This document shows positions 1 through 64,000 of a DNA stretch of 64,000 nucleotides, piece after piece. The stretch is from Candidatus Omnitrophica bacterium UBA6253 (GTDB lineage Bacteria; Omnitrophota; Gorgyraeia; Gygaellales; Profunditerraquicolaceae), in contig DJVP01000012.1 in NCBI GenBank assembly GCA_002441245.1, positions 325,504-389,503 of the forward strand. Direction: 5' to 3'. Numbering within the stretch: position 1 is the first letter of the stretch; each line of letters starts with the position of its first letter. The notes beneath the pieces were generated by a model. The model was not told the origin of the DNA. It ran no database searches and was given only the letters and a program-made list of their open reading frames with translations. A program made the translations under genes and the position numbers.

Positions 1-1027
1 ATTGTGTCCATTCTTTGTTTAAGATAACCGGACCGATACTGGCGCTATCTGAATCCGAGAATTCACCCATAATTCCACCGACCTTAAACTCTTCAATACG
101 CTCTGTACCATTTACACCGCGCGCCCAGAAGGTCAGCTTGGAAGCCTTGGAAAGATCAAACCCTGCATCAAGATTCCCCCAGTTATTCGCCGGATTTTGC
201 CAAAAGATCCCTGCCCAGCGTGCGCCTTGCGTGGCTTTTCCGCTGTAGATTATCTTAATGCAGGTATCCCCTAAATAGGCATCATCCTTTGAAGAACCAT
301 CGTATTTTATGTCTCCATAATCACCCATCCAGCCGGAAGGAATAAAATGATTGGCTAAAGATGAGCGATCGGCATAAACATAGAATGGCATAGCCTGTTG
401 TTTTTTACCCTCTGGCTTTAAAGTCGGATCGGCCTCAAATTTTATATCATCAATATAAAACGTGGCCCCTTCAGGATTTAAATCAGCGGTAGTAGTCCAC
501 CCAAAAGCACCATTGATATAAGAAAGATCCTTGCCTACCAGGTTAACCGCATATTGTTTCCAGGTATCGGTTAACTCAATAGGGCCCATTTCAACTACTG
601 CAGAATCAGGATATGTCCCTTTGATCCCGCCAATCATTATCTTTTGGATTACCTCGCCGCCTTTTGCTCCGCGTGCCCAAAAGGTAAGCTTAGTCATTCC
701 GGTCAGGTCAAACCCGCCCTTTTTGTTTCCCCAGTTATTCGCAGGATTCTGCCAATAAACTCCGGCCCAACCCTGAGCTTGTGATTTCTTGGCACTATAA
801 ACAAACTGGATGCTAGTTGTGCCGCTATGCGGATTCTCTGCTGCCTGATCATTCATTTTAATATCGCCGTAATCACCCATCCAGCCGGAAGGAATATAAT
901 GGTTGTCTTTTGCATTCCTGTCTAAGAAAACCACAAACTCCTTGGAGCTGGCAGTCTTATCTTGAGCCATAACAGCTACCGGAGCCGCAAGGACCAAGGC
1001 TAAGATCACTACCAATAACTTTTTCAT
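1..1027 (-). CDS. Secreted protein with two tandem ~160-aa repeats. Possibly carbohydrate-binding beta-sandwich. Its 3' end runs off the window start.
   Basis: ATG at 1027-1025 on the minus strand, preceded by a strong SD (rc of 1031-1038 = GGAGGTG, 5-nt spacer). Translation is MKKLLVVILALVLAAPVAVMAQDK... (signal peptide) followed by two repeats. Each repeat contains FIPSGWMGDYGDIK ... GWAGV(I)YWQNPANNWGN ... GFDL ... KLTFWARG. The frame is open to position 1. Confidence 0.55.
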   Translation of the reverse strand, partial: MKKLLVVILALVLAAPVAVMAQDKTASSKEFVVFLDRNAKDNHYIPSGWMGDYGDIKMNDQAAENPHSGTTSIQFVYSAKKSQAQGWAGVYWQNPANNWGNKKGGFDLTGMTKLTFWARGAKGGEVIQKIMIGGIKGTYPDSAVVEMGPIELTDTWKQYAVNLVGKDLSYINGAFGWTTTADLNPEGATFYIDDIKFEADPTLKPEGKKQQAMPFYVYADRSSLANHFIPSGWMGDYGDIKYDGSSKDDAYLGDTCIKIIYSGKATQGARWAGIFWQNPANNWGNLDAGFDLSKASKLTFWARGVNGTERIEEFKVGGIMGEFSDSDSASIGPVILNKEWTQ

Positions 1028-1118
1028 CTCCACACCTCCTATTTTCAATGAGCACTTGACTTACGAATACGCCAGTACGAATAAATCAATGTGCAAGTTT
1101 ATCCTGCCTAATATACCT

Positions 1119-3392
1119 TCATTTCCACTTCTTCTGATACATATAATAAGACTTACGCAATTGCCTTAAAAATGGGCTTAATTTCCCATTACCCTGGCCA
1201 GCCATACCGAGCCACTCTTCATGCATATATCCATCAGGAAACGGACCGGCCCATAAACCTTTATAGTCATGGATAGACGGCTCATAAGCCTTCCACCATT
1301 CATCTAACCATTCAAAGACTACTCCGCCTAAAGCATTACCAACGCCGGAAGAAAAGGCCATGTTATTCTGGATATCTTCCCAGGAACCTAGATGGTACTG
1401 CGCTTGCAACTCTTCGGATTCATCGACATTTTTTCCCTCTGCATAAGCCGGGCAGCCAAATTCAGTAATGAATGCAGGCTTTCCCGTCTCCTCTCTAACT
1501 TGACTCCAGAAAGCGCCAAACCCGTAGTCTCCGCGGTAGGCATTGGTGCCGAATATGTCGATATCCGGGGAATTCTTACCAAATTTATCCAGGAATAGAA
1601 TATCACCGCTGCATATGGCTACAGGATGGTCCGGGTCAATAGACTTTATTACCTTGGCCGCCTCATTGGCAAACTTAAAGAATGCATCCGGATCTTCGTT
1701 GGCATTGCAGGCATAGCCATAGACATTTTCATTTCCCAAAAGCCAGAACAGGACATAAGGCTCATCCTTAAACTCATTGACCATCTGCCTTACCGACTCA
1801 ATCATATTCTTTTTGTGCGTTTCATTGTTATAATCGGTACCCGGATTCCACTGTGCACCTGAACCGATAGCGTATTTACCAAGAAAATCTCCGATGATCA
1901 CCCTGATACCGTAAGTCTTACAGAGGTCGCGCATTAATTCTTTGTTTATCTTCAAAGGATGGTGATAAAGACGGATAGTATTTACCCCCATATCCTGCAT
2001 TAATTTAAAATCCCCGGTTGCCGGCTCATCCTTATCCTGCAGATTATTCCTATTCTTATCCACAAAGGCGTCATACGGACCGTCAATCTTGCCGTTCTTA
2101 TTGAAATCTTCCTCCATCCAATTCCCCTGGGTGCCGTCATCCGGAGATTGGCCTACCTTGGTAGGCGCATAGGTGATGCCTTTAATAATATACGGTTTAT
2201 CTTCCACCAGTAATTGCCAATCCCCGTTATTGTATTGCACAAGCCGTACCTTGCCTTTACCGACTTTCTTCTTTACGCCTGAAGATTCAGCAGTAGGCTT
2301 AATCTTTGCCGCCTCCTGAGCCAAATCAACCTTGATAAATTTTCCCGGGTTAGTTACCGCAATATCATTTAAAATATCATTATCAAAACCATTAAGTATC
2401 CTGATCTCGGCGCCTTCCAGTTTATAGCCTAACTGCGGGTTGCGCCTTAAGAGAAAATTTATTTTGGCAATTGCTGCCACACCTACATACCATGGGGTAT
2501 GCCAATAAGTCCAACCGTAACTTCCCGGAAAATGCACGACAATAGAATAATAACATTTTATTGCCTGAGTAATAAGGCCTGCCCGCTCAAGGATCAAGCC
2601 GGTACAGAATAATCTTACCCCCTGAGGCTCACTTGAGGTCGTCCATTTTACAAATGCCGCCTGCAGGTCAGGAGAATAAAGAAAATCCCAGGCATCCCCT
2701 TCCAAACGCTTATCTTTAATTACCTGTTTAAAAATCGGGTCCTTCCTGATTGAGCTGCTATTAGGATAAACACCCTCCCCTACCGCATCCATTAAACCCG
2801 CCTGGTCTATAACTACATATTGATAATCCCTGGTCCCGACATTCTTAAACTCTCCGTATTTTGTATAATCAACAAAGCTCTCTTTACCAGGATCAAATAA
2901 AACCAACTTTGTCGGCAATTGGCTAACCTTTTTCTTTTGCTCCACTTCAATGGAACCGGTTTCTATCTTTTTTATACTTTGTTCCGCAGCCAGCCTTATT
3001 GACCAGAACCAACCGCGTGGATCCCATGCCTGGCCATAAGAATATTTATCCATAATCAACCTGAATATTTTCTTGGCCTCATCCATTTTCTCCTGACGCA
3101 TCAGGCTTTCCGCCTGGATAAAATAACAAGTAGCAACATCATTTAAAGCCTGCACCGCCTCAATCTCTTTTCTATTCTTAGGCAAACTGCCTAAAGAAGC
3201 CTGTTGTTTATCCGCCTGTTGTTTATAAAGATCAATGCATTCCTGAGTATATTTAAAAGTTGCCTCCACATCCTTTTTGCCATGGGCAATCCAGGCCTTA
3301 GTAGTCAATTCACCGGAAGCAGGTTTATCCTCGGCAAAAACAATACCAGCATTTAAAGCTAAAAAAACTATTAATAATAAATATTTACGCAT
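1119..3392 (-). CDS. Secreted glycoside hydrolase, clan GH-A TIM barrel (GH2/GH5-like), with an N-terminal helical region.
   Basis: 757-aa ORF with signal peptide MRKYLLLIVFLALNAGIVFAEDK. Acid/base-type motif LLGNENVYGY (NEN) and nucleophile-type FITEFGCP (TEFG). TIRLYHHP resembles the GH2/GH5 strand-3 motif. It is the last gene of the sugar ABC operon. Confidence 0.55.
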   Translation of the reverse strand: MRKYLLLIVFLALNAGIVFAEDKPASGELTTKAWIAHGKKDVEATFKYTQECIDLYKQQADKQQASLGSLPKNRKEIEAVQALNDVATCYFIQAESLMRQEKMDEAKKIFRLIMDKYSYGQAWDPRGWFWSIRLAAEQSIKKIETGSIEVEQKKKVSQLPTKLVLFDPGKESFVDYTKYGEFKNVGTRDYQYVVIDQAGLMDAVGEGVYPNSSSIRKDPIFKQVIKDKRLEGDAWDFLYSPDLQAAFVKWTTSSEPQGVRLFCTGLILERAGLITQAIKCYYSIVVHFPGSYGWTYWHTPWYVGVAAIAKINFLLRRNPQLGYKLEGAEIRILNGFDNDILNDIAVTNPGKFIKVDLAQEAAKIKPTAESSGVKKKVGKGKVRLVQYNNGDWQLLVEDKPYIIKGITYAPTKVGQSPDDGTQGNWMEEDFNKNGKIDGPYDAFVDKNRNNLQDKDEPATGDFKLMQDMGVNTIRLYHHPLKINKELMRDLCKTYGIRVIIGDFLGKYAIGSGAQWNPGTDYNNETHKKNMIESVRQMVNEFKDEPYVLFWLLGNENVYGYACNANEDPDAFFKFANEAAKVIKSIDPDHPVAICSGDILFLDKFGKNSPDIDIFGTNAYRGDYGFGAFWSQVREETGKPAFITEFGCPAYAEGKNVDESEELQAQYHLGSWEDIQNNMAFSSGVGNALGGVVFEWLDEWWKAYEPSIHDYKGLWAGPFPDGYMHEEWLGMAGQGNGKLSPFLRQLRKSYYMYQKKWK

Positions 3393-4240
3393 TAACCTAC
3401 TACTGCCCCCTGGGTAACCCCTTTGACAATATATTTTTGCATCAATAGATAAACTATAATAATAGGTAAGGCAGTAATGGTTAATCCTGCCATTAACAGC
3501 GGATAATTAGTAACGAATTCACCCTGAAAGGTCTGCAAGGCCACCTGAAGCGGCATAAACTGCCGGTTATCGAAGATAATCAAGGCCAGGATATATTCAT
3601 TCCATACAGCCAGGGCGTTAAACACAACTACCACTGCCAATACCGGTTTGGCAAGTGGCAAGGCAACATGCCACCAGATCCCGATCTTAGAACAGCCGTC
3701 AATGCGCGCGGCATCCTCCAGCTCCTTAGGCATCTTATCAAAAAATGTTTTAAGTAAGAATATACTTGTAGAAAGCCCCACGTTAATCATACACAATATG
3801 TAACCGATGGGGGTATTTCTTAAATGCAGTTTATTTAATAAGACATACAGGGCGACGAAGCTCCCCGGAATAGGAATCATCATTGCCGCCATGAACATAA
3901 TAAACAAAAACTTGCTTCCCATAAATTTCAGCCGGCTAAAAGCATAAGCAGCCATAGAAGAAATTATTACGATTCCGAAAACTACTGATACAGTATAAAT
4001 AATACTGTTGAAAAAATTACGGCCAAAACCTCCCTCTTTCCAGGCCAGGACATAATTCTCCAGACGGAATTGATGCGGGATCAAAGAAATATCCTTAAAA
4101 ATCATATCCTGGGTTTTAAGGCTTGAGACAATCATCCAAAGCAAAGGATACAGACAAGTTACAGAAACACTGAGTAAGAAAATATGTATCAGCGTGTTTA
4201 TTGCAACTTTTTTACTCTTATAATAAAACGCGTGCTTCAT
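3392..4240 (-). CDS. Carbohydrate ABC transporter permease (MalG/UgpE-like).
   Basis: 282 aa with multiple TM helices. EAA loop: LEDAARIDGCSKIGIWWHVALPLAKP. The start overlaps the stop of the downstream GH gene by 1 nt. Confidence 0.8.
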   Translation of the reverse strand: MKHAFYYKSKKVAINTLIHIFLLSVSVTCLYPLLWMIVSSLKTQDMIFKDISLIPHQFRLENYVLAWKEGGFGRNFFNSIIYTVSVVFGIVIISSMAAYAFSRLKFMGSKFLFIMFMAAMMIPIPGSFVALYVLLNKLHLRNTPIGYILCMINVGLSTSIFLLKTFFDKMPKELEDAARIDGCSKIGIWWHVALPLAKPVLAVVVVFNALAVWNEYILALIIFDNRQFMPLQVALQTFQGEFVTNYPLLMAGLTITALPIIIVYLLMQKYIVKGVTQGAVVG

Positions 4241-4245
4241 TTTAG

Positions 4246-5124
4246 CTAATGGCCTTTCTTTGAAAAACGATATTGAATAAATGAAATTGCAACCAGCACC
4301 ATGCCGAAAGTAATCCCTTGCGCGCAGGCATAACCAAAACGCGATGAGCCGCGCATGGAAGCCAGGATCCTTAAAACCGGCACTGACGTATGGCCGGCGA
4401 ATTCACCTCCCACAAGACTGACAATTAACACAAATACCTGCATGGTACCTAACACTGTAAGAATAGCAACCAGCACCATAACCGGGACCATCAAAGGCAT
4501 AGTTATTTTCTTAAATGACTGCCAGGCGCTGGCTCCATCCACGCGGGCAGCCTCATAAAGCTCGCGCGGAATAGTCTGCAGGCCGGCAAGAAAAATAAGG
4601 AACCCCCAACCAAACCCTTTCCAGCAATGCACTAAGGCAACAGTAGTAAGAGCGGTATTCGGGTCAGATAACCAATTGTGTGCCAGATTGCCAAACCCCA
4701 TGCCGATAAGCATACGATTAATAATATTTGCCCCATCAATATCATTGATGATAAAACGCCAAGCCATACCAACGACTACTTCTGATAGAACCGGGGGAAT
4801 AAAAAAGATTACCCGGTAAAAATTCTTCATTCTTATTTCACGATCACATGCCAAGGCAAGCATAAAAGCCAGGATATTTTGAAAGGTAAGCGCAATCAAA
4901 GTAATATAGGAAGCATTCCACATTGACTGCCACCAGTTGCTATCTTGCAGGAATATCTCTTTAAAATTCTGCAGCCCCACGAATACTCTGGTAAAAGAAA
5001 TCCCATCCCATTCAAACATCCCCAGCTGAAAAACCCAAATAAATGGAATGATGTAAAAAACGGAGAATATAGTTACTGCGGGCAATACAAAAGTATAATT
5101 TTCTATTGCATCCCTTATTTTCAT
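4246..5124 (-). CDS. Carbohydrate ABC transporter permease (MalF/UgpA-like).
   Basis: 292 aa. EAA motif: LYEAARVDGASAWQSFKKITMPLMVP. There is a 4-nt overlap with the upstream SBP gene. Confidence 0.8.
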   Translation of the reverse strand: MKIRDAIENYTFVLPAVTIFSVFYIIPFIWVFQLGMFEWDGISFTRVFVGLQNFKEIFLQDSNWWQSMWNASYITLIALTFQNILAFMLALACDREIRMKNFYRVIFFIPPVLSEVVVGMAWRFIINDIDGANIINRMLIGMGFGNLAHNWLSDPNTALTTVALVHCWKGFGWGFLIFLAGLQTIPRELYEAARVDGASAWQSFKKITMPLMVPVMVLVAILTVLGTMQVFVLIVSLVGGEFAGHTSVPVLRILASMRGSSRFGYACAQGITFGMVLVAISFIQYRFSKKGH

Positions 5125-6419
5125 TTCGCTCTTTTCTTGGCCATTTCACGCTCCTTGATCTTCTGTACGTCGCTGGCTACCTGCTCAGGCGATTTCTCTC
5201 CGATAATAATTGACTGGATGCCCCGGTCAAAAGCTTCTATTACCAAAGAAAACTCTGAAACACCCCAGACATTAGGATGAGTAGCGTAATCCATGCCCCG
5301 GGCAAATTGAGCAAGTATCTCCGGGATTTTGGTTAAGCTGTTTTTATTGGCAGGCAAATTGTTGGTAGCCTGTGCCAAATAAGCCTGCTGGTCCTGGTCG
5401 GTCAGCCAAATTAAAAACTTTACCACTTCCTCCTTATTCTTAGAACGGGCATTGACCATAAAAGAAGACCCTGCCCCGCCCCAAATAGCCATAGGGTATT
5501 GGCTGGATGCTGCCGGAGGAAGCATTGCTCCATACTCAAGACTAGGATTCATCCCTTTATAAACATTCACGCACCATGAACCGTTAAAAGCAAACACAGC
5601 TTTTTCATTGGCAAAAATCTGCTCCGCTGATTTATTAATCATCGTTACCAGGCCCTTTGCTAAAACACCGGAATCCTGCATTCGTTTAAAAATAGAAAAT
5701 ACCTTAACCCAGTCCGGATCAGTATAGGCGACCTCGCCTCTTATTGTAGCCAATACCTTATCTTTACCCATAATATTAAAAGCGTAGTTGTTCGCCAGGC
5801 AATCAATCATCCAGACCTCGCCCCATCCGGAAACCAACCCCTGCATCCCGGCAGCACGAATTTTAACACCGATATCCAGAAATTCCTGGAGAGTTTTAGG
5901 GGGCCGGTTAGGATTTAAACCCAGTTGTTCAAAAAGTTTTTTGTTATAAACCATCTGGATAGTCATAATATCTATAGGCACACCGAATATGCCGGGTTTT
6001 ATACCATAGCTATTCCCCGGGCCGAATTCATTTACCGCCAATGCCTTGGGAAAGAAATTATTCTTCCAATTACTATTATTAGCTTCCATATAAGAGGTAA
6101 TATCCAGGATATGGCCGGCTTTAATGAACGAAGCGAAATCCCGTTTCTCTCCTAAGATACCAAAGACATCCGGAAGGTTCGTGCCTTGCGCTGCAGCGCG
6201 AATCTTCTGCGAATAAGCATCCGAGGGAGCATAAAGTTCAAAGTTAACTTTTACCCCGGTTAAGGCTTCATATTTTTTCGCCAGTTCTTGGAAAGCTGGA
6301 TCACGGTCAGTCATCCAATGCCAGACTGAAATGGAGGGTTTTGAATCAACGCTTACAGGACAACATCCTGAGATAACAAATAATAAAAATAAAATAATAC
6401 CTAAACCTCTACGCCGCAT
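5121..6419 (-). CDS. Sugar ABC transporter extracellular solute-binding lipoprotein (family 1 SBP).
   Basis: The track ORF is 5121-6500. The likelier start is the internal ATG at 6419-6417 (MRRRGLGIILFLLFVISGC, with lipobox LFVISG-C). That ATG is preceded by SD GGAAGGAG (rc of 6426-6433) with a 7-nt spacer. The SBP_bac_1-like body is ...WHWMTDRDPAFQELAKKYEALTGVKVNFELY... Confidence 0.75.
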   Translation of the reverse strand: MRRRGLGIILFLLFVISGCCPVSVDSKPSISVWHWMTDRDPAFQELAKKYEALTGVKVNFELYAPSDAYSQKIRAAAQGTNLPDVFGILGEKRDFASFIKAGHILDITSYMEANNSNWKNNFFPKALAVNEFGPGNSYGIKPGIFGVPIDIMTIQMVYNKKLFEQLGLNPNRPPKTLQEFLDIGVKIRAAGMQGLVSGWGEVWMIDCLANNYAFNIMGKDKVLATIRGEVAYTDPDWVKVFSIFKRMQDSGVLAKGLVTMINKSAEQIFANEKAVFAFNGSWCVNVYKGMNPSLEYGAMLPPAASSQYPMAIWGGAGSSFMVNARSKNKEEVVKFLIWLTDQDQQAYLAQATNNLPANKNSLTKIPEILAQFARGMDYATHPNVWGVSEFSLVIEAFDRGIQSIIIGEKSPEQVASDVQKIKEREMAKKRAK

Positions 6420-6484
6420 CCTTATACTCCTTCCGTTTATCGTGGGGGATTTACCCCTTGGGGATAGATTATAAAAAGACGTAA

Positions 6485-6519
6485 TGTTAAAATTTAACAT
6501 ATTTTAATGCTCTGGTCAA
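6485..6519 (-). promoter_or_regulatory. Candidate sigma70 promoter plus a palindromic operator upstream of the sugar ABC operon.
   Basis: On the minus strand: TTGACC (rc of 6514-6519), 17-nt spacer, then TAAATT (rc of 6491-6496). A perfect 8+8 palindrome ATGTTAAA.TTTAACAT at 6485-6500 overlaps the -10. Confidence 0.4.
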
Positions 6520-6538
6520 GTTCTTTTGTTTGAAAAAA

Positions 6539-7231
6539 TCAGGATCTAAGGACACGGGAGATACCCATTAGATCCGCCTTCTCTAATTCTACTCCTAATT
6601 TATAGTTATTTACCCCTTCCGACTTTTCCCAAACCACCTTACCCCTGGTATACAAAGACTCCCCCTGATTTTTCATTTCCAGCCAAATCTCCAAAGCAGC
6701 AGGCAGCCTTAACTCCTCACTGGCTGACAAGCCTAACCCCTTGGCACTGACATCCTGGATCTTAGCTAAACCCTCCTCTCCTGTATCCGGATTCAAATAC
6801 CGGGCAGAGATGTTCACTGGAAATCTCTCAAAAATCCGATGATCGTTCATATTATCACCTCCTTTCTCAAGTTTCTTTTCATCCGGCCACCATTTTTCTT
6901 TTATCTCATTGTGGCAATATTTGTTTAGAAAATTATAGATCTTATCCTTATCAGCATCCCGGATTTTATCAAAATAAATACCGTAATGGTTTACCCCGTT
7001 AAAAACCTTGTGCCAAGCAATCCAGACTTCAGCATCTACAGTGCAATCTTCATAAAGCCGCAGATTTATTCTAAGTGCGGCATCTTCCGGAAGCTTGGTA
7101 TTTAAAACAATCCTCGCCCCCTTATAGCTAATGTCTTTAATCTGACAGGGCAACTCCCCGGGGAGCTGCTCCAGCTTAAGCCTGCCTTGCTGTTTTACCT
7201 GATATCTAACATATCTTCTATGTTCCTGCAT
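6539..7231 (-). CDS. Tandem PilZ-domain protein (putative c-di-GMP receptor).
   Basis: Two PilZ signatures are present. The first is RRYVRYQV...DISYKGARI. The second is RIFERFPV...DVSAKGLGL. These match the RxxxR and D/NxSxxG motifs. Confidence 0.65.
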   Translation of the reverse strand: MQEHRRYVRYQVKQQGRLKLEQLPGELPCQIKDISYKGARIVLNTKLPEDAALRINLRLYEDCTVDAEVWIAWHKVFNGVNHYGIYFDKIRDADKDKIYNFLNKYCHNEIKEKWWPDEKKLEKGGDNMNDHRIFERFPVNISARYLNPDTGEEGLAKIQDVSAKGLGLSASEELRLPAALEIWLEMKNQGESLYTRGKVVWEKSEGVNNYKLGVELEKADLMGISRVLRS

Positions 7232-7257
7232 TTATGCACCTCTCCGCCACTGTCCGG

Positions 7258-7587
7258 TTAATTCACTGGAAGATTATTCTTAACATGTTCGCTTATCCAG
7301 CTTATTGCCGATTCCTCAATCCTGTTAAAAGAAAGCCCATAGATATTCTTTTCATAGGCGTTATCATGCCAGGCTACGTGCGCCCCCATGTCAAATACTA
7401 AACCTTCAGTCAAGGCCAGCCTGAAACTTGAAAAGGCCTCATGAAAAAGGTCCCTGCTTAAAGAAATCTTCATTCCGGAAGTGCTTATATCTTCCACTGT
7501 ACAAGGAATAGAGCTAATGCCACCATCAAAAACCAACCCTGCCTCTTTATCAAGTTGCCACCGTGCTACCTGCCTACGCTCTTGCAT
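7258..7587 (-). CDS. PilZ-domain protein.
   Basis: 109 aa with RRQVARWQL...EDISTSGMKI. SD AAGGAGGGGA lies immediately upstream (rc of 7590-7600). Confidence 0.6.
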   Translation of the reverse strand: MQERRQVARWQLDKEAGLVFDGGISSIPCTVEDISTSGMKISLSRDLFHEAFSSFRLALTEGLVFDMGAHVAWHDNAYEKNIYGLSFNRIEESAISWISEHVKNNLPVN

Positions 7588-7679
7588 ATCCCCTCCTTAT
7601 CTAATTCACTTGATACCTAACATGCTGATATAAGGGAAGTTAACAATATTATCCCTTACTTTATTAAATTGTCCACTGA

Positions 7680-10160
7680 TTATTTTAAACCTGCTTCCCT
7701 CATTTTTACCATAGCCTTAACCAATACCTGCCTTACTTCTCCTTCTCCAATCTTAAGGCTTCCGGCAATATCTTTAACATCCATACCTGAAACTTCAACA
7801 GCTATTACTATATCTTTCTCCAAGCTGGTAAGCCTGCTAAATGCATCGGCAACTAAATGGTTTCCAAAACTTCCACCTTTTAAATCTATTATGTCTATAA
7901 GCTCATATTCACTCAAGGCAGTTCTATCCGGCAAAACATCCTTTAAGCTAAACCCCGCAGAATTCGATTCTTCATCAATAGACTTCTGCTTAAAAGAAAG
8001 TTTGTTATTTTCTTTTCTCATTTTAACAAAGAACCTATTCAGCTCCTTTCGTACATAATCTTCAAAATCCGTCCTGAGATTAGAATCAATGCCCGCATAT
8101 TCATCCAGGATATCATACATATATAATATGCCTTCTTGGATTAATTCTTCAATATACCCGTTTTGCGGATTAGCATAATGAGCGGCTACTTCCTTTACCA
8201 GCCAGATATAAGCCTCGATAAATATAGTCCTCGCTTCAAAATTACCACATTTTATTTCATCCAAAAGCCCCAATTGCCGACTTTGTTCAAGATGCGTTTT
8301 TTCATTATAATAATCTTTAATGGTAAAAGGCACTCTTTCGGGAAGCTTTTCTTTGGATATGGCGATCCTCTGCAAACAATATTCAATATAATCCTGTGCC
8401 AAAACAACAATTTCATTTAAGGGGTGAGCCAACCGTATAACCTTATTAAATTCTGCAAGTGCGCGCTTATATCTTTTTTTGGAAATATGTTCTTCCGCCC
8501 GGGCGAATCTGGATTCTATCTCTTTAGATTTTTTTATCTCGTCGTAATGCTTAAGATACGCATTGGTAGATTCCAGAATTTCTCCCGCTGCAGGATCGTC
8601 AATAAACTTGTCTTTAAGCCCTCTTGATACATTTTTGAATATTTTAACAGCTTCAATTAATTTATCTTTTGAAAATAAATCTATGCCCAGATCATAAAGT
8701 CCTTTTAAATTAAATAGCCTTTCCTGGCGTGCAGCTTCGATTTTCCAGGCATGCCTGTCAGCCTTAAAAATACTCCGGCAGTGATCAATATAAATCCTGG
8801 CTTCCCGGGCAAGGTTAATTTCTTCAACTATAGGCACTTTTCTTTTACTTTTAATATAGATTATTCTGGAAAATAATCTTTGCGCTTCTTTATATTTAGT
8901 TTGAGCAAACAACTCTTTGGCCTGGGCATAAAGCCTGCGCGGTTCCTCCATCCTGGAATCATTCCTTAGCCTGGACTTAATGAGCATTTCCCGGCGGATG
9001 CTTTTTCTTACATCAATCACTAAGGGTTCATTATCCAAATTAAATATATAGTTACCTTCTCTATCCTTAATGAACTTGAGAAAGGCCGGCTTGCCGGCAA
9101 TAAATTTTGCTTCTACCCTGGCCAGGGGATAAAGATAAAACCAGCCCCAGTAATTCATAAGATTAAATATGCCACGATTATCCAGGCCTATTTCCGAGGC
9201 TATATAATCTAAAACCTGATTGCCAGCACAATCTACCAGTTTATCGTTGCTCCATCTTTCAAAAACATTGAACATCTCGCCTTTAGCGAACGAATCTTCG
9301 GAGCTATCCTTGGCAGCTTTATACATTAAAGACAACCTTTTCGTAGTTAAAATTTTACCATCTTCAAAGACATCTGCCCCTACGATAAAGGCCTTTTTAC
9401 CTGAAGGATTACGGATATCAAAAATATTTACTCTCTTATAGCTATATTTAGGGCCAAAATCTATCCAGTTTTCCCTCCCGCCTATATTTAAAGAGCCGTC
9501 CTTACTTAAAGGATAATTGTGAATTTCGTATCTTTCATTCAACATATTAAATTCTTCTTCAAAACCTAATTCCACAAAAGACATTGTATAGAATTGCTTT
9601 TCTTTATTCCAAATAAGTGAGAATTCAACATCTAAATCTGAATCTAAAGAGGTAACTCTTCTGACCAATCCGTCTATAACCAAAATTTTTACTCTTTCGT
9701 TGGGATTCTTGTAAAACTTTGCCCAGCGTCTTTTATTTTTGGTCATACTGCCGTCAACAAACGGCCTTCCTCCGCCTATCCATAAACCGCCATCCTTATC
9801 CAGGCAGCCATAAACAGTGACATTTTTGAACTGCGCTAATTTATTGCGTTTTATCTTTTCTAAATACACATCTATTGTCTCCTGGGTAAAATTATCTATT
9901 ATCGGAAAAAATTCCTTGGAAGTGTTGTCTTTAGTCAATAAAATTCTCTGCGGGAAGCCACCCTTTATCTCCAGCAAATATCCGGATTTGTCATAAGCAG
10001 TAAACCTCCCCCAATACTTACCCAACATTAATCTTCCCCCGTTAGCCAATACCCCTCTTATAACCACATGGCCTAATTTCTTTAATTCCTCCAAACTAAT
10101 ATTATAAGGCAGATCACTTTTGTTAATAACCGTAAAAGATGAAAAATACGAAAGATGCTC
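7680..10160 (-). other. Module BA (~827 aa): C-terminal module. Beta-rich and helical/TPR-like region followed by a sigma-70-family (group 3/ECF-like) domain at ~7680-8250.
   Basis: Region 2: IFIEAYIWLVKEVAAHYANPQNGYIEELIQEGILYMYDILDEY. Region 4: LTSLEKDIVIAVEVSGMDVKDIAGSLKIGEGEVRQVLVKAMVKMRE. TAA stop at 7682-7680. Confidence 0.55.
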
Positions 10161-13100
10161 CACCGGCGAACTTCCGCTTTTCTTACTTTTAAACTTAATA
10201 ATTTCATAGCTATTATTTCCGGCACTCCTTAGCTCAACTTTTCCGGTTTTATTAACTTGGGCCATTAATACCCCTAATTCATCTTCACTAAGCATATCTT
10301 GCCTGCCTAAAATAACTCTAAAATAAAGTTCTAATTCATTGGCGTTGACCTTGCCCGAAGTTTGCTCTGCTCTTTTAAATAACCATTCGGTAACGCTTTT
10401 CATTTGTATCTTATTAAAACGTTTGCTTCCTAAAGATACCTCTACCGGAGAGCTAGATATATATATCGCTCTGTTTACAGCCAGTTCTTTTTCCATCATC
10501 TCCCAAATCCGGGGATAATACACCGCTTTTGTATATACCTCTGTAGTGAAATCCCCCAACACCCTTTTCAATAAACCGGATTTAATTGGAGGCGAAACTC
10601 GCTTAATTAATTTAATAGCCCCAATTCCGTTTAAATTTTTATTCGCCATAAGTCCGAGCAATAAACTTGTAAATGCACCGGCAGAAAAAGAGGTTGAGCC
10701 GTTTCCATCGATTGCAGCCATCGCAAAATCTCCCGGCAAGGAATCATCATGAAGTTCCTCTCCTGCCCATGATGACAAGGCTCCGACTGAAATCACGCCG
10801 GGGACACAAGAAGGAAATAGATCGTAAAAAATAGTTTCTTCATTTTTTCTGTTTCCGGCGGCGGCAATAAAAATAATATTTCTTTGAATCAAGCGCTCTA
10901 TCAACTTATAACAATCCAAATCCCGCAAAAGATCAAAATCTCCGGCAAAACTCATATTTATCACTAGTTTAGCTACCGGGTATCTATCCTGAAAATTTGC
11001 TATTTTTACCAAAGCCTCTTTAATCAATATCTTATTCATTGTTCTACCATCTAAATCGCCTACATTAACTGCCCATACATCACATATAGTACCCGGTTGC
11101 GTCCAGACGATTTTCAACACTATATCTCCGTGATACCCATAAAAATTATCAAGTACAAAACAAACAATCCGGCTTTTTGCCTCTGGAACAATTTTCTTTA
11201 TATCGTTTGGCTTAAATACAATATAACCACTCACCGGAGAACTGGAACGGCTTTTCGTAATTACCAACTTTAAACTGACAGTCGCGCCCAGCGATCCCCC
11301 GCTTACGTTTGAGATCATCCCGCGTTTGCCTAAAACTGGGCTCGATGACGAGGCTGCCGGCGAACTAAAATCACCGTCATTAATCAACCTAGAAGAACTA
11401 TCCCTTCCAAAAACAGGAGAGTTTCTCAAAAACATCAGCTCCCGCTGTAACCTCGCAGGCGAACTAGCCCTTAGCACTTCCACAGAGGAAGCGCCATTGC
11501 CTATTCTTATCGTTGCTTCTATCCACGCCCCCGGGAGATTATTATCATTTTTGATTGGTTGACTAAACAATGCTTCCCCGCCTTCGGCCTTCTCCAAAGT
11601 TTGAGTAATATTCCTGGTGTGTACCGTAACTTTACCGCCGTAATAACCTACAAAATCTTTCTTTACATAATAAAGCCCAACCCCTAAACTATTACCTCCG
11701 CTCAATTGTTCTTCAAAAGCTTTCTCTATGGGAATAGAAAATCCTTTTCCGGTATCGCACACACAAACATTATATTCTTCAGCTGTTTGCAATATTAAAA
11801 CCAGCATTTTAGTTTTAACGTGCTTGAAATTATGCAACAGGTGGACAAGGATTGATAAACGTATATCAATAACACCGAGCTTATCTGCTGTTTTACCCAT
11901 ATCTTCATTATTTTCTATTAATTCAGCCAATATTACGCCTTTCCCATTGCGTAAGTTTTCCAATGGATAAACACCTTCCAAAACCTGCATTATCAGATTA
12001 CGTTCAATCAGTGGAGAGGAAACCGGGGAGCTGACGCCCATCCCAGATAAAGGCTTTCCTGCCTGCAATTCCAGCATCCTTCTTGTTTCACCGTTGAGGC
12101 TTTTGACTCTTGCGTTTCTTATCTTTATGCCTGCAAAACCTTTAAACGCGTTCTCCAATGATTCAAAATCAAAAAATCGATATGGCATTCCATTAATATT
12201 AAACCGGTCTTTATGCAGGGGAAGTCCCTTGGCGTATTTATCATCGGCTTTTGAATAAACCATCGCAAAAATCTTTCCTCCCCGCTTAAGCACCCGCCAA
12301 GTTTCATCAACAATGCGCGTCATCTTCTCATCATCAAAAGAAATAAAGCTACAGTTAGCAAAAACCGTGTTAAATTCTTCATCCGGAAAGTTGAACGGCT
12401 CTGATAAATCCTGAATACTCGCAACAAGTCTATGCTGAATACCCTGTCTGGCCGCCTCTTGAGATATCCTGCTGATACAAACAGGAGAAATATCGGTAGC
12501 TGTAACAAAACACCCGATATCCCGGGCTAAGATAATCTCATCCTCTCTTCGTCCACAGCCTAAAGAAAGAACCCTATCTCCGTTTTTAAATAAGTTTTTA
12601 TTCAATAGCCGGCCCATAAATTCGCTCTGCGGCAGACTTATGGCCTGCCAAATCTGAGACCAATTATGTACTTGCTGACTCGCTGTAAGTATTCTGTTAT
12701 CCCTTAAGTAAATAGCCCTAGCAAATGCCTGACGTTCCTTTTGTAGTTTAACCGGCGAGCTGACAGTTGCAACAACAGGATACGGCTTAACCTTTTCCGC
12801 AATCAACCCCATCGCCCCGAGATAGCCTTTAGGGGCAAATATAAAATCATTGACTTGATACCCCCTTAACTCAAAAAGTTTTTTGACTCTCTGAAATTCT
12901 TCTTGATGAGGTGCTTCTATAGACATGCTCAAATACCCGGTATTAATAACTAAATCAAAAGCTCCATCTTCATTAATTATCTCTAATGAATCCCTATTAG
13001 CAGTACCATAATGCCTCCACGGCCCCATATTCAACAATCCGATTAAATTCCCGCTACCACGGAATTTCTGTAAAAAGTTGCTAATCAGCTCTTTTTGACT

Positions 13101-16100
13101 CAAATTTGCATTAAGAATATAAAAATCATCATCTTCTATCCACCCATGTTCTTCCAATATAACTCTTGCGAAACTTACGTTTCGGGAATTATTTTCTATT
13201 AAAATAACCCTGCGTGCCCCCAGGGAAAGTGCTATACAAGAAAGAACACTTGTCCCGGCCCCAAAGTCAACAACAATTGCGTTTTTAAACATTTCTTCTC
13301 TTGCCAGTATCGAGGCAATAGTGGAAACTGTAAAATCATTCAACGGCTGACCAGGCTGGGCTGACCAGGGAGAAATAAAGAAAATGAAATCGGAATGCTT
13401 GATATAAAGATCACCGAGCTTATCTTTATACTGTCTGGCCAATGCCCTCGCCTTCCGAGAAACCGACTCCTGAGACCACCCATAACTATCTGACAAAAGA
13501 ACAATAAATATCATCCGGCCTAACCTGTACATACTTCTGGTAAAATTTCTTTTAAAATTATAATCCTTATCGCCTATCTGTATTTTCCGGTTTCCTTCCA
13601 GGGGGAATCTTGAAAGAAGTTTTTCAATATCCCTGGACACTTGAGCCATCCTTTCCTCAGAAACTATCTCCATATCAGCAGGTACTGTTACCGCCCCAGG
13701 AAGGACAGTAGGAGTATGCGGTGAGATGGATAACCGGCTATGGATATCATCAATAGCCCTTTTAACCAACCGCTCATTTTCCTGCTTAATTCTTATTTCC
13801 AACTCCACGATATCATCCTTAGCTTTCTTTAATGCTGCGATTTTTATGTAAAGATCGCCGCTAAACTCTGGATGGAATCTATTCATTGGTTCCATAATAC
13901 GGTTAAAACTTCTTGCGATATCGCGGGCAACCCCCTTTGCAGACCTTACCACTGGTGAACTGGAGCACACTCCCGCTGCCGCTGCCTGACGCTCATAATC
14001 CGCTTCTTCTTGCGCCAAATTCCGAGTCAATTTGGGCCAAGAAAAACCGCCAACTTTATTAAGGTAAAATGAAACTGTCCGCTCCGGGAAATAACGCACG
14101 ACCGCCCCATGAAGAATGCTAACTTCGGAAAGACCCGCCCTAGTAATGAATAAAATATGCATTTGTTTGGCGAAACAATACAAACTAAAACCTTTACCCA
14201 AAAGTTTTCTTCCGTCGCTCGATAATCCGCCAAAATCCCTGTTCCAATCTTCATACTGGCAGCCAACTCCCAGGGCCAATTTGATATGCGCGCTACTCTG
14301 TTTCGGCACCGCCACATGAAAAATACAACGATCATTATGATAAAAACAGTGCCAATCGTGCCAATCGCTGTTAAAATGCCTCCTCCACTCGATCCCGTGA
14401 CCGACTTGCCCCGGAGATGCCGCGTTTAGCTCAATCCCGGTGACGGCTCCGGAGCCAAAATAAAACAGGAGTTTTTCAAAAGAAGTCAAGGGCTTGGCCA
14501 GATGTTCAAAATCTTTCAGCCGCGCCAGATCGTCTTTGCCAACGTTTCCCAAAATACGCTGCGCTCCATCGAACGCCTTAGACAAACCCAAGGTAGCCCT
14601 ATCAACTACCGTCTTGCGGAAAACCAACAAATGTGCCAGATCGATCTCTGGCGATGTGCGGCCCCTAAACTCAACATCTTCCGAGAGCCTTTTTCCAAAA
14701 ATTTCCTGGAATAAGTTGAGACGCTGAAATAAACCCACCGGAGCCCGTTCTTTAAATTCAGAAACGAACGCCCTTTGATCAAAGACAGGATACAAACTCC
14801 ACATTTTATGAATAGGGCTGGAACAAAGACCATAACGCGCTATAAATTCATCCTTCTTAATCTGCTGTTCAAAAAGATACTCTTCTATACTCCAGGCTGT
14901 TACGCCATCGTCAAAAACATCCCACCGCATATCCCTATGCCCTAAAGTCCTGATTTTGGCCAAGGTTGACTCGTTCCTTAATTCAGGATCATTCTGCAGT
15001 AATCTCTTAATTCCAAAAACCCTTAATTCATGGCCAAGGCCTACAAAACGGCGGGCTTCTAATTCAGGCAGCCTATTCCAAGGTGATATCTCCATGACTG
15101 CATAGCGGATATTCTGATATAAACTCGAGAAACCAACATCCAAATCAACCCAACCTTCTATTTCTAGTTTTTCATTATCAAAAGACAGGGCTAAATATAG
15201 TTGGCCTAAGCCTTCTGACTGCCACTCAAGAAAATCCCTGTAAGCTATTACATCCGAAATATGCTCTGTCTCAGGCTTTCCGTCAAACGATATCCATCTA
15301 TTAAAACTATTTGCCGCAGATAATTTCATAGCAGCATTTAATGATTTTGCCATTACCACCGGTAATTCCACCATAACCTTTCCGGCATGATTATGGCCAA
15401 GGACCACTACCTTGCCTTCCAAACCAATACCGCCATAAATCTGCGATTGAATGGTTTCTTTTACCGGTGAACTGGAACGCAGCTTAAGCGGTAAAGATGA
15501 ATAAGCTGGCTCAACATTTTTATAATAGCGCGCTAGCGTCGCCAGGGTAATATCGTCTTTTTCATTCCTGGCTTTCTTTTCCATATCTTCTAATATTTCT
15601 CCTCTGGTTTTCAAAATACCTCTTGAAACCAAACTCTCTATTCTTTTCTCCATTTCAGCGATTAATTCATCAATGGTTAAATAACCTCTTATCAACCCAT
15701 TCCGCCTGGCGGCCTGCAAAAGAGGAAGAAAATCAGTATTTTCCGAAACCTCGATATCAAGCTTTAATGCCAGACAGGATTTTTTAACTAAACCCCATAA
15801 AGAACTATAAGATGACCTACCCTGTATATCCATAATCTCGGCAAGGCTCTTACCGCAAGCCAATAACCTCAATATCTGCAGCTTGGCTAAACCAAATTTC
15901 TCCTGCTGTACCTTAGCCTGCAAAACAGATAAATCAAGTTCTTTAGGAATCTGGCCCATGCCCTGTAATGATTTTATTAAAACCAGGGATGTAGCGAATG
16001 GCTTTTTATGGCTCCCATTTTTTAACGTTATATTAATATTTTGTTTTCCTGCTCTTTTCTTGATATATGCCGGGCCGCATAAAACATCGCTCCTTGCTAT

Positions 16101-19100
16101 GCCAAGTTCATGATTAATTTCTTCAAAAGAAAGCCCTTTGGCTCTTAGCTTTAACGCGTTTATCTGCACATTTGAAAGGAATATTACCGCATTACGCGCA
16201 GAAGCGAACAACTTCATTTCTACCGCCCGCTTCAGGATTTTCTCAACAACTGCCGGGCCAAAACCCTTATCATCAATGCCAAACTTCCTTTTAATCCCGC
16301 GGATATGCCTCTTATTTGCATCCACCTTCACATATCTACTGCTTGCAATATCCCTGGATCTTACCTTTCCTTCCCGCATGAAGGCTAAAATATCTTTCTC
16401 CGCATCAGTTAACGGATTAACCAAAATATCAGGATAGATCTGCCTTGTTTTTTCTATTAATTGCGGCCAGGACTTCCTAATTTTACGTTCCAAACCAAAA
16501 GCATCAAGTATGGAATAAACGATTATTCTTACCGTTCCCTGATGGCTTAAATTTAAGGCACTGCCTATCACTTTATAAGGCTCCCGTTGGCACAAAAGTT
16601 TCAAGGTGACCAATTGACGCTGGTTAAATAACGGTTCAGCAACATATGCGCCCACCGGCGAGCTACTTGTAAATTCCCGGTTGATTTCAAGATATGCTTC
16701 CGGTTTCAAAGGAGTGAAATAAACAGGCCCGTAATAATCGTCTCCCCTAGTCCACCAGACTCCTTTTAACCCAGGTCCATAGGCATTGGAGTATTCTGGG
16801 CGGTTTCCTGCCTGGAGTACGGCCCTTACCAACTCTTGCGCAGGAATTTCAACATAACGCTCCAACCACCTTGGCCAATCATACTCAGAATCAGGAGGCT
16901 CTTGATGAACCAAATCTTTGATCCGAGACGTTTCATCTATTGAAGGAATATCTTTTGCATGTAATGAAGCGCAATAACCTGAACCTAAAAGTGAATTAAG
17001 TATAGTTCCCGGAAAACTATCATTAAACTCTGGCACATTGGGATACCCTTTCAATAGTTCATCTTGCGCCAAGAATGCCACTCGTACAGCTTCATCAACA
17101 AGGTTGTAATATCTGTCTCCACCATCTCTTCCTAGGGAAGACAAACTATTTGTTCTATCAGGGCCGTATGTTTTAGGAAGACCGATAATATCGCAATTCA
17201 ACCAGCCCTGCCAAACAATAGCATCGAAATCATAACCCCTGCTTCTTTCCTGGGGCTGCATTAAGTCTTCGAAGAATATTTTAATCATTCCTGCCAATTT
17301 ACGGCTCTGGAGATTGGTAAAACGGACTGAATGACCCAAGCGTAAGGCCTCTAACCGCAGAAATTCAAGCACACTCAAACCTATTCCTTTATATTCACCC
17401 TTCCCTCTGCTGTTAAGGGTATATATCACGGGTATGCTTATCTCTTTATATTCTGGATCTATTACTATATTCACGCGGTTACCTCTATGGAACTGGCCAT
17501 TAAAACCTATAGAATATAATAAATCAATTTTCTCTTCCCCTTTAGGCTCTCCATCTAAAACTAATTCAATGCCTATATTGTGATCCAATATATTCCTAAA
17601 TGATATTTTGCTTTCTCCTAAAGCGCCGGCCACATTAATATCAACCGGCGAACTACTCTTTTTTTCAATTGTTCCTGGATCTAATGCCGCAGCGGCTTTT
17701 TTGATAGATAGAAATACATCCAGCATGTAAAAATTACTCTCATATAAAACTTTCATGTCTATAGGATACGCAACCGCCTTGCTTATTCCCGGAAACGGAA
17801 AAATATGTACGCGCATGTTGTCAAACCAGCTTCTCTGCTGGTCTTTAACTGTGTAATTATCGCTATCGATAATCTTTACATCTAAATCGGTTTCTGATGT
17901 TATCGGCCACGGCTCACAAGACATGAATCTTTTAAGAATACCTCCATAGATATAGCAAGGAGGCAATAAACGGCCTTTCTGCTCATACAAACCTTTAACC
18001 TCTCTCAATACTATTTTCAGGTTAGTATTTAACAACCAGAGGGATTGCAAGAATTCATCAGATATACCGCCAGGCACCCTTGCACGATACTCTATCATTA
18101 TTTCTTGCGGGATAACTGGATCCTGAGGTACAGAGCTGTCTGGTAATGGGCTTGAGACAGATAACGGCAAGGCGGCAATAGCCATCTCCTTAAAGGTATC
18201 GTTACTTAAAAATGCGGGGTGCGCTACAGGCGAACTGGAAAGGTGCAATTTTATGCCTTCCTTGCGGTAGACTCCCACAAGGCGATTAACAACAGGCTGA
18301 AGAACTATAAATTCCCCTTTGCCATTCTTGTCAAAAGTAACGTTCCCCGGATTTTGCTCAAATTCCCTGGAAAGAAAACTGTGCCCGCTCTTAGTAATAA
18401 AAACACCCTCTCCGCTACCCATAGCCTCCTTGAATGTACGAACAGGTTTTTCTTCCAGCAGGTCTCGATAAACCAGGTAATATAGCCCCCAAAGCCCTTG
18501 CTTAAATAACTCAAACCAGCAAGGAGACAGGTCTTTCTTTATGGCTGGGAATTTCCCGCAGATTCTCGGCTTATCCCTGTCTTGGTATATTTTGCAGGAA
18601 GAAACGAATGTAAGGCCGGTGCTATTTGAGAAATCCAGGATTATCTGCAGCGCCCAACAGGGAAACCCTGAAACAAGATTAGATTGACCTATAATCGAAT
18701 AGCGCTGTTTAGGCTTGAGGTCGCCGATTGCAAAATACTCTCTTGTATATGGGCAATCTTTGCCATATTTTCTTCTAAGCACCTTTTTGATTTCTTCCGG
18801 AATCCATTCATCCCTAAAAAAACAACAGGCGGCGTCAACACATAAAAATCTCCTTCCCGGCATACTTCGAAACATCACCGGAATATCCTTTCCTGCCGGC
18901 GAACTGCTATACAGGCGCAACCTGATTACCGTTCCCTTATTATATTCACTATCAATCTCAAGTTCGCTTTCAATACCAAAAACATCCTCTATGCTGTTTA
19001 GATTACGTATACCTACTCCGGGGCTGCCTTTTTTGACAAAATCACCAGCGAGTATGGCTTCCACATCATCCATGCCGCTTCCATGGTCTATAGAAGTTAC

Positions 19101-22100
19101 TTCAAATACTTTACTGTCTGCATGATCCCCATAAATCTTCACCAGGAAAATACCCCAAATTGCATGCCTCCATATATTAGTCAATAATTCTTCTATGATA
19201 ACCCTGAAAGGATTCTCGTATTCATCAAAATCAAATCCTGAATTATTCAATAAAAGCATTATCCCCTGTTCAACATCTGCTGCTAAAGCCTCACCTTTAC
19301 TGGATAGCTCTATAATATTCTTATGTTCATTCGAATTGAGATAGCTATCATCCAAATCATCTTCCTCTATGACCCAGGCATTCATAAACAAATTCCTGCC
19401 CTGTTGTCTTGCCCTATCAATCATACCCCTGGCTAACTCTAAATTATTATCCCAGACCGCGTCCTGCAATAGATCAACGTCGATTACATCTGAAACAGGG
19501 ATGATTAGCGATGGGTTTGAATCAGATAGCGGCAATGCGGCAACCGGAGAGCTGGGATGATTTAAGAACTGTTCAAATTCTTCTACCCCTGCTCTGCCCC
19601 GTGACCATTCTTTAAGTTTATTTTTATATACCAAGAGGTCTTTAAAACCTGTCCGCCTGATATATTCCGCAAGCGGCCCAAAGTAGTTATTATTCTTTTT
19701 GTTAAATTGCCTGACTGTGGCATCCATAACAAATACGGCATCTTTATTTACAAAAAGCAATACGCAATGAAAGTTTCCGCATACCCAACCGCTAACCAAT
19801 AAAGAAGGAATGGAAAACTCCCTGAATAATTTATCCGGGATAAGCGAACAGGCTAATTCACAGGTTTGCTCCCGGGTTAACGGGAGACGGGATATTTCTT
19901 CTTCCATGTCTCGGGCTATACTCGGCCGGTTATTTCTCAGGGTTTCATTCTTAACTTCCTCCAGTTGCGTGATTCTTATCGCTATCGCCTCCCTGGCTGC
20001 CTCCTCCATGATCCTTTCGGCATCCTGGTATGAAATTGCCGGCCTGGCTGCTGGTGAGCTAACAACTGTATTAGCGCTGAAAGAAACCTCACAAGCATGG
20101 TATGACCACAGCCAGGGGTTAAGTTCATTTTGCGAAACCAATAGTCTCTTAATTTCACCCCTATCTTTCATTTCTTTAATCCATTTCGCTACTGGCTGGT
20201 TAACGGGTGTTAAGATCATAAATTCGTCGCATCCGGACTTTTTAAGCATAGCCATCATTTCTGACCACATTTTTTTACCGATGCCCCTGTGCTGAAACTC
20301 AGGATGCACCGCTATGGTAAGAATTTCCGCATCACAGAGATCTTTTCCGTCACGGCCGCATACCCCTAATATCCCTATCAATTCCCCTTTATGGAAATCC
20401 AGTATAAAAGTACATGTAGGATTAACAAGCACATCCCTATCCAAGCTGCTTATGTGGAATGAAGATAGCCCCGCGGACTTAAGTAAATCCAATATCTCTT
20501 CCCAGAAAGTAAAAAAACCATTGCCCCCCACAATCACTGTTATATTCTCAAGATCGTTTTTCTTCTCCCTCTCTATCGGAGAACTGGATATTTGCCCCGC
20601 GCCGGGCATACCAAAATTGAATTCTCCTTCTGATAACATCAGCCTATGCCCGGAACCAGACACAAATATATTTCCTTTGATTTTTTCTAAACCCCTGGGG
20701 AAACTTCCAAGCTGCATAACTGCAGTAAATCGGTCTCTTTGGCCTTCAATATAAAAATTAAAATCATGCCTTAAATCACAGGGATAAAACCCTGTATTTA
20801 ACTGGGCAGGCCTGGAATAGCGCTCCTCATACGGCTTATCATCGACATTTATCTGCACCAAGCCATTCTCTCGGTAATGTATGTACACCCTATGCTGCGT
20901 GTTATCATAAAATATAAAAGTAAACTCCGGGCTCTTACGGTTTACCCTAACCGCAATCGCGTCATTTTTGTGAACAAGTTCTATGCGGAAAGAATCGGCA
21001 CTGTGCTCTATTCTATTTTTTTTGCTTGCCGGAGACTCGCTAAAACCAGCATTAGCTTCTAAAATCCTCCTGAAGAATAGCCAGCATTTTGTTCCGGATA
21101 TATCCCAGCTTTCCCTGGCTGGCACAGCTTCAAATACATTCTTAATTTTTCCTGTAATCTTGCTGATAAAATCCTCAAACCGGACACTCCCTATGTTAAG
21201 ATATTGCCTGGAAATAGCCGGAACAATCCTGGCAATAGGAATGCGGTTAGCTGCCAAGAAGCTTTTTATTTTACGGATCTCGCTTTCAATCTGCCGGTCA
21301 TCCATGTTAAAAATATTCGCCCAAAATGCCATTCCGCCGATAGATAACCTCGTCCTTAATGAAAAGAAATCAAAGCAGAAGGTCAGCCATATTTCCTTGA
21401 CTTCACCGCCATTAAGATAGCCCTTGATTTTCTCTAAAATAACCCCTCGCTCATCACAAGCAGACCAGTTTGTCCTGGTTGCTCTTGCATTGTTAGAACC
21501 ATCGTAATATGACCTAAACCAGACTAAATATCCTAATCCATCCTTCTCCATCCTGCTGCCCCAGTTACCTATATTACGAAGCAGGCTATTGCCTAAATCA
21601 TAATCTTCATGTGCGTCCGCATTAAGCACCAGTATTTTCCCGCCTAATTCTTTAGCCCTGATTTTTATAAGATCATAAATGTCAGAATGGTCTTCAATCG
21701 GCTGATTAAGGATTACGACTTTTACCGGAGAGCTGGAACGCTTACGCAAGCTGGCTTGCTCCAGAGAATGTTCGTATAGTTCCGGGCGCGGGTTTTCGGA
21801 CGCGGGAAGCTTGCGGAGAATTATTTCTATTATTGTGGCGTTATCAGGATAAAATCCGCCCTGGACCCCCTCTATTAATCCTTCTACCCTTAAAAGGAAT
21901 TGCCGGCCCAGCTCGCTAAGGATACCCCGGTTAGCTATTAATAACGCCCTGGTTTTTAGCAACTTATTTATCACAGAATCTGTTTCATCCGGGTAATCTG
22001 AAGCCGAAATAGGCGAGCTGGTTATATGAGCTATCGGCTTACAGGCTTCATCAAGGAAAAGGAGTTCCTGATTATAATCCTTTCGGGTTTTCAACCATCC

Positions 22101-25100
22101 TGCAAATTGATTGACCAACTCCTCTATCTGCTGGCGATGGTTTAATTCGGTTTCTGAAATGGTATAACCTGCATCATTGCCCTCAGCAAGGCTTAAGGCT
22201 TCATCAAAAAAATCAAACTCTACTTCTTTTAACTTCGGGTAATATTCCGCCGCTTTTTCAGCTAATGTGGAAGGCGCATAGTAAAGAAGTTCCTGCAGCT
22301 CCCTGAAATAAACCATCAGGCGGCGAGTGGCTTCGGAAAATTGATTAGTAATATCAAACAGCGCTGCTACTTCGGGATCATCGAATTCATCATCAAACTC
22401 CAGATCTCCGGTCTGAACCAGTTTGCTACCAGCCTCTATGTGCTTCTTATACAACAAGGTAGAGAAATATATAGCTAACTTCCTGGAAGGATAAGCAATG
22501 CCTGCCTGAAGCTTATACTTTTTTATGAATTCCGCATTATTTCTTATCCTGGCAAAATTACTCTCCTTACAGAAATTAATTAACCCTATACGGACAACAA
22601 TACCTAACCCCTGGAGGATTTCTATGGCCTCCCTGTTTTGCTCCCGGGTTATGCCCTTTCTAAAATATTTTAATTCCTCATTATTATCACTTTCTACGCC
22701 TACAAATACCTGTTTTAATCCCGCTTCCTGCAGAAGGGCGAAAATCTCTCTGCCTGCCTTACATACAGCATCAGCCCGGGTTAATATCCAGAAACTTATT
22801 TTTAAACCTCTTTCGATAATCCCCTCGGCTATGGCCCTGGCCCTTTCCGGGTCAGTACCAATAAAATCATTATCCAGAATATCAAATCCGGTTCCTCCGA
22901 ATTCCCGGTGAAGAAATTCTATTTCATCGACCACTCTTTTTGCAGAACGCGGCCGCCATAATAAATCTTTTAATTTTGCGCCCTCCTTACGGTTTTCCGC
23001 CTGGGCTTCATTAAAAAAGCAGTGCTCGATGCAAAAAGTGCAATTTCCGGGGCATCCGTAGGAAGTATCCAGCATAATCTTATTAGAAAACATATCCGAG
23101 CCAGTCTGCACTATGCCCCAATCCAGAAAAGGCAAACTATCCAACTCTTCTGTGGTTAAGACACGGTTCGGGTTAATGACTATCTGCCCCTCCGGCCCGC
23201 GGTAGATAATATTTTCCACTCCCGCAAGGCCCTTGCATTCAGATAATGCCCTTACCGCCCCCAATAAAGCAAACTCCGCTTCACCGGCAATAATAAAATC
23301 TATATCTGGGATTTCCTTCAAGAGCTCACCCTTACAAACAGCAGGCAGATGGCCTCTGGCACAGATAAAAAATCTTTCTTCCGATTTTAGCTCCCGGGGC
23401 AGATAACTAAGGAACTCGACAAAATACGTTTTATCTCCTGGAAACAAATTTAAACATATAAATATCTGTTTTTCGGGATAGCTATTAGCGAGTGTGGTTA
23501 TTTTAACGGACAGGTCTTCGGCTGCAAGATTAAGGTTATTTGCATCAATAAATTCGGTAGGGATCTTATTCTCTTTTAAGAAAGCGCTTACCCTGGCAAA
23601 TCTTAATGGTTTTACGCCTCTGACAGAACTATGATGGTTTGCATTTACTAAAACTACTATAGGCGGGCCGGTTTCGGACAATTCCCTTATCCCATTTAAA
23701 ATCTCGCGATGTCCGTTACCGATATCGCTCTTTGCTCCCACAAGGCCGTTTTTGTGCGGGTCATTGCCTAACAATGGATTATCGTAGAGATGCCTCTGGT
23801 TTCTTACTATCGGCGAGCTGACAGCAGGCATTACATGATATGCGCCATAATTTCTCTCCTCGAGCATGCGTTGCGCAATAAAACCATATTTCTCAACTAT
23901 CTTAAATAGATCATTCTCCGTTACTGCAGGATTCCAGTCATCCGGAGATACAAAAAACTCAATGGGCCATACGACTATCGCCCTTCCTGCCACATTAAGG
24001 TACGCTCCTAATTCTTGAAAGAACCTGTCAGCTATATTTTTTCGTTCAGGCCAACCGGAAAAATTACATGCCACCAAATCAAATCTTTCCTCTCCCAAAT
24101 CAGTAAAAAGATCACCTTGTACAACCCTTATACTCTCAAATAACCCGAATTGTTTGATATTTTCCCTCGCGGATTGTACAGCGCGCTTGTCGATATCTAC
24201 GGCTACCCCAGAACCTCCGGCAAGTTGATTAATGCGTATGGATAATATCCCCGTGCCGCAACCTATATCCACAAAATTAATTCCAGGGCACTGGGGAATC
24301 TCATTAAAAAATAACTCCAGCGCTTTTAAACTCAAAATAGTTGTAATCTCGGGAATGTGGATACCCTTATAGGCAAAAAGGTCCCTACCTAAATGCGGAC
24401 TAAAGAAAACTGTTTTTTCTGATTCAATTTTAGACCCTATAATCGCATCATTTGCCGTCGGAGAAATAGGCTGCTGTGACACTGGCGAAGAAATACACAT
24501 AAGATTATTACATTTCAATACGCCTGTAAATAAACCCCTTATTAGCTCCTCTGCTGTTTTCTCCCCTCCATTACTAACCCAAATTTCTTTTAAGCTATCC
24601 CCCTCTTCTTCTATCGCTCTCTCAAACTCATATTCGGCCTGCCCCCAGAAAGCACGAATATTTTTTGGTTTACCAATTACGTCTTGCTGACATAATAGCC
24701 TTAAACAACCTGACGTATACGTGAATAAGTGCCTTCCCGTAACTAACCAGTAAATAATTCCGGCCATGGCATAATGTATTTCAGATTCAATTACACGCAC
24801 CGAATGAGATCCATATATCCTTCTCAAAGAAAAAGTGTCTATAAAACAGGTGATGGAAGAGAATTTATTAGGGGTTTCCGGCAGGCGCGCTACCTCTTCC
24901 TGTTCTACCCGCAAGCTGTTGGAATCTTTAGCTACATAGATAGTCTGGGGGGTTAAATTTACCGCTCTTAATCCTGTTTTTGAGAGTACTTGCTTTAAAT
25001 AGATACACTCCTCTATTAATGATGCTAAGAATACTGACTTCTCTCTCAGGAGCTCTGCTCTTGTCGTTTCTATCAGCTTTATTAAGTCGCCGGCTATCCC

Positions 25101-28100
25101 ACCCCTGCTCCTGTCTATTCTTTCCAGAAAAATATCTTCTATTATCTTCAAAACTACCTTTGTAAAGCATGATTCGGAGTCAAATCTATCTCCCCAAAGC
25201 CTTCTCTTTGTACTCCTTCCATTGAAACCAGCATATGCCCTCTCCCAAACCTCCGGAACATTTCCCGTGGAAGTAAAAACGCCCTTTAATATTTCTCGCG
25301 TCTTTCTCCTAACCCTGCCTGCCAATAAAGTATCGATGCCTTGCCAGCGTTCAGATAAATCAAAGAGGCTAACTCTATCTACCGGTGAGGCGGAGCCTGC
25401 CAACCTGGCCATGGCTTTGCGGAGTTCATCAGAGCGCATAAATGGATGTAATGCCTTGATGTCATATAATTCAGAAGCTAAATCTCCCAGGCCAACCCGC
25501 ACATATTCCCGCTGTCTGATTAGTTGTTTAAGGATATACCCGAGATGTTCTTTTCCTGGCTCTCCAAGTAAATCAAAATCCAGGAAAAGATGCTTATTAT
25601 AAATTCCGTAATATGGCTGCTGTCCTTTAATGAATATTAAAACGAAACCTTCCAGCGCCGGGCCAATGCCATTTTTTTCTATAATCTCAACAAAGGTTTT
25701 TAACTGAGCGGGGTTAACTTGCAGGTGTTGTTCTGCGGCCGGGATATTTGCAGGCTCGGTGCCAATAGTACCTTTGCCCGGAAGCATAAAAGTAATTTTT
25801 GTATAAATAAAATTAGCTTGAACAAGCCCTTCTTTTTCGCTAAACCGCAAGGAAGCAAACTCTTTTGAAGAAATCAGATCTTTTATTTCTTCCGTATAAT
25901 AATCATCGGGCAGCATTTCTATCACTACAGGGGAATTAGTTGGCGAACTGGAAAGTGTTTCTAAAAGAGTAAACTCTTTATCCAGGGAATACCTGTTAAT
26001 CCTTTCAATTTTATAATTATAACCTGTACGGCTGGCATAACAAACCTGGATAGCTTTTTCCTGGGGCCAGATAAAAATACCGGTTGATTCTGTTTTTGCA
26101 TGAGCCCCCGGGGCAGAGTCTATTTTTATATTTGACGGGGTTAAGCCGCAGGAAATCATGAAATCTTTGAGCGCCCTTGTAAATTTGCTGTTATTATCTC
26201 TATGTGCGATAAGTACCTTGGTAGATGCCTTAAAGACATTCTTTCTTTCAAAAAAACAGTATTTTCCCCATTCCTTAATAATATTGTTAAGGCCAGCTTT
26301 TAATGAAGAGGGGTTGATATGAGCAAGATAAATCCTGCCGTCTTCAACCAGGAATACTACAAGAGCGCAAGCCGTACATATATCCTTTAACGGCTTTTGC
26401 GCAAACCAGAATCCACTCTCTGTGCCGCAGACAAAATCCGCGTTATTGATCTCATAGAATCTTGTTCCTGCAATAGATGGTAATTCTACCGGACTGGAAG
26501 AAGCTCTTAAAAGAGTAAAGCCCTTGTCCAGCCAATAACGGTTAACCTGGATGATTTCGGGTTTAAAGACTTTAGGAAGGGCATTGATAAAAAAGTTAGG
26601 GATAGTATAAGTGATCTTTATGGCTTTACCCGGCCAGATGCAAAAAGACAGGTTTTCCGCAAAAAGGCCTATCCCTTGCGGCGCAGGGTCTATTTGTACA
26701 TTATTTTTGTGCAGGCCATAGGAAATTAATAAATTTTTGGTTGATTCTGCGGGTATGCTGTTTTTCATTATATGAGAAACAAGTGCCTTGGTAGTTTCGT
26801 TAAAAATATCGCCCGCATCAAAATACCCTCCAGCCTTCCATTGTCCGAGCATATCATTACGGTATGTTTCAGGATTTATTTGAGCCATGTAAACACTTCT
26901 ATCCCGGGTAAAGAAAAATACCACCACACAGTTTAAACAGGCATGTTTAAGGGGTTTTTCAACACGCCAGAACCCCGTGACAGAACCAGGCCCCGCAACC
27001 TTGTCAAATTGAGTCCTCTTTTCAACTGGGAATATTATCGGGCTGGAACACTCTTGAGCATTTTGGCTTAAAAAAGCGGCGAATTGCTTAATTAATCTTT
27101 TTTCCCGTATAATATTCAGCGGAGGAAGCAGCTCTGCCCCCAATAAAAATGCTATATCGTCACTTATCACAAAGTATCTATGCGCGATATTTATATCCAA
27201 AACGCAATAATGATTTAATAAATTCAAAAGGGCGAAGTTTAATAACAGGCAAGCGGTACGTTTATGCGCTTCATCATATGGCTGAAGGTGGGTTAATTTA
27301 ACAAAACATTCAGCGGCAAACAAATACGCAGAATCGCATTCCAAATCATCTTTGTAATTTCTAATAAACCATCTGGCGTATTTTCTTGCCCGGACAGCCT
27401 TTTCCCTAAGCATCCCTAAATCCTGGTTACGCCGGGAAATTCTTGCGCAGTCATATTCTTTGGTAGGTTTTGTAACTATGGTATTCAGATCAGCCAGGAA
27501 CGCGCTGAATTCATCTACATTTCTGAACTTAACCCCGATTTTTTCATTAATAAACTTGCACCCATTAACAAATCCCTCAATTACTTTTTCATCCGGCCTT
27601 CTGCAATCACGCAGTACGTCTTTATTCCCCAGGGCGATTCTTTCCCAGTTATCAGACAATTCCTTAAGCTTCATGTGCACTAACTCCAGATCTATGATCT
27701 TGTCAACAGGGCTGGATGACATTATCCTATCCAGCCATTTACGGTTTTCTTGATACTCCGGGGAATTTAGAATACCTGCGCGCCTGGCCTCGGCATCAAC
27801 TTTACCCAGTAATAACGGGTCTTTTATCACTTTATAATATTCTAAATTCACTATGCAATTCAAGGGAATCGAATCATAAGATATAAAATAAACGGTGTCG
27901 TTTTCTCTGAAAAAATTAATACCTTGCTCAACAAGCTTAGCCCGGCTTATGTACAGCAATACTCCGTTTGAGAAATAACCGGGTTGGCCATAATCAGGAT
28001 GGGACAAGAAAATAACCGGCTTGGAGTATTTATTAGTGATGGTTTTGGGTAGAATAAATCCATCCCTGATTATTAAGGCAAATTTTTCTACGGAGGTACC

Positions 28101-31100
28101 ATGTAAATATATCCTGGCTTCAAGCGGGTAATTAATCGGCGAAGAACTTTTCTTGCCGGAAATGCCGCGCCTGCTAATTATCCCATAAATCACTTCCGAT
28201 ATTTTCACGGAATCATGATAACTTTTTGCTTCTTCGTCCTCAAAATCCCCCATTACCGGTTTTATCCCCATTGCCCGGATATTCGCTATATCAGCGTAAG
28301 TATAGTAAGTTTCATTCTCTTTAGGCACATTGACCAGAGCATATTCAATATAATCCGTGTTTATCCGGCTGGGGTGTTTATCCGCATTCCTCAGATGTAA
28401 CAGGGCCAACCTTACCATATCGCTGGCGGCTAAACCTTTACTTTCCGCAGAACTATAGCGGAAATTACGCCATGAGATATTCACAACAAAAATCTTGGCT
28501 GCCCTGGTTAACCTAAGAGCTTCAGGGTTCCCCTTAACCGCTAAAGCCGGTATATAGCTGGTGATACTACCCGGACCGATAACTATGGCGTCTGATTCCA
28601 AAATAGCTGCCAGGCTCTCATGAGTAGCTGACGGCAGCTTCACCTCTTTACGGGTCCCTCTTCTGACAAAAATAATCCGTTCAATCTGTTCCGACTGGTT
28701 AAAACGATGATCAATTTCGTACTGGCCATAAATTACGCTATTGTTTTTCATCTTCGCGGCGATATCTAAATTAGCTAAACTCGCCGGGATTAACTGTGTG
28801 TAAGTATTAACGCCCAAAATACCGGATATTTTATCTATAGCCTTAAGGATATTCCTTTTCGCAGCAAAATACTGGCTGGCAACAATAATATTGCCGACAT
28901 TGGCATCAAATAACGGAAAGCCAGTATTCGCGTTTTCAATCTTCTCGCGGATAAAATACTCAATTGAACCCTGCAAAAAGGTTCTTAATTCTCCGGATAT
29001 ATTGATACCGCTTGCCCTCTCTTTAGCCTCTATTAAATTAAGCAGCTGGTTTTTAAGCTGGGAATTGCTGTTCCTGGTCTCTGTTTCCCGGGGAAACCTA
29101 TGGTTCAATATCTCTTCTACTAATTTATTCTCCAGGGTATCCGGTAAAAGTGCGACCAGCCTGTTACGTAAATCGCCAATAGCCGGCATATCCAGATGTC
29201 TGCGCAATATTCCGGTGCTAAACCCGTTGTCAAAAACTGTGATAATATTATATAAATGCGCTCCGCGGCTAATAAGCCCTTTAACCAGCTTCTGGGGGCC
29301 GGAGCCTCCTCCGATACTGGTTATGCAATAGCCGCCCGTAACCGGCGATGACCCTGAAGAAGGAGTAACCTCTATTTTTAGGCGGGTAGCCTTATCTTTT
29401 TTCTCTATCAGTGTTATTTTGCCAAATTGGGCAGTAATATCTCCATTTATGCATACATTAAAATATGTACGGCTCCTAACGCCACGATAAATTGCCCATA
29501 ATTCCTTTGTTTCTTTTGCATCAAACCCGGCTTCTCCGGGATAATAGCGGGAAAGCCACAAAAGAAGGTCTTGCCGGCCCTGCGGTACCCAGCCTTGCTT
29601 ATGGTCTCCATAAAATATTTCTACTGTGTTTATATGCGCATAATTTACTACCAACCCTGACAATATTTCCTTAATCCTGGCCCGGAATTTCTTGTCTACG
29701 CCAAAGAAACTATAAGTAACCTCTCCCTTGGCTTTAATTTTTGAACCTGAAACAGCCGAGACAAAAATGCTGGTTTTATTTTTGGCAGCCTGGGCATCAT
29801 AAGGGACCTGCGGCTCCAATAAAATAAGCTCTGGGATTATAATTTTCTCTACCATATTTTCTATGGATTTGATTTTAATACTAAGGCGCTCTTTTCTTGC
29901 CTCCAATAAATTAATTGCCAGGTTTACTCTATCAAGAATTTCTCCGGTCATGCCATTTTCCAGGCCTCCTATCATTAAATCCAGCTCCTGGCGCGCAAGG
30001 GTTATTTCGTGGGCCTCAGCAACTTTATTTTTACTGCCCCTCATCCTGCCTAAAATTGTCTTTACCTCGGATAATATTTCCAGATGCCCTGTCTTTCTGT
30101 AAAAATCAAGCCTCAGGGAGCTTAAAAGCTTTAAGGCCTGATTGATCCTTTCCTGAGACATAATAATGCTTTCGTATATATGGATAGTTTTCCTATACGG
30201 CTTGGGAAGCTGGGGAACAAGAGCCCTGTTATATGTTAACGGAGAGCTGCTCATAACCCCTGTTGATTTTGAAAACGTTTTCATTAACGCGCCAAAAAAT
30301 AAGGGGGTGGCGCCTTCTGCCTCACAGGACCAAGCAATATTAATTAAAACAGTAAAAAAGATAGATAAAATAGTAATCCAGCTCAATACTGTCACCCAGG
30401 AGAAATTCCCTAAGCTAAATTCACTATATAATTCCCTGGCAAATCTTCTATATAGGCTATTTTTCTGCCTGAAAATTACAGATAAAACAGCCATAGCTGC
30501 TCCCGGGGTAGGATATGATTGATAGCTATCTAACCACTTTATTATTTTATTAGAATAGCCTGATGCCCTCAGGACCTGTTTTATCTGTTTCCTGTTTCTG
30601 ACTCCAGACGCTTCATAATTAAGGATGGCGAAAGCCAACTTCCGGAAATTCATGTTCCTGCGATTACGATGCGGGCTTCCATACCCCCTGGAATTATCAA
30701 TTAACACCCTGGCAATATCAGAATAGCTTGACCCAACAGGACTGGATGAGGAGGTGTCTTTCAATGATTTAAGGGTTTTCCTTACAGCTTCCTTTGATTT
30801 AAAAGAGAATTTATGCTTTCCCCAGAAATCCTGGCCTAAAACATACTCCAGTAATTCACTACCCGTTATTTCTCTGCCTGCCCTCACTGCGTAAACTAAA
30901 ATCCTATTATTAATGCGGGAGAAATCTTTAGTCTCAACGAGCATTTTCCAATCCAGGGTCCCGATACATATTTCATCAATGCTTACCTTAAATTCAACCC
31001 TTACCAGTCCGCCCACGGAATTCCTGAATGCCGGCTCCCGGATAGCTTCTAACATCTCCTTGGCTACAATAAGAGGAGATTTCATCAGCTCCAGTAAAGC

Positions 31101-34100
31101 TTCTTTCTGGAGTGCCTGTTTCTGCTGCTGGTTCTGTATAAAATTAAAGAATGATAAGTGGAGGATTAAGACTTGAGGATAATATATGAAACTGGCAATT
31201 TTCCCGTTGGTGTATTTGGGGTTAGAAACAACGTTGATATTAAGCCCTTCGGGAGGGGCGTTAGCGTTGGAATTCTTAATCAACCTGAATAACTCGGATA
31301 ATTCCCTTTCTATTGGGACAATTCTTTTTCTTGAAGGCAGGGCCTCCAATTCAAAATTCCTGTTTGCCTTAAATGCTAAATTAATTTTATTAAGTACAGG
31401 AAATTGCAATACATTTTCAGAAGCTACAGGTATCTCCAAAGGATAATCGCGCCTTGCCACCCTGGCTGCTATTGGGCTGGAAGAATGGCTTTTTGGTCCC
31501 CGGGCCTCTTTGCCGTATTTTACGGAAATCTTGCCGAATATGCCCGGCACGCCCATCATTTTTTCTACTTTTCTAAAATCAAAAACGGGTTTTAATGAAT
31601 TATATTTTATCTTGGTCTCTAATTTCTCAACGACCTCCCAGGCCATAGCACTCATATTCTGCCTGGTGTTAAATCTATGACCGAATTTCTTTTCCGCCAT
31701 ATCCCTGACTTCCTCAAAAGTTTTATCTCTTATCAAAAATTGAATAAAAACAAACTCTTTTAAAAGTGTTATCCTGCCATTCCTGCGATGGTGCCTTAAT
31801 TCATACCTATTGTATCTCTCAATTGCTTTACCCATTAGATCCCTAATGCTTATTCCAATACCTTTTAAGTTGATTCTATCCAAAGTATCGTCCTCTACCC
31901 CCAGCATATCCCTTAATTTTCCGTCATTATCAGGGCTGATTTGGGCGTCTAATGAAGCAGGGTTGATAAGATTGCCTAACCGTATAACGCCCCCTATAGT
32001 GTTTTTTCCTGCCCCCAGCCTATCGGCAATCTGGCTTATTGTAGGAACGTTTCCTCCGGATTCATTTTTGAATGAATCTATAGCTCCATTTACCTTCCTT
32101 ACCCGGGAATATATATCCGCCGGCAGCTTGGCTCCATTAAGATGGCCCTTGGCAATGATTATTCTGCTGAATTGTACATCTAATGTACTCATATTAGTAT
32201 TAGGAACTGTTTTACCTATAACGAATGTCATAAAATCACCTTTATCAGGGTCAAATTTATCTAAGCGGCCGATCATATACTCTACAATTTCATGAGAGAG
32301 GTCAAATAAAGATATAGAGGTGGGAAAACGACACTTATAATCCCGGGCCCTTTTTATTATCCGTTGCATGCTGCCTGTAATTAATTTATCCTGCGCCTGT
32401 TTTGCCCTGGCTTTAGCCCTGGTATCTGCTCCGGGTATTTTCCCGTTTCTAATCGCTTCCATTAACACCCTCTGCTCTTCTCTTGTTGGATATTTAAAAG
32501 CAAAATACGACTGCAATGTCTCCATTTCCATATCATCATCTTTAGCTTTACTGAATCCTGAATTTGCGATATCGGGAAGCCCTTCACATTGAGCGCCATC
32601 CGAATCTCCGGTGCCTACCGGGCTATATTTTTCTTCCTCAACTAAAGTGGGCATGATTACTTCCGGAACAGCCAAAGGTTCTTCTTTGGCTGCTGATAGT
32701 TCAGCCGCAAATTTCTTAGTTAGCTTATTCAGTACGCCTTTTAGTATTACAAAATACCCCTTGGCCAATATATGTTCTACGATGGACAGGCGTAAACTTC
32801 TTTCTTCCCCCCATATCGCTGATAAAATATCGCTTTCGATTATTGCTTTCTTTTGCAACGCGGTTTTTATAACCCCATCCATTATCTGGGCCATTTTTTG
32901 CCCGGGTTCTAATTTCACGCCTAATTTTCGGCGGATCTCCCCATAGACATCCGTTGTCATACGCCTGCGGCTTATTCCCAGTTTTAATGCAATTTTATCC
33001 GCTTCAAATCCCATCGCGCTATATGCTAAAACCCCTGCTTCAAGTTTGCTTAATTTCACGCTATTATAAAAAAGGTAGATAAAGCTATCATAGCTTTCTT
33101 TACCGCAATTTATATACCCCTTCTCATACCCTGCCTTAACGCATTCTATAAGGGTATTCCTGCCGTCTTTATCTATACCAAGCTTATTGGCAATTTCGTC
33201 AACAAAAACCTGGATTGTATGCGGCTTAAGGTTCAATGCTTGCGCTATCTGGCGATTTGTATCCATTGAATTATTAACTGCTGCCTCCAGAATTGATCTT
33301 TCTCTGTTGGTCAACGGATTGGTGATGATTTTTTCCGCGCCGGAAGCATCCTCAACCGTAATCCAACCTTGTGTTAAGGCATATTTTGCCGCTTTAATCA
33401 ACTGGCTATGCCTCCAGTTGTTTCTTTCGCCTTTTACCTCCTTAGGCGTTTTTCCATAAACACTGTAAAAAGCCCTGCGGTAAATATACCTGGTATTGGG
33501 AAAATTCATGGCCTTAGCTATTTCTTCCAATGTTCTGCCTTGCAGTATAAAAGCAAGGATTTTCCTGGCATCATCATTAAGTGGGTTTGATTCCTTGGAG
33601 CGTATATTCTCAATATCTGCATCGCTGATATTCTCAACCGCTTTCAGCTTTAGCTCTTTAGCTTTAAGCATCAACGCAGACAACCCTGAAATTGTAGTCC
33701 GGGTCCCCTTAACACTTGTTTTATCTATTTTAATCCCGAATTTACGCCGCACGTCGCTTAAAGCGTTTCTTACTCTTTCCCGGCTTAGGGTAATTATAAA
33801 TTTATCAGCGATATTCTTTACTACCCGGTCAAAAAGCCCCCTGAATCCTCCGGCTACCGCCTCCTTTATTACTTCCTCAAATATCAAACTCTCCTGGCCG
33901 GTTAACTTAGGCCTGGTAATCGGGCTGGAACTGCCTGGGTTAACTATATTTTGAAGCGCGCTTTCCAGCAATCCAACTTCGGCATCCACGCCTCTTTCCT
34001 CCTCCCGGCTCAACCCCTGCGTGTCCAAAACAATATATTCCGTTTTAAAAACTTTTACAGAAATCCATAATACTTCCTTTAAGGTTTTACTATTTATATC

Positions 34101-37100
34101 CGCAAAAGAAAATTCTGCACCGATTTCAAATATTGCTTCATTTTTCTGTATCTTAAACAAAAGGCCGCTATTCATTCTAATGCCGTTGTTTTTAATACGC
34201 TCTAACTCGCGCCCTATGAGCTTTTCATTAAACAAAGCTGTATATTGGGAAAGTTTTCTTTCTTCGTAAGATAAAAATCCCTCTCTAATAGCAATCAAGA
34301 ATCTCAGGTTGCTAAGAGAATCTGCCTGAATCGCTGTTGCAATGTAACTGCTCAATCTATCCAGAAAAGCAGGAGGAAAATGGCTGGATAATAGCTTCTC
34401 TACCAGATATTCTAAACAATCGAGGTCCCTGCTTAATATTAAAAGTTCTATATCCGGCATTTTGGTTGATTTTTCCTTTTTTCTGTTCTTATTTTTTTGC
34501 TTAGCTCCACTATCGCCTTTTAACGCAGAGAGGTATTGCTCCAATTCCTGCTTCTTGCTTTCAAGAGCAGATTTCCAATCCCCTATAGGCATCCCTGCTC
34601 CAAGCGTAAAAAACGCCCGTAATAAATCCTCTTCTTTTGCCTGAAGATATATGTCTCTTATCAAATTAATAATTCCCTCCTGGCCCTGGAAATTGTTCCC
34701 AAGAAAGGCAAGAAATTCTTTTCTTTTTCTTTCTTCCAGCCCAAGGAGGCTTCGAAATAAATCAGCGATTTGCCTTTTGTCCGAAACAAGTACCGCGCAG
34801 ATAATTTGGCTTATTTTCTGCTGCTGGCCCATGTCAAAATAGCCGCTTGCTGTCTTAAGGAGAAACTTCAGGGCGTCTTCAGCCAAATCAAATCTTGCGG
34901 CTAACAAGCATATATTTACATAATCAACAACCAGCCTCACATGCTGTTTTTCAATACGGCCCTTAGCCCCCTCCATATCTATTCCAGCTATCCTGAAGAT
35001 CTCCCCATAACCTGCGCTTATATTCAGGAATATCCCAGATTTATCCAAGACCCTGCGGAATGCCGTCAGCGGAAGGATTATCCTGTTTCTTATATCATCA
35101 ACCATGCCTTCAAGCTCTTTCTTGGATGCCTTGGAATAAAAAAGCACCTCTTTCCGCAGGGTTGCTATGTCTTCGTTAGCATATAAATCATATGCCATGG
35201 TATGCCCTTCATGGACTAAAGCGACATTAAAATATGTATTCAAAAGATGAAATTCAAAATCTTCTTTAGGGATAGATGCAAGCAATCTTTCTACTGCAAT
35301 CCTGTATTTGGCTATTTTGCTCCCTTGCTCTATACTCATAAATATTATTTTTATATAACAGTTTGCGACTTTCTTTGATATATCAGCAATTATATCTTCT
35401 CCCAACAAAGGCTCTGCTTTTAATAAAGACTTTTTGGCTTTAATATACGCCTCTGCTGCCTGTTCTGCAGCCAAAAGCGCTCCCGGAGCGTTATTATCCC
35501 TCAAAACTATGCTTATATCGTAATGCGCCTCGCAGGCCATCCATATATTCCTGAAATAAAACTGCTGTCCTTTGAGGGCCTTTAATAACGTTGCACTGGG
35601 GATAAGCGAATAGAGGCGGTCCAGGTAGGGAGTGGAGATCGCTTCTCCATTATTGCCTAAGAAAGAAATTATTTTCTTAAGAATATCCCTGCCTGCCGAT
35701 AAGTAATCAATATCCTGCTTAATTTGCCCCTCGTTATAAAGATAAGCTGCAACGCTGTGAAGCGTAAAAAGCACTCTTTCTTCCTGGCCGGGTACATTGC
35801 TTATTAGAAGCTTAAACTGTTCGACATCTTTATTATGCCCGGGCTCAAACTTGAATGTTTTAGCCGCGATATCCGTAAGAACATCTGCCCCTAAGCTTGA
35901 AAGGCCCCCTATATCTTCCGAGGCAAAATAAACAAGAAAATCCAGAAAAGCGCTTCTGTATGAGTTTATGTCCTGGAAATTCCTGGGTGTTATTGCGGAG
36001 AGCTTATTTTGTATTTCATCTCCGTAAACAGGGCTTGAAATAGCTTTTTCATAAATCCGTGTTTCCGCTGCCTCCGGCTCAACAGTTTGATAATACCTGT
36101 TGATTGCAGCCAGTGTGATTTCGTCTTTTTCGCCTGATAAAGCCTCGGCCTTTATTTCATCCAAAACCTCAGATCTGGTCTTTAAAATATCGTCTTTATC
36201 CAGCAAACCCTCAATCCGCTTTTCTATCTCTAAGACTAACTCATCAATACTTAAACAACCGCTTATCAAGCCTTCTTGCTTGGCCTTCCTTAAAAGAGGA
36301 AGGAAATCAGCTTTTTCAGAAACTTTCATATCCACTCCCAACGCTATGGAGGACTTCTTTATTAAATCCCACAGGGAGCTGTATGAAGCCCTTCCCTGCT
36401 CTATTATAATCTCAGGCAGGCCCTTTCCGCAGGCTAAGAGCTTTAATGCCTCTATCTTGGAAAAACCGAATTTTTCCTGTTTAACTTTCTGCTGCAAACC
36501 GGATAATTCCAAATCCTTATCTAATTGCCCTTTAGACTGTAATGATTTAATTAATTTAAGGGAGGTTGCGTACGGCTTAGTTTGATTTCCTTTCTCAAGT
36601 ACTATCTTAATCCCCATTTTTCCAGCTCGCCTCTTGATATACGCAGGCCCGCATATTATGTCGCTCCTTGATATTTCCAACCTACTGTTAATCTCTTCAA
36701 AGGCCAGCCCCTGCGCCCTTAACAATAACGCCTGTATCTGCAGATGGGAAAGAAATACCGGATTCTTTTGCGGCAAAGAATGCAGTTTTTGCTCAGCAGC
36801 CCTTAGGATTTTTGCGGCAACTCCCGGGCCAAACCCTTTCTCCTGAATCCCCAATTTTCTCTTGATACCGCTGATATGCCTCTTGTTCGCATCTGTATGA
36901 ACGCGCCTGGATACGGCGATATCCCGGGATCTTGCCTTGCCTTTCTGCATCAATGCCAGGATATCTTTTTCCGTGTCGGTTAAAGGATTAACCTCGATGT
37001 CGGGATAAATCTGCCTTGCTTTTTCTATTAATTGAGCACGCACCTTCTTAATATTATGCTCTAAACCAAAGGCATCGAGTATAGAATGCACAATCTTTTT

Positions 37101-40100
37101 TACTGTGCCTTGATGGCTCAGGTGCAAAATACTGCCTATTCCTTTATAGGATTCGTTCTGGCACAAAAGCTTTAAGGCAATAAGCTGCCGATCGTTAAGT
37201 TCGCATGATTCCCCTGGCATTAATTTCTCCTGCCCGGCCAGCTTAATCTTTACAACCGGGCTGGATGCCTTTTCTTGATCGCTTAATCTGCTTATCGGCA
37301 GGGGTAAACCGACAACCGTGCATTTTTCCCGGCCATCCCAGTCTTCAAATCCAGGGCTTAATCCTCTATTACCCTCGGGGACCACCTTTAAATCGATAAA
37401 ATATTTCCGGATCAATCTGCGCAAATAATCCCTTCCTTTGCGCAATTCCAGGATATAGACAAAAGTAACTGTCCAATTCATGCGCAATGCCTCCCGGTGT
37501 AAAAAATCAAATATTGTTGAACCAATACCAATATATTCCCGGCCGATACGGCCATAACGGGTTTCTATAGACACTATTTCTATATTCTCAACCTGATAAT
37601 CCAGGCATGCCAGAAGCCCGTTTCCTCTGATAAAAATAAAATCCCCCTTGCTGGTAATATTTTCAAACCCTAAGTCGTAGAAAAGTTGCTTTCTGATTAA
37701 GGACTCCCTGGGCCTTAAATCATACTTATAATAATCAGGCACCTTCAACTCTATGCTTAATGAAGGTTTAAGTATATTCCTTAAAAATATGACATCCTGG
37801 CCCAATTCCTCTTTAGTATCATAAACCGGGCTGCTGCTAAATGCCCCGCCGGAAAGAAACTTTTGCTCCCCACCAGCCACGGAAGGTAAAGCAAAATCAC
37901 TATCATCTTTCCAACGGGGCATAACAATTCCTTTTTCTTTTAATATCCGCGCCAAAATCAGCTTGCCTCTTTCAATTCTTTGCCTGATTCCTTCCCTGCC
38001 AATATCCCACCTTGCAAAGCCTTCATCTTTCAGCGCTTTCTTTATCTCATTAGCCTTCCCGGAGTGCTGGCCCATCAGGATACTTAAAACAGCAAGAAAT
38101 AAATCTTCTGCCTTGCTGATATCCTTCCCCTTATACTCTTTATATCTGCCGATAATATATGCGATTATTTCTTTTTTCTCTAAACGCTCCAGAGGATTCT
38201 CTGTTTTATTATCCGCAAACATATCCAGGAGGGTAAGTCCATCGCTATCATCACCAACCGGGGTATCTATTGATAAGCCCTCTATACGTATTGCCTCAAT
38301 TTCATCCGCAATTAATTTTTTTATGGATTCATCGGGAAACCAATTATAAAGAAGTGTGGAAAGCCTGAACCCCTTATCAGGATCGTATAACGCTACTACA
38401 TCACGCATATTGGAAAAATCCAGAATTGCCCTGTTGGTGTAGAAAATATTCTCCAATAACCTTCCGTATAAATCCAAATATCCTTTATACTGGCTTTTTA
38501 TTATCTTTTGGATACGGAATATTATTATTTTCATTCCTATAATTGCCAGTATTTCGCGGGCTGCCGCGTTCCCATTAAGGCATTCCCGGCCTAATACCCC
38601 CTCTTCTTCTCTTGTCGGCCATCTATAGCCGTCATACATACTACTGATCCCGGAGCCATTTTCATTATCATAATTGACATAATTTATACCCTTTAAATCC
38701 GGAAGAGAACGAAAATCACTATATTTTGCTTCCCATTTTCTCTCAAACGGCTTTCTTCCCATTCTTTTCTTACCATTACCATTCTCTTCTTTGCTTGAGC
38801 TATTATCATTTTGGCCATAAAGATTAACAAATACGCCATAAAGCAATCTTACTTCTTCTAAATCCAGTGCCTTTTCCACATTCAGCTTAGCGAATATGCT
38901 CTTCTCCAACCGTAAATCGGGTGAGCCTGATTTTACCTGGCTAAGCAAATCTAATTCTTCCCTGCTTAAGCTTTTAATGTTTTCTTTAAACTGGATGAAT
39001 AGATATTTAACTCCGGGCAGATACCCTTTATCTATCGCGTATTGGATGCTGCATAACCTTAACCCTTCTTCCAACTCCATAGCTGTATTAATAATATCTT
39101 TTTCGGATATTTCACCGTCTTTAAGCGCGAACATTATGATTTCGGATATATTCTTGCCTTTTTTATCAATACCCATGGCGCCACATATAAAAAGATTATA
39201 CCTGCGGATTGAATCAGCGCCTTCTTTTATCTTTAACAGCCTGCAAGCCATATCCCTGTCAGCAACCAGAGCCTGGATTAATAATGCCTGCTTAAGTTTC
39301 AGGCTGAGCTTTTTCCTTTCGAACATAAATTTAAATCTCTTGAATTCTCCCGCGTCATACTCGATATAGCCTTTTTCCGCGGCACTTACCACACATTGCA
39401 CCAATGTCTGGTAACGCGGTTCAAGAAATTTCGGAATATCTAAAATACTCCTAATCTCACCGACCCTCTCCCTCACAGTAATAAATGATTGGCCTAAGCA
39501 AGCAGCAATATCCTTATATGATATCCGCTTATTTTCTAAGCCTGCTTTTATAGCTGTCTCCAGCAATTTTATCTGGGTCTTAAGCAAAGGATTCGATTCT
39601 TTAACTTTTCTTGCCTCTTCCTGCGCAGGCTGTTTAGCAACCGATTCATTTCTTTGTAAAATATAAATTACCTCAGCTAACTTATCCCTGCTGATTATTC
39701 CTCCCTGCCTGTTAACCAGTTCATATTCCTGCTTATATACTTCCATAAAAATAGGCAATAGTTTGCCGTAATTGCGGGAGGTGCCTAATTTTTTAGTTAC
39801 CCAATACAGCCTGTTACGTAATACCGGCTTGCTACCGATTTCCTTTCCTGCTTCTTTTAAAGGCCTGCCGCTTAGGATATCTTCCGCGATTACCCCCAGC
39901 GTCATTAACTCCATCTCGGTGAGCCATTCCGCGCCTCTTTTGGACGCCCTATAGACATATTCCTTGATCTGGCTAAGATGGATATAGTGGGGGAAGCTTT
40001 CAAAATAACGCTCACTATCCTTATACGCCGCAATTATCAAAGGAGCGACCTGCCCTCTTTTTTTGTCTACACCCAATTTAACGGTGATACTGGTTAGCAA

Positions 40101-43100
40101 TCTCTTAAGGGAACCAAAACCTACATTCAATTCCCTGCAAATATCTTCGTTTGATTTTCCCAAAACAAGCAACACTAAAACTGTTACTTCCCTATCATCA
40201 AGCTTATTAGCGCAAGGAGATGAACTTAAGGAAGAATCGAAACCGGCCAAATGATTTTTTAGCTCGCCTAAATTCTCAATAACAAAATCAAAAGGCTCGA
40301 CTCCATCAAATAGCGCTTTGGCTTTCTCCAACTTACTTTCTTTTTCTTCGGCCGCGGCGAACATCGCCAACCGCACACCCTCAACAGCCTTCCTCAACGT
40401 AACGATTACTTTTGGAGCATCATCCACTATTAAAACTTCTTCTGCAGAGAATCCATTAGCCCTTATTATTTGAACCATTTCATCTATCTTAACCTTTATC
40501 GTGTCAGATTTTTTATTCTGCCGCTTAAGAAGAAACCTTGCTTCTTTAAAATATTTATTTAATCCGGAATATTTCAGTATATTTCTTTTTTCATAGCCTC
40601 CGGCAGAAACTATATAAAGGGGTAAAACCTGGCTTAGTCTTTCAACTGTTTCCTTGGCACCCGGAGTCAATAAAGAAACGGCTCGAGTTTTCAATATATT
40701 TTTTAACTGGCTGTCTCTTAATTCTTCATAGTCTTTGATATATTCCATAACAGGCTTGGCTTCTATTTTACCGCGCTGTCTGATAAGTCCGGATACCTCC
40801 GGCAATGTTTCCCTGGTAGGCGTACCTAAAACCCTCTTAAAAAATTCATTTATCCATGGCTCAAGCCAAAGAATATCTTTAAGTTCAAATCCGGCTTCCT
40901 TGAACATTTTATAAATTATCTGCCTGAGCACATCACGGCAAACAGGTATTGTATCCGCAATCACGCCGTCAAAATCAAATATAATTGCTTTAATTCCATC
41001 AGGTGAAGGAGAAACCGCTTTCTTCTCATTTGAAAAAAATACCGGCGAACTGGAGTGAAACATCGATGAAGCGCCCGATAAGTTAACACCATCCCTATTG
41101 TCGTTTAAAATTGATTTTGCCTTCTGGTAAAGATTGCTTATCAGGGAGTCACCGACGCTTTCATTATTCCGCAAGAAATCCGAGGATAGCCAGCCTACTT
41201 GTTCATTTTGGGAAGAAAAACTGTCCAATATGCCACGCACATAATATTCTAGATCTATAAAAATACCTGTATTCTCAATTTCCAATACATTTGTTAGTAA
41301 CTTCGACAATCTAATCCGCATGCTTTTTTCACAATTAAGATAACGGGCTGCGACGGATAACGGCAATCCTAAATCGCATTCTCTTTTTAAAACGGCCTGA
41401 CGGCGGGATTCTTCATCCCTGTTTACATACCATACTCCATCTAATATTTTCCCGACTTTTAGTTGGAACAGGTTGGCTGAATCTATAAAAATAGGCTTGC
41501 GGCTCCCATTATTAGAATCATGCAAAACCTTCAGTATCTGTTCATAAACCAAATGCCTTCTAGGTAAACAAGAAATGCGTATATAAAACCAATACAACAG
41601 AGGTGACAATGAAAAAATGTATTTTAACCTATTTATAATAATATTTTTCACGCAGCTTGAAAAATCGCCATAGACTACAGAACAGCCTTCTTTTTCTATA
41701 ATCCCGGAAACAGTGGTTTTCCCCACCCCCATAAATCCCGTAATGCCTATAAATTGAACTCCCAATTTTTCCTTTAAAGCAACAATCTCTTGAATCGTTT
41801 TCCTGCGACTCAATATTCTCAACGGCGAGCTGGCGGCTTGATAATTAACCATGCTTATTCCCCCTTCACAAACCTTGTATTCATGAAGAATACGCAGTAC
41901 CTCTGCTACGCTCCAGGCCTGCGAAGAAGTCCCTCCCGGATATTGAGGAACGGACAGACCAATCTCTCCGCCATTAAATACCTCGTCTATTGAGCCATGC
42001 GTAAAAAGCCTAAGAAGCAATTTCTCTGTTTTAAAACGCACCTCTTCTTTAATCTTTTCTTCCGCTACGCCTTGCCATCGTCTGACTCGCACCAATAAAT
42101 CTATCTCAGGACCGATAAGAAACGGCCAAGCTGTACCCTGGTGATAAGCAAAATCCTTGTGTTTACCAAAATCAACTGAATCTGGCCCTGGCTGACTGTT
42201 AGTATCATAGTGCGAATGGTAGTTGGAATCGCGTGGAGATAATGTTCGCGGGCCATAAGACGTACTTAAATCCTTCATGCAGGCATCTAACACCTGAGCC
42301 TGCTCCTCCATAGGTAAAATATCCGGTGCCACGCTCAAAGCAATAAGTTGGTTCGGCCGCAAAGCAGCTCCATGATTGGCGCTATCCGGTGTCCCATCCG
42401 GACCAATGACATCAAACAAACAATTTTCCCTCTCATCTAGCTCTCCGGGATTTTTTAAATGGTTGTTCCAAAATTTATCCCTGAAATTACTTTTTACCTT
42501 TTCTGCAAGTTCTTTCCAGTTCGGCTCATTCTTTTCCGGTTGCAGCCCGAATTCTTCCATTGCTTTAGCCAACCAGCGAAGGTTGGAATACCATAATCCT
42601 TGAATCTCTACGCACTTACCGTTACGCGGAGTTACGGGTAAGGTATGCTCCGGGATAGCGTCCATCCAAGTGCTCTGCGCAGGGCTAATGATTAACCCAT
42701 CTTCTTTATCAGCATAAATGCTTTGCCGCTGACCGTTGCGGTCATGATACCCTGTACCATTATAATAACCTAACATGACCCGGCGGATTACAGGCAGCAT
42801 TTGTTTAATGGTTTCGAAATCCCCCGTATAATCCAAATATTTATGTGCCATAACATAAACAAACCACATAGAGCCATCCACTGTGTTATACTCCGGATTA
42901 GCCGGGTCAATGATGCGGTTAGGGATCAAGCCATCGCGTTCGAATCTGCTAAAACTTTCGAGAAGCGCCCGTGCTTCAGGATGAAGCCATTTCTGCAGTA
43001 ATAAGCAACCGGTATAACTGATAAAAGTATCCCTTCCCCATTGCTCAAAGAACCAATCGCGGCTGGCGGCCCAAATTTGAGGTACTCCATTAAATGACTT

Positions 43101-46100
43101 AACAAAGGAATCCGCTGCGGCGCTTAAAGTAGGCATAATACAAGCTATAGCCTCTTCATCTTTCCAGACACTCTTTCCATCTTTCTGCAAACGCGGGTAA
43201 ATCCGGGTCGTAAATTTAATAAATGGCCCCAAGTCATAACGGCAGCGTTGATAATAATCCGAATCACCGGGGAGAGGTATTCGATATCTCCAGAGTGACT
43301 CACGAAGCACTATCTCTTCAGGTTTTAATTTTAACGAACGGTCATATCTGTCAAAGCCCGTGGCGTAGATCGTTTCACCCCATGACGTAGTTATGCGCAC
43401 AACCTTGATAAGCTCGTAATCTCCCCATAAATCACCCATAGTATAAATAATAAACTTGGAAGCATTGGGAGAAACTTGCGCCTGTAATAAGTTATTGAAT
43501 CCAACCATAAAATCCACCGCATTCCTGTGATACCAACGTGAATGGTCATCATGGGTACTAAGCCTCTTGGCATTTCCATCCATAACTACAAATCCAAGAC
43601 GCTCGGCATCGCCTGCTTTACCTTCATAGGCTTCAGCTAAAGGAAGTTTACCGCGTTCAAGATAAACCTTAATCAATGCAGCCGCAAAATCCTCCCCATC
43701 TTCATCGCCGCTGGCTAACTGTCCGCTACCAAAATTCCAGCTAAAATGCAAAGCATCAGTACGGCCTCCGGCAAAACCGAAATCCAACCAATGCATAATA
43801 GGATCAAGTTTAAGTTTATATCCATCTTTACGCAGGTTTTCCCAGTTCCAAAGGGCCAAATCCATCCATCTTTCATTGGAACATTCATTTACAATCCCCG
43901 GATAGCGGTTATAAATATCACGGAAAAATTCTTTATGATGCCGATAAACATCCACACTGTCTTTAGCGCGAAACATAGCATCGTCAAGAAGTAAATATCC
44001 ACCCATGGTATTCACATCCCGGACAGCTTCTGCCAATTGCTGGTACCCAATCCATTGACTATATTTGTACCTATTCTTTAATTCCGAGTAGTATGGAGTT
44101 ACTCTTACTTGATTTACCCGCTCATCCTCCCATTCCCACCAGGGCCTACTGTTGAAAATTAAGTGCAGGACCATAAAATCGGCAAAATCATCCAACCAAA
44201 CCTTATCATGATTTTTGCAGAACTCCTTAAACTGCCCGGCCCGGTTAGTGTTATTAAGAATACATTCCCGTTGAAAAACCTCAAAGGCTTTCTGCAAAAT
44301 TGTGCTTTCGCGATAGCGCAATTCCGCGTGATTAATTTCTCGTGAAGGAAAAGTTAGCAATGGCCCGAATTCCTTTTTATGTTTGATCACCTCCGGAACT
44401 TCTGACCAGTCATTATAATCAGTGTTAACAGCATATTGGCAAATTGAGCCATAAGGGCTCTCCAATAGAATAGGATAATGCGGAAGCATAACCGCAACCC
44501 TTACTCCATTCGACAGGAGTTTTGATTTAAAATGCGGAGCGATATCAGTCCATTTTCCGATTCCGGGATCATTCTCCGGCCTGCGTAACGCGCCAATACT
44601 CATTGTCTCAACAATATATGTTTCATCCGGCATCTGCCACCAGGCATCCATAGGTGAGCTGGAAACTAAGAAAACGCTTTCATTCGAAGGCAAAATAAAA
44701 CTACGCGACTCTACCTTTACTAATGCGCCAAGCTCTTTGGAAACAGGAGAGCTTGATTGTCCCGAGATAGAACAACTGCCCTTTTGGAGATTCGCTCTCA
44801 TCTCTTGAGGCGATAACACATTAATCTGAGTATCCACGCCCCAGCCATTAGCCCAGCTAATAACATCTTCTTTGCGTAAGGAGCCATTATTAGTATCCAT
44901 GCGTTCAAATAACGCCGCTGTCAGCCATCCGCTTCTCTTAGGCGAAAACGCAACAGTCCATTTAACGCTATCATTCTCTACTAAGTACTCCCCGGCATCC
45001 GCCTCCACTATGAACCGTTCGCTATTTACATTCTTTACAGGATTAGTAGTCCCCAATATTACCGGCACAAGCTTAGAGCATAACTCGTATCTACGCAGAG
45101 GAATGGTTATCTCAATTTTCATCTTGTGCCCCATTACTACATCCCAAATTCTTTCTTCTGTTTGTTTAACATAGCCCGTTTCTTCAATGATTTTGATTTT
45201 CATCTTGTGATTACTCTGGTTATTGATCTCCTGGCGCGCCTTACAGGTCAACCGGGGTGTCAACGTTACCTCATACTCCTCCTGCCATTTTCCTGATGTG
45301 GTTATAACGCGGAACTTCTTCTCTTTACCATTCATGCATATTGCTTTCCTAAATATAACCACACCTTCTTCCGGTTTTTCTTCTACTTGATTAAACTCCT
45401 CAATAACTCCTTCCGGAGTTTCTATCCATGCGCTTACACGCTTCAATCCATTCAGGCGAACCGGTACTACTAATTCTAACTCGTTAGCATTCCTGGACAT
45501 CACACATACCCTGCTTCCTCCCGTACATGGTTCGCTATCCAGTATAACCTTACCCGAATCTAACTTCTGCTTTATCCGCAGATAATGTTTCTCATCCTGC
45601 GCAAAGGTTACTTCATGCTCCGGCTGTGCGAATCCTCCAAACTCCTTCAATAATATCTGATGGATGAACTTACCAGGGTTCTTGGCTATCAATTCCTGCC
45701 TCTTTGCTTCCTCTTTACCGACCATCTTATCCCATTGCCGCGCGTATTCTGCTGCCGTCAAATTTACATCCACGCTACGGAAAAGCTTGAACCCGTCTAA
45801 CAAATGCTCAGTTAATCTACCCTGTTTCCCTGCTTCCAATACCCATTCATACAACTCTAAGTATGAACCCTCACTTGAATCTTTCGGTACAATATTCGAC
45901 CCCCGGACTGACTGACGGTTAGCCAACGCCTGAATCAACTGTATATACCCGTGTAAAGCCGCGCATCCGCCATGCATCCAAGTATGCGCCTCAGTTGACT
46001 CTGCGGCGCCTGTAATTAAGGGGTTGCGTAACTGTGTCAAGAATGACGAATCCTGCATCTGCGGCGCCAGACAAGGCAAAAGCGCAAGCTGCTGATCTAT

Positions 46101-49100
46101 ATCGAATTTCGGCTGATAAATCAGCTTGCTTTTCAGACCATGCACGTTTATCTCTCTGGTAAATCCCAGGAATTGCTCACCTTCATACTTGCTCCCACCC
46201 GGCAATTCTGTACCCATATAATCCTGCACATTACCAAGGATCACAAAGAATTGTCCTCTCTCAATAGCCTTTTTCACATTTTCATCGCTAAACGCGCCAT
46301 CACGACCCCACTTCTCATGTACCCACCTACCGCTGTAACCTGCCCACGGCATATCTTCAATTGCTGCCCAATACGCATCCCAGTCGCCGCTATATTCATC
46401 AGGTAATACTATATTCCACTCTTGAACATGAGACTTTATATAGGTGTTAATATAATACCATTTGCTTGCTCGCACCAATTCCGCGAACATCTCCATCAAC
46501 TCTTGGTCTGTCCGCTCAACGTTATCTACCCAAGCCCACAATTCTTCGTATGTAAGCTTATCCCTCTCCTGCTGGAATTTCGCTTTCTCGAATTTATCAG
46601 CAACACGCATCTTATCATTCAATCGCTCGTAAACATCTTTTGATGCCTGTCTCGCAAAGCGAGATTCGATAAACCGCATTGCAAAATACCTGAGCGTCAG
46701 CCTGCACAGGTCGCCGTTAGTCACCCCTATGCCGGTACTTTCATAAACCTGTGGATCAAATTTCCTCATTTGATAACCGTGTGAATCACTTACGTAATTC
46801 GTAAACCCCCTCCTGAGCATCGTTGCGCGCAACCCCGCGCTCGTCCAATCATAACCTTCATTACCGTGGACTGTCCGTCGCTTCCATAACCATAACCATT
46901 CATCAGGAACACCGGCCTGCTTCAAATATTCTCTGGTTGCCGATAATGTATTCAACACCGTATGTGAGGTACTCCCATAGTAGGCCTCTAATAAAACAGG
47001 TGTCTGGAACTCAGGTAAAAATAAACTCCACGCCGCAGCCGCCACCGTCTGTCCATCATTCAATCCTAAAAACGGTGCCTTCCACAATACCCCTTCTTGC
47101 GCCCGCCGGCCCTCCTCTATTTTATTAACCACCGCAAGGAATGCTTTCGTCGCAAACTCAACTGAATGTGATACCGTTGGATCCCTATGCCGTTCGGCTC
47201 CACAATTGCTGTCATCGTAGCGATATAGAATCTGTGCGTACCAGCCACCTGCATCCCTGAACATGACAACCGGAATACCTTCATCATTTTCAGCCTGATA
47301 TACCAGAACCTCTTCTTTCTTCCCCTGAAATGTTGCCTCTATTCTCATTGTAATATCATCACCCATTTTTAATGGTATAGGCAGCGATCCGTAATCTAGT
47401 TTTTTGTCGATTTCTCTCTCATAGCTTGATCCCCATAAATACCGAGGCTCCACTATTACTACATCGAGACCCATTGCCTTTAGAGCCCTTGCCAAATACT
47501 GCATTACTCTGCCTAATCCACCCTTAAGCTGCGACACTTCTGGAGCAAGTAAATACAATCTCCTGCCCTGTAGATGCTTAAATGCCTCTTCACCCCATTT
47601 CTGTAAATCCGGGATCATATTCAACATTAACAACACCGACTCTGTAAGAGCGCTTCTTTCTGCCACATACTCTAATAAATCTCCGTTAACACTACGGAGC
47701 AAATACTTTACCAACATATCCCTCATTTTTGCATTTAAACCCAGCACGCCTCTCAGGAACGGTTGGCGCGCCTCTACGGGACCAAGCGGGAATTCTTCGG
47801 AAGCCGCGCTATAGCTATTTACCATCTCTGCCAGCGCCTTTTCATTTTTAATCTCTCCCTGCTCATTAAACATTCCACGCAACTCTTCCTCTATGAAGAA
47901 ATTCAACTTCGCCCAAGTCGCTATGGCTTCTTTTTTCTCTCTCAATTCGTAGTGCCCATGTTTATCCCTTGAGATTATTTTCAAATTCTCCAGGTAATCA
48001 AAGATATCCTGGATATGTATTCCGCTTCTATCTCCTATATTGCTAAAACCAAATCGCTCTAATAACTCCATCTCCACTTTCTTACTCATCGTATCATCCA
48101 GCTTTACCGGCAGGCGTCCTTGCTTATCCCATTCAAGCAATAATTCCGCTGTCCCGAATAACATTGCCCAGTATGCCGGCATATTACCTTTATTATCCCG
48201 AATAGCCTGATGTGGTAACGGATATTTTGTATTAATAATTTCTCGTGACAAACCATAACAAATATTATGTTCTACGGGTGAAGAGCAGTTTTCTACCGGG
48301 GAGTTTAAATAAGCGGAAACTTCTGCGGGCGAAGAAACAATAGTTTCCCCAGCCGGCGGGCCTCTCTTAGGCAAGGATTTGGCTATTACATCGGTTTCTA
48401 CTATTGCTTGCGAGGTAAAACCTGAAATCTTCTGAAGGATATGGAGGAATTTATCGTCTGAGATATTAACAGGGCTTGAACCAAAAGAAATCTTATTAAA
48501 AATCTTATTACTATGCAACAAAGGGATTGTCTGGGGGACAGGCTTTTTATCGTTATCTGAAATAATAAGTAAATCCCCGTTTTTAATTAAATAGTCTCCT
48601 CCCCGCTTAAGCCTGCAGACCATGGATAAATCGCCCTGGCTATCGGGAAAATATTCACCTAAGGAACAAACTCTAATATGCGGATCGCTTACATTCAAAA
48701 CACTGGCTATACTATCTATCTTGCTTTCTGAAGGGCTGCGCAGGGCCTTTATGGTAACGGGAGCTTTTATATTGCTCCCCAGTTTGATAACATTTATATA
48801 CTTATATTCGCTAATATATTTTGAAATTATAGAAAATATTTCCGCGGCATTTTCCGCCGCTTCTACCCCTGGTATCACCTCAAATTTTTGATTCTCCAGC
48901 GCGTCAATTTTCTGCAACTTATGAGACCAATATGCCATCTTACCCAAACGCATCTCCCTATAAGTTTTTTGTGAATAAATCTGTATTTCGTATTTTACGC
49001 CAAAGCCGTCTTCAAAATCTATGTGGTATTTTTGTCCCGGAATTACATACCCCCCTTCAAGCTTAATGTCTTTACTGTCTATGTTGCTTGCATTTATATT

Positions 49101-52100
49101 TATACCAAATCTGCCCTTCAAGATCTTTCCGATATACCATACTGCGCCATGCACATCTACATCACTTTCCACGATAACCGTTATCCCCAAGATGTCAGTT
49201 AGGTCTGATATTGAAGTGTATTTTTCGTCCCCCCTATTGATCTTTAACCACGCGGTAAAAGCCTTCTTAACCCTGTTTAAAACAGTTGCCCTTATCCCAT
49301 CTTCATTAAGCCCATTTCTTATATCTTCGGATAAATCGTTTAAATATTTATTGGCATCCGTTCGGCTCCTTCCGATAACTGTTTCGATTTCTTTCTCTAT
49401 AATGTTATGGATACTGCCGGCGTAATTTCTGAATACTTCATCCAGGAAATCCCCGGCCAATTCATCCAAACCCAATCTCTCAGCCAACGGAGCATATATA
49501 CAGGCTATCTCCTCTAACAAATCCTTTTTTCCTGTATAAGTAGAAATACTTATGAACTTATCCGCCAACACCAGATATAAACCCTCGATGCTTTCGGAAA
49601 GTCTTATAACAAGATTGATGCGGTTATTAACGGCTTCCTGGTCTTTGTAATTTAGACCATACGGAAGGTTAATTAATCCGGTCAGCCTCTTTACATAAGC
49701 GATAATTCTTCCTGCCTTAGACTTATCAACCCCCAGCCCTTTAAGTATCCGTTTTATCTCTTTCTCCGAGGAGACCTTATGCAAATAAGCAGCATAAATA
49801 ACTTCTTCCTCGGAGGTAAATTCCAAGGCCTTAGCCGCTACTCTTTTTGTATGTGTAAAATATGTCTCTCCAGAAGAAAATTTCTTGCCCCTGTATTCTT
49901 CGCTCAAGATCTTCTCTATCTGAACAATCCGTTCGCCTCTAATCTCTACCGGTGAACTGGAGTAAAAAGAGTTATTCTTTCTAATATTCCCTATATCCTT
50001 AGCTGAAGAAAGCGATGCCCCTTTCAGAAAGACTACATATGGCCTTTTTTCTAATAAGGGCGCTAATCTCATGGCTGAGTTCAAGCCAGTTGCCAGAACC
50101 ACTCTTTCCTTTAACACTGCCTCCCGGCTCGATAAGAAAGTTATAGCCAGAGAACCAGCCCGGGTATTTAGCATTGATAAAAATCCCTTCAATTGTAGAC
50201 TCAAGGCTAGCGAACTCAAGAACCTGTAAATCGTGCATTTTACTCCTCCTTTGTTAATTAGATTATTAGAAAATAATATCTCTTTCCCTGTAATCTCCAT
50301 CGGCGAGCTAGAAACACCATCTCTCTGAATTAATGACCTTGAAGGCACAAATAAAGAAGCCCCCAAAATCCCGGTGCAGCCAACTATTTCTTTTAGCCCG
50401 TGTATTCGGTCGGCCTCTATTAATATAATATCTCTATATCCCCTGGAATTAAGTTCGTCTTTCAAGGCAGTGAGAATGTTCTTTCTGTTAGAGCTTTTGA
50501 TCAACCATCCGCCTAAAATAAAAATACTACAACCTTTAACGCTTTGCCAGAATTGTCTTTCCAATTCTTCAGGAATATTAACTATTAATTTTCTACCGCT
50601 ACCCTCATAGATCGCAATGATAGCCCGGGATAAATCCATACCTACCTGGTTAAATATCGAGATACTGGATGCCCGAATCAAAGCATCCGTTGAATATGTC
50701 AACTTGCTAAGGGATTCACCGTCAATCCTGTCTAATTTTTGTAAAACAGTATTCTGGCAGGCAAGATTCGCAATCCCCTTGCCGCTAATAAGATCTTCAC
50801 AGGTCAAATAATCCTTAGAAAACTTTCCCTTGCCTTTACGGATAACAATATCGAAAAATTGTTGCGGCCCGGGCATAATAACTACCTGATTATTCTTAAT
50901 GAACAAACCTCCGGCCCCAAAACCGGTGCCGGGAATAATATTAATAATTTTAGGAGCAGTTTTAAGCCTGTCTTTAACCGACGCAAACTCTCTCGAATTA
51001 ATCAAAGAAAGTAAATGGTGTGTCATAGCCAGGCTATGCGCAACGCCGTCATTATTGATAAACACCTGCCATTCTTTGCTTAATCTATCTATTATTTCAT
51101 CTGCGAACTTCAAACGCTCCAAATCAGGCACATTGAAAGCTGTTCCGCTATAAACCAGCCCGTTTTCTTGCCAGGCGCCGGGAGCTGAAATACCTACAGA
51201 CTTTAATAAACGACGACTTTGCATCTGCTTGCTTCTTAAGCCCTCCTTGATCAAAACAACCATGGAATCGATTGCTTCAGGTAAATCAACAACTTTTTCT
51301 CCATTAATAATCTTAAACGGATTCACACAAGAACCCTTCCAGAGAATAATCGGTTCGCCGATAAACTGACCTTTTCTAATTTTTCTTTGAACTAATGCTA
51401 CTCTTATGTTCGTGCCGCCAAAATCAATAGCCGGAATTACAACCGAGCTGATTCTATCCAAGGGATTAGTTAATTCTTGTAATGGTGAAGAGCTGAATAT
51501 ATTACTCGATTCATTAAAAGTTTCAGGCGTCAAAGACCCTAGTCCTTCAGCATCATAGATAATACCAGAGTTAGTTATCTCGGTTTCATCTATGTAAACC
51601 CCTAGTTTGGTTAACCCATAAACAAAATTATGATATATCCACTTTCCGCCGTCTGTTAACGGCAGATCTTGAGACATAGGGAAAGTTTCTAATCCCTGAA
51701 GACTATAACTGATCCAACTAGTAAACAATGCATGAATAGGATAATAATACGGCTGGATAATTACGGGATTATAAACATATAAACCAGCTAAAGGCTGGTC
51801 TTTTATTGCCCGATACAGGTCTGTTCTAGTAATTTTTCCTTCAGCAACGCCCATATCGATGATTTTCGGCAGCATCTTTGCATAAAGATAGTATAAAAAC
51901 CTCGTATTATCGTGCGTCTCGTTGTAATGCTTATATTTTATAAATATTGCGTCCTCGCAAATAGTGCCGATAGCATCAATTTCAACCGGATTAAGCAGTA
52001 GTAGGTAAGCGCTTTTAGTGTGACCGCCCCCGGGGGAAATAATTACTTTTACCCCTTCACGGATAGCAAGCTCTCTAAAATTGTAAACCTCTGCACCCCC

Positions 52101-55100
52101 CTTTGTAATACTTTGCGGTCTCCAGAAATTGCCTATCCTTCTAAGATCATTGGCGAGAATAATGTTTCCATCTATGCTTATATTAGAAATATTATCTACA
52201 ACAATCCCTTCATCCAAAGCCACCTTTCGCTCAGGAGCAAGGCGCATAGAAAGCATGTCCCAGCGCTTTTCGCTGAATTGCTTAATTATTGTATCCAGAT
52301 GAGAGATTATTCTCCCGGGGATTACGTCCTTAATCCTCTCCTCTATGGATAACGGCTTAAGCCAGAAATTACCTCTTATACAATTTTCCGGAATAATATC
52401 AGGTAAAAATTTTCCAACGTCTACAAAAATCTTCCAGCCATAAGGCAAAGCTTCGTGAATTACAGTAAAACAACAAAGTAATCTATTTAAAATAATCATT
52501 AGATTAACATCATCAATAATAATAACGGCTGGCAAAATATCTTCCATGATTTTTTCAAGATTTACAATCCTCTCTTCCGCTACCGCTAATATCCTAAGCA
52601 ACACAGTCTCAATTCTTTCTCTTAAAACTAAATTATCTCCAGTCTTCTTATTAATATGTTTATTTAGTAAGATAAGAAGAGGCTTGTTTGCCAAAAGCTC
52701 TATCTGTTTCTTGACCTGACGCATCCCTGACGGAATAAACCATCTATTTAAACCACTCAGGAGACCAAATTGACCATTCTCATAGATAGCCTCATCAATA
52801 TATGAATTTGCTTTAAAAATATCCTCCGGGCTATGTATATCCGGACCAATAATACTCTTTAATCTCCCAATAGCAGTCAGCCTTATGTTAAGAAGAGATG
52901 AGGACGAATGTTTATATTTATATAGAGACTGGACCCTGGCAAAGTTTAGTTCCGATAAATCTCTTACAACAATATCTGCACCTGCCTCTTCCAATTTCTG
53001 ACTGTTACCCACCCTGTCTATACCAATTATTAAACCGAAGTTCCCTCTTTTAAAAGCCTCAACACCTAAAGGAGCATCCTCAAAACCGACACACTCTTCA
53101 GGTAAAACTCCAATTTTCTGGGCAGCTAACAAGAATATCTTCGGGCTAGGCTTACCTTCGCCAACATCTTTCTTAGTTATAATGACTTTAATAATATTAT
53201 TGAAAACGCTTTCTTTTAAGTAATAAGAAAAAACTGTCGCGGAGCCTACTGCTATGCGGATATTTTGTCGGTCTAATTCTTTTATAAGAGATGCAGTTGA
53301 ATCAAATAACGGGACTCCATTGCTATCCCTAACGAACTCGCTAATCGCTTTTTCTTTCCGTTGGTCTAATTCCTGAATAAATCCCTTACTTGCACCGGGG
53401 AACATTGCTTTAAAGGCATCCTTACCGCTTACTCCATTGGCAAATCTATTATATAGATTCAAATCAAAATACTTACCTTCCCTCGCTAATATTTTTTTGT
53501 AAATCTCAAACCAAACCAATGCCGTATCCGCTATCACCCCGTCAAAATCAAAGATCGCGCCCTTAAGAACACTAGCAGGGTTTTCAATGATAGATGAGGA
53601 AGATTTTAGATCTAACTGAGAACTTGCATAAAGCGCAGCGCCTATAGCGCCTCCGTATTGCCTATCCACACTCGACAAAGAAACCGTAAACCGCCCTTCA
53701 TTAGCTTCACTCAATAAATTATTGATTCCTTTTAATATTCCTGTTCCGGCTTCCGCTACCGTAATACCTCCTGTAATTATGAATTTTGTATCCTGCCTCA
53801 TCCTATTCATCAAGCGCATCCAGGAATAAATTGAATGTGATAAATCACAATAAACTCTTCGCGCCTCCGCATACCCGATTTGATCTCGATTCTTTAATAA
53901 CTGACTTATCTCTAAAACACTAAGATTATCTTTCCCTGCAATACCAGGTAAAGCGAACTTCTGGGAAATCCTTAAGATACCACTGACTCCGGCAAAAGCT
54001 GCAAAACATCCTTTAACGCTGCATCCTTGGTCAAATGGAGCATCCTCTCTAAGGTTGACCACAAAAGCTCCGCTCTGTTCAATTCGACTCATATCTATTA
54101 ATCCACCTTCAAACCGAGCGCATCCTACTCCGGTACCTAAAGCCAAAAGCACTCCATTATCTATTTTGTCATAATTAAGTGCGGCTACGGCAAACGAGGT
54201 TACATCATTTAAAACCCTTACACATTCAATGTGATATTCTTTTTTTAGTTCTTCCAACATGCTATGTAAATAGCCATAGTCTTCCCGGAAATCCGCATCC
54301 ACTCGCTCATGAGCCTTCCCCCATTTGTATTCATAATTAACCAACCAAATAATGTTACTTTCAATCGGGTTTACTACTCCCGGCAATGATATCCCTATGC
54401 CATCTATCTTATAGCCCTTAGACATATCTTTAGCTAAATTCATTATCAAGTCTTTCAGTTCTTTCCCACCGGTAGTCACGGTATCAATCGTAGTTTTTTC
54501 CATTACTAACCCATCCCTAACAACTACGGACTTTATTGTTGTTGCTCCGACATCGATTCCGATAAAGGCCCCTTTCATCATTTCCGGAGGTAAAGGCCCT
54601 AACAAATGCCTGACCAACTTATCCATCAAAAACTGATTTTCCTTACTGTCATACGTTAGGAAACTAACCTTATTCCCGAAATTCGCGAAATATTCCAACC
54701 TCTTGAAATTATCTTTAAGATGGTTCGCTAAAAGATAAAATACCGCCTCCGACATCTTCTCATTGGTTGAGCCAACGTATACTTTTTCCGCGCTAAAAGC
54801 AACAATGTAATTGTAGAGGAAAGAAGATATGTAATTAAGAACACTCTGTCTAATTGGACCTTCAAAGAGTTCTTTTACAAGAGGAATTGAAACCTCTCTC
54901 ATTTCAAGCCCAGACTGTAAAGCAACCAGTATTCTATGGCTATTAGGATATTTGTTAGTAATCAGGGCAAAAAGCATATCCCAATCATTAATATCTCCGG
55001 ATGTCAGCGCCTCTTTAATAAGGTTTTTTAAACCAGATTCATCGCTTAATGCCGGAACAGTCGGATCAAAAATCTTTGTTTTATTTTTCTTGACGATATA

Positions 55101-58100
55101 ATTACCAATGAACAGTGTATCGACATCTTGCATATATCTAAAAGTATTCAGGGCTTCTTCCGGATTCTCTACTAATGGTTCATGCTTGTTAAAAGAAGTA
55201 TTGACCACTGCCGGAACCCCAGTCAATTCCCCTACCTTATCCAAAAGTTTCAAATAAAGGGTGTTATGTTTTCCGTCTACAGTCTGGGGCCTCGCTAGTC
55301 TTTTCCCATATTGATGAACTCCGGAAGCCAACATATGTTTCTTATCCGCAAGGACGTCAAAAGCAACGACCATAAAGGGAGATTTGTAAATTCCCTTAAA
55401 ATATTCTTTCGCGACAGACTCAGAAATACTACAGGCAGACGGCCTCCATAACTGCCTTCCCTTTAGAATATTGGCGGTATTATTGGCGGTGTCGTCCAGA
55501 AGGTTTAATAAAATGCTTCTTGCGCCTAGCGCCCGCGGGCCTAACTCGCTTTTCCCCTGAAACCAGGCAACCGGCTCATTTTCTACTATCAAACGAGAAG
55601 CTTCATCTATTATTTTTTGATCGTTTGCCGCGATATAATCAATTCCCTGTTGAAGCCCAAACCGATCCAGAACTTTTCGAATTTCTTCATCACTGTATTC
55701 AGGTCCATAAAAAGCATGCTCCATTTCAAAGAAAACATCTTGCCCATATACCTCTTTAGCAACCACCAAAGCCGCGCCGATCGCTGTTCCGGCGTCGCTT
55801 GCTACCGGCTGAACAAAAATATCTTCGCCATCCACTAATCCATCGGAAATGATCTTCCCATTCGCTAATATATTCAAAGAAATCCCGCCGGATAAAGACA
55901 CCTTTTTAATATCTCTTGTCTTACGGGCTTCTCGAAGATGATACCTTACAATATCTGTTACAATGCTATCTGTCGTTTCCTGAAGCACAAAAGCCAAATT
56001 GGCGAAAGACCTGTCTTCAATCAAAAGAGGATCAATTTCTTTGCTATTTTTTGTACATAAAGGAACTAATGCCTGGAGCTTCTTTACCAGCGCGTTGGTA
56101 ACGCGAATCTTTCCAGGCGCAATACCTCCATAATAAAGATATTCGGGATTAGCGACCAATTTTCCACTAGTAGAATCAAAATATATATAATCATTGAAGA
56201 TTTTCCTTAGATTTTTTACCCGGTGTCTTTCCGTATCGTCCCGTGGTTCTCCATATGGAGCTAAGCCCATGATCTCGCCTTCTGCAAAAGTAGGCCGGAA
56301 GCCAAGATATTCTGTCATTGCAGCCCAAACCCATCCTAATGAATTAGGCAAGGTATAATTTCCGATTCCTTCCATTTCTCCATTATCACCGATCCAAATC
56401 GTCCCTGAATCAACATCTCCATAGCCATCCAGACAAACAACCAAAACAGGGTCTTTGAAACCACTGAGGTAATATGCCGAAGCAGCATGCGCAAGATGAT
56501 GACTGATAAACGAAATTAAGGGAGTGTATCTAGTATTATAGTATTTTCGCATTTCAGCCAAAAACTCTTCCAGATTACCGATGCTAAATCGCGCTTTATT
56601 CTTCTCGGGAACATTTCTGCGAATAATCCCTTTAATAGTAATATTTTTTTTTGCGGCAAACTCTTCATCCATTTTCCGAAAAAATTCATCCGAGGGGGCA
56701 GGAGAATGCGGAGTATCAACGTAAAGATTATAATTCCAGCCAATGGCAATATGAGCTATATCTTCTAACGATATATTCTCATCTTTAAGAAGCTTATGAA
56801 TTGCCAGAATAGGAAACTTTGAAGCATCGTGCTTAGTCCTAGACATACGTTCTTCTTCTAAAGCCGCTACAATCTTTCCGTCTTTCAGCAGGACTGCGGT
56901 AGAATCATGCCAAGAACCAGATATCCCCAGGATATATTGACCTTTTCTATTGGCGCCGAAATCACCTTGGTATAATTTTATCGTTATCCCGTCGTAGAAG
57001 ATCCGATCTTTAAGGCCGGCATACTCAACGGGAAAAATGTCATTTTTGTGGAAACGGACAAGTCTATCAGCAAAATACAAATCAATAACACGGTCTTTAT
57101 TAATAGTTACCCTCTGGACGCCGGAGATCTGACTAAGCAAGATAATCATTTCTTTATCGGTAAAGACGTTAAAGCCGTTACAAAAATCCATAAAGTTATT
57201 CAAATCATACTGATCTATCATGATCCCATTATCTGCGAGCGTCCTGAAAATAATATCCTGCTCTCTGGTGATCCGTGAAAAAAGCTCTTCCATTTTATTC
57301 AACCCTTCTTCAAGGGTCCTATTCTTCTTTAAAAACCAGGTCCTAGCGACAAAGGAATCAACGCCTTTACGCAAAATTCTATGCAGGCTTTCTTCGTTGA
57401 TCCCACCGTCGATTTCAATCGGAACATTGTGGATACATCGTTCACGGAAGAATTTCCTCAACATGGCTATTTTTTCCAAAGTTGAAGGAATAAACGGACG
57501 ACTGCAGGCGCCCGGGACTATCGCCATCAGCATAATAGATTCTATTTCCCTACCGATCATCTCCGATATATTCTCAAGCGCGGATAAAGGAGTTTCAGGA
57601 TTAAGCACTAAACCAAATTTTAAATCTAATCCTACGGTCTTTCTAATAATATCCTTCAGTTTCTCAATTTCATTAAATGATTCAAAATGAATGAGTATTT
57701 TATCCCTTTTGCTTTTTAGTCCGGCATCAGACATTCTTTTTACAAGAGAGAAATCCGGTGCTACGGACATCAGGTGGACTATTAAAGGCAACTTTGTGAA
57801 AGAAAGCTCCCGAATCTGCTTACTGCAATCAAATGCCTCAGAATCAGGAGTAAATACGCCGTCAAGATAATCGATATGTATCCCATTCATCCCCGCGGCT
57901 TCCACTCTCCTTACCTCTGATACAACTTCCTCATCCAAAGCTGATAAGATCGAAAAGTAAACATTTAGCGATTTTATTGAGGTAATAGCGGAAGACGACC
58001 CTACCGGAGCGTACCATCTGATTATCTTTGAGGGGTGGTTAGAAGTGTTGGTAAGGGTGAATTCTTTAAGATAAGCCGGGATTATGGCGCAGTCATTGGT

Positions 58101-61100
58101 AGAGAGAGTTTCAGGAGAATAGTTAGGAGCATTGATCTGGACTGAGCCTTCTAAGATGAATATAGGATAGCCGTGGTCATTAGCTTGCTGGCTTATTCGG
58201 GTGTTAAGAGTAATCTCATCTACGATTACTTCAGTGGTGGTAAAGAGATTATCAATATGATTACCTTGATTATCATTAAACAGGTTTGCTCTCTGGCTGT
58301 AAACTTTAGCTAAGTTTATTTTATCATAAGCAGGAATATTGGCTCTGATTAAAGCATCATTTAAAACCTCCAGAGCTCCAACTATATCTTCTTTGCCTGG
58401 CCTGGGTGATTTACCATCAGTCCTGTCCCAAAGAGCAACTGTAGCTCGTTTTAAATCACCTTTCTTGATTTCTTCACCTGTTGGAGCATGAGACCATTCC
58501 CAGATGGTTGTGCCAAACCGAATAGCATGGATTAAACCACCTCCAACTAAGATCAAATCGTTTTCTTTAGCATTTAATTGATACAGTAGGTTTTCTAAGC
58601 TTCCTTCATTGTAGGCTCGCAAAAGGATTTCAGCAGTTATATTTTGATTTAGGCCCAGATATAACTTTGCTCCGCCTGGACCAACCATCCACATCTCAGG
58701 CTTAGCAGGCCTGGAAGAATGACCTATAGCCGGATGAACCTGAACCCCCAAGGATAAACCGGCATCAATTAACTTCATGATAGTAGCCATGGATCTGCCG
58801 TATCTTCTGATATGTTCACCACCTAAGATACGTTCCCCTTCTTGCTCTAAGAGCTGGATGAGGTTAAGATTAGAATCAACTACCTTTGAAGGATAGGTTT
58901 GATCATCTGAGGCAAGCCATAATTCACCTACAGGCTCATTCTCAGGATTAGCTTTATTTACATCAGCTATATCTCCAGCTGGCAGGTCCTTGTAAGTCAA
59001 TCCTAAAAGCTTTAAGATATTTGATTCCTTGGCAGGCCTGCCCCAGGTGTAAGTATGCTTACCGGTGCGGATGTTGGCGCTATAGATACGAACTATAGCG
59101 CTGAGAGGGGAGGAAGAAACATAAATCCTCTCTACGTCTTGTTGGGTTAAACCAACTTCGGCCAACTTACGATAAAGTTCTTCATTGGCAATTAAAATGT
59201 GCCCGGTCATTTCTAAGCTGGCAAATTTAAGCTTATGGCTACCATTTAAATTGATTTTTGCGTATTCATCTTGACGTGGAAATAAAATAGCCCTCGGATT
59301 ATTTTTTCTTAAGTTAAATGACAAATTATAAGGCATGTTCTTAAGCGATAAATTATTAATGTCTATTAATGTTGCTTCACTCAAATTTTCTATATCTTTT
59401 TCTTTAAACATAAACGCCGGAGCCGGCCAACCCATAATCAATCCTTCTTTCGTGGGATCATAAGCATCGATGTATTTCCAGATATTGGTCTGTTTCTTAA
59501 AGATCTGGAAATGTAAGTGGTGTACGGAATGGCCTGCGCCAGGGCTATTAAAAGTGGCTTCGTAATCTTCACCCATTGCCTTTAAAACTAACAAAGTATC
59601 TTCTACTCTTTTAGCATCCAATGATTGTTTCCGATGCTCTTTGCTAACCAAATTTAGGTGAAATGGAACATAGGGGAATTTATTGGCTATTAATTTATAT
59701 TCTCTCCCTTCTATTTCAATCTCGGCTAAAACCTGTTTATCCAGAATATTGCAAAAAGGACAAAGCGAATTATTATCATTCTGTTGATTAACGTATCCTT
59801 CCCTTAAATTAAATAAAACTACTTCTATTTCAGCTCCGGAGCCAAGCGTTACTTTCTGGGAAAAAGTATCAATAAATTTGTAAGCAAAAATGTCTCTATC
59901 GCTACAAGATAATTCCTGGAAACGCTTTTCAATAATCTCTTTAATTACTCCTGATTTTACATTGTTGTTTATATTTAGCTTCAGAATTGCTTTAATTGGC
60001 GAAGAAACACTGGGTTTTTCAGTTTTGTTCTTTCTCTGAATTTTTTGATTTACCAGATAAATAGTCCCATAAGCTTGGGCAAATCTGCGTAAATTATCAT
60101 CTGGAACTATTTCTTCAGGAAAAATAATCTGGGGTATTAGAGCTCTAAGATGAGGGAAATCTCTTTCTATAGTTTCTTTTAAGCTCTCATAGTAAACTTT
60201 ACCAGCTAAACAATTAAAATCTTTATTCTGAGCCTTATCTTTAACTTTAACCTTAGTGATTCTACCAGTGAGAAGCAATTCGTCTGGAAAGTCCGGCCCA
60301 AAATCATAATATATATCATTTAAAAAAATAGCCAAATGCTTACCTAAGTGCCGGAATATTTCTACCGCGTCTTCATTATAATCTTCTCTTTCAGGAGACG
60401 TCATAAGCTGTAATTCCTCTAATCTTTCTGCCTTCTCTTTTGCTTTTAATTCTATATTTTTCTCTTTAGCCAATCTAAAAGCTGCCTCCTGAGCTAAATG
60501 TTTCTGGGCCGCATCTAATATACCGGTGTTTTTGTTTTCAGTGCCAGCTTCCTTGTCATCTGTCAAGATCACATTGCTTGCCCTCAAAAACATCGGGGTT
60601 AATTCGCCATTCATATCCACATAACCAGCGCCAGGAGAAGTTCCAACTGCAATACCTAAAATATTGCCTCTTTCTTTTTCTACGGCAGCCCAGAAAGCAG
60701 TAATATTACCATCGTTAGCAATAGCCACTTCGGTTTTAAATTCTTTTCCTATTTCTTGAGCTAATAAACCTAACTTATCAAATTCATTCCAATATTCTTC
60801 TTTAGACCACTCTTCCCGATTCCAACGCTTCTTTCTATCCTCTTTAGCTTGTTCAATCCCTTCTCTCGTTCCTGTAATTCCCAGGCTTGCGGTTTTACCG
60901 GTATCTCCACCAACAATTAAGCCATTATAATTTTCATCATTAATTATCATATCCGGCCAGCTTATTCCAATACCTACTATCTTCTCATTATTTCCTACAG
61001 CCTTCAATACTTCCGGTATTACAATTTTATTAATGAAATCAATATAGTCGCTAGCCCGAGTAAAATCTTCCGGCTTCCAGCCCTCTTTTTCACCAAACTC

Positions 61101-64000: not shown

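Follow-up and report, generated by a model that had tools for sequence, protein, structure and literature searches.

What is encoded by a frame that stays open over more than 56 kb, and what is the role of the Ser-Ser-Pro (S-S-P or SSP) peptide that recurs between its modules? These questions are raised by a stretch of 64,000 nucleotides, hereafter the window, most of which is covered by a single minus-strand ORF.

Extent, authenticity and class of the giant ORF

The original prediction started from a minus-strand frame free of stops up to the window edge, and the codon count bears it out: 7683..63998 holds 18,772 codons with zero stops and is open at the edge, while the second-longest stop-free run within the window is 795 codons.

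7683..63998, minus strand: giant ORF; stop codon TAA at 7680-7682, 5' end outside the window

A gene call of 19,001 aa in another assembly (ENA contig k141_11307) places about 229 more codons past the window edge; of this gene of about 57 kb and 19,001 codons, the window covers the 3' 56.3 kb. Could such a frame be an artefact? It might have come from chimeric assembly, from proteins joined in silico through an artificial linker, or from separate genes that lost their stops by sequencing error or by a reassigned code. We consider the probability of this negligible. Nothing speaks in its favour save an old JGI assembly (L004), in which the gene is broken, but at an ambiguous base. Against it, the locus was found in at least six independent assemblies (NCBI, ENA, JGI, Logan; the Logan contig carries 16,794 aa), its common part is 100% identical in four of them (L002, L003, L005, L006), and this identical sequence came from independent short-read assemblies of different samples. 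The chimerism or concatenation that the original prediction had wanted to see excluded is thereby ruled out, and the same ORF does exist elsewhere, as these assemblies and an orthologous fragment with 75% identity (P0001) attest. The same architecture and junction motif also occur in the complete genome of the cultured Candidatus Velamenicoccus archaeovorus, which was re-confirmed with PacBio reads (PMC12583861), and the junction codons vary naturally. Since TAA, TAG and TGA are all absent across the 18,772 codons, code reassignment is not required. We regard the ORF as almost certainly an authentic giant gene of a nanobacterium of the Omnitrophota. Signs of this origin, in a window that holds no marker gene, are the name of the P0001 fragment (Ca. 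Omnitrophica), three modules (S8, GNAT-like and LuxR array) orthologous to Ca. V. archaeovorus LiM, and the typical locus context.

Giants described as 'multi-enzyme metabolic clusters' in Omnitrophota have the same Pfam repertoire (Nielsen & Lui 2026, bioRxiv 10.64898/2026.06.07.730766), and our ORF belongs to this class (their class 1). Its architecture is therefore known, and the earlier claim that the enzyme-by-enzyme arrangement is unprecedented has to be dropped. Like the members of this class, which include the 39,678-aa ORF of Ca. V. archaeovorus LiM, it exceeds 10,000 codons in one ORF, and the methyltransferase, HATPase_c, GNAT, HAD, HD, starch-synthase-like, radical SAM and ROK domains are found along it without any of them being dominant. 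Its downstream genes are also those of Omnitrophota giants (pilZ genes, sugar import, glycoside hydrolases); the pilZ and sugar-import context was noted before (West-Roberts et al. 2023, bioRxiv 10.1101/2023.11.21.568195).

6539..7587, minus strand: two PilZ-domain genes (7258-7587 and 6539-7231), directly downstream of the giant ORF
5121-6500, 4246-5124 and 3392-4240, minus strand: sugar ABC transporter (substrate-binding protein, then two permeases)
1119-3392, minus strand: 757-aa glycoside hydrolase, within the sugar-import and glycosidase block 1119..6500

We found no terminator between the giant ORF and the PilZ genes, and the downstream glycosidase genes are GH2/GH5-like. The class also has type II/IV secretion or pilus genes upstream, a flank that lies beyond the window here. 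In the published catalogue, 94% of giants have transmembrane (TM) helices or a signal peptide, and the V. archaeovorus giant is reported with 42, whereas a Kyte-Doolittle scan of our 18,772 aa, which start about 229 aa after the N-terminus of the protein, gave a single convincing TM segment (aa 11204-11226).

Module content of the chain

The chain can be described as about 45 SSP-bounded units with a median of 243 aa (43 of them of at least 90 aa), plus eight short spacers. Pfam recognises about 26 domains from about 24 distinct families that tile the ORF, none of them dominant: the most frequent (GerE, methyltransferase, HAD, ROK, HATPase_c) reach 2-4 copies each. These figures do not confirm the more than 55 complete enzymes initially announced, but Pfam and PDB matches support the description of the chain as enzymes and regulators that normally stand alone. 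The enzymes identified in this way are Rpe, a TobZ-like carbamoyltransferase, ROK kinases, beta-phosphoglucomutase (HAD), Rel/SpoT, GT5-like, GH77, GDE_C, P-loop kinase, YvcK/CofD, methyltransferase, B12-type radical SAM and GNAT modules; the regulators are GerE/LuxR HTH arrays, sigma-70 region 4 and a pair of HATPase_c modules.

57321..57971, minus strand: ribulose-phosphate 3-epimerase (aa 2010-2226; Pfam; PDB 2fli residues 3-205 of 220)
55083..56912, minus strand: TobZ/NovN-like O-carbamoyltransferase (aa 2363-2972; Pfam; PDB match E = 1.9e-61)
52908..54563, minus strand: ROK kinase (aa 3146-3458), then beta-phosphoglucomutase (aa 3478-3697; Pfam, PDB)
49107..49931, minus strand: Rel/SpoT-like hydrolase and synthetase (aa 4690-4964; Pfam HD_4; PDB 1vj7 residues 45-296)
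41892..47549, minus strand: glycogen-metabolism block with GT5-like (aa 5484-5595), GH77 amylomaltase-like (aa 6468-6728) and GDE_C (aa 7006-7369) modules (Pfam, PDB)
40392..41831, minus strand: P-loop kinase (aa 7390-7649, GFMGVGKT) and second HAD module (aa 7669-7869; Pfam)
37266..37835, minus strand: GNAT-like module 'A2', copy 2 (aa 8722-8911); the alignment of this internal paralogue begins exactly at S-S-P
36039..37265, minus strand: LuxR/GerE HTH array, copy 1 (aa 8912-9320; 62% identity to copy 2, 59% to the module in relative L007)
30249..30746, minus strand: 166-aa S-S-P-bounded module with the TM segment (aa 11204-11226; 30321-30389 in the window)
28245..29324, minus strand: YvcK/CofD-family module (aa 11559-11918; Pfam E = 6e-46; PDB 2q7x, 2hzb)
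25950..27047, minus strand: tandem 183-aa paralogous modules (aa 12318-12500 and 12501-12683), each spanning S-S-P to S-S-P
22518..24344, minus strand: SAM methyltransferase (aa 13219-13344) and OxsB-like B12 radical SAM enzyme (aa 13499-13827, CPGNCTFC; Pfam, PDB)
18906..20501, minus strand: GNAT (aa 14500-14603), an unassigned module and HATPase_c module 1 (aa 14816-15031; Pfam)
17139..17654, minus strand: GNAT-like module 'A2', copy 1 (aa 15449-15620; 54-57% identity to Velamenicoccus-clade giants)
15474..16664, minus strand: LuxR/GerE HTH array, copy 2 (aa 15779-16175), paralogue of copy 1
11466..12623, minus strand: methyltransferase module 2 (aa 17126-17287) and HATPase_c module 2 (aa 17327-17511; Pfam, PDB)
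7683..8321, minus strand: C-terminal sigma-70-like module (region 2-like and region 4), preceded by TPR (Pfam Sigma70_r4, r4_2)

Several modules align nearly end to end with free-standing enzymes of the PDB (beta-phosphoglucomutase over residues 2-222 of 227, Rpe over 3-205 of 220, TobZ over 26-570, YvcK from residue 7). In a Foldseek search, an AF2 model of A2 copy 1 matched GNAT acetyltransferases for the most part, at weak scores (E ~1e-2). The two tandem 183-aa modules share 35% identity (E = 9e-30), in an alignment offset by 1 from the SSP sites.

Several complete enzymes per polypeptide are also found in the fungal AROM pentafunctional enzyme and in type I PKS/NRPS. These are uncleaved fusions that carry out the successive reactions of a single pathway with the help of carrier or docking domains; no set peptide recurs in their linkers, and they contain no embedded protease. 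In contrast, the modules here are heterogeneous, ranging from sugar metabolism and nucleotide signalling to methyl- and acetyltransferases, sigma factors and HTH arrays. We rejected a megasynthase of either type on this heterogeneity and on the absence of all PP-binding and KS/AT/C/A Pfam families.

The S-S-P junction and module turnover

According to the original prediction, nearly every module boundary carries S-S-S-P-[V/I]. The reiterated junction is real, but its core is S-S-P: the exact pentapeptide occurs 21 times, and one long stretch lacks SSP altogether. A tripeptide scan gave 52 S-S-P sites for 3.3-3.5 expected (shuffles 3.5 +/- 2.0), which makes it the most enriched tripeptide of the ORF (z = 27); SSSP occurs 29 times for 0.2 expected.

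10164..63563, minus strand: 52 S-S-P sites of 9 nt each, whose high coordinates are 63563, 61664, 60005, 59114, 51491, 50309, 49958, 48479, 48335, 48284, 44753, 44660, 41831, 41051, 40223, 37835, 37265, 36038, 33929, 31481, 30746, 30248, 29351, 28145, 27716, 27047, 26498, 25949, 24491, 23819, 22019, 21734, 20585, 20060, 19553, 18905, 18236, 18155, 17654, 16664, 15473, 14822, 13961, 12761, 12032, 12020, 11465, 11366, 11345, 11243, 10454 and 10172
57984-57998, minus strand: variant junction SSSA-I, preceding the ribulose-phosphate 3-epimerase module
53589-53603 and 52893-52907, minus strand: variant junctions SSSS-I and SSSS-L around beta-phosphoglucomutase

The consensus can be written [S>V,A]-S-S-P-[V>I,L,A,M]. 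Five positions only are informative, and the surroundings do not have a linker-like composition. None of the 52 sites falls within a Pfam envelope (P ~4e-6), and SSP is absent from the neighbouring ordinary proteins (3,371 aa). The sites precede by 0-23 residues the point at which residue 1 of the free-standing PDB homologues aligns (directly in the YvcK/CofD module), and module ends coincide with the C-termini of PDB homologues. S-S-P-[V/I/L/A] stands where an operon would have a stop codon, an intergenic spacer and a start codon. The SSP-free stretch, aa 1629-4169 (2,541 aa), contains at least five enzymes (PMI, Rpe, TobZ, ROK, beta-phosphoglucomutase); three of its boundaries have the variants listed above and the others are bare, so that some boundaries are unmarked or carry SSS[A/S] variants only, a point against processing at S-S-P.

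The junction is equally enriched in Ca. V. archaeovorus and other relatives of 51-55% GC. Six related giant fragments, sampled through one shared module and covering two lineages (they include Ca. V. archaeovorus LiM, and two of the six are identical to each other), contain 13-18 SSP each for about one expected. In the orthologue alignment, SSP columns are 89-95% identical and flanks 55-75%, and the Velamenicoccus clade uses the form [L/F/I/V]-S-S-P-A. The junction serines are encoded by both TCN and AGY codons. S-S-P is under selection at the peptide level, and the reiterated boundary peptide of the original prediction is confirmed in this form.

The median distance between the end of a homology block and an SSP is 2 aa, and 75% of the ends lie within 12 aa; random positions give 71 aa and 9.5%. 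Internal paralogues begin at SSP, and the orthologous fragment P0001 is devoid of HATPase_c module 1, a clean absence from S-S-P to S-S-P. S-S-P marks the units of module gain, loss and duplication. Is it then a scar or facilitator of recombination? The junctions would in this case be of common descent or homogenised at the DNA level around a consensus C-AGY-TCG-CCG-G, the peptide being a tolerated by-product, and in-frame microhomology would drive the insertion, deletion and shuffling of modules. The coincidence of S-S-P with the breakpoints of gain, loss and replacement is in line with this, as are the sense-strand sequences AGTTCGCC and TCGCCGG, which occur eight times each and always in the junction frame, and a junction-specific codon bias would be compatible. 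However, most junctions differ synonymously and mix TCN and AGY, which have no common bases at positions 1-2, so that a site-specific mechanism would have to work with DNA identity that is neither high nor constant enough. The amino acid columns are kept across GC-diverse lineages while codons drift, and a search for DNA repeats, including tandem ones, detected none. We hold this explanation to be improbable.

The codon bias itself invites another reading, in which S-S-P, preferably as AGY-TCG-CCG, is a programmed slow spot in translation made of a rare serine codon and a proline. Proline is a poor substrate of peptidyl transfer, and a pause between modules would allow the preceding module to fold or to engage chaperones during a translation lasting more than 20 minutes. 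TCG is the rarest serine codon of the ORF (8%), yet it occupies 20 of the 52 second-serine positions (P = 6e-10) and only 4 of 47 at Ser-Pro pairs outside junctions; CCG is favoured as well. The same bias is found in relatives L007 (P = 2e-4) and L011 (P = 6e-4), and S-S-P is placed exactly at module boundaries. On the other side, L009 and L010 show little or no TCG enrichment. TCG is not used at 60% of the sites, and all Ser and Pro codons occur, which indicates that the primary constraint is on the peptide. The ribosomal exit tunnel holds the last 30-40 residues of the chain, which a pause at the boundary would leave inside, a poor placement for folding the preceding module. S-S-P is not known to be a strong stalling motif. 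Our estimate for such a translational role is low. The junction-specific bias nevertheless points to an additional or alternative role at the nucleotide or translation level, and as such counts against proteolytic processing.

An embedded subtilase and the proposed processing of the chain

Near the C-terminal end, the chain includes a compact protease module.

10455..11243, minus strand: subtilase module (Peptidase S8; aa 17586-17848; Pfam E = 2.9e-4, 20.7 bits)
11148-11150, 11130-11132, 10851-10853 and 10689-10691, minus strand: its catalytic codons for Asp, His, oxyanion Asn and Ser, respectively
11235-11243 and 10446-10454, minus strand: S-S-P flanking the module on both sides
11235..11468, minus strand: cluster of four S-S-P within 75 aa (aa 17512, 17545, 17552 and 17586), directly upstream of the module

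The 20.7 bits are below the Pfam PF00082 gathering cutoff of 21.8; however, the sequence relatives of the module are all Pfam S8 (35-91 bits), and D32 (VLDNF), H38 (YHGD), N131 (AAAGN) and S185 (GSTSF) are invariant in their alignment (A3), in the order Asp, His, Ser. Its AF2 model has a pTM of 0.70, and all 50 top Foldseek matches are subtilases. Giant-borne orthologues form one SSP-bounded unit in every related fragment. Their Asp, His and Ser are invariant; at the oxyanion position the Velamenicoccus clade has Asp or His instead of Asn, which speaks against processing by this subtilase. With 43-47% identity across lineages, these copies are a much tighter group of their own than their relatives, the compact membrane-anchored subtilases of PVC-group bacteria (NLE28742.1 from Phycisphaerae; P0003-P0025), which are 27-40% identical to the module. 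Both have the S8 fold, the Asp-x5-His spacing and the NxSF, AAAGN and GTSF motifs, but the PVC-group enzymes are free-standing, mostly of 250-680 aa, with hydrophobic N- and C-terminal segments, whereas the giant contains the catalytic domain alone, at an internal position. The subtilase may also be a mere cargo module, for instance for degrading prey proteins.

Proteolytic cleavage of giant proteins was already proposed (West-Roberts et al. 2023). In the accessible giant-gene literature, which includes West-Roberts et al. 2023 and Nielsen & Lui 2026, we found no mention of S-S-P punctuation or of a universal S-S-P-flanked compact subtilase. The conserved boundary motif and the motif-flanked protease bring new circumstantial support to a polyprotein model. 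The best-supported mechanism, which we favour tentatively from the sequences compared here, is that S-S-P may be a signal for endoproteolytic processing. In the simplest form, the embedded subtilase would cut at S-S-P, first in cis, then in trans. The residue that precedes S-S-P varies with lineage (Ser, Val or Ala here; Leu, Phe or Ile in relatives), which is awkward for a single conserved P1 preference.

Alternatively, the product may be an uncleaved megaprotein with its modules arranged like beads on a string, possibly tethered by a TM segment, and S-S-P may be read by something other than a protease. It could be recognised by a prolyl isomerase of the parvulin type or a chaperone, by a proline-directed Ser kinase or by an O-glycosyltransferase; the peptide could also be a plain short insulator between domains. 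Ser-Pro is the classic substrate of parvulins and proline-directed kinases, the motif is missing at some module boundaries, and the low-confidence residues beside the junction (pLDDT <50 in both AF2 models) would be expected of a flexible linker no less than of a cleavage site. Near giant genes, a conserved gene for a Rotamase_2 peptidyl-prolyl isomerase is reported (West-Roberts et al. 2023), Nielsen & Lui take giants as single membrane-anchored proteins, and the V. archaeovorus giant, whose peptides were detected, was treated as one protein in earlier work. However, the linkers of known uncleaved multidomain proteins do not keep one strict sequence of 3-5 residues across lineages of 41-55% GC, and it is hard to see why sigma factors and HTH regulators would be tethered in a chain of about 2 MDa. 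The lone TM helix has ATP-, SAM- and acetyl-CoA-dependent modules on both sides, and between such cytoplasmic enzymes it would impose an impossible topology on a single chain, unless it is not inserted. The conserved protease module bracketed by the motif is also left without explanation. We see a single uncleaved chain as possible, though rather unlikely.

Are there precedents for proteolytic processing of this kind? In picornaviruses (3C), nidoviruses (3CLpro) and flaviviruses (NS3), polyproteins have an embedded protease. As here, many units share one ORF, boundary motifs are informative at 3-5 positions, short spacers separate some of the sites, and the protease lies within the chain with its own sites on either side. 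The differences are a cellular organism, an ORF 3-8 times longer than the largest viral ones, a cargo of metabolic enzymes and transcription regulators, a protease of the subtilase type, and a cleavage that is here predicted.

Among bacterial proteins, MARTX and the clostridial glucosylating toxins (PMC2900308, PMC6315884) likewise array unrelated effector or enzyme modules in a large protein, with an internal protease domain beside its own processing site (here, S8 bracketed by S-S-P), short processing motifs in unstructured inter-module segments and module sets reshuffled by recombination. The MARTX cysteine protease domain cuts small-Leu-small motifs in unstructured segments between effectors (PMC2900308). 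As an analogue of these motifs we note the [L/F/I/V]-S-S-P-A of the Velamenicoccus clade. However, MARTX toxins have 3,500-5,300 aa or so and a handful of effectors at most, against about 45 modules here; their protease is an InsP6-activated C80 cysteine protease and not a subtilase, and their processing is demonstrated where ours is putative. We rejected a MARTX identity: no Pfam scan of the ORF matched Peptidase_C80, and it has no RTX/HemolysinCabind Pfam matches or glycine-rich repeats.

With S-S-P between its modules and its own conserved subtilisin-like protease, the giant ORF may encode a polyprotein of bacterial origin whose cut sites can be predicted. A single translation start would then give rise to dozens of proteins in fixed stoichiometry, among them enzymes, sigma factors, HTH regulators and a lone small membrane protein, and these products would act in the cytoplasm of the producer or else be delivered to prey.

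Reality and content of the giant reading frame

Six-frame translation bore out the original prediction of a minus-strand frame without stops: it comprises 18,772 codons, and its 5' part extends past the window at high coordinates, where about 229 further N-terminal codons lie. The second-longest stop-free run in the window has 795 codons, and the window has 41% G+C and a uniformly negative GC skew, so that a chance origin is excluded. The DNA of the window holds no tandem repeats, and neither an Rfam family at gathering thresholds in the window nor an RNA element in the ORF was found.

Features of the window (residue numbers are those of the minus-strand giant ORF)
7683..63998, minus strand: giant ORF, with stop codon TAA at 7680-7682
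51492-59105, minus strand: SSP-free stretch, about aa 1629-4169
30321-30389, minus strand: transmembrane segment, aa 11204-11226
25950-27047, minus strand: tandem pair of 183-aa paralogous modules
18906-19553, minus strand: 216-aa HATPase_c module
17646-17654, 12753-12761 and 11235-11243, minus strand: three of the 52 S-S-P junctions
10455-11243, minus strand: S8 (subtilase) module, aa 17586-17848
7675-7648, minus strand: promoter-like site
7588-7682: interval between the giant-ORF stop and the first PilZ gene

Is the frame an artefact of assembly or concatenation? The downstream PilZ protein also occurs on contigs of an NCBI MAG (GCA_028712745.1), an ENA assembly, two JGI metagenomes and two Logan assemblies, and four of these assemblies equal the window base for base across the shared 12-20 kb. 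The giant gene is called at 19,001 aa on the 290-kb ENA contig (ERZ27315056 k141_11307), and one Logan contig carries 16,794 aa of it. The giant ORF is not an assembly product, and the probability left to an artefact is negligible. The same locus in JGI 3300001592 has the ORF cut into two genes at ~5,740-5,770, at an N and a few inserted bases (TCANTGTG); we rejected this split as a real gene boundary, the ambiguous base being an assembly artefact. The interval before the first PilZ gene lacks a terminator-like structure, and the promoter-like site overlaps the giant-ORF stop region; the PilZ genes may share a transcript with the giant ORF, or be transcribed from a promoter of their own.

The ORF had been described as a chain of normally free-standing proteins, and Pfam scans and PDB sequence searches confirmed this.

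Modules recognized in the giant ORF by Pfam or PDB matches
PRK-like kinase; DUF4922; type-I PMI
Ribulose-phosphate 3-epimerase (Rpe), matching residues 3-205 of 220 of its PDB homologue
TobZ-like carbamoyltransferase (E = 2e-61; TobZ-family residues 26-570)
ROK kinases; beta-phosphoglucomutase (beta-PGM), homologue residues 2-222 of 227
Rel/SpoT hydrolase and synthetase
GT5-like domain; GH77; GDE_C
P-loop kinase; second HAD
Three sigma-70-like regions; several GerE/LuxR HTH arrays
YvcK/CofD
SAM methyltransferases, two to three
OxsB-like B12 radical-SAM enzyme (CPGNCTFC)
GNATs; two HATPase_c modules
TPR; C-terminal sigma-70 module

Solved homologues of the beta-PGM, Rpe and TobZ-family modules are covered nearly end to end. 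About 60% of the ORF length has no Pfam assignment, and the tandem 183-aa modules, 35% identical to one another, are without annotation from Pfam, PDB or elsewhere. A hydropathy scan of the 18,772 aa revealed a single convincing transmembrane segment, inside its own S-S-P-bounded module of 166 aa and with cofactor-dependent enzymes of cytoplasmic type on either side. Published Omnitrophota giants are reported to be far richer in transmembrane helices.

The S-S-P junction

The original prediction placed the pentapeptide S-S-S-P-[V/I] at almost every module boundary. Such a reiterated motif is real, but its informative core is the tripeptide S-S-P, and it is absent from the boundaries of aa 1629-4169. 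S-S-P occurs at 52 sites, against 3.5 +/- 2.0 in shuffled sequences, and SSSP occurs 29 times where 0.2 are expected. In an unbiased k-mer scan, SSP was the most enriched tripeptide (z = 27), with SSPV and SSSP the top tetrapeptides. Information at the junctions is confined to five positions, [S>V,A]-S-S-P-[V>I,L,A,M], and the flanks of the 52 sites show no linker-like composition. None of these sites lies inside a Pfam envelope, although 21% of the ORF is covered by envelopes and some 11 sites should by chance fall within them (P about 4e-6), and SSP does not appear in 3,371 aa of neighbouring ordinary proteins.

Junctions also lie close to where homologous proteins begin. In PDB alignments, the distance from S-S-P or a variant to the position aligned with homologue residue 1 ranges from 0 to 23 residues: 0 for YvcK/CofD, 3 for Rpe, 7 for beta-PGM, about 8 for GH77 and 23 for a methyltransferase. 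Module ends match the C-termini of free-standing homologues in these alignments, so that the motif takes the place of the stop codon, spacer and start codon of an operon. The spacing from SSP to SSP has a median of 243 aa (interquartile range 167-401), with eight additional short spacers of 4-48 aa. The SSP-free stretch spans 2,541 aa and at least five enzymes (PMI, Rpe, TobZ-like, ROK and beta-PGM); at three of its boundaries stand the variants SSSA-I, SSSS-I and SSSS-L, and no motif is recognizable between Rpe and TobZ or between TobZ and ROK. This stretch may represent a single product with several enzymes, or a part of the chain that is older and has decayed.

Relatives were reached by DNA scans with one conserved module (a two-sequence core alignment), which yielded six giant-ORF fragments of 3,800-4,600 aa each, mostly reaching the edge of their locus. 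One comes from the complete genome of the cultured Ca. Velamenicoccus archaeovorus LiM (NZ_CP019384.1, our locus L009), an organism with a giant ORF of 39,678 aa; the others, of which two are identical, are MAG or metagenome contigs of 51-55% G+C. SSP is found 13-18 times in each fragment, where about one is expected, and is again the top tripeptide; in this clade the motif takes the form [L/F/I/V]-S-S-P-[A>S,V]. When orthologous giants are compared, identity is 89-95% in the three motif columns and 55-75% in flanking columns. Homology blocks end at a median of 2 aa from an SSP, 75% of them within 12 aa, against 71 aa and 9.5% for random positions (the pairs are non-independent, and the effect is very large). 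Paralogous modules in the window ORF, the tandem 183-aa units included, start exactly at an SSP. An orthologue fragment from an Omnitrophica MAG (P0001, 75% identical) keeps the junctions and lacks the 216-aa HATPase_c module cleanly from SSP to SSP. The S-S-P-bounded modules are therefore units of evolution, and the ORF is shown to be a chain of protein-equivalent modules parted by a peptide signal under purifying selection.

One other junction of P0001 is altered, from SSSPV to RSLPV. In the L009 ORF, an identical spacer peptide of ~23 aa occurs twice, ~1,400 aa apart (aa 2860-2885 and 4259-4284), each copy starting from S-S-P, and the internal copy has the next S-S-P directly behind it; it may be an inter-module spacer that has been conserved, or a remnant of a segmental duplication. 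The apparent start MKEGSSPV of a draft fragment (P0002) was rejected as a natural gene boundary, as the complete V. archaeovorus genome shows it to be internal and the draft is frameshifted.

A protein search with a four-module query of 1,139 aa returned two fragments only, its own protein missing, and the S8 module had no matches in a word-index protein search. The 19,001-aa self protein and the V. archaeovorus giant came up in neither search, though public assemblies contain both. It appears that the two libraries either lack proteins of this length or do not let a search reach them, which makes the absence of giant-ORF matches there uninformative.

Does the junction act at the level of DNA, translation or peptide? 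Its serines are encoded by TCN and AGY alike and all proline and valine codons are used, pointing to a constraint on the peptide and not to a DNA repeat; this variation and the lack of tandem repeats led us to reject a DNA-repeat or cassette-site origin. Internal translation starts after the junction seem unlikely, since the GC-rich clade has Ala at the +3 residue and no SD-like sequence is present. The codons are nevertheless biased: the second serine is TCG in 20 of 52 sites, TCG being the rarest serine codon of the ORF (8%; P = 6e-10), and the proline codon CCG is favoured. A general Ser-Pro codon-pair effect is rejected by the non-junction Ser-Pro pairs, which are unbiased (TCG in 4 of 47), and the TCG enrichment recurs in two relatives, L007 and L011. 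This bias would suit a translational punctuation in which S-S-P serves as a pause signal, a reading that we consider improbable. AGTTCGCC and TCGCCGG each occur eight times on the sense strand, every time in the junction frame; that DNA-level microhomology promotes in-frame module shuffling is likewise a faint prospect.

An embedded subtilase module

The S8 module scores just below the Pfam threshold for the subtilase family PF00082 (E = 2.9e-4; 20.7 vs 21.8 bits), and its PDB sequence matches are weak and nearly all subtilases. An exhaustive HMMER search of representative proteins returned 23 distant free-standing S8 relatives and no giants; all ten relatives tested were clear Pfam S8 proteins. 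An alignment of 13 sequences defines a compact subfamily with Asp-x5-His spacing, in which Asp32, His38, Asn131 (AAAGN) and Thr184-Ser185 (GTSF) are invariant, the window module included. The AlphaFold2 model of the module (pTM 0.70) has a confident core, with the 22 residues behind the junction at pLDDT below 50, and its best 50 Foldseek matches in the PDB are all subtilases.

With a subfamily HMM, all related giant fragments proved to contain the S8 module (E = 1e-31 to 1e-38), in each case as a single unit of 254-263 aa running from S-S-P to S-S-P. The copies share 43-47% identity with that of the window, and their Asp, His and Ser motifs are invariant; the oxyanion-hole Asn is replaced by Asp or His (SAGD/SAGH) in the Velamenicoccus clade (L007-L011; for instance, aa 1467-1721 of the L009 ORF). 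Besides S8, only two module types are common to the window ORF and the related fragments, a LuxR HTH array and a module for which a structure model built from a three-sequence alignment weakly supports a GNAT-like fold. Four S-S-P sites lie within 75 aa just upstream of the window S8 module; HATPase_c module 2, this spacer cluster, S8 and a 94-aa module together occupy window 10173-12020, and Ser185 is encoded at 10689-10691. The embedded subtilase is co-inherited, itself flanked by S-S-P and apparently functional. Viral contigs scanned with an alignment of the giant-borne S8 modules gave nothing. The L009 ORF also has an M48-type metalloprotease module (aa 3729-4025, HELGH; Pfam PF01435 on P0002) with S-S-P on both sides, so that giants can carry more than one protease type.

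Polyprotein or single chain

Giant Omnitrophota ORFs have been on record since 2022-2023 and reach 147,000 codons. The architecture had been claimed as unprecedented, which did not hold: a multi-enzyme class with an identical Pfam repertoire was described in June 2026 (bioRxiv 10.64898/2026.06.07.730766), and the downstream context of pilZ, sugar-import and GH genes is already published (bioRxiv 10.1101/2023.11.21.568195). The window gene therefore belongs to a known kind of gene, and the original interpretation holds in part; published catalogues list 5,761 proteins of at least 10 kAA. Published work asks whether the giants act as one chain or are cut; the 2023 preprint proposed cleavage by C39 or S8 domains, with the cleavage points given as unknown (bioRxiv 10.1101/2023.11.21.568195). 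According to the published work, structure prediction on separate units of the giants is held back because no cleavage points are known. The 2026 preprint uses none of the terms cleavage, motif, junction, linker and polyprotein (bioRxiv 10.64898/2026.06.07.730766), and nothing relevant came from full-text searches that paired Omnitroph* with polyprotein or with cleavage site. Neither S-S-P punctuation nor a motif-flanked, universal compact subtilase was found in the accessible literature, which excludes Kizina et al. 2022. The punctuation and its protease thus appear to be an undescribed, phylogenetically conserved and directly testable feature, the novelty of the motif being provisional.

What might S-S-P be for? 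That it is a proteolytic processing site, and the ORF a polyprotein, is a nearly even prospect on the sequence evidence. The giant ORF would be translated from one start and cut at S-S-P, releasing separate enzymes, sigma factors and regulators, and the embedded subtilase, bracketed by its own motif, would be the cutting enzyme. We favour this reading because the motif resembles protease recognition sites, in information content and strictness, and not the linkers of uncleaved multidomain proteins, and because a protease bracketed by its own motif is also found in viral polyproteins and MARTX toxins; in the latter, small-Leu-small sequences in unstructured stretches between effectors are cut by an internal protease (PMC2900308). 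Moreover, it is difficult to see how sigma factors and HTH regulators could work as tethered parts of a ~2 MDa chain, and a single transmembrane helix with ATP-, SAM- and acetyl-CoA-dependent modules on both sides allows no consistent single-chain topology. Alternatively, the chain may stay uncleaved, with S-S-P recognized by a prolyl isomerase or chaperone, by a kinase or by a glycosyltransferase. We hold this alternative to be rather unlikely; in its favour is a Rotamase_2 gene reported as conserved near giant genes (bioRxiv 10.1101/2023.11.21.568195). Processing and its rivals could in part coexist, codon bias in particular being compatible with cleavage.

The broader proposal, that Omnitrophota giant ORFs are true cellular polyproteins in which a dedicated compact subtilase, embedded in the chain and inherited together with it, would cut at a universal S-S-P and release dozens of products, is put forward tentatively, at somewhat below even. 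The cytoplasmic-type modules so released might possibly be effectors delivered into prey cells, candidates being the glycogen-mobilising enzymes, Rel/SpoT, kinases, acetyl- and methyltransferases, and sigma and LuxR regulators.

S-S-P provides a sequence-only rule for splitting giant ORFs into protein-sized, evolutionarily independent modules, useful for annotation and structure prediction. It also gives an exact, falsifiable prediction of cleavage sites, turning whether and where giants are cut into an answerable question; since the cultured V. archaeovorus has the same motif and embedded subtilase, this can be checked in existing proteomes of that organism (PRIDE PXD025008). Should processing be refuted, a strict three-residue inter-module signal and its codon bias would still need explaining, by chaperone docking, modification or translational pausing. 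To our knowledge, polyproteins as a gene-expression strategy have so far been confined to viruses and, at far smaller scale, autoprocessing toxins. If processing is true, the giants would be the first polyprotein-based expression system of such scale in a cellular organism.

What the first reader, a model, noticed from the sequence alone, without database searches (positions are those of the whole stretch)
7680..40211. Transcription and stress regulators encoded inside the polyprotein: at least three sigma-70-family domains, two anti-sigma/HK-like ATPases, Rel/SpoT, and four LuxR-HTH arrays.
Sigma-70 region 2/4 signatures occur at the C-terminus (7680-8250), in module Q (about 37840-38700) and more weakly in module V (31485-32615). 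HATPase_c modules are at 11471-12008 and 18909-19541. Rel/SpoT is at 48481-49946. Sigma factors must be stoichiometric and free to bind RNAP. Encoding them inside an 18,000-aa precursor alongside their likely antagonists is hard to rationalise unless the precursor is cut. Co-translational coupling of a sigma, an anti-sigma-like kinase and (p)ppGpp metabolism would be a novel regulatory logic.
Basis: partly seen in the sequence, partly recalled or inferred. Interest (0 to 1): 0.7.

Follow-up and report, generated by a model that had tools for sequence, protein, structure and literature searches.

The report
Sigma-like regulators inside Omnitrophota giant gene
The window holds most of a giant gene (over 18,752 codons) from an Omnitrophota bacterium whose protein is a chain of about 50 protein-sized modules joined by a repeated Ser-Ser-Ser-Pro-Val junction; three of the modules are very diverged sigma factors, and others are LuxR-type DNA binders, two kinase-like ATPases and a RelA/SpoT-like unit, which the papers I could search on these giant genes do not mention.

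Summary
One open frame on the minus strand (7680 to the window end, at least 18,752 aa, cut at its 5' end) contains exactly three sigma-70-family modules:
- C-terminal module (7692-8237): passes the NCBIfam sigma-70 cut-off.
- Module V (31524-32492): family profile hits only sigma factors in PDB, E=4.5e-10, and the AlphaFold model matches only sigma chains.
- Module Q (37869-38618): weaker, and lacks sigma region 3.

It also holds four LuxR-type HTH arrays, two sub-threshold GHKL ATPase modules and an RSH module whose hydrolase motifs are degenerate.

Homologues are fragments of giant proteins from Candidatus Omnitrophota MAGs. This is therefore the published multi-enzyme class of Omnitrophota giant genes. 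The papers I could search do not mention sigma or LuxR modules.

The modules are separated by a strict [S]SSP[V/I/L] junction. There are 52 copies against about 3 expected, none lies inside a recognised domain, and the codons vary between copies. Relatives swap modules exactly at these junctions.

I read the gene as a chain of independent cassettes, probably cut at the junctions (inferred, not shown). Nothing supports a coupled sigma / anti-sigma / (p)ppGpp circuit.

Verdict: new variant of a known kind, moderately interesting.

The parts
7680..64000 (-). Giant ORF, at least 18,752 codons, open to the window edge (5'-truncated)
   Evidence: Pfam and NCBIfam tiling
7692..8237 (-). C-terminal sigma-70-family module (sigma2 + sigma4), aa 18568-18749
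   Evidence: TIGR02937 47.9 bits against cut-off 42.9; Sigma70_r4 above GA; best PDB hit FliA, E=4e-4; dN/dS 0.32 against L003
7683..10163 (-). Last junction-delimited unit (aa 17926-18752): unknown region + TPR + sigma
   Evidence: Last SSP at aa 17923; TPR at aa 18477-18504
10455..11234 (-). S8 subtilase-like module, aa 17569-17828, flanked by SSSP junctions
   Evidence: Peptidase_S8 20.6 bits against GA 21.8, E=3e-4; motifs read by eye; replaced by other modules in L003
11466..12011 (-). GHKL ATPase-like module 1, aa 17310-17491
   Evidence: HATPase_c 23.5 bits, E=8e-5; G1/G2 boxes by eye; conserved in L003
16251..16424 (-). LuxR-type HTH 4, aa 15839-15896
   Evidence: In-protein HMM; lies in the block paralogous to that of HTH 2, 57-68% identical overall; not detected by Pfam
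18906..19544 (-). GHKL ATPase-like module 2, aa 14799-15011; ends 2 aa before an SSSP junction
   Evidence: HATPase_c 25.3 bits, E=2e-5; HATPase_c_2 E=0.004; SpoIIAB E=0.0017; N/G1/G2 boxes by eye
30336..30413 (-). Only strong transmembrane-helix candidate in the window part, aa 11176-11201
   Evidence: Kyte-Doolittle scan
31482..33920 (-). Junction-delimited unit B (aa 10007-10819): LuxR-HTH array + helical middle + sigma-like V
   Evidence: SSP sites at 10004 and 10820; paralogous to unit A, 28% identity
31524..32492 (-). Sigma-like module V (sigma2-sigma3-sigma4), aa 10483-10805
   Evidence: family member P0013 passes Pfam Sigma70_r2 GA
33150..33326 (-). LuxR-type HTH 3, aa 10205-10263
   Evidence: GerE 37.5 bits, above GA; extra HTH at aa 10293-10343 (TIGR03541, E=1e-5)
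36822..36995 (-). LuxR-type HTH 2, aa 8982-9039
   Evidence: GerE 24.0 bits against GA 23.5
37836..40214 (-). Junction-delimited unit A (aa 7909-8701): LuxR-HTH array + helical middle + sigma-like Q
   Evidence: SSP sites at 7906 and 8702
37869..38618 (-). Sigma-like module Q (sigma2, region 3.2, putative sigma4; no sigma3), aa 8441-8690
40038..40214 (-). LuxR-type HTH 1, aa 7909-7967
   Evidence: GerE 24.8 bits against GA 23.5
48480..49949 (-). RSH module (HD - synthetase - TGS-like), aa 4664-5153
   Evidence: HD_4 36.1 bits; RelA_SpoT 21.6 bits; TIGR00691 E=1e-20; 87 long-RSH homologues; motif alignment

Best explanation
The window is the 3' 56 kb of an Omnitrophota giant gene of the 'multi-enzyme' type. 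Its product is a chain of about 50 protein-sized cassettes joined by a conserved pentapeptide, [S]-S-S-P-[V/I/L].

- Three sigma-70-family domains, each at the C-terminal end of a junction-delimited unit of about 800 aa. Two follow arrays of LuxR-type HTHs. One follows a TPR region.
- Two GHKL ATPase modules.
- One RSH module with a decayed hydrolase site.

Most likely (inferred, not shown) the cassettes act independently of their neighbours and are released by proteolysis at the junctions. The sigma-like units would then work as free HTH-sigma proteins of about 90 kDa, not as parts of an 18,000-aa chain. They are not wired into a dedicated sigma / anti-sigma / (p)ppGpp circuit. They are simply some of many cytoplasm-type proteins that this lineage encodes in polyprotein form.
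For: Shown:
- Domain identities.
- Omnitrophota origin of every named homologue except one labelled only '[bacterium]'.
- Domain content matches the published module lists: MTase, HATPase, GNAT, HAD, HD, GT5, ROK, radical SAM.
- Junction motif: 52 SSP and 29 SSSP against about 3 and 0.2 expected. Both AGY and TCN serine codons are used, so it is selected at protein level.
- 0 of 52 junctions lie inside recognised domains, P=6e-7.
- The motif occurs 2.3-2.7 times per 1000 aa in family members against 0.03 in ordinary proteins.
- Homology blocks between the window and a relative about 85% identical break exactly at junctions.
- In three other metagenomes unit B keeps its junctions (-474 to -480 and +342 to +344 from the sigma start), but a different module follows in each.
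- The reading frame is under purifying selection, dN/dS 0.27.

Supporting cleavage (inference):
- An S8-like protease cassette is present.
- There is a lone TM helix with modules on both sides that use ATP, SAM, acetyl-CoA or DNA.
- The junction region of the V model is disordered.
- There are no systematic internal ribosome-binding sites.
Against: - No cleavage product is shown.
- No protease of known SSSP/V specificity is identified.
- The S8-like cassette is below the Pfam threshold, has an odd Asp-His spacing, and is absent at that position in the closest relative.
- A 2,541-aa stretch (aa 1609-4150) holding five enzyme domains has no junction at all, so not every domain could be released.
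- No relative was found with a sigma-like module as a stand-alone gene.
- The sigma-like domains are very diverged. V lacks the Trp dyad of region 2.3-2.4 (alignment), and sigma4 of the C-terminal copy has dN/dS 0.64. Sigma function itself is unproven.
Confidence: 0.5

Rival explanations
1. Unprocessed megaprotein. The chain stays intact and the HTH, sigma-like, GHKL and RSH modules act in cis. They might tether the enzyme chain to DNA or RNA polymerase, or sense signals that tune neighbouring enzyme modules. The SSSP[V] junction would then be a structural or post-translationally modified linker, not a cut site.
For: - Published views treat these as single giant membrane-anchored proteins, and peptides of one such protein were detected.
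- Some multi-domain stretches lack junctions.
- No stand-alone versions of the sigma-like modules exist in 1.84 billion representatives.
- The cis protease is not conserved.
Against: - A strict pentapeptide repeated about 50 times with unconserved flanks looks like a recognition site rather than a passive linker.
- Module order is not conserved, which argues against specific neighbour-to-neighbour regulation.
- One TM helix would place cytoplasm-type modules on both sides of the membrane.
Confidence: 0.3
2. Relics or exapted folds. The sigma-like, GHKL and RSH modules no longer do their ancestral jobs and persist as scaffolding or binding surfaces in a fast-evolving protein.
For: - Sub-threshold Pfam scores.
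- RSH hydrolase HD changed to HK, ED to SE, RLHN to KFIS; synthetase ExQIRT changed to ExQIYS.
- V lacks the Trp dyad.
- sigma4 dN/dS is 0.64.
- The Q family lacks sigma3.
Against: - The families are conserved across several genomes with invariant motifs (A2 and A3).
- sigma2 of the C-terminal copy has dN/dS 0.16 and keeps the LIQEG core-binding motif.
- The V model folds as a complete sigma2-3-4.
Confidence: 0.13
3. One reading: a dedicated circuit in which sigma, an anti-sigma kinase and (p)ppGpp metabolism are coupled co-translationally in fixed stoichiometry.
For: All three kinds of module lie in one ORF. GHKL module 2 has an N-box resembling SpoIIAB/RsbW (EELLTNIWRHA) and weak SpoIIAB and HATPase_c_2 hits.
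Against: - The SpoIIAB hit scores 18 bits against a cut-off of 135.
- No STAS or PP2C partner appears in any scan.
- The modules are 2,000-10,000 aa apart among sugar, methyl-transfer and radical-SAM enzymes.
- Neighbours of the sigma unit differ between genomes.
Confidence: 0.05
4. Artefact: an assembly chimera, or an operon of separate genes misread as one ORF.
For: One public assembly (L002) splits the ORF.
Against: - That split comes from a 1-nt homopolymer insertion next to an N-containing patch.
- 56 kb without a stop in one frame cannot be chance.
- L001 is 100% identical over 14.3 kb.
- Homologous open frames occur in four other assemblies.
- dN/dS is 0.27.
Confidence: 0.02

Closest known systems
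Omnitrophota giant genes: 'Archaeovorin' type (West-Roberts et al. 2023, 10.1101/2023.11.21.568195) and 'multi-enzyme metabolic cluster' class (Nielsen & Lui 2026, 10.64898/2026.06.07.730766)
   Same: ORF longer than 10 kAA. Homologues come from Candidatus Omnitrophota MAGs. Same domain repertoire: GT5 starch synthase, methyltransferases, HATPase_c, GNAT, HAD, HD, ROK, radical SAM, TPR, S8 peptidase. Fast evolution. Proteolysis has already been proposed for this class.
   Different: Neither paper's main text mentions sigma-70, LuxR/GerE or other HTH modules, or a recurrent junction peptide. Their domain catalogues and supplements could not be read here. The window part has one TM candidate, not many. 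The published reading is extracellular or cell-wall-degrading, but these modules are cytoplasm-type.
Sigma-70 family factors: group 1-3 for module V, sigma28/ECF-like two-domain factors for the C-terminal module
   Same: sigma2 and sigma4 (plus sigma3 in V) are recognisable by profile and by predicted fold. The C-terminal copy keeps the LIQEG motif of region 2.2.
   Different: These are embedded in a giant ORF, fused to LuxR-HTH arrays or TPR. Sequence identity to known sigmas is below 20%. V lacks the Trp dyad. Q lacks sigma3. The Q and V families occur only in giant proteins: 17 hits in 1.84 billion representatives.
Viral and retroelement polyproteins (for example picornavirus, potyvirus)
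   Same: Many unrelated functional proteins in one frame, a short conserved peptide at each boundary, and a protease-like module in the chain.
   Different: This is a cellular bacterial gene. Cleavage is unproven. The junction sequence SSSP[V/I/L] matches no protease specificity I know of (from my own knowledge, not tested).
Long RSH enzymes (Rel/SpoT/RelA)
   Same: Collinear HD - synthetase - TGS-like arrangement, 22-26% identity to 87 long RSH proteins.
   Different: No ACT/RRM C-terminal region. Hydrolase catalytic motifs are replaced, as in RelA pseudo-hydrolases. The synthetase ExQIRT motif is changed to ExQIYS.
SpoIIAB/RsbW anti-sigma serine kinases
   Same: Small GHKL module with an E-x-x-x-N-x-x-x-H type N-box, and G1 and G2 boxes.
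   Different: Scores are far below family cut-offs. No STAS antagonist or PP2C phosphatase was found. It is not adjacent to any sigma-like module.

Membership tests
Sigma-70 family (C-terminal module) | sigma2 plus sigma4 domains collinear with the family profile | tested here: met
   TIGR02937 47.9 bits against cut-off 42.9, profile 1-164/165; Sigma70_r4 26.5 bits against GA 24.1
Sigma-70 family (C-terminal module) | Binds core RNA polymerase and directs promoter-specific initiation | not testable with these tools
   The LIQEG motif is present, which is only suggestive
Sigma-70 family (module V) | sigma2-sigma3-sigma4 homology by sequence profile and by fold | tested here: met
   Family profile against PDB: 40/40 sigma factors, E=4.5e-10. 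Foldseek: all 50 listed hits are sigma chains. Family member P0013 passes the Pfam Sigma70_r2 GA. The window copy alone is below Pfam thresholds
Sigma-70 family (module V) | Conserved aromatic residues of region 2.3-2.4 (Trp dyad) for -10 element melting | tested here: not met
   In the alignment to SigA, TWWIRQAI is replaced by an inserted, Trp-less segment
Sigma-70 family (module Q) | sigma2 and sigma4 homology | tested here: inconclusive
   All top hits are sigma factors, but only short pieces match (regions 2.3-2.4 and 3.2), E=4e-6 to 7e-5. sigma3 is absent. sigma4 is seen by eye only
LuxR/GerE HTH | Pfam GerE at or above the gathering score | tested here: met
   Three of four copies: 24.8, 24.0 and 37.5 bits against GA 23.5. 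The fourth was recovered by an in-protein HMM and lies in a paralogous block 57-68% identical overall
GHKL / HATPase_c | Pfam HATPase_c at or above the gathering score, with N, G1 and G2 boxes | tested here: inconclusive
   25.3 and 23.5 bits against GA 26.4, E about 1e-5 to 1e-4. Boxes seen by eye. The structure model was unusable, pLDDT 38
SpoIIAB/RsbW anti-sigma kinase partner-switching system | Family-level score, plus STAS antagonist and PP2C phosphatase partners | tested here: not met
   TIGR01925 18.3 bits against cut-off 135. No STAS or SpoIIE/PP2C hit in any scan
RSH (RelA/SpoT homologue) | HD domain plus synthetase domain, collinear | tested here: met
   HD_4 36.1 bits against GA 27.2. 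TIGR00691 E=1e-20. NF008303 profile 25-344/702. 87 RSH homologues. Pfam RelA_SpoT alone is below GA (21.6 against 27)
RSH (RelA/SpoT homologue) | Catalytic His-Asp and Glu-Asp motifs of an active hydrolase | tested here: not met
   HD changed to HK, ED to SE, RLHN to KFIS in the alignment with 7 long RSH proteins
Omnitrophota multi-enzyme giant proteins | ORF longer than 10 kAA, many distinct enzyme Pfams, Omnitrophota origin | tested here: met
   At least 18,752 aa. More than 20 distinct Pfam families. Homologues are named Candidatus Omnitrophota. The one GTDB representative MAG is labelled 'uncultured Planctomycetales bacterium'
Omnitrophota multi-enzyme giant proteins | Transmembrane helices or signal peptide (94% of the published catalogue) | tested here: inconclusive
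   One strong TM candidate in 18,752 aa by a crude hydropathy scan. The N-terminus lies outside the window
Proteolytically processed polyprotein | Conserved boundary peptide at module junctions | tested here: met
Proteolytically processed polyprotein | Demonstrated cleavage and a cognate protease | not testable with these tools
   Only an S8-like cassette below threshold

The most novel reading that the evidence does not exclude
These giant genes are true cellular polyproteins. An ultra-small bacterium would make dozens of ordinary cytoplasmic proteins, including its own lineage-specific HTH-sigma factors, from one reading frame, and release them by cleavage at SSSP|V junctions. New cassettes would be gained, lost or swapped at those junctions. 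Regulators and enzymes would then be produced in fixed 1:1 amounts by proteolysis, not by separate translation starts.
Probability: 0.3. Interest if true: 0.85.

Novelty: new variant of a known kind. Interest (0 to 1): 0.6.

Why it matters
Giant Omnitrophota genes are known but not understood. The prevailing reading is a membrane-anchored, largely extracellular coat or cell-wall-degrading protein. Three points from this window bear on that:
- Three sigma-family modules, LuxR-type DNA binders and an RSH module are cytoplasm-type, DNA- or RNAP-directed parts. They are hard to fit to the extracellular reading.
- The strict junction peptide turns the open question 'one protein or many?' into a concrete test: look for peptide termini at SSSP/V, or mutate the junction.
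- If the sigma-like units do bind RNA polymerase, they would be new sigma subfamilies with N-terminal LuxR-HTH arrays, found only inside giant genes.

Tried and rejected
- Word-indexed homologue searches with module V and with the C-terminal 233 aa returned nothing.
- Single-sequence phmmer against PDB was uninformative for the C-terminal region and for both GHKL modules.
- The single-sequence AlphaFold model of GHKL module 2 had pLDDT 38, so I did not take it to fold search.
- I looked for internal Shine-Dalgarno sites plus start codons before the regulator modules. Only 19 scattered sites turned up in 18,752 codons, none systematic, so internal initiation is not supported.
- I looked for a stand-alone gene version of the sigma-like modules. 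None appears among the 17 representative hits or in 3 metagenome loci.
- The junction as a DNA-level repeat is rejected: codons differ, including AGY against TCN serine. GTG/ATG restart after the junction is rejected: mostly GTA, GTT or ATT.
- The split ORF in assembly L002 is an artefact with an N.
- Three antisense ORFs of identical length (161 aa) are unrelated Ser/Leu-rich shadows.
- The three sigma-like modules are not recent duplicates of each other: no pairwise similarity.
- Kizina et al. 2022 (PMC9004380) is not held in the library.

Full report
**What is in the window.** A single minus-strand ORF runs from 7680 to 63938 (18,752 codons). Its frame has no stop up to base 64000. Its first recognisable domain is only the C-terminal half of a PRK/uridine-kinase fold. 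The gene therefore continues beyond the window. Downstream on the same strand lie two PilZ genes, a sugar ABC transporter (binding protein and two permeases) and a GH2-like hydrolase.

**Domain content.** Pfam and NCBIfam tiling shows a long series of unrelated enzyme domains:
- DUF4922/Ap4A-phosphorylase-like, mannose-6-phosphate isomerase, ribulose-phosphate 3-epimerase, carbamoyltransferase
- ROK kinase, beta-phosphoglucomutase-type HAD, GT5 starch synthase, GH77, glycogen debranching enzyme, a second HAD
- CofD/YvcK, several SAM methyltransferases, a B12/radical-SAM enzyme, GNAT

**The ORF is real.**
- A JGI metagenome contig is 100% identical over 14.3 kb.
- A second assembly splits the ORF only because of a 1-nt homopolymer insertion next to an N-containing patch.
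- A GTDB representative MAG carries a homologous frame, 77-86% identical in protein. It is open over 3,993 codons to the contig end.
- dN/dS between the two is 0.27.

**Checking the regulators: sigma modules.**
- C-terminal module, aa 18568-18749 (7692-8237). It matches the NCBIfam sigma-70 family model end to end and above its curated cut-off: 47.9 against 42.9 bits, E=1e-12, profile 1-164/165. Its HTH passes the Pfam Sigma70_r4 threshold. Its best solved relative is FliA. It keeps an ELIQEG motif like region 2.2.
- Module V, aa 10483-10805. Pfam barely sees it (Sigma70_r3, E=0.05). In NCBIfam, 9 of its 11 hits are sigma families (E=3e-5). A full HMMER search of 1.84 billion representatives with units A and B found only 17 proteins. 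From these I built a 6-member family alignment (A2). Its profile hits 40 of 40 sigma factors in PDB, best SigA E=4.5e-10, over regions 1.2/2 to 3.2. One member passes Pfam Sigma70_r2. The AlphaFold model (pLDDT 72.6) returns sigma chains of RNAP holoenzymes (or, in one entry, a model) as all 50 listed Foldseek hits, aligned over about 320 columns, which covers sigma2, sigma3 and sigma4.
- Module Q, aa 8441-8690. This is the weakest. It has no Pfam hit. It has 10/10 sigma families in NCBIfam (E=4e-6). Its family profile's top PDB hits are all sigma factors (E=6.7e-5), but the match covers only regions 2.3-2.4 and 3.2. The sigma3 domain is missing.
- Tiled NCBIfam scans give sigma hits in these three places only.
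- The three modules are not similar to each other.

**Checking the regulators: the rest.**
- LuxR-type HTHs lie at aa 7909-7967, 8982-9039, 10205-10263 and 15839-15896. Three pass the Pfam GerE threshold. The fourth was recovered by an in-protein HMM and lies in a block paralogous to that of the second, 57-68% identical overall. Weaker HTH copies sit beside them, so 'arrays' is a fair word.
- The two GHKL modules score just under the Pfam threshold: 25.3 and 23.5 bits against 26.4, E=2e-5 and 8e-5. They show N, G1 and G2 boxes by eye. The 'anti-sigma' label rests on SpoIIAB at 18 bits against a cut-off of 135.
- The RSH module (aa 4664-5153) is real. HD_4 is above threshold, TIGR00691 gives E=1e-20, and 87 long RSH proteins match at 22-26% identity. 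Its hydrolase motifs are replaced (HD to HK, ED to SE, RLHN to KFIS). The synthetase keeps RxK, Asp and ExQI but has YS for RT. A TGS-like tail follows, and there is no ACT region.

**Whose gene is this.** The named homologues of units A and B are partial proteins of 'Candidatus Omnitrophota bacterium' MAGs, apart from one labelled only '[bacterium]'. The domain list matches the 'multi-enzyme metabolic cluster' class and the two big co-occurrence modules described for Omnitrophota long proteins: methyltransferase, HATPase, GNAT, HAD and HD in one; GT5, ROK and radical SAM in the other. It also matches the 'Archaeovorin' type. Those papers, and Seymour et al. 2023, read such proteins mainly as membrane-anchored, extracellular or cell-wall-degrading. 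One already suggests that C39 or S8 peptidase domains might cut them. None mentions sigma, LuxR, GerE or HTH modules in its main text. The domain catalogues and supplements were not available to me.

**The junction peptide.** This came up while checking the 'must be cut' argument.
- The protein contains 52 'SSP' and 29 'SSSP' tripeptides or tetrapeptides, against about 3.2 and 0.2 expected.
- The conserved unit is [S/V/A]-S-S-P-[V/I/L/A/M], with no conservation in the flanks. The median spacing is 243 aa.
- Codons differ between copies, including both AGY and TCN serine codons. It is therefore kept at protein level.
- None of the 52 sites lies inside a recognised domain, although domains cover 24% of the length (P=6e-7). 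Many sites sit within 2-30 residues of a domain edge.
- The motif occurs 2.3-2.7 times per 1000 aa in the window protein and 20 family fragments, against 0.03 in 87 ordinary RSH proteins. It is absent from the five neighbouring genes.
- Homology blocks between the window and the MAG L003 begin and end at junctions (aa 16155, 16660, 17492, 17833). Other modules occupy the gaps.
- In L003 the sigma module itself is followed by 'VASSPIL' and a 50-aa tail.
- In three further metagenome loci, unit B keeps its junctions at -474 to -480 and +342 to +344 from the sigma start. A different module follows in each genome.
- All three sigma-like domains form the C-terminal end of junction-delimited units of about 800 aa (793, 813 and 827 aa).
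- I found no paper that mentions this motif in Omnitrophota.

**How it most likely works.**
- Shown: the regulators are genuine, conserved and highly diverged cassettes in a modular giant ORF. The cassettes are bounded by a selected peptide and are reshuffled between genomes.
- Inferred: the cassettes work independently of their neighbours and are probably released by cleavage at the junction.
- Support for cleavage is indirect. The motif has the character of a recognition site. An S8-like cassette is present (20.6 bits against 21.8, E=3e-4, with AAGN and GSTSFSAG motifs). There is a single strong TM helix (aa 11176-11201). If inserted in an intact chain, it would put modules that use ATP, SAM, acetyl-CoA or DNA on both sides of the membrane. 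The junction end of the V model is disordered.
- Evidence against cleavage: none is shown. The S8-like cassette has an odd Asp-His spacing and is replaced in L003. A 2,541-aa stretch has no junction. No stand-alone sigma-like gene exists.
- I put about 0.5 on this reading, 0.3 on an intact megaprotein with regulators acting in cis, and about 0.13 on relic folds.
The modules are thousands of residues apart, their neighbours vary, no STAS or PP2C partner exists, and the anti-sigma call is very weak.

**Novelty and score.** The giant-gene class is known, and so is the idea that it may be cut. Three things appear new: the three sigma-family modules, two of which define families seen only inside giant proteins; their fusion to LuxR-HTH arrays; and the junction peptide with module exchange at junctions. 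I rate it a new variant of a known kind, interest 0.6.

Noticed in passing
whole ORF 7680-64000 (-); e.g. aa 8701 = 37833-37838, aa 15011 = 18903-18908: A strict junction pentapeptide [S]SSP[V/I/L/A/M] recurs 52 times (about 3 expected) between modules. It is never inside a recognised domain, its codons vary, and it is about 70-fold enriched across the whole protein family. It is a candidate processing or recognition site and is not mentioned in the papers I could search.
   Followed up: yes
63938-64000 (-): The giant reading frame has no stop up to the window edge, and the first domain is a half PRK/uridine kinase. The gene is 5'-truncated by the window, and the GTG at 63938 is not its start.
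   Followed up: yes
L003 1-11983 against window 7680-17657; L004-L006: Relatives share modules in blocks that break exactly at the junctions. Modules are inserted, lost or replaced there. Four different modules follow the sigma-V unit in four genomes.
   Followed up: partly
10455-11234 (-): An S8 subtilase-like cassette (just below the Pfam threshold) is flanked by junctions. In the close relative L003 it is replaced by a GNAT-like module and one with an HxH...SxxD pattern, possibly a JAB/MPN-like metalloprotease (read by eye only).
   Followed up: partly
30336-30413 (-): The only strong transmembrane-helix candidate in 18,752 aa sits in a small 163-aa junction-delimited module between cytoplasm-type modules.
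   Followed up: partly
36027-37838 and 15462-17657 (-): Two internal paralogous blocks (aa 8701-9304 and 15428-16159, 57-68% identical) each carry a LuxR-type HTH. This is the only recent internal duplication in the ORF.
   Followed up: partly
L003 11804-11983: In the relative, the C-terminal sigma module is followed by a junction (VASSPIL) and a 50-aa tail. In the window a stop codon follows directly.
   Followed up: no
1119-7587 (-): Downstream genes: two PilZ (c-di-GMP receptor) proteins, a sugar ABC transporter (binding protein and two permeases) and a TPR + GH2-like hydrolase. They are conserved in the same order in L003.
   Followed up: partly
L002 4603-4683 (window about 11818-11895): One public assembly splits the giant ORF. 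The cause is an extra A in an A-run plus an N-containing patch, which is an assembly artefact.
   Followed up: yes
L003 (CAYRUB010000017.1): The GTDB representative MAG carrying the closest homologue is labelled 'uncultured Planctomycetales bacterium', while the other named homologues are labelled Candidatus Omnitrophota (one only '[bacterium]'). The label may be wrong.
   Followed up: no
19810-20295, 31810-32295, 36100-36585 (+): Three antisense ORFs have exactly 161 codons each. They are unrelated Ser/Leu-rich shadows of the coding strand, so this is coincidence.
   Followed up: yes

What the first reader, a model, noticed from the sequence alone, without database searches (positions are those of the whole stretch)
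10161..63566. Reiterated S-S-S-P-[V/I/L/M/A] junction peptide (~55 copies) conserved at protein but not codon level.
Junction codons were located by reading the DNA (minus-strand coordinates of the motif): 63552, 61654, 59994, 59103, 51480, 50298, 49947, 48469, 48324, 48295, 48274, 44742, 44649, 41821, 41040, 40212, 37825, 37254, 36027, 33918, 32616, 31470, 30735, 30237, 29339, 28134, 27705, 27036, 26488, 25926, 25380, 24481, 23809, 22010, 21723, 20573, 20050, 19542, 18894, 18226, 17644, 16653, 15462, 14811, 13949, 12750, 12021, 11454, 11352, 11335, 11233, 10444, 10161. Two codon spellings recur: TCC-AGY-TCN-CCG-GTN and TCC-AGC-CCN-GTT/ATH, plus many other synonymous variants. So selection is on the peptide (Ser-Ser-Pro then a hydrophobic residue), not on a DNA or RNA element such as a recombination site, intron scar or ribosome-binding site. 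Spacing is 27-1830 aa and coincides with domain boundaries of the recognisable enzymes. That is the signature expected of a protease recognition site or a standardised minimal linker.
Basis: seen in the sequence. Interest (0 to 1): 0.9.

Follow-up and report, generated by a model that had tools for sequence, protein, structure and literature searches.

The report
Standard junction peptide in giant polyprotein
A giant bacterial gene (over 18,750 codons, phylum Omnitrophota) strings about 50 different enzymes and regulators together with the same five-residue peptide, Ser-Ser-Ser-Pro-Val/Ile/Leu; this is most likely where a protease cuts the chain into separate proteins, giving the first concrete candidate cleavage points for these enigmatic giant proteins.

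Summary
One minus-strand ORF (7680..63938, still open at the window edge) encodes at least 18,752 aa. It contains 52 S-S-P sites (expected 3), 50 of them followed by V/I/L/M/A (expected 1). None of the 52 lies inside a Pfam domain. Paralogous and orthologous homology blocks start and stop at these sites. Five related Omnitrophota giant-ORF fragments and four further database proteins carry the same junction at about 3 per 1000 aa, with modules shuffled, inserted or deleted exactly at junctions. T/A/G substitutes for the two serines are not enriched, so this is not a loose linker. The peptide, not the codons, is conserved between orthologs, although a preferred spelling (TCG-CCG) exists. One module (aa 17569-17831), itself bracketed by SSSPV, is a subtilase with intact Asp/His/Asn/Ser. 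A different giant protein uses another reiterated junction, [S/T]GARLA. The best reading is a polyprotein processing site, P4-P1 = S-S-P-V; cleavage itself is not shown. The gene class is already described in the literature. The junction motif was not found in the two giant-gene preprints, which state that cleavage points are unknown.

The parts
7680..64000 (-). giant ORF, at least 18,752 aa (stop codon at 7680-7682; frame still open at the window edge, N-terminal uridine-kinase domain truncated)
10446..11234 (-). module M50 (aa 17569-17831): compact subtilase (S8) domain bracketed by two SSSPV junctions; catalytic Asp17597 (11148-11150), His17603 (11130-11132), oxyanion Asn17696 (10851-10853), Ser17750 (10689-10691)
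63552..63566 (-). junction SSSPV (aa 125)
61653..61664 (-). junction SSPV (aa 759)
59994..60005 (-). junction SSPI (aa 1312)
59103..59117 (-). junction SSSPL (aa 1608)
57984..57998 (-). proline-less junction SSSAI (aa 1981), 5 aa before ribulose-P 3-epimerase
53589..53603 (-). proline-less junction SSSSI (aa 3446), 8 aa before beta-phosphoglucomutase
52893..52907 (-). proline-less junction SSSSL (aa 3678), after beta-phosphoglucomutase
51480..51494 (-). junction SSSPL (aa 4149)
50298..50312 (-). junction SSSPM (aa 4543)
49947..49961 (-). junction SSSPV (aa 4660), before RelA/SpoT module
48468..48479 (-). junction SSPV (aa 5154)
48324..48335 (-). junction SSPA (aa 5202)
48273..48284 (-). junction SSPV (aa 5219)
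44742..44756 (-). junction SSSPV (aa 6395)
44649..44663 (-). junction SSSPM (aa 6426), before GH77+GDE debranching module
41820..41831 (-). junction SSPL (aa 7370)
41040..41054 (-). junction SSSPV (aa 7629), before HAD module
40212..40226 (-). junction SSSPC (aa 7905)
37824..37838 (-). junction SSSPV (aa 8701)
37254..37265 (-). junction SSPV (aa 8892)
36027..36038 (-). junction SSPV (aa 9301)
33918..33932 (-). junction SSSPI (aa 10003); conserved in L003 and L006
31470..31484 (-). junction SSSPI (aa 10819); conserved in L003, L005, L006
30735..30752 (-). junction SSSSPV (aa 11063)
30237..30251 (-). junction SSSPL (aa 11230)
29340..29351 (-). junction SSPV (aa 11530), 3-6 aa before CofD-like module
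28134..28148 (-). junction SSSPI (aa 11931)
27705..27719 (-). junction SSSPV (aa 12074); conserved in P0001, L003, L005, L006, L007
27036..27047 (-). junction SSPI (aa 12298)
26487..26501 (-). junction SSSPV (aa 12480)
25938..25952 (-). junction SSSPT (aa 12663)
24480..24491 (-). junction SSPV (aa 13150)
23808..23819 (-). junction SSPI (aa 13374)
22008..22019 (-). junction SSPI (aa 13974)
21723..21737 (-). junction SSSPV (aa 14068)
20574..20588 (-). junction SSSPI (aa 14451), before GNAT module
20049..20060 (-). junction SSPA (aa 14627)
19542..19553 (-). junction SSPV (aa 14796)
18894..18908 (-). junction SSSPA (aa 15011), 5 aa after end of HATPase_c domain
18225..18239 (-). junction SSSPV (aa 15234)
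18144..18155 (-). junction SSPL (aa 15262)
17643..17657 (-). junction SSSPV (aa 15428)
16653..16667 (-). junction SSSPV (aa 15758)
15462..15476 (-). junction SSSPV (aa 16155)
14811..14822 (-). junction SSPI (aa 16373)
13950..13964 (-). junction SSSPV (aa 16659)
12750..12761 (-). junction SSPV (aa 17060), before methyltransferase module M44; conserved in P0001 and L006
12021..12032 (-). junction SSPV (aa 17303), after M44
12009..12020 (-). junction SSPL (aa 17307), tandem with the previous one
11454..11465 (-). junction SSPA (aa 17492)
11355..11366 (-). junction SSPA (aa 17525)
11334..11351 (-). junction SSSSPV (aa 17530)
11232..11246 (-). junction SSSPV (aa 17565), immediately before the subtilase module
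10443..10457 (-). junction SSSPV (aa 17828), immediately after the subtilase module
10161..10172 (-). junction SSPV (aa 17923), before the TPR + ECF-sigma module M52

Best explanation
The window holds the C-terminal 18,752+ residues of an Omnitrophota 'multi-enzyme' giant protein. It is built from about 55 cassettes, each usually a complete enzyme or regulator of about 100-800 aa. The cassettes are joined by one standardised pentapeptide, [S/A/V]-S-S-P-[V/L/I/A]. I propose that this peptide is the recognition site of a site-specific endopeptidase, so the giant translation product is a polyprotein cut into about 50 separate proteins produced in fixed stoichiometry. The most likely geometry is that of a subtilase substrate: P4-P3-P2-P1 = Ser-Ser-Pro-aliphatic, cleavage after the aliphatic residue, no prime-side requirement. 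The best candidate enzyme is the compact S8 subtilase module (aa 17569-17831), which is embedded in the same chain and is itself bracketed by two SSSPV sites, so it could excise itself and then act in trans, as viral polyprotein proteases do. Proline-less variants (SSSA/SSSS + I/L) may be slow or uncleaved sites that keep several enzymes fused (module M4). Shown: the motif, its enrichment, its position at module boundaries, its conservation at peptide level across at least 10 giant proteins, cassette shuffling at junctions, and the intact catalytic residues and fold of the subtilase. Inferred: that cleavage happens, where in the motif it falls, and which enzyme does it.
For: Enrichment is 48-fold: 166 SS-P-[VILMA] against 3.5 expected in 53 kaa of ten giant proteins. 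ST/TS/TT/SA/AS/SG/GS-P-[VILMA] are at background, so both serines and the proline are specifically required; a passive Ser/Pro-rich linker would not need that. Only five positions are conserved and the flanks carry under 0.35 bit. 0/52 junctions fall in Pfam domains (P=2.4e-6), replicated as 0/34 in L006/L007. NCBIfam full-length models begin 3-9 aa after a junction and end 5-16 aa before the next one (RPE, beta-PGM, CofD-like, RelA/SpoT, HATPase). Paralogous modules (M17~M40, M16~M39, M26~M27) and orthologous modules (M19, M22, M25, M26, M44) align end to end from junction to junction. Module order differs and whole modules are gained or lost exactly at junctions in P0001, L003, L006 and L007. 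Orthologous junctions keep the peptide while codons drift. M50 has invariant D29/H35/N128/S182 with nine free-standing homologs; its family profile retrieves over 1000 PF00082 proteins; the AF2 model has pTM 0.74 with subtilisin/PCSK9 as top folds at probability 1.0. A different giant protein (P0024) has no SSP junctions but 20 [S/T]GARLA sites (expected 0.3) that also bracket whole PALP, glucosamine-6-P isomerase and HAD domains. A lineage-specific 'site alphabet' is what co-evolving protease and site pairs produce. From established knowledge (not tested here): subtilases and elastase-like serine proteases bind P4-P1 as an extended strand and favour Pro at P2 with an aliphatic or aromatic P1 (classic substrates Suc-Ala-Ala-Pro-Val/Phe-pNA; the NisP site Ala-Ser-Pro-Arg). 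The literature had already proposed cleavage of Omnitrophota giant proteins by S8/C39 domains but had no sites.
Against: There is no direct evidence of cleavage: no proteomic termini and no expression data. M50-like modules were not found in the other motif-bearing fragments, though those are only partial genes, nor embedded in any giant protein among the top database hits. Its free-standing relatives look membrane-anchored or secreted and sit in ordinary gene neighbourhoods. M50 scores just below Pfam's S8 gathering threshold on its own (20.4 vs 21.8 bits) and has an unusually short Asp-His spacing. Clusters of junctions 4-48 aa apart (M8, M9, M11, M37, M45, M47-49) would release tiny peptides. 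A junction-specific codon preference (TCG-CCG) shows that something beyond the peptide is also at work. Some boundaries inside module M4 have no junction at all.
Confidence: 0.5

Rival explanations
1. Uncleaved standard linker or hinge. The giant protein stays in one piece (or in a few pieces), and SSSP[V] is a minimal inter-domain connector: serines for flexibility and solubility, proline to break secondary structure, and an aliphatic residue to start the next domain. It may double as a translational pause (rare TCG codon followed by Pro) that lets each module fold before the next emerges.
For: The junctions are the only spacer between otherwise complete domains. The rare TCG codon is enriched 4-5-fold exactly at -1 and CCG at 0. 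Proline-less variants exist at boundaries. Published work treats these proteins as possibly functioning whole.
Against: Passive linkers tolerate T/G/A/N and variable length. Here only Ser-Ser-Pro is enriched and near-variants are at background. The conserved aliphatic residue follows modules of unrelated folds. A second giant protein uses a chemically different junction (GARLA), which argues against a shared physicochemical solution. Sigma factors, anti-sigma kinases, LuxR-type DNA binders and soluble sugar enzymes are hard to picture working while tethered in one chain.
Confidence: 0.25
2. DNA-level cassette joint. The junction is primarily the footprint or substrate of a recombination process (microhomology-mediated or site-specific) that inserts, deletes and shuffles in-frame gene cassettes. 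On this reading the peptide is merely what the joint encodes.
For: Module order differs between relatives and breakpoints fall within about 5 aa of junctions. Spelling is less diverse than codon usage predicts (32 distinct against 41.4 +/- 2.5 expected), with a consensus TCC-AGY-TCG-CCG-GT. In the GARLA protein the junction DNA is nearly uniform, TCC GGC GCG CGG CTG GCG.
Against: Both Ser codon boxes are used at each position (57 AGY / 47 TCN at -2). Orthologous junctions change codons, including box switches, while keeping Ser-Ser-Pro, and are no more conserved at the DNA level than other conserved residues. No repeat or RNA element extends beyond the 15 nt. This process may well coexist with a peptide function rather than replace it.
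Confidence: 0.1
3. Post-translational modification or docking site. The Ser-Ser-Pro motif is recognised by a modifying or folding enzyme rather than a protease. Examples are O-glycosylation of Ser in the linker, Ser phosphorylation, or a parvulin-type prolyl isomerase acting on the invariant Ser-Pro bond.
For: The strict requirement for Ser and Pro. Many glycosyltransferase and kinase modules occur in these proteins. A conserved Rotamase_2 prolyl isomerase is reported next to Omnitrophota giant genes.
Against: This does not explain why the sites sit only at module boundaries, why a conserved aliphatic residue follows, or why another lineage uses GARLA, which has no Ser-Pro bond. No such enzyme was identified in this window.
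Confidence: 0.08
4. Translational recoding. The junctions make the ribosome release and restart (2A-like skipping), or they are internal initiation sites, so that separate proteins are made without a protease.
For: Proline is central to 2A-type skipping. The +1 residue set (V, I, L, M) overlaps with residues encoded by near-cognate start codons.
Against: There is no D(V/I)ExNPGP-like consensus and no conservation upstream of -3. Only 9/52 +1 codons are ATG/GTG/TTG; GTT and GTA dominate. Shine-Dalgarno-like sequences are depleted upstream (2 against 10 expected). There are no Rfam hits.
Confidence: 0.02

Closest known systems
Omnitrophota giant proteins: 'Archaeovorins' (West-Roberts et al. 2023, bioRxiv 10.1101/2023.11.21.568195) and the 'multi-enzyme metabolic cluster' class (bioRxiv 10.64898/2026.06.07.730766)
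   Same: ORF well above 10 kaa. Nearest relatives are named Candidatus Omnitrophota. The Pfam repertoire is the same (starch synthase, ROK, HAD, HD, radical SAM, GNAT, HATPase_c, methyltransferases, TPR). PilZ genes, a solute-binding protein plus permeases, and a glycosyl hydrolase lie directly downstream. An S8 peptidase domain is present.
   Different: Those papers report no linker, junction or cleavage motif (0 text hits) and state that cleavage points are unknown. The part of the gene in this window has a single TM-like segment and no SecA, C39 or dockerin domain.
Viral polyproteins with a cis-encoded protease (nidovirus pp1ab/3CLpro, picornavirus 3C, potyvirus NIa)
   Same: One long ORF. 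A short conserved site reiterated at the boundaries of functionally unrelated mature proteins. The protease is embedded in the chain and flanked by its own sites. Site sequences are lineage-specific.
   Different: This is a cellular bacterial gene on DNA with about 55 sites (viruses have roughly 7-15). The candidate protease is a subtilase, not a chymotrypsin-like or papain-like enzyme. Cleavage is not demonstrated.
Subtilase (S8) proprotein and leader processing: subtilisin prodomain autoprocessing, PCSK9, kexin/furin, lantibiotic leader peptidases such as NisP
   Same: M50 has the S8 fold and an Asp-His-Ser triad with the oxyanion Asn. A P2 proline with small P3/P4 residues and an aliphatic P1 fits known subtilase subsite preferences (own knowledge).
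   Different: M50 belongs to a divergent compact subfamily with only 5 residues between Asp and His. No prodomain was recognised. Its specificity is untested.
Modular megasynthases (NRPS/PKS) with conserved inter-module linkers
   Same: Very long ORFs made of exchangeable modules. Recombination tends to respect module boundaries.
   Different: Megasynthase modules are homologous to one another, act on a tethered intermediate and are not cleaved. Here the modules are unrelated stand-alone enzymes and regulators, and the junction is a strict pentapeptide.
Synthetic 'fuse-and-cleave' polyproteins (nif genes joined by TEV sites; Yang et al. 2018, PMC6130400)
   Same: Many enzymes are expressed from one giant ORF, separated by a standard protease site, to fix stoichiometry. 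This is the same design logic as proposed here.
   Different: Those are engineered, use a viral protease supplied in trans, and hold a handful of proteins per ORF.

Membership tests
Omnitrophota giant multi-enzyme proteins | single ORF of more than 10,000 codons | tested here: met
   18,752 codons without a stop, and open at the window edge
Omnitrophota giant multi-enzyme proteins | encoded in Omnitrophota genomes | tested here: met
   The closest relatives are NCBI/GTDB MAGs named Candidatus Omnitrophota. The window itself comes from JGI metagenomes 3300001592/3300001594 and has no taxonomic label.
Omnitrophota giant multi-enzyme proteins | many distinct Pfam families tiling the chain (sugar metabolism plus signalling modules) | tested here: met
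   About 25 different families were found; they match the lists in the 2026 preprint.
Omnitrophota giant multi-enzyme proteins | PilZ genes and carbohydrate import genes immediately downstream | tested here: met
   Two PilZ genes, an SBP, two permeases and a GH lie at 1119-7587.
Omnitrophota giant multi-enzyme proteins | numerous transmembrane regions and a SecA DEAD-like domain | tested here: inconclusive
   Only one TM-like segment (aa 11179-11205) and no SecA hit were found in the 18.7 kaa available. The N-terminal part of the gene lies outside the window.
Peptidase family S8 (module M50) | catalytic Asp, His, Ser in that order, plus the oxyanion Asn | tested here: met
   D29, H35, N128 and S182 are invariant in the alignment with nine homologs.
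Peptidase family S8 (module M50) | subtilisin alpha/beta fold | tested here: met
   AF2 with alignment gives pTM 0.74. Foldseek top 50 hits are all subtilisin/PCSK9, probability 1.0, TM about 0.6.
Peptidase family S8 (module M50) | passes the Pfam PF00082 gathering score | tested here: not met
   20.4 bits against a cut-off of 21.8 for M50 alone. However, its nine closest homologs are PF00082-annotated, and the family profile finds over 1000 S8 proteins.
Peptidase family S8 (module M50) | proteolytic activity and specificity for S-S-P-aliphatic | not testable with these tools
   This needs an enzyme assay.
Proteolytically processed polyprotein | short conserved site reiterated at boundaries of mature products | tested here: met
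Proteolytically processed polyprotein | protease encoded in cis or nearby | tested here: inconclusive
   The candidate subtilase M50 is flanked by sites. It was not found in the partial relatives.
Proteolytically processed polyprotein | mature products with termini at the sites | not testable with these tools
   No proteomic data are accessible. Free-standing homologs of module M52 begin within about 7 aa of the junction position, which only shows that the module can exist alone.
2A-like ribosome-skipping peptides | D(V/I)ExNPGP consensus with a conserved upstream tract | tested here: not met
   There is no conservation outside -3..+1.
Inteins / Hint autoprocessing domains | Hint-fold domain between the flanking sequences | tested here: not met
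   No intein or Hint family appears in the Pfam/NCBIfam scans. The junction is 4-6 residues long.

The most novel reading that the evidence does not exclude
Omnitrophota giant genes of the multi-enzyme class are natural 'fuse-and-cleave' replacements for operons. A single ORF yields 50 or more separate enzymes and regulators, released at a lineage-specific standard site (SSSP-V/I/L in one clade, [S/T]GARLA in another) by a co-evolving protease, here an embedded subtilase. The same junction DNA serves as the joint at which cassettes are shuffled, gained and lost. This would be by far the largest polyprotein system known, and the first in cellular organisms to encode a broad slice of metabolism and regulation.
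Probability: 0.35. Interest if true: 0.9.

Novelty: new variant of a known kind. Interest (0 to 1): 0.8.

Why it matters
Whether the giant proteins of Omnitrophota (up to over 100,000 aa) act as single molecules or are cut into pieces is an explicit open question. [quoted passage not shown] A strict five-residue junction that delimits modules makes the question directly testable in three ways: search existing metaproteomes for termini at S-S-P-aliphatic, express the subtilase module with its flanking sites, and cut the giant sequences in silico at junctions for structure and function prediction. The junction is conserved across at least ten giant proteins and is replaced by a different reiterated peptide in another lineage. 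It also exposes how these genes evolve (cassette shuffling at junctions), and it would provide a natural, compact protease and site pair for synthetic polyprotein design.

Tried and rejected
- A self-BLAST of the whole giant protein gave no off-diagonal hits. Module-vs-module BLAST worked instead.
- The search for homologous proteins with M50 alone found nothing.
- Single-sequence AF2 of M50 gave pLDDT 42 and was discarded.
- The Rfam scan of the window gave no hit.
- Internal initiation and 2A-like skipping were rejected on sequence grounds.
- A literature search for SSSPV/SSSPI/SSPV as a cleavage site returned nothing relevant.
- A relaxed Pfam scan of unannotated modules found no second protease.
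- M50-like domains were absent from all other fetched giant fragments and from giant proteins among the top 120 profile hits.
- The genomic context of the closest free-standing M50 homolog (P0066) holds ordinary housekeeping genes and no giant gene.
- Per-column identity across junctions internal to alignments (12 pairs) was blurred by S-run length differences and is not used as evidence.
- The metzincin next to the GARLA-type gene has a signal peptide, so it is only a weak protease candidate.
- The genome and metagenome scans returned only 3 and 2 loci, so phylum-wide generality rests on 10 motif-bearing proteins.
Full report
**What is in the window.** The ORF listing reports one minus-strand ORF, 7680..63938, of 18,752 codons. 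The 20 codons upstream of its nominal GTG contain no stop, and the first Pfam hit is only the C-terminal half of a uridine-kinase domain. The gene therefore continues beyond base 64000. Downstream lie two PilZ genes, a sugar-type ABC importer (solute-binding protein plus two permeases) and a glycosyl hydrolase. Window bases 2193-16500 are 100% identical to a contig of JGI metagenome 3300001594. The nearest database relatives are Candidatus Omnitrophota MAGs.

**Checking the observation.**
- The translated ORF has 52 S{2,}P sites against 3.1 expected from composition, 50 SSP[VILMA] against 1.0, and 27 SSSP[VILMA] against 0.08.
The other four are N/Y/A-SPV, a class that is not enriched.
- Two true sites and three proline-less sites (SSSAI, SSSSI, SSSSL; expected 0.16) were missed.
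- Only positions -3 to +1 are conserved: [S/V/A]-S-S-P-[V/I/L/A/M]. Flanking positions carry under 0.6 bit.
- Six ordinary neighbouring genes (2,135 aa) contain no SSP at all.

**Junctions are module boundaries.** Pfam and NCBIfam find about 25 different families:
- Sugar and nucleotide metabolism: uridine kinase, DUF4922, phosphomannose isomerase, ribulose-phosphate epimerase, carbamoyltransferase, ROK kinase, beta-phosphoglucomutase, starch-synthase-like GT5, a GH77+GDE debranching enzyme, HAD.
- Other enzymes: a CofD-like protein, SAM methyltransferases, a B12-radical-SAM enzyme, GNAT.
- Signalling and regulation: RelA/SpoT, SpoIIAB-like HATPase, several LuxR-type HTH domains, sigma-factor-like regions, TPR, and a complete ECF sigma factor that ends at the stop codon.

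None of the 52 junctions lies inside a domain, although domains cover 22% of the chain (P=2.4e-6). Full-length models start 3-9 residues after a junction and end 5-16 residues before the next one. Paralogous modules align over the whole junction-to-junction unit: M17~M40 at 64% identity, M16~M39, and M26~M27. One long module (M4, 2,541 aa) joins five enzymes. Its three proline-less sites sit exactly between domains, and two further boundaries have no junction.

**Relatives.** Five giant-ORF fragments from other Omnitrophota are open from end to end and carry 12, 3, 3, 20 and 14 SSP sites, every one followed by V/I/L/A. These are L003 from a GTDB MAG, L004 and L005 from a second MAG, and L006 and L007 from a JGI metagenome. 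An exhaustive HMMER search added P0031 (32 sites in 7,051 aa), P0026 (20), P0029 (7) and P0004 (5).
- Pooled over 53,157 aa there are 179 SSP sites (3.4 per 1000 aa), 93% followed by V/L/I/A/M. Eleven other giant fragments (45,396 aa) have 5.
- Window modules M19, M22, M25, M26 and M44 align end to end with relatives.
- The neighbours differ. M23+M24 are missing between the M22-like and M25-like modules of L003 and are replaced by a different module in L006. The methyltransferase M44 sits next to different partners in P0001 and L006. Breakpoints fall within about 5 residues of junctions.
- The domain-avoidance test replicates in L006/L007: 0 of 34, P about 0.04.

**Peptide or DNA?** Both serine codon boxes are used at each position (57 AGY and 47 TCN at -2). 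Orthologous junctions switch codons and even boxes while keeping Ser-Ser-Pro. Their codon identity (43% for Ser, 35% for Pro) is not above that of other conserved residues (52% and 42%). There is nonetheless a second layer:
- The rarest Ser codon, TCG, is used at -1 in 45/104 junctions. Background is 8.7% (p=7e-21), and non-junction Ser-Pro dipeptides use it 7 times in 78 (p=2e-7).
- CCG is over-used for Pro.
- The window has 32 distinct spellings where 41.4 +/- 2.5 are expected.

I cannot decide whether this reflects translational pausing, gene conversion or microhomology between junctions, or something else.

**Specific site or loose linker?** In the pooled set, SS-P-[VILMA] occurs 166 times against 3.5 expected. 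ST, TS, TT, SA, AS, SG and GS in the same frame occur at background. A passive Ser/Pro linker would tolerate such changes, whereas a binding pocket would not. A de novo k-mer scan also showed that another complete giant protein (P0024, 4,971 aa, on a 233-kb contig) has no SSP junctions. Instead it has 20 copies of [S/T]-G-A-R-L-A (expected 0.3), spaced 64-535 aa apart, and these bracket complete PALP, glucosamine-6-phosphate isomerase and HAD domains. Several other giant fragments have no reiterated peptide. Lineage-specific junction 'alphabets' are what co-evolving protease and site pairs produce.

**A candidate protease.** Module M50 (aa 17569-17831) is bracketed by SSSPV on both sides.
- On its own it gives weak S8 hits: Pfam E=3.5e-4, mycosin model 2.6e-5, PDB subtilases 0.005.
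- Nine free-standing homologs found by the exhaustive search align with it. The invariant columns are Asp29, His35-Gly36, Asn93/Ser95, Gly127-Asn128 and Thr181-Ser182, which is the full subtilase catalytic set. The short Asp-His spacing is a family trait.
- The family profile retrieves over 1,000 PF00082 proteins.
- AF2 with this alignment gives pTM 0.74. Asp lies at the end of a strand, and His and Ser lie at helix N-termini. Foldseek returns only subtilisin/PCSK9 at the top.
- From general knowledge of subtilases, Pro at P2 with small P3/P4 residues and an aliphatic P1 is a favoured substrate shape. I therefore place the scissile bond after the aliphatic residue.
- Caveats: no M50-like module was seen in the (partial) relatives, and its free-standing homologs look membrane-bound and sit among housekeeping genes.

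**Comparison with what is known.** The gene class is already described: Omnitrophota giant genes (West-Roberts et al. 2023) and the 'multi-enzyme metabolic cluster' class of a 2026 preprint, with the same Pfam repertoire and the same downstream PilZ and importer genes. Those papers suggest cleavage by S8/C39 domains. They report no site and say cleavage points are unknown; neither text contains the words linker, junction or polyprotein. A search for the peptide itself found nothing relevant. Functionally the closest analogues are viral polyproteins with cis-encoded proteases and the engineered 'fuse-and-cleave' nif polyproteins.

**Verdict.** The junction peptide is a real, selected, clade-wide feature that delimits exchangeable cassettes. 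That it is a protease site (confidence about 0.5), and that M50 is the enzyme (lower), are inferences that simple experiments can test. The main rival is an uncleaved standard linker or pause site (0.25). A DNA-level role in cassette shuffling may coexist with either reading.

Noticed in passing
L010:10001-24916 (protein P0024; JGI 3300001199 contig J055_10000017): A different complete giant protein (4,971 aa) uses another reiterated junction, [S/T]GARLA, 20 times (expected 0.3). It brackets whole enzyme domains, and its DNA spelling is almost uniform: TCC GGC GCG CGG CTG GCG (GGC 18/20, CGG 15/20, CTG 12/20).
   Followed up: partly
L010:25013-27079: The gene directly downstream of the GARLA-type giant gene encodes a 688-aa protein with a signal peptide and a metzincin motif, HEVGHSFGLRHH (Reprolysin_3, E=4e-6). 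It is a possible partner protease, but it is predicted to be secreted.
   Followed up: partly
window, all junctions (e.g. 12750-12761, 16653-16667): The rare Ser codon TCG is enriched 4-5-fold at the position before Pro, specifically at junctions, in the window and in relatives. CCG is also favoured. The consensus spelling is TCC-AGY-TCG-CCG-GTN.
   Followed up: partly
window 63939-64000: The giant ORF has no in-frame stop up to the window edge, and its first domain (uridine kinase) lacks its N-terminal half. The gene is therefore longer than 18,752 codons, and the GTG at 63938 is not its start.
   Followed up: yes
window 51495-59102 (aa 1612-4152, module M4): The longest junction-free stretch holds phosphomannose isomerase, ribulose-P epimerase, carbamoyltransferase, a ROK kinase and beta-phosphoglucomutase. 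It has only proline-less SSS[A/S][I/L] sites and two boundaries with no junction, so it may be a deliberately uncut multi-enzyme unit.
   Followed up: partly
window 11232-11465, 48273-48479, 44649-44756, 18144-18239, 12009-12032: Junctions sometimes cluster 4-48 residues apart; for example there are five between aa 17492 and 17569, just upstream of the subtilase module. If these are cut, short spacer peptides would be released.
   Followed up: no
window 30324-30404 (aa 11179-11205, module M21): This is the only transmembrane-like hydrophobic segment in 18.7 kaa. The rest of this part of the protein looks soluble, unlike the many TM regions reported for full-length Omnitrophota giants.
   Followed up: no
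window 7683-10160 (module M52) and aa 14799-15014, 17310-17494, 7909-10822: The chain ends in a complete ECF-type sigma factor fused to a TPR region. It also contains SpoIIAB-like anti-sigma kinase modules, several LuxR-type HTH modules and sigma-like regions, so a regulatory network is encoded inside the polyprotein.
   Followed up: partly
window 1119-7587: Two PilZ genes, a solute-binding protein, two ABC permeases and a glycosyl hydrolase follow the giant gene. This is exactly the arrangement described as typical downstream of Omnitrophota giant genes.
   Followed up: yes
L002 (JGI 3300001592) versus window 2193-16496: A second assembly of the same locus differs by one mismatch and four indels. 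These split the giant gene into two called genes there, which is probably assembly error rather than biology.
   Followed up: partly
proteins P0003, P0033, P0005: Some related giant fragments mostly use proline-less serine runs (SSSS[L/I/V/A]) where the window clade uses SSSP[V/I/L]. This suggests a graded family of junction variants.
   Followed up: no
protein P0029 (NCBI MBC8358853.1): A 2,060-aa fragment with seven SSP[VILMA] junctions and an M52-like module is labelled Candidatus Aminicenantes. This is either a mis-binned Omnitrophota contig or evidence that the system occurs outside the phylum.
   Followed up: no

What the first reader, a model, noticed from the sequence alone, without database searches (positions are those of the whole stretch)
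10457..11232. Subtilisin-like (S8) protease module embedded in the polyprotein and bracketed by clustered junctions and mini-peptides: a candidate processing protease.
The only protease-like module in the ORF has subtilase motifs AAAGN, VISVGA and GTSFSAGAFTSLLLGL. It sits 90 aa from the C-terminal sigma module. Within 260 aa upstream of it are four junction motifs separating two ~28-aa peptides (11248-11450). Immediately downstream are two further junctions. This local density of sites around a protease resembles autoproteolytic release cassettes in viral polyproteins. One caveat: the Asp/His spacing is atypical, so activity is uncertain.
Basis: partly seen in the sequence, partly recalled or inferred. 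Interest (0 to 1): 0.8.

Follow-up and report, generated by a model that had tools for sequence, protein, structure and literature searches.

The report
Subtilisin-like protease inside bacterial polyprotein
A compact subtilisin-type protease with all its catalytic residues sits inside a 19,000-residue bacterial gene that strings about fifty unrelated enzymes together. The enzymes are separated by a repeated Ser-Ser-Ser-Pro-Val motif, so this protease is the obvious, still unproven, candidate for cutting the giant protein into working pieces.

Summary
Window 10443-11231 (minus strand) encodes a 263-aa unit of a giant ORF (7680-63938; at least 18,752 aa here, called as 19,001 aa elsewhere) from a Candidatus Omnitrophota MAG.

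The unit is a real S8 subtilase domain:
- Pfam alone is borderline (20.6 bits against a cut-off of 21.8).
- A profile built from 17 relatives, all PF00082-positive, scores 95.7 bits (E 3e-31).
- The AlphaFold model (pLDDT 72) matches PCSK9, proteinase K and subtilisin.
- Asp17597, His17603, Asn17696 and Ser17750 are all conserved.
- The "atypical" short Asp-His spacing is a shared trait of this compact, prodomain-less clade.

The SSP[V/I/L/A] motif is real and acts at the peptide level:
- 48 copies against about 1 expected, with synonymous codon variation.
- 0 copies in 5,580 aa of neighbouring proteins.
- It never interrupts any of 27 Pfam domains.
- It marks the exact breakpoints of whole-module gains and losses between sister strains.

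A second, distant polyprotein fragment (P0023) also carries a compact S8 flanked by clustered SSSPV sites.

The processing role stays inferred. The site clustering near the S8 is only marginal (P about 0.03-0.05). Sister strains carry other modules in this slot, although the rest of their ORFs was not available. No cleavage data exist.

Verdict: partly supported; a new variant of a known kind.

The parts
7680..63938 (-). Giant ORF (18,752 aa within the window; open at its 5' end, 19,001 aa in a complete contig). It is a multi-enzyme polyprotein of a Candidatus Omnitrophota bacterium.
   Evidence: Pfam tiling of more than 25 unrelated families.
10443..11231 (-). The junction-delimited S8 unit (aa 17570-17832, 263 aa), ending in its own C-terminal SSSPV.
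   Evidence: AlphaFold model with pLDDT 72.3 and pTM 0.72. Foldseek matches to PCSK9, proteinase K and subtilisin BPN' at probability 1.0.
10566..11186 (-). The subtilase catalytic core (aa 17585-17791) matched by the clade profile.
   Evidence: 95.7 bits, E 3e-31, the only hit in the ORF. Pfam PF00082 at 20.6 bits, E 3e-4.
11148..11150 (-). Catalytic Asp17597 (in VLDNF), at the end of strand beta-1.
   Evidence: Invariant column D29 in A1 and D15 in A2. pLDDT about 92.
11130..11132 (-). Catalytic His17603 (in YHGD). It aligns with His64 of subtilisin BPN'.
   Evidence: Invariant column H35. Profile alignment to PDB subtilisins.
10851..10853 (-). Oxyanion-hole Asn17696 (in AAAGN). It aligns with Asn155 of subtilisin BPN'.
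   Evidence: Invariant column N128..
10689..10691 (-). Catalytic Ser17750 (in GSTSFSAG). It aligns with Ser221 of subtilisin BPN'.
   Evidence: Invariant column S182..
11232..11246 (-). Upstream junction SSSPV (aa 17565-17569), immediately before the S8 unit.
10443..10457 (-). Downstream junction SSSPV (aa 17828-17832), at the end of the S8 unit.
11232..11333 (-). Mini-peptide 2 (aa 17536-17569, 34 aa: LGKRGMISNVSGGSLGATVSLKLVITKSRSSSPV).
11334..11453 (-). Mini-peptide 1 (aa 17496-17528, 33 aa, ending in SSPA) plus a 7-aa remnant ASSSSPV (aa 17529-17535).
11454..12008 (-). The preceding unit (aa 17311-17495), a histidine-kinase-like ATPase domain ending in ASSPA.
   Evidence: HATPase_c, E 3.4e-5.
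12009..12032 (-). Double junction SSPVSSPL (aa 17303-17310).
   Evidence: It is conserved in L007 and L009.
10161..10442 (-). A 94-aa unit (aa 17833-17926) ending in GSSPV. It is conserved in the sister strains.
7683..10160 (-). The terminal 826-aa unit (aa 17927-18752), with a TPR repeat and a C-terminal sigma-70-like region (Pfam region 4).
   Evidence: About 85% identical in L007 and L009.

Best explanation
Window 10443-11231 (minus strand) encodes a compact subtilase (peptidase family S8) with no prodomain. Its catalytic residues are Asp17597, His17603 and Ser17750, with oxyanion Asn17696. It is one of about 53 junction-delimited units of a roughly 19,000-aa multi-enzyme polyprotein of an Omnitrophota bacterium.

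The units are separated by the peptide motif S-S-S-P-[V/I/L/A]. The most likely mechanism is that this motif is a proteolytic maturation site read as P5-P1 by the subtilase's non-prime-side cleft, with the cut after the Val.

Inferred sequence of events. The S8 unit first frees itself at its two perfect SSSPV flanks. The N-terminal cut lies 27 residues before the catalytic Asp, much as in pro-subtilisin autoprocessing. The released S8 then cuts the other junctions in trans, including on nascent chains, releasing the individual enzymes and regulators and leaving short spacer peptides.

Shown here: the fold, the catalytic residues, the clade membership, the statistics of the motif, the motif's coincidence with domain and indel boundaries, and one independent co-occurrence.

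Inferred: that cleavage happens, where the scissile bond lies, and that this S8 is the enzyme.
For: S8 identity:
- All 17 aligned relatives are PF00082-positive. A profile built from them hits only aa 17585-17791 (95.7 bits, E 3e-31).
- The invariant columns include D29, H35, N128 and S182.
- A profile-to-PDB alignment places His, Asn and Ser on His64, Asn155 and Ser221 of subtilisin BPN'.
- The AlphaFold model has pLDDT 72 and its best Foldseek matches are subtilases at probability 1.0.
- The 6-residue Asp-His spacing is shared with P0018 and P0019.

Junction motif:
- 48 SSP[VIAL] against 1.06 expected.
- The codons vary synonymously, so the signal is in the peptide and not the DNA.
- 0 motifs in 5,580 aa of neighbouring proteins.
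- 0 of 27 Pfam domains are interrupted (P about 2e-6). Full-length domain models start 5-16 aa after a motif.
- Met is not enriched after junctions, so the units are not started independently.
- Whole-module indels between strains that are 97-99% identical, and homology blocks between species, begin and end exactly at the motif.
- Internal duplications respect the motif.

Link between S8 and motif:
- It is the only peptidase family detected in the ORF.
- Both of its flanks are perfect SSSPV, and the densest site cluster of the ORF lies just upstream.
- P0023 (TRZ94487.1) is a 1,796-aa fragment of another SSSPV polyprotein, about 26% identical in the S8. It carries the same compact S8 with three junctions within 30 aa upstream.
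- Giant ORF tails without the motif (L022, L023, L015) have no S8.
- A four- to five-residue motif with no conservation on the prime side fits subtilase P4-P1 recognition (established knowledge).
- NisP, an S8 leader peptidase, recognises A-S-P-R as P4-P1, which is the same Ser-Pro at P3-P2 (PMC5812297).
- West-Roberts et al. proposed that S8 or C39 domains might cleave Omnitrophota giant proteins but had no cleavage points.
Against: - There is no direct evidence of cleavage.
- In the sister strains L007 and L009 the junctions are conserved, but the S8 slot holds other modules. No S8 occurs in the last ~4,300 aa of their ORFs. The rest of those ORFs was not obtainable.
- The S8 therefore sits in a variable, accessory-looking slot.
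- The clustering of sites near the S8 is only marginally significant.
- The two embedded S8 modules are not each other's closest relatives. These polyproteins sample many enzyme families, so the co-occurrence could be incidental.
- Free-standing clade members carry signal or transmembrane segments and, in the one case checked, sit in an ordinary neighbourhood.
- The Gly-Thr-Ser-x-x-x-Pro signature is degenerate here (STSFSAG: Gly219 to Ser, Pro225 to Gly).
- The direct Pfam score is below the curated cut-off.
- The protease lies near the C-terminus, so it is made last.
Confidence: 0.4

Rival explanations
1. The S8 is cargo. The junctions are maturation sites, but they are cut by another protease: one encoded elsewhere in the genome, or an unrecognised module of the ORF. 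The S8 unit is just one of the roughly 50 released enzymes and has its own substrates.
For: - The S8 occupies a variable slot that holds GNAT-like, unknown or NUDIX modules in the sister strains, while the junction motifs stay conserved.
- Roughly half of the junction-delimited units have no significant Pfam match and could hide a novel protease.
- The embedded S8 modules are not a dedicated clade.
- Related loci encode a Tricorn/PD40-like protein beside the giant gene.
Against: - No other peptidase family was detected in 18,752 aa, even at E <= 0.5.
- The independent P0023 polyprotein again pairs SSSPV junctions with a compact S8 and an adjacent site cluster.
- A 4,300-aa sample of a roughly 19,000-aa ORF would be expected to miss a single S8 most of the time, so its absence there says little.
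Confidence: 0.25
2. The junctions are not cleaved. S-S-S-P-V is a conserved inter-module linker or seam, for example a rigid Ser/Pro hinge, a modification site, or a boundary that tolerates recombination. The giant protein works as one mega-enzyme, and the S8 domain acts on other proteins.
For: - Module indels and duplications break exactly at the motif, so it could mainly mark evolutionary seams.
- Giant multi-enzyme ORFs at the syntenic locus of related species have no such motif at all (L022 and L023), so giant proteins can exist without it.
- There are no data on mature products.
Against: - Linkers are normally variable in length and composition. Here a strict ordered tetrapeptide or pentapeptide recurs about 50 times with synonymous codon drift, which points to recognition by a binding site.
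- Short 4-34-aa pieces between adjacent motifs make little sense as linkers.
- Units include membrane-anchored or N-terminus-dependent proteins placed right after a junction, for example the Bac_transf unit with an N-terminal hydrophobic helix in P0023.
Confidence: 0.25
3. The S8 is an inactive pseudo-protease. The domain keeps the fold but serves as a binding or scaffold module, in the way that mature PCSK9 does.
For: - The direct Pfam score is below the cut-off.
- The best structural matches are PCSK9 chains.
- The Ser-motif signature is degenerate (Gly219 to Ser, Pro225 to Gly), and a roughly 26-residue segment before the Ser motif is deleted relative to the clade.
Against: - All four catalytic positions are retained in a sequence only 22-29% identical to its relatives. 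That is unexpected without selection for catalysis.
- The catalytic residues lie in the confident parts of the model.
Confidence: 0.08

Closest known systems
Subtilases (MEROPS/Pfam family S8, PF00082), especially the uncharacterised compact clade found here (for example NLE28742.1, 'S8 family serine peptidase [Phycisphaerae bacterium]')
   Same: The Asp-His-Ser order, the oxyanion Asn, the AAAGN and GTSF-type motifs and the subtilisin fold are shared. So are the short Asp-His spacing and the lack of an I9 prodomain.
   Different: The module is embedded in a giant ORF, whereas the relatives are free-standing with signal or transmembrane segments and HEAT tails. About 26 residues before the Ser motif are deleted. 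The signature reads STSFSAG instead of GTSFAAP. Identity is only 22-29%.
Bacillus/Planococcus intracellular subtilisin proteases (ISPs)
   Same: Both are cytoplasmic S8 enzymes without the classical prodomain, carrying only a short N-terminal extension that is processed (PMC6220982). An ISP was the best direct PDB sequence hit (7xr8).
   Different: ISPs are stand-alone proteins with a LIPY/F inhibitory motif and normal Asp-His spacing. No LIPY/F motif is present here (sequence).
Lanthipeptide leader peptidases LanP (for example NisP), which are S8 enzymes
   Same: An S8 protease recognises a short non-prime-side motif with Ser-Pro at P3-P2 (ASPR cut after R, against SSPV here). Some LanP enzymes are cytoplasmic (PMC5812297).
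   Different: LanP enzymes remove one leader from a small peptide and are encoded in lanthipeptide gene clusters. No such genes are present here. P1 would be Val rather than Arg or Gln.
Kex2/furin proprotein convertases and the cyanobactin proteases PatA/PatG (S8 enzymes that cut multi-copy precursors at repeated motifs; from general knowledge)
   Same: An S8 protease matures a multi-unit precursor at a short repeated junction motif, leaving spacer peptides.
   Different: In those systems the protease is a separate gene product acting on small secretory or RiPP precursors. There is no P-domain here. The junction is not dibasic. The cargo is about 50 full-size cytoplasmic enzymes.
Viral self-processing polyproteins (picornavirus 3C, flavivirus NS3, alphavirus nsP2; from general knowledge)
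   Same: One ORF holds many autonomous units, a short conserved junction motif and an embedded protease flanked by its own sites.
   Different: The viral proteases are chymotrypsin-like or papain-like, not subtilases. This is a cellular genome. Cleavage is not demonstrated here.
Omnitrophota giant genes (West-Roberts et al. 2023, bioRxiv 10.1101/2023.11.21.568195; the 'multi-enzyme metabolic cluster' class in bioRxiv 10.64898/2026.06.07.730766)
   Same: Same phylum, same architecture class (methyltransferase, HATPase, GNAT, HAD, HD, starch synthase, radical SAM and ROK modules), and the same idea that S8 or C39 domains might cleave the protein.
   Different: [quoted passage not shown] Here a discrete motif partitions the ORF and brackets the S8.

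Membership tests
Peptidase S8 (subtilase, PF00082) | Catalytic triad in the order Asp, His, Ser | tested here: met
   D29, H35 and S182 of the module (aa 17597, 17603, 17750) are invariant columns in alignments with 17 and 11 relatives. His and Ser align to His64 and Ser221 of subtilisin BPN'. The Asp is assigned from the V-x-V-L-D motif at the end of strand beta-1.
Peptidase S8 (subtilase, PF00082) | Oxyanion-hole Asn (Asn155 of subtilisin BPN') | tested here: met
   N128 (aa 17696, in AAAGN) is invariant and aligns with AAAGN-E of subtilisin.
Peptidase S8 (subtilase, PF00082) | Alpha/beta subtilisin fold | tested here: met
   The AlphaFold model built with 18 sequences has pLDDT 72.3 and pTM 0.72. 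Foldseek against the PDB gives PCSK9, proteinase K and subtilisin BPN' at E 3e-9 to 1e-6, probability 1.0, TM 0.5-0.59.
Peptidase S8 (subtilase, PF00082) | Score above Pfam's gathering threshold | tested here: inconclusive
   The direct score is 20.6 bits against a cut-off of 21.8, and only profile positions 107-182 match. All 17 relatives pass PF00082 (best E 4e-29). A profile built from them scores the module at 95.7 bits.
Peptidase S8 (subtilase, PF00082) | Peptide-bond hydrolysis | not testable with these tools
   This needs expression of the unit and an activity assay.
Classical secreted subtilisins (S8A with an I9 propeptide) | N-terminal I9 inhibitor/chaperone prodomain and about 30 residues between Asp and His | tested here: not met
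   Only 27 residues lie between the upstream junction and the Asp. There is no Inhibitor_I9 hit at E <= 10. The Asp-His spacing is 6 residues.
Kexin/furin proprotein convertases (S8B) | A P-domain after the catalytic domain, and dibasic cleavage sites | tested here: not met
   No P_proprotein hit. The junction motif is SSSP[V], not K/R-R.
LanP lanthipeptide leader peptidases | Encoded with lanthipeptide precursor and modification genes | tested here: not met
   No LanB, LanC, LanM or precursor families were found in the ORF or its neighbours.
Self-processing polyprotein (viral type) | Several autonomous functional units in one ORF | tested here: met
   More than 25 unrelated Pfam families tile the ORF, most as near full-length domain models.
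Self-processing polyprotein (viral type) | A conserved short motif at unit boundaries | tested here: met
   There are 52 SSP[VIALMCT] sites. 0 of 27 domains are interrupted (P about 2e-6). Indel and homology breakpoints fall at the motif.
Self-processing polyprotein (viral type) | An embedded protease that co-occurs with the motif in relatives | tested here: inconclusive
   Present in the window and in P0023. Not seen in the last ~4,300 aa of L007 and L009, whose upstream parts are unavailable. Tails without the motif lack an S8.
Self-processing polyprotein (viral type) | Demonstrated cleavage at the motif by the embedded protease | not testable with these tools
   This needs biochemistry or proteomics.
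Omnitrophota 'multi-enzyme metabolic cluster' giant proteins | At least 10,000 aa, many distinct Pfams with none dominating, and Omnitrophota origin | tested here: met
   18,752 aa here, 19,001 aa in full. Pfam tiling. Neighbouring proteins are named Candidatus Omnitrophota/Omnitrophica bacterium.

The most novel reading that the evidence does not exclude
A cellular organism uses a virus-like expression strategy. About fifty housekeeping, carbohydrate-metabolism and regulatory proteins of an Omnitrophota bacterium are translated as one 19,000-aa polyprotein. They are released at S-S-S-P-[V/I/L] junctions by a compact subtilase carried in the same polyprotein. The junctions also serve as the seams at which whole genes are inserted, deleted and duplicated in frame.
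Probability: 0.33. Interest if true: 0.9.

Novelty: new variant of a known kind. Interest (0 to 1): 0.72.

Why it matters
Whether the giant proteins of Omnitrophota act as single chains or are cut into many products is an open question. West-Roberts et al. stated it explicitly and noted that no cleavage points were known.

This locus supplies a concrete answer that can be tested:
- a discrete junction motif that partitions the ORF into protein-sized units;
- a catalytically intact protease bracketed by perfect copies of that motif.

If confirmed, it would be a bacterial example of polyprotein gene expression for ordinary cytoplasmic enzymes. It would give a rule for cutting giant ORFs into their real products during annotation and structure prediction. 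It would also yield a new sequence-specific subtilase that cuts after Ser-Ser-Pro-Val, with possible use as a tool.

The exact coincidence of module gains and losses with the motif also suggests a mechanism by which such genes grow.

Tried and rejected
Searches and models that gave nothing useful:
- AlphaFold on the single sequence was useless (pLDDT 42).
- The word-indexed protein search with the S8 module found nothing, not even the gene itself, so giant or truncated products seem absent from that database.
- Searching it with the clade alignment or with the S8 of P0023 returned only free-standing subtilases.
- The same scan with the C-terminal alignment returned only L009, a near-identical strain of L007.
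- The genome scan found only L007.
- Walking into sister giant ORFs through neighbouring genes reached either contig ends or unrelated giant tails without the motif.

Ideas that were tested and rejected:
- A DNA-level or RNA-level origin of the junction. The codons of the motif vary synonymously, and the other reading frames lack it.
- Independent translation starts after the junctions. Met within 10 aa occurs at 7 of 52 sites, which is the chance level.
- A proteome-wide compositional cause. There are 0 motifs in 5,580 aa of neighbouring proteins.
- A possible JAMM-like metalloprotease (HTHS...SPSRAD) in the module that replaces the S8 in L007. Neither Pfam nor PDB supports it.
- The tandem 183-aa modules (aa 12302-12667) as a hidden cysteine protease. 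There is no Pfam or PDB hit.
- Free-standing relatives as trans-acting partners of neighbouring giant genes. P0010 sits in an ordinary neighbourhood.

Literature: no paper in the library links SSSPV, or 'polyprotein', with Omnitrophota.
Full report
**1. What is at the coordinates**

The finding (10457-11232) lies on the minus strand inside one enormous ORF, 7680-63938, of 18,752 aa. The frame stays open up to the window edge. On a 289-kb ENA contig the same gene is called as 19,001 aa. The identical sequence was assembled independently in at least six datasets from NCBI, ENA, JGI and Logan, so it is not an assembly artefact. Neighbouring proteins are named Candidatus Omnitrophota/Omnitrophica bacterium by NCBI.

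AAAGN and VISVGA are present exactly. The third string is really GSTSFSAGAFTSLLLGL.

**2. The giant ORF is a string of unrelated enzymes separated by one peptide motif**

Pfam tiles the ORF with more than 25 unrelated families. They include:
- PRK, PMI, ribulose-phosphate 3-epimerase, carbamoyltransferase, ROK and HAD;
- HD/RelA-SpoT, starch synthase, GH77, amylo-1,6-glucosidase and CofD;
- several methyltransferases, radical SAM and GNAT;
- HATPase_c, LuxR/GerE HTH arrays and sigma-70 region 4.

The tetrapeptide SSPV occurs 28 times against 0.19 expected. SSP[VIAL] occurs 48 times against 1.06 +/- 1.1 in shuffles. The residue before the motif is Ser in 25 of 48 sites, and nothing is conserved after it.

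The motif is selected as a peptide and not as DNA:
- Its codons vary freely (TCA/TCT/TCG/AGC/AGT, CCN, GTA/GTG/GTT).
- The other reading frames have between 0 and 11 copies, against 52 in the coding frame.
- It is absent from 5,580 aa of neighbouring non-giant proteins in this and sister genomes. About 15 copies would be expected at the giant's density.

Cutting at the 52 SSP[VIALMCT] sites gives 53 units, mostly of 130-800 aa.
- None of the 27 Pfam domains is interrupted (P about 2e-6 under random placement).
- Full-length domain models begin 5-16 residues after a motif, as seen for CofD, HAD, HD_4 and PMI.
- Three degenerate SSS[S/A][I/L] sites fall on Pfam boundaries inside the one long motif-free stretch.
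- Met is not enriched after junctions (7 of 52 sites, the chance level), so the units cannot be initiated independently.

**3. The module is a real subtilase with an intact active site**

Direct evidence is weak. Pfam PF00082 gives E 3e-4 and 20.6 bits, below the 21.8 cut-off, and matches only the central third of the model. The best PDB sequence hit is an intracellular serine protease at E 0.005.

An exhaustive HMMER scan of 1.84 billion representative proteins found only 23 relatives (best E 1.8e-8, 28-40% identity over the matched stretches). The 17 that I aligned are all PF00082-positive (best E 4e-29).

In the alignment the invariant columns are D29, H35, N93, S95, G127, N128, P141, T181 and S182. 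These include the catalytic Asp, His and Ser and the oxyanion Asn, at aa 17597, 17603, 17750 and 17696.

A profile built from the 17 relatives without the query hits the giant ORF once, at aa 17585-17791, with 95.7 bits and E 3e-31. A profile-to-PDB alignment puts the family's sHGxxV, AAAGN and GTSfaaP onto His64, Asn155 and Ser221 of subtilisin BPN'.

With the alignment, AlphaFold gives pLDDT 72.3 and pTM 0.72, and the catalytic residues lie in blocks of pLDDT 79-92. Foldseek returns PCSK9, proteinase K and subtilisin BPN' at probability 1.0.

P0018 and P0019 have the same six-residue spacing, and most other members have eight to ten. The clade has no I9 prodomain.

Three features are peculiar to this module:
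- a deletion of about 26 residues before the Ser motif;
- STSFSAG in place of GTSFAAP;
- a helical C-terminal extension.

**4. Evidence that links the protease to the junctions**

(a) It is the only peptidase family detected in the 18,752 aa, even when every unannotated unit is scanned separately at E <= 0.5.

(b) Both of its flanks are perfect SSSPV. The densest junction cluster of the whole ORF lies directly upstream: six sites in 264 aa, delimiting peptides of 33, 7 and 34 aa.

(c) There is an independent case. P0023 (TRZ94487.1, a 5.4-kb contig) is the C-terminal 1,796 aa of another polyprotein.
- It has 13 [S/A]SP[V/A] junctions between methyltransferase, Bac_transf and other units.
- It contains a compact S8 of the same clade (227 bits to the clade profile, about 26% identical to ours).
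- Three junctions lie within 30 residues upstream of that S8.

(d) Giant ORFs at the syntenic locus of related Omnitrophota (L022, a 17,736-aa gene; L023, a 7,033-aa gene) have 0 motifs and no S8 in their last ~3,260 aa.

(e) The shape of the motif fits how subtilases bind P4-P1 (established knowledge). Four to five conserved residues are followed by no prime-side preference. The S8 leader peptidase NisP recognises A-S-P-R as P4-P1, the same Ser-Pro at P3-P2 (PMC5812297).

(f) If the cut is after Val, the new N-terminus lies 27 residues before the catalytic Asp. That is close to the 31 residues in mature subtilisin BPN', whose N-terminus is created by autoprocessing (general knowledge).

**5. 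Evidence that weakens the link**

The clustering is only marginal: P about 0.03 for 6 sites in 264 aa, and about 0.05 for 8 sites in 630 aa.

A sister species provides two contigs that are 97-99% identical to each other: L007 (labelled 'uncultured Planctomycetales' MAG) and L009. They share blocks 77-86% identical with the window, and each block starts and ends exactly at a junction.
- The stretch holding the mini-peptides and the S8 (aa 17492-17828) is replaced there.
- L007 has a weak GNAT-like unit plus an unknown 263-aa unit in its place.
- L009 has that unknown unit plus a NUDIX unit.
- No S8 is found in the last ~4,300 aa of either ORF.

The S8 therefore sits in a hot spot of module turnover. 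The mini-peptides could be scars of module loss rather than a release cassette. L009, for example, has a 24-aa piece where L007 has a 283-aa unit.

The absence of an S8 in the sister strains is not decisive. A 4,300-aa sample of a roughly 19,000-aa ORF with one S8 would miss it about three times out of four, and the upstream parts could not be fetched.

The two embedded S8 modules are no closer to each other than to free-standing relatives. The free-standing relatives have signal or transmembrane segments, and the one neighbourhood checked was ordinary.

**6. Module dynamics**

Between L007 and L009 there are four whole-unit indels whose breakpoints are the motif itself. For example:
- L007: ...DYSDKS|SSSPA|[197 aa]...ACM|SSSPV|KETIQ
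- L009...DYSDKS|SSSPV|KETIQ

Inside the window's ORF, a two-unit block (aa 8706-9304) is duplicated at aa 15433-16159 with the junction preserved. Two 183-aa units are tandem paralogues. Units therefore behave as independent genes that are kept in frame. This supports the view that they function separately, but it does not by itself prove cleavage.

**7. Mechanism proposed and its status**

Most likely (confidence about 0.4): S-S-S-P-[V/I/L/A] is a maturation site read as P5-P1 by the embedded subtilase. The enzyme frees itself at its two perfect flanks and then cuts the other junctions in trans. Because it lies near the C-terminus, enzyme released from earlier chains would act on later or nascent chains.

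- Shown: the fold, the catalytic residues, the clade, the statistics of the motif, the boundary coincidences and one independent co-occurrence.
- Inferred: the cleavage itself, the scissile bond and the identity of the enzyme.

The rivals are listed separately: the S8 as cargo with another protease doing the cutting (0.25), uncleaved seams (0.25), and a pseudo-protease (0.08).

**8. Comparison with what is known**

As a protein it is a new, divergent member of family S8. It belongs to an uncharacterised compact clade and functionally resembles the intracellular subtilisins, which lack a prodomain (PMC6220982).

As a system it most resembles S8-mediated maturation of multi-unit precursors (Kex2 or furin, PatA/PatG, LanP) and viral self-processing polyproteins. 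It is not a member of any of these:
- there is no P-domain;
- there are no RiPP genes;
- the genome is cellular;
- the protease is a subtilase, not a chymotrypsin-like or papain-like enzyme.

West-Roberts et al. [quoted passage not shown] A 2026 preprint defines the 'multi-enzyme metabolic cluster' class to which this ORF belongs, without any mention of a motif or of cleavage. No paper in the searchable library links SSSPV or 'polyprotein' with Omnitrophota.

**9. Verdict**

- Novelty: a new variant of a known kind.
- Interest is 0.72. The locus turns an explicitly open question, whether giant bacterial proteins are cut and where, into a simple experiment. The central functional claim is still an inference.

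Noticed in passing
L007 aa 1121-1318, 1536-1819 and ~2872-3062 of the translated ORF, against L009 aa 1617, 1834-1858, 2903 and 3171-3329: Two sister-strain contigs that are 97-99% identical in DNA differ by four whole-unit insertions or deletions. The breakpoints are exactly the SSSP[V/A] motif, so the junction acts as an in-frame seam for gaining and losing genes.
   Followed up: yes
window 36027-37823 (aa 8706-9304) and 15462-17642 (aa 15433-16159), minus strand: A two-unit block (an unknown unit plus a LuxR/GerE HTH-array unit) is duplicated inside the ORF at 33% and 62% identity. The junction between the two units is preserved.
   Followed up: partly
window 25938-27035 (aa 12302-12667), minus strand: Two tandem paralogous 183-aa units (37% identical) share conserved Cys-x-x-Cys and (H/Q)INP motifs. 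There is no Pfam or PDB match, so the function is unknown.
   Followed up: partly
L022 1-9827 and L023 1-9764 (syntenic loci of related Omnitrophota): Upstream of the same PilZ / ABC-transporter / GH2 gene cluster, related species carry completely different giant ORFs (17,736 and 7,033 aa). Their last ~3,260 aa have no SSP[V] motif, no S8 and no similarity to this ORF. The giant gene at this locus is hypervariable.
   Followed up: partly
L010/L011 458-2008 and 2070-5996: In one relative, two ordinary genes lie between the giant ORF and the PilZ genes. One encodes a 516-aa protein. The other encodes a 1,308-aa PGK protein that NCBI names a type II glyceraldehyde-3-phosphate dehydrogenase. Neither has any junction motif.
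   Followed up: no
window 58002-58016, 53586-53600 and 52890-52904 (aa 1981, 3446 and 3678), minus strand: Degenerate junction-like sites SSSAI, SSSSI and SSSSL (3 against 0.3 expected) sit on Pfam domain boundaries inside the only long stretch without SSP[V] (aa 1613-4153). That stretch holds PMI, RPE, carbamoyltransferase, ROK and HAD.
   Followed up: partly
P0023 (L008) aa 247-279 and 1621-1636: The other SSSPV polyprotein repeats a mini-peptide that starts EKIVG(A)T after two different junctions. The one before its S8 (EKIVGATVVMRGAASPV) loosely resembles the window's mini-peptide 2 (...SLGATVSLKLVITKSRSSSPV). It may be a short strand that docks on the protease, but this was not tested.
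   Followed up: no
L007 aa 3062-3325 and L009 aa 2903-3171 of the translated ORFs: The unknown 263-aa unit that occupies the S8 slot in the sister strains contains HTHS...(31 aa)...SPSRAD, reminiscent of a JAMM metalloprotease motif with an insertion. Pfam and PDB give no support.
   Followed up: partly
window 7683-12008 and 18894-19541, minus strand: The 3' end of the ORF is regulatory in flavour. There are two HATPase_c-like units (of the kind seen in anti-sigma-factor kinases). The terminal unit ends in a sigma-70-like region (Pfam region 4, with a region-2-like stretch seen by eye). GC content is also lower there (0.37-0.39 against about 0.42).
   Followed up: no
window 63939-64000: The giant reading frame has no stop up to the window edge. 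The GTG at 63938 is therefore not the true start: the complete gene is 19,001 aa, so about 249 N-terminal residues lie outside the window and were not examined.
   Followed up: partly
module residue before FPSCVPGV (about aa 17707); clade consensus x-YPA: In the profile alignment to subtilisin BPN', the position equivalent to Gly166 (the floor of the S1 pocket) is Leu or Met in this clade. That would predict a small S1 pocket and a small or medium P1 residue such as Val. This is a lead from the alignment and from recalled mutagenesis literature, not a tested result.
   Followed up: no

Follow-up and report, generated by a model that had tools for sequence, protein, structure and literature searches.

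Probable old paralogs of a two-module block, delimited by an SSSPV-type mark, in a modular giant gene of an Omnitrophota bacterium

Analyzing a 64,000-nucleotide stretch of DNA from Candidatus Omnitrophica bacterium UBA6253 (referred to as the window), we found that a unit consisting of a GNAT-like module (module 1) and a module with four LuxR-type helix-turn-helix (HTH) units (module 2) is present twice in one modular giant gene, and that the two blocks are probably old paralogs. The whole region is a single ORF:

7680..63938, minus strand: giant ORF, of which 18,752 aa lie in the window; its 5' end runs past the window edge, where the ORF is still open; ~50-53 modules parted by SSP[V/I/L] marks

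The duplicated block and its modules

In a protein-level comparison of the ORF with itself, the best internal match was an off-diagonal match between residues 8701-9304 and 15428-16159, in pieces of 34% identity over 180 aa (E 5e-14), 72% over 87 aa, and 59% over 305 aa (E 4e-117). A repeat search at the DNA level independently recovered the same pair (283 nt at 73% and 89 nt at 78% identity, 20,571 nt apart). The copies are collinear, with module 1 followed by module 2 in both and junctions at equivalent places. The similarity between them begins and ends at [S/A/I]SSPV marks, and none was detected past the outer junctions. The features of the two blocks are as follows:

36030..37838, minus strand: copy 1 of the two-module block, residues 8701-9303
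37263..37838, minus strand: copy 1 module 1, residues 8701-8892; GNAT-like predicted fold, no Pfam match
36030..37262, minus strand: copy 1 module 2, residues 8893-9303; four LuxR/GerE-type HTH units, then a helical tail
36315-37196, minus strand: the four HTH units of copy 1 module 2, about residues 8915-9208
37824..37838, minus strand: junction SSSPV opening copy 1
37254..37268, minus strand: junction ASSPV between the modules of copy 1
36027..36041, minus strand: junction ISSPV closing copy 1
15474..17657, minus strand: copy 2 of the two-module block, residues 15428-16155
17172..17657, minus strand: copy 2 module 1 core, residues 15428-15589; 32-38% identical to copy 1 module 1
16668..17171, minus strand: extra domain X, in copy 2 only, residues about 15590-15757
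15474..16667, minus strand: copy 2 module 2, residues 15758-16155; four LuxR/GerE-type HTH units (window about 15741-16625) and a tail
17643..17657, minus strand: junction SSSPV opening copy 2
16653..16667, minus strand: junction SSSPV between domain X and module 2 of copy 2
15462..15476, minus strand: closing junction of copy 2, SSSPV, at which synteny with the relative L008 breaks off exactly

The original prediction of a two-module block duplicated within the same ORF is borne out by the off-diagonal match; it had placed both copies within about 15 nt of 36030-37838 and 15474-17657, and the peptides that it quoted are present as written. Its description of two modules was correct in their order but left out a domain of ~170 aa (domain X) that sits between module 1 and the internal junction of copy 2 and is absent from copy 1. 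The protein identity, which had been put at ~55-60%, is close to that of module 2 (62% aa and 65.5% nt identity between copies, codon-aligned) but not to that of module 1, for which we found just 32-38% (codon-aligned, 38% aa and 49% nt). The DNA identity of ~70% given for 36621-36720 versus 16041-16140 was 6 nt out of register, i.e., these intervals agree at 23/100 positions as written, while 16047-16146 gives 70/100. Whole junction-bounded cassettes were copied, as had been proposed, with the motif at both ends and internally; however, all three marks read SSSPV only in copy 2, while those of copy 1 read SSSPV, ASSPV, and ISSPV.

Module 2 was confirmed from its sequence as four LuxR/GerE (NarL/FixJ) HTH units, with predicted DNA binding, in agreement with the fourfold LuxR-HTH assignment made initially. 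Pfam GerE matches the module with 30.2 and 24.5 bits (cutoff 23.5; E 3e-7 and 2e-5), and a profile of 12 HTH units matches the C-terminal domains of NarL, VraR, and DesR (E 5e-6 to 1e-3, positions 2-50); each unit matches the full 50-residue HTH of these proteins. In the relative P0002, a receiver domain immediately precedes the array, an arrangement shared with NarL-type response regulators. Module 2 differs from NarL/FixJ proteins in having four tandem HTH units instead of one and in being embedded in a giant ORF.

For module 1, the GNAT assignment found a weak echo in the predicted fold and none in family profiles. Module 1 had no match in Pfam, even at E<10, and a 9-sequence profile had none among PDB sequences. 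Using the AF2 model of module 1 (pLDDT 83), almost all Foldseek matches were GNATs, although weak (best E 7e-4, TM-scores of 0.35-0.45, and rmsd of 6-8 Å), pointing to a weak resemblance to GNATs at the fold level only. As in the GNAT superfamily, a G-x-G/A loop precedes a long helix in most module 1 members. Unlike in that superfamily, the acetyl-CoA pyrophosphate loop Q/R-x-x-G-x-G/A is incomplete in several members; it reads R-L-R-G-S-A in P0004, whereas copy 2 retains only part of it (x-x-K-G-I-G), copy 1 has it at a shifted position, and P0005 lacks it.

Domain X carries the motif YIExPAQxLV...SNAYGxGLKGVWW...YFTPL and occurs elsewhere in unrelated proteins; no Pfam family was found for it. 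It may have been gained by copy 2, or lost by copy 1, at the internal junction.

Age and origin of the two copies

Between the two copies of module 2, the proportion of synonymous differences (pS) is 0.73, i.e., saturated. The corresponding values are 0.76 for copy 2 versus L007, 0.57 between copy 1 and its ortholog in L007, and 0.22-0.38 for orthologous modules of the window and L008. Copy 1 module 2 is 78.5% identical to P0002 and 71.5% to L007, while copy 2 is 58-63% identical to all others and falls outside the clade formed by copy 1 and the two orthologs (four sequences, unrooted, no outgroup). The two copies of module 1 belong to separate old subfamilies, and each copy is closer to sequences from other organisms than to its counterpart; the subfamily of copy 1 includes P0005 and P0012 (40-42% identity), and that of copy 2 includes P0007, P0003, P0004, and P0009 (80-47%). 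Copy 2 is 80%, 64%, and 53% identical to module 1 in large proteins of other organisms. The age argument lies in the synonymous divergence near saturation. These comparisons indicate that the duplication is ancient and that the copies split before the separation from at least two sequenced relatives. Both copies have been maintained by purifying selection since then, with a dN between copies of 0.28 for module 2 against saturated dS. A duplication with synonymous sites this saturated does not speak for ongoing growth of the ORF; by itself, it is an ordinary, old intragenic duplication.

We considered whether two diverged pairs or modules of the GNAT-like and LuxR types were fused independently, or whether module 2 was copied later beside an existing second GNAT-like module. 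Separate recruitment of this kind would fit the much higher divergence of module 1 than of module 2 (dN 0.69 against 0.28), the placement of the module 1 copies in different old subfamilies, and the mobility of the modules, which shift between contexts and are apart in every other protein found. Specifically, module 2 occurs in P0002 and L007 without module 1 before it, module 1 occurs elsewhere without module 2 after it, and module 2 has four different upstream and downstream neighbors in four contexts. Because the modules are found apart in other proteins, their pairing is seen only in this gene, and the wide gap in identity between module 1 (32-38%) and module 2 (62%) argues against treating a single block event as established. 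However, the order of module 1 and then module 2 is the same in both copies, with equivalent junctions, and unequal constraint on the modules can account for their unequal divergence. Moreover, no free-standing homolog of module 1 or module 2 was found among 1.84 billion representatives searched, in which all homolog matches were fragments of, or lay inside, multi-thousand-residue proteins. We consider separate recruitment unlikely and favor old paralogy of the blocks, in which both modules may have been copied in one event.

A recent duplication in this lineage, after which protein evolution of copy 2 sped up, is very improbable. The unrooted topology ((c1,c2),(L007,P0002)), with only four sequences, would be compatible with it, but synonymous divergence is independent of protein acceleration and is higher between the copies than between copy 1 and L007, and copy 2 module 1 has its 80%-identical ortholog in the same context in P0007 of another organism. 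An artefact, i.e., an assembly chimera, a collapsed repeat, or a mis-called ORF, has a negligible probability even though the sequence is metagenomic and the gene is fragmented in short-read assemblies, as copies with 65% DNA identity cannot be mis-assembled onto one another, the gene was recovered in NCBI, ENA, JGI, and Logan assemblies (an independent 290-kb ENA contig carries the full gene, of 19,001 aa), orthologous modules in L008 have a dN/dS of about 0.2-0.26, and there is no stop codon within the 56 kb of the ORF.

The SSSPV mark and whole-module events

The mark has the consensus [S>V,A]-S-S-P-[V>I,L]. SSP occurs 52 times in the giant ORF versus 3.2 expected and is followed by an aliphatic residue in 50 of these 52 cases. 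Its flanks are not conserved, and its Ser codons are a mix of TCN and AGY. None of the 52 SSPs lies inside a Pfam stretch (P about 4e-6), and several are 3-30 aa away from domain ends; in the AF2 model, the junction residues are disordered. The eight neighboring genes (3,340 aa) contain no SSP. The motif is ~20-fold enriched in seven other large proteins carrying these modules and is not enriched in unrelated large proteins. Within the giant ORF, residues 1609-4150 hold at least five enzyme domains and zero SSP marks.

Comparisons with relatives place the breakpoints of whole-module events at the mark. The modules of L007 map junction to junction onto modules of the window in a different order. 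L008, which is ~85% identical to the window, has an insertion of one additional 217-aa module precisely at junction 16660, and residues 17492-17828 are replaced in it by non-homologous sequence. At junction 16156 (window 15462..15476), the DNA of L008 is 100% identical from within the motif onward and unrelated upstream. Inside the ORF, we identified a second cassette duplication:

25950..27047, minus strand: adjacent 183-aa junction-bounded modules, residues 12298-12480 and 12481-12663, 34% identical

These two modules represent an exact one-cassette tandem duplication. Together with the distribution of SSP, these comparisons strongly support that evolution acts on junction-to-junction modules as units, duplicating, inserting, replacing, or reordering them with the mark as the breakpoint.

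It had also been suggested that the ORF grows by cassette duplication, which was borne out only in part. The block and the tandem cassette are indeed duplicated; however, only about 10% of the ORF residues have any detectable internal paralog in the self-comparison, and the copies are old. The recurrence of ROK, HAD, methyltransferase, GNAT, HATPase, and sigma domains had been taken as further instances, but we detected no pairwise sequence similarity among them, except for one 36-aa HAD motif, and their recurrence is consequently at the superfamily level and not a demonstrated duplication. Published work on giant proteins ascribes repeated Pfams to ancient duplication with decayed DNA similarity (Nielsen & Lui 2026, bioRxiv 10.64898/2026.06.07.730766; West-Roberts et al. 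2023, bioRxiv 10.1101/2023.11.21.568195). In the giant ORF, duplication is a minor contributor to length, and fusion and exchange of unrelated cassettes account for most of it. The locus offers a model of gene growth via cassette exchange and not via recent repeat expansion.

The giant gene and possible functions of the mark

The giant ORF is tiled by >20 distinct Pfam families, none dominating, with Pfam stretches making up 21% of it. It matches the published multi-enzyme giant proteins of Omnitrophota, i.e., class 1 of Nielsen & Lui, which exceed 10,000 aa and have many Pfam families without a dominant one; methyltransferase (MTase), HATPase_c, GNAT, HAD, HD, GT5 (starch synthase), ROK, and radical SAM are common to both, as is a neighborhood with a sugar ABC importer and a glycoside hydrolase adjoining the gene. 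Archaeovorin-type giant proteins have a divergent SecA DEAD helicase and an N-terminal C39/S8 peptidase (West-Roberts et al.); in contrast, neither SecA_DEAD nor C39 had a match at E<1e-3 in the window portion of the giant ORF, whose true N-terminus is outside the window. A weak subtilisin-like (S8-like) candidate module lies inside the ORF near the C-terminus (residues 17566-17828). A hydropathy scan of the window portion, beyond which lie the N-terminal ~230 residues, identified one convincing membrane-like segment, near residue 11184, which may set the giant ORF apart from published giant proteins. Overall, the giant gene resembles an operon encoded in a single continuous reading frame, with ~50 protein-sized enzymes and regulators joined by the mark.

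The mark may do no more than link domains structurally or serve for modification (phosphorylation or glycosylation) within an intact multi-enzyme scaffold, with breakpoints at the mark reflecting selection against broken domains. We give this reading close to an even chance. Published analyses view these proteins as single membrane-associated polypeptides, and selection alone would leave surviving breakpoints concentrated in linkers. However, a strict 5-residue word kept across lineages at 50-85% identity, with free flanks, is unlike ordinary linkers. Also, sigma-factor and LuxR DNA-binding modules are hard to imagine working in a 2-MDa chain with about one membrane-like segment, and at the L008 breakpoint, which is the closing junction of copy 2, homology begins within the motif itself.

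Alternatively, a trans-acting factor would recognize the mark, in the most plausible case a protease that processes the chain and sets the modules free. Putative cleavage at the mark is possible but somewhat doubtful. If cleavage occurred, each copy of the block would yield a separate DNA-binding regulator. More tentative still is the full polyprotein proposal, in which the giant gene would encode a bacterial polyprotein with ~50 enzymes and transcription regulators released at S-S-S-P-V, possibly by the embedded subtilisin-like candidate, while the mark also delimits the exchanged cassettes.

Two known systems resemble this arrangement. MARTX toxins of Vibrio and relatives are huge polypeptides with an array of unrelated effector modules, in which an embedded protease cuts inter-module linkers, and strains differ by recombinational exchange of whole modules. 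MARTX toxins are secreted, with repeat regions for translocation and a cysteine protease cutting after Leu, whereas the modules of the giant ORF are housekeeping-type enzymes and transcription regulators, its mark is SSSPV, and its processing is hypothetical. In viral polyproteins with 3C-like or NIa-like protease sites, a short, strict word with unconserved flanks recurs between folded domains of one long product. The giant ORF likewise has a short recurrent word between folded domains; it differs in being a cellular gene with ~50 modules, in which the mark as a protease site is hypothetical.

That ultra-small bacteria of the PVC group and Omnitrophota carry giant multi-enzyme genes was already known. 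New at this locus are a chain punctuated by a strict five-residue word, paralogous blocks that start and stop at this word, and relatives that differ by whole-module events with breakpoints at it. Neither Nielsen & Lui nor West-Roberts et al. describe a motif at the junctions or breakpoints at the level of modules. Nielsen & Lui name no cleavage sites, and West-Roberts et al. state that the cleavage points are unknown and that this gap stood in the way of module-wise structure prediction. The mark provides an objective way of dividing giant proteins into modules and a concrete site to seek in metaproteomes, and if the polyprotein reading were true, it would provide multi-enzyme giant proteins as a class with the cleavage points that they have lacked so far.

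Extent and age of the duplicated block

The product of the giant ORF, a minus-strand gene whose modules are punctuated by SSP-type marks, was compared with itself in 400-aa chunks, and residues 8701-9304 against 15428-16159 gave by far the best internal match. Module by module, phmmer recovered the same pair, with E-values of 4e-14 for module 1 and 2e-148 for module 2, and a DNA repeat finder independently detected it at a distance of 20,571 nt. These three comparisons confirm the original prediction that a two-module block, described there as a GNAT followed by a LuxR HTH regulator, occurs twice, in the same order, in one ORF. The two copies lie within ~15 nt of the coordinates first proposed:

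Copy 1: window 36030-37838, minus strand, two-module block
Copy 2: window 15474-17657, minus strand, two-module block

In a global alignment, the SSSPV that opens each copy is the exact start of the similarity, which extends over a first module of ~180 aa, restarts at a junction within the block (ASSPV for copy 1, SSSPV for copy 2) and stops at ISSPV in copy 1 and SSSPV in copy 2, with unrelated sequences beyond the outer marks. Because the similarity begins and ends at marks, the duplicated unit is the whole junction-bounded cassette, as had been suggested. Copy 2 has ~170 more residues between module 1 and the internal junction. Between the copies, module 1 is 38% identical in protein (32% in a family alignment) and 49% in DNA, and module 2 is 62% and 65.5% identical, respectively. 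An example of ~70% DNA identity that accompanied the prediction matches at 70 of 100 nt after a 6-nt shift but at only 23 of 100 as originally paired. We note that plus-strand ORFs of 150-161 aa sit within the giant ORF; one of these (36100-36585) overlaps copy 1, with no listed equivalent of at least 150 aa over copy 2.

For module 2, copy 1 is 78.5% identical to P0002 (P numbers denote proteins found by the profile search described below) and 71.5% to the module on L007, a metagenome contig with a related giant ORF; these two are 80% identical to each other, and copy 2 is 58-63% identical to all others. Since the root is ambiguous with four module 2 sequences, we used synonymous divergence, which is independent of protein-level acceleration. 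Module 2 gave a pS of 0.73 between copies 1 and 2, 0.76 (saturated) between copy 2 and L007, and 0.57 between copy 1 and L007, and orthologous modules of the window and L008, a second relative's contig, gave 0.22-0.38. These data indicate that the copies split before this lineage diverged from those of L007 and L008. The dN of module 2 is 0.28, which shows purifying selection on both copies. Module 1 of copy 1 clusters with P0005 and P0012 (40-42%), and that of copy 2 with P0007 (80%), P0003 (64%), P0004 (53%) and P0009 (47%); these groupings agree with the ancient split seen in module 2.

Two further internal paralog pairs were identified:

Tandem cassette pair: window 25950-27047, minus strand, residues 12298-12480 and 12481-12663
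Distant paralogous modules of ~800 aa: window 37836-40223 and 31482-33929, minus strand, residues 7906-8701 and 10004-10819

The tandem pair is a duplication of exactly one cassette of 183 aa, and the two are 34% identical; compared with the single copy in P0003, the second is 65% and the first 36% identical. The distant pair shares 29% identity over ~200 aa and a second collinear segment, and both members have GerE and sigma-70 region 3/4-like matches. In total, ~10% of the residues of the giant ORF have a detectable internal paralog, and all of the pairs are old. As to how the ORF grows, the proposal of cassette duplication is correct for the unit that is duplicated but overstated in its contribution; accretion and exchange of unrelated cassettes explain most of the architecture. 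The other recurrent domains, which had been taken as further evidence of duplication, do not bear this out, as they display no pairwise similarity except for one short HAD motif; they represent the commonest bacterial superfamilies. A 32-nt stretch that encodes the region of the DxDG(V/T) catalytic motif (window 40951-40982 and 53524-53555) has 91% identity between the two HAD modules, the highest DNA identity between them.

The junction mark and whole-module changes in relatives

SSSP occurs 29 times in the giant ORF (0.22 expected) and the core SSP 52 times (3.2 expected); in 50 of these, the next residue is V, I, L, M or A. Only five positions carry information, [S>V,A,G,C]-S-S-P-[V>I,L,A], and the flanks are unconstrained. 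The serine codons of the mark mix the TCN and AGY families, and the mark is therefore conserved at the protein level. None of the 52 SSP sites lies within a Pfam match, which has a probability of ~4e-6 given that Pfam matches cover 21% of the giant ORF. Several enzymes are tightly bracketed by marks, e.g., a HAD domain (residues 7649-7849; marks at 7630 and 7906) and CofD (residues 11539-11897; marks at 11530 and 11932), and the 53 modules cut by marks have the size of ordinary proteins (median 243 aa, mean 354 aa). SSP is absent from eight neighboring normal genes (3,340 aa). Seven other large proteins that share module 1 or 2 have a ~20-fold enrichment of the mark, as in the giant ORF, with SSPA in one lineage and mostly SSS[AVIL] in another, while unrelated large proteins from the same profile search have no enrichment.

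The one exception to the punctuation by marks is residues 1609-4150 (window 51489-59114, minus strand), an SSP-free stretch of 2,541 residues with at least five enzyme domains (PMI, RPE, carbamoyltransferase, ROK and HAD). The proline-less variant SS[SA][VILM] is not enriched (3 observed, 3.2 expected); the three words (SSSAI at 1982, SSSSI at 3447 and SSSSL at 3679) lie at Pfam domain borders. The rare codon TCG encodes the Ser before Pro at 20 of 52 junctions, compared with 4.4 expected (Fisher p 1e-9 with all Ser codons as the reference, 8e-4 with non-junction Ser-Pro). With only 2 of 13 in L007, we dropped this bias as a general feature of the mark.

Relatives differ from the window by whole modules. 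L007 modules, which share 58-72% identity with their window counterparts, map whole, junction to junction, onto residues 10004-10819, 14069-14451 and 8908-9287; these three are adjacent in L007 and thousands of residues apart in the window. The module after copy 2 at first seemed similar to the L007 tail, but this similarity was lost in module-wise BLAST. At nt 9428, the otherwise open giant ORF of L007 has an in-frame TAG where relatives have AAG (Lys), which may reflect an error in sequencing, a polymorphism or a genuine interruption.

L008 is ~85% identical to, and collinear with, residues 16155-18747. The 902 aa that it encodes on the upstream side of the mark at 16156 resemble nothing in the window, and at this breakpoint the DNA is 100% identical from within the motif codons on, with no identity before. 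An extra 217-aa module is present exactly at the mark at 16660, between ASSPV and VSSPV, and 457 unrelated residues replace residues 17492-17828. The differing regions of L008 are nt 1-2710, 4214-4865, 7375-8759 and 11503-11680, and it differs from the window only by whole-module events at junctions. The L008 ORF extends ~55 aa beyond the stop codon of the window, through one more mark, ASSPI.

Identity and rarity of the modules

Pfam GerE matches module 2 above threshold in both copies, and four units with the LuxR HTH pattern are discernible by eye. A profile built from twelve units (copy 1, copy 2 and one relative) matched the full length of the DNA-binding domains at the C-termini of VraR, DesR and NarL (E 5e-6 to 1e-3), confirming the four LuxR HTHs originally predicted. 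The assignment of module 1 as a GNAT holds only as a weak resemblance in fold: no Pfam family matches it, even at E<10, and a 9-sequence profile had no match among PDB sequences. An AlphaFold model from the same 9-sequence alignment (pLDDT 83, pTM 0.82; junction residues 1-8 disordered) matched almost exclusively GNAT acetyltransferases in a Foldseek search of the PDB, with a best E of 7e-4 and TM-scores of 0.35-0.45, and the acetyl-CoA loop motif is partly kept. Based on this model, module 1 may have a GNAT-like fold of uncertain activity. Copy 2 alone contains an additional, independent domain:

Extra domain: window 16668-17171, minus strand, residues ~15590-15757, motif YIExPAQxLV...SNAYGxGLKGVWW...YFTPL

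This domain matches no Pfam family and is also present in unrelated large proteins, in proteins of 190-274 aa, in P0017, which has four tandem copies, and in the phage-like P0024.

Among 1.84 billion representative proteins, a profile built from both blocks matched 24. Module 2 is present in three, i.e., P0001 (the window sequence), P0002 (a 6,888-aa fragment) and one short fragment, and module 1 in eight, which are always multi-thousand-residue proteins or contig-end fragments. Module 2 does not follow module 1 in any of these eight; in P0002, it comes after a response-regulator receiver domain. A homologous-protein search with module 2 and a contig scan with the module 2 alignment gave no match.

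Relation to known giant proteins, and possible cleavage or scaffold function

The giant ORF (window 7680-63938, minus strand) has 18,752 codons with no stop up to the window end, and on the 290-kb ENA contig k141_11307 the gene call for the full product is 19,001 aa. Pfam matches along it belong to >20 unrelated families: uridine kinase/PRK, DUF4922/Ap4A phosphorylase-like, phosphomannose isomerase, ribulose-phosphate epimerase, carbamoyltransferase, ROK and glucokinase-like kinases, two HAD hydrolases, HD/RelA-SpoT, GT5 starch synthase, GH77, GDE debranching enzyme, CofD, several methyltransferases, radical SAM, GNAT, two HATPase_c, several GerE/LuxR and sigma-70 region 3/4, and TPR. Rfam had no match anywhere in the window. 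A hydropathy scan identified a single convincing membrane-like segment in the 18,752 residues (11184-11202; window 30333-30389, minus strand); in a published catalogue, 94% of such giant proteins have transmembrane helices or signal peptides. The downstream genes (window 1119-7231 and contigs L001 and L002), also on the minus strand, encode two PilZ-domain proteins, an ABC importer of the sugar type with a binding protein and two permeases, and glycoside hydrolase(s), all without an SSP word. Contigs in the NCBI, ENA, JGI and Logan assemblies carry the PilZ gene with the same giant gene upstream; the organism occurs, for example, in the samples behind SRR13427965, ERZ27315056, JGI 3300001592 and JGI 3300001594. 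A carbohydrate-import neighborhood has been reported beside giant genes.

In domain repertoire, size and sugar-importer neighborhood, the gene matches both the Omnitrophota "multi-enzyme metabolic cluster" giants (Nielsen & Lui 2026, bioRxiv 10.64898/2026.06.07.730766) and the Archaeovorin type (West-Roberts et al. 2023, bioRxiv 10.1101/2023.11.21.568195); however, the part of the giant ORF within the window gave no match to the SecA_DEAD and C39 domains of the latter. Nielsen & Lui, whose set has 5,761 proteins of at least 10,000 aa, describe repeated domains in giants as ancient duplications whose DNA similarity has dissolved, in agreement with the divergence found here, and the duplication itself is ordinary. 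According to West-Roberts et al., the points of cleavage are unknown. A junction motif, sites of polyprotein processing and breakpoints at module level are in neither preprint, and full-text searches found no prior description of SSSPV, cleavage sites or a polyprotein in this context among the papers covered. The gene is of a known kind, with an undescribed property in the junction-delimited behavior of its cassettes, which the duplication illustrates; this behavior would make it directly testable whether, and where, these giants are cut.

We infer that the five-residue mark would be a recognition site for a trans-acting factor because it is a strict word with free flanks that is kept across lineages between folded domains. 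At least as likely as cleavage is that the protein is an uncleaved scaffold, in which the linkers serve as modification or docking sites. The closest analogy for the mark is a polyprotein cleavage site, and release from the chain would make better sense of sigma and LuxR modules, which bind DNA; cleavage at the marks is possible, if somewhat improbable. One junction-bounded module is a candidate protease:

Candidate subtilisin-like module: window 10455-11243, minus strand, residues 17566-17828

It contains the subtilisin-like motifs VINMSFAG, AAAGN, VISVGA and GSTSFSAGA. Pfam Peptidase_S8 matches it with an E of 1e-3, under the curated cutoff, and phmmer hits in the PDB are nearly all subtilases (E 0.005-0.7); a single-sequence AF2 model (pLDDT 41) was unusable. 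These matches weakly suggest a subtilisin-like protease. We note that this module falls within residues 17492-17828, the part that is replaced in L008.
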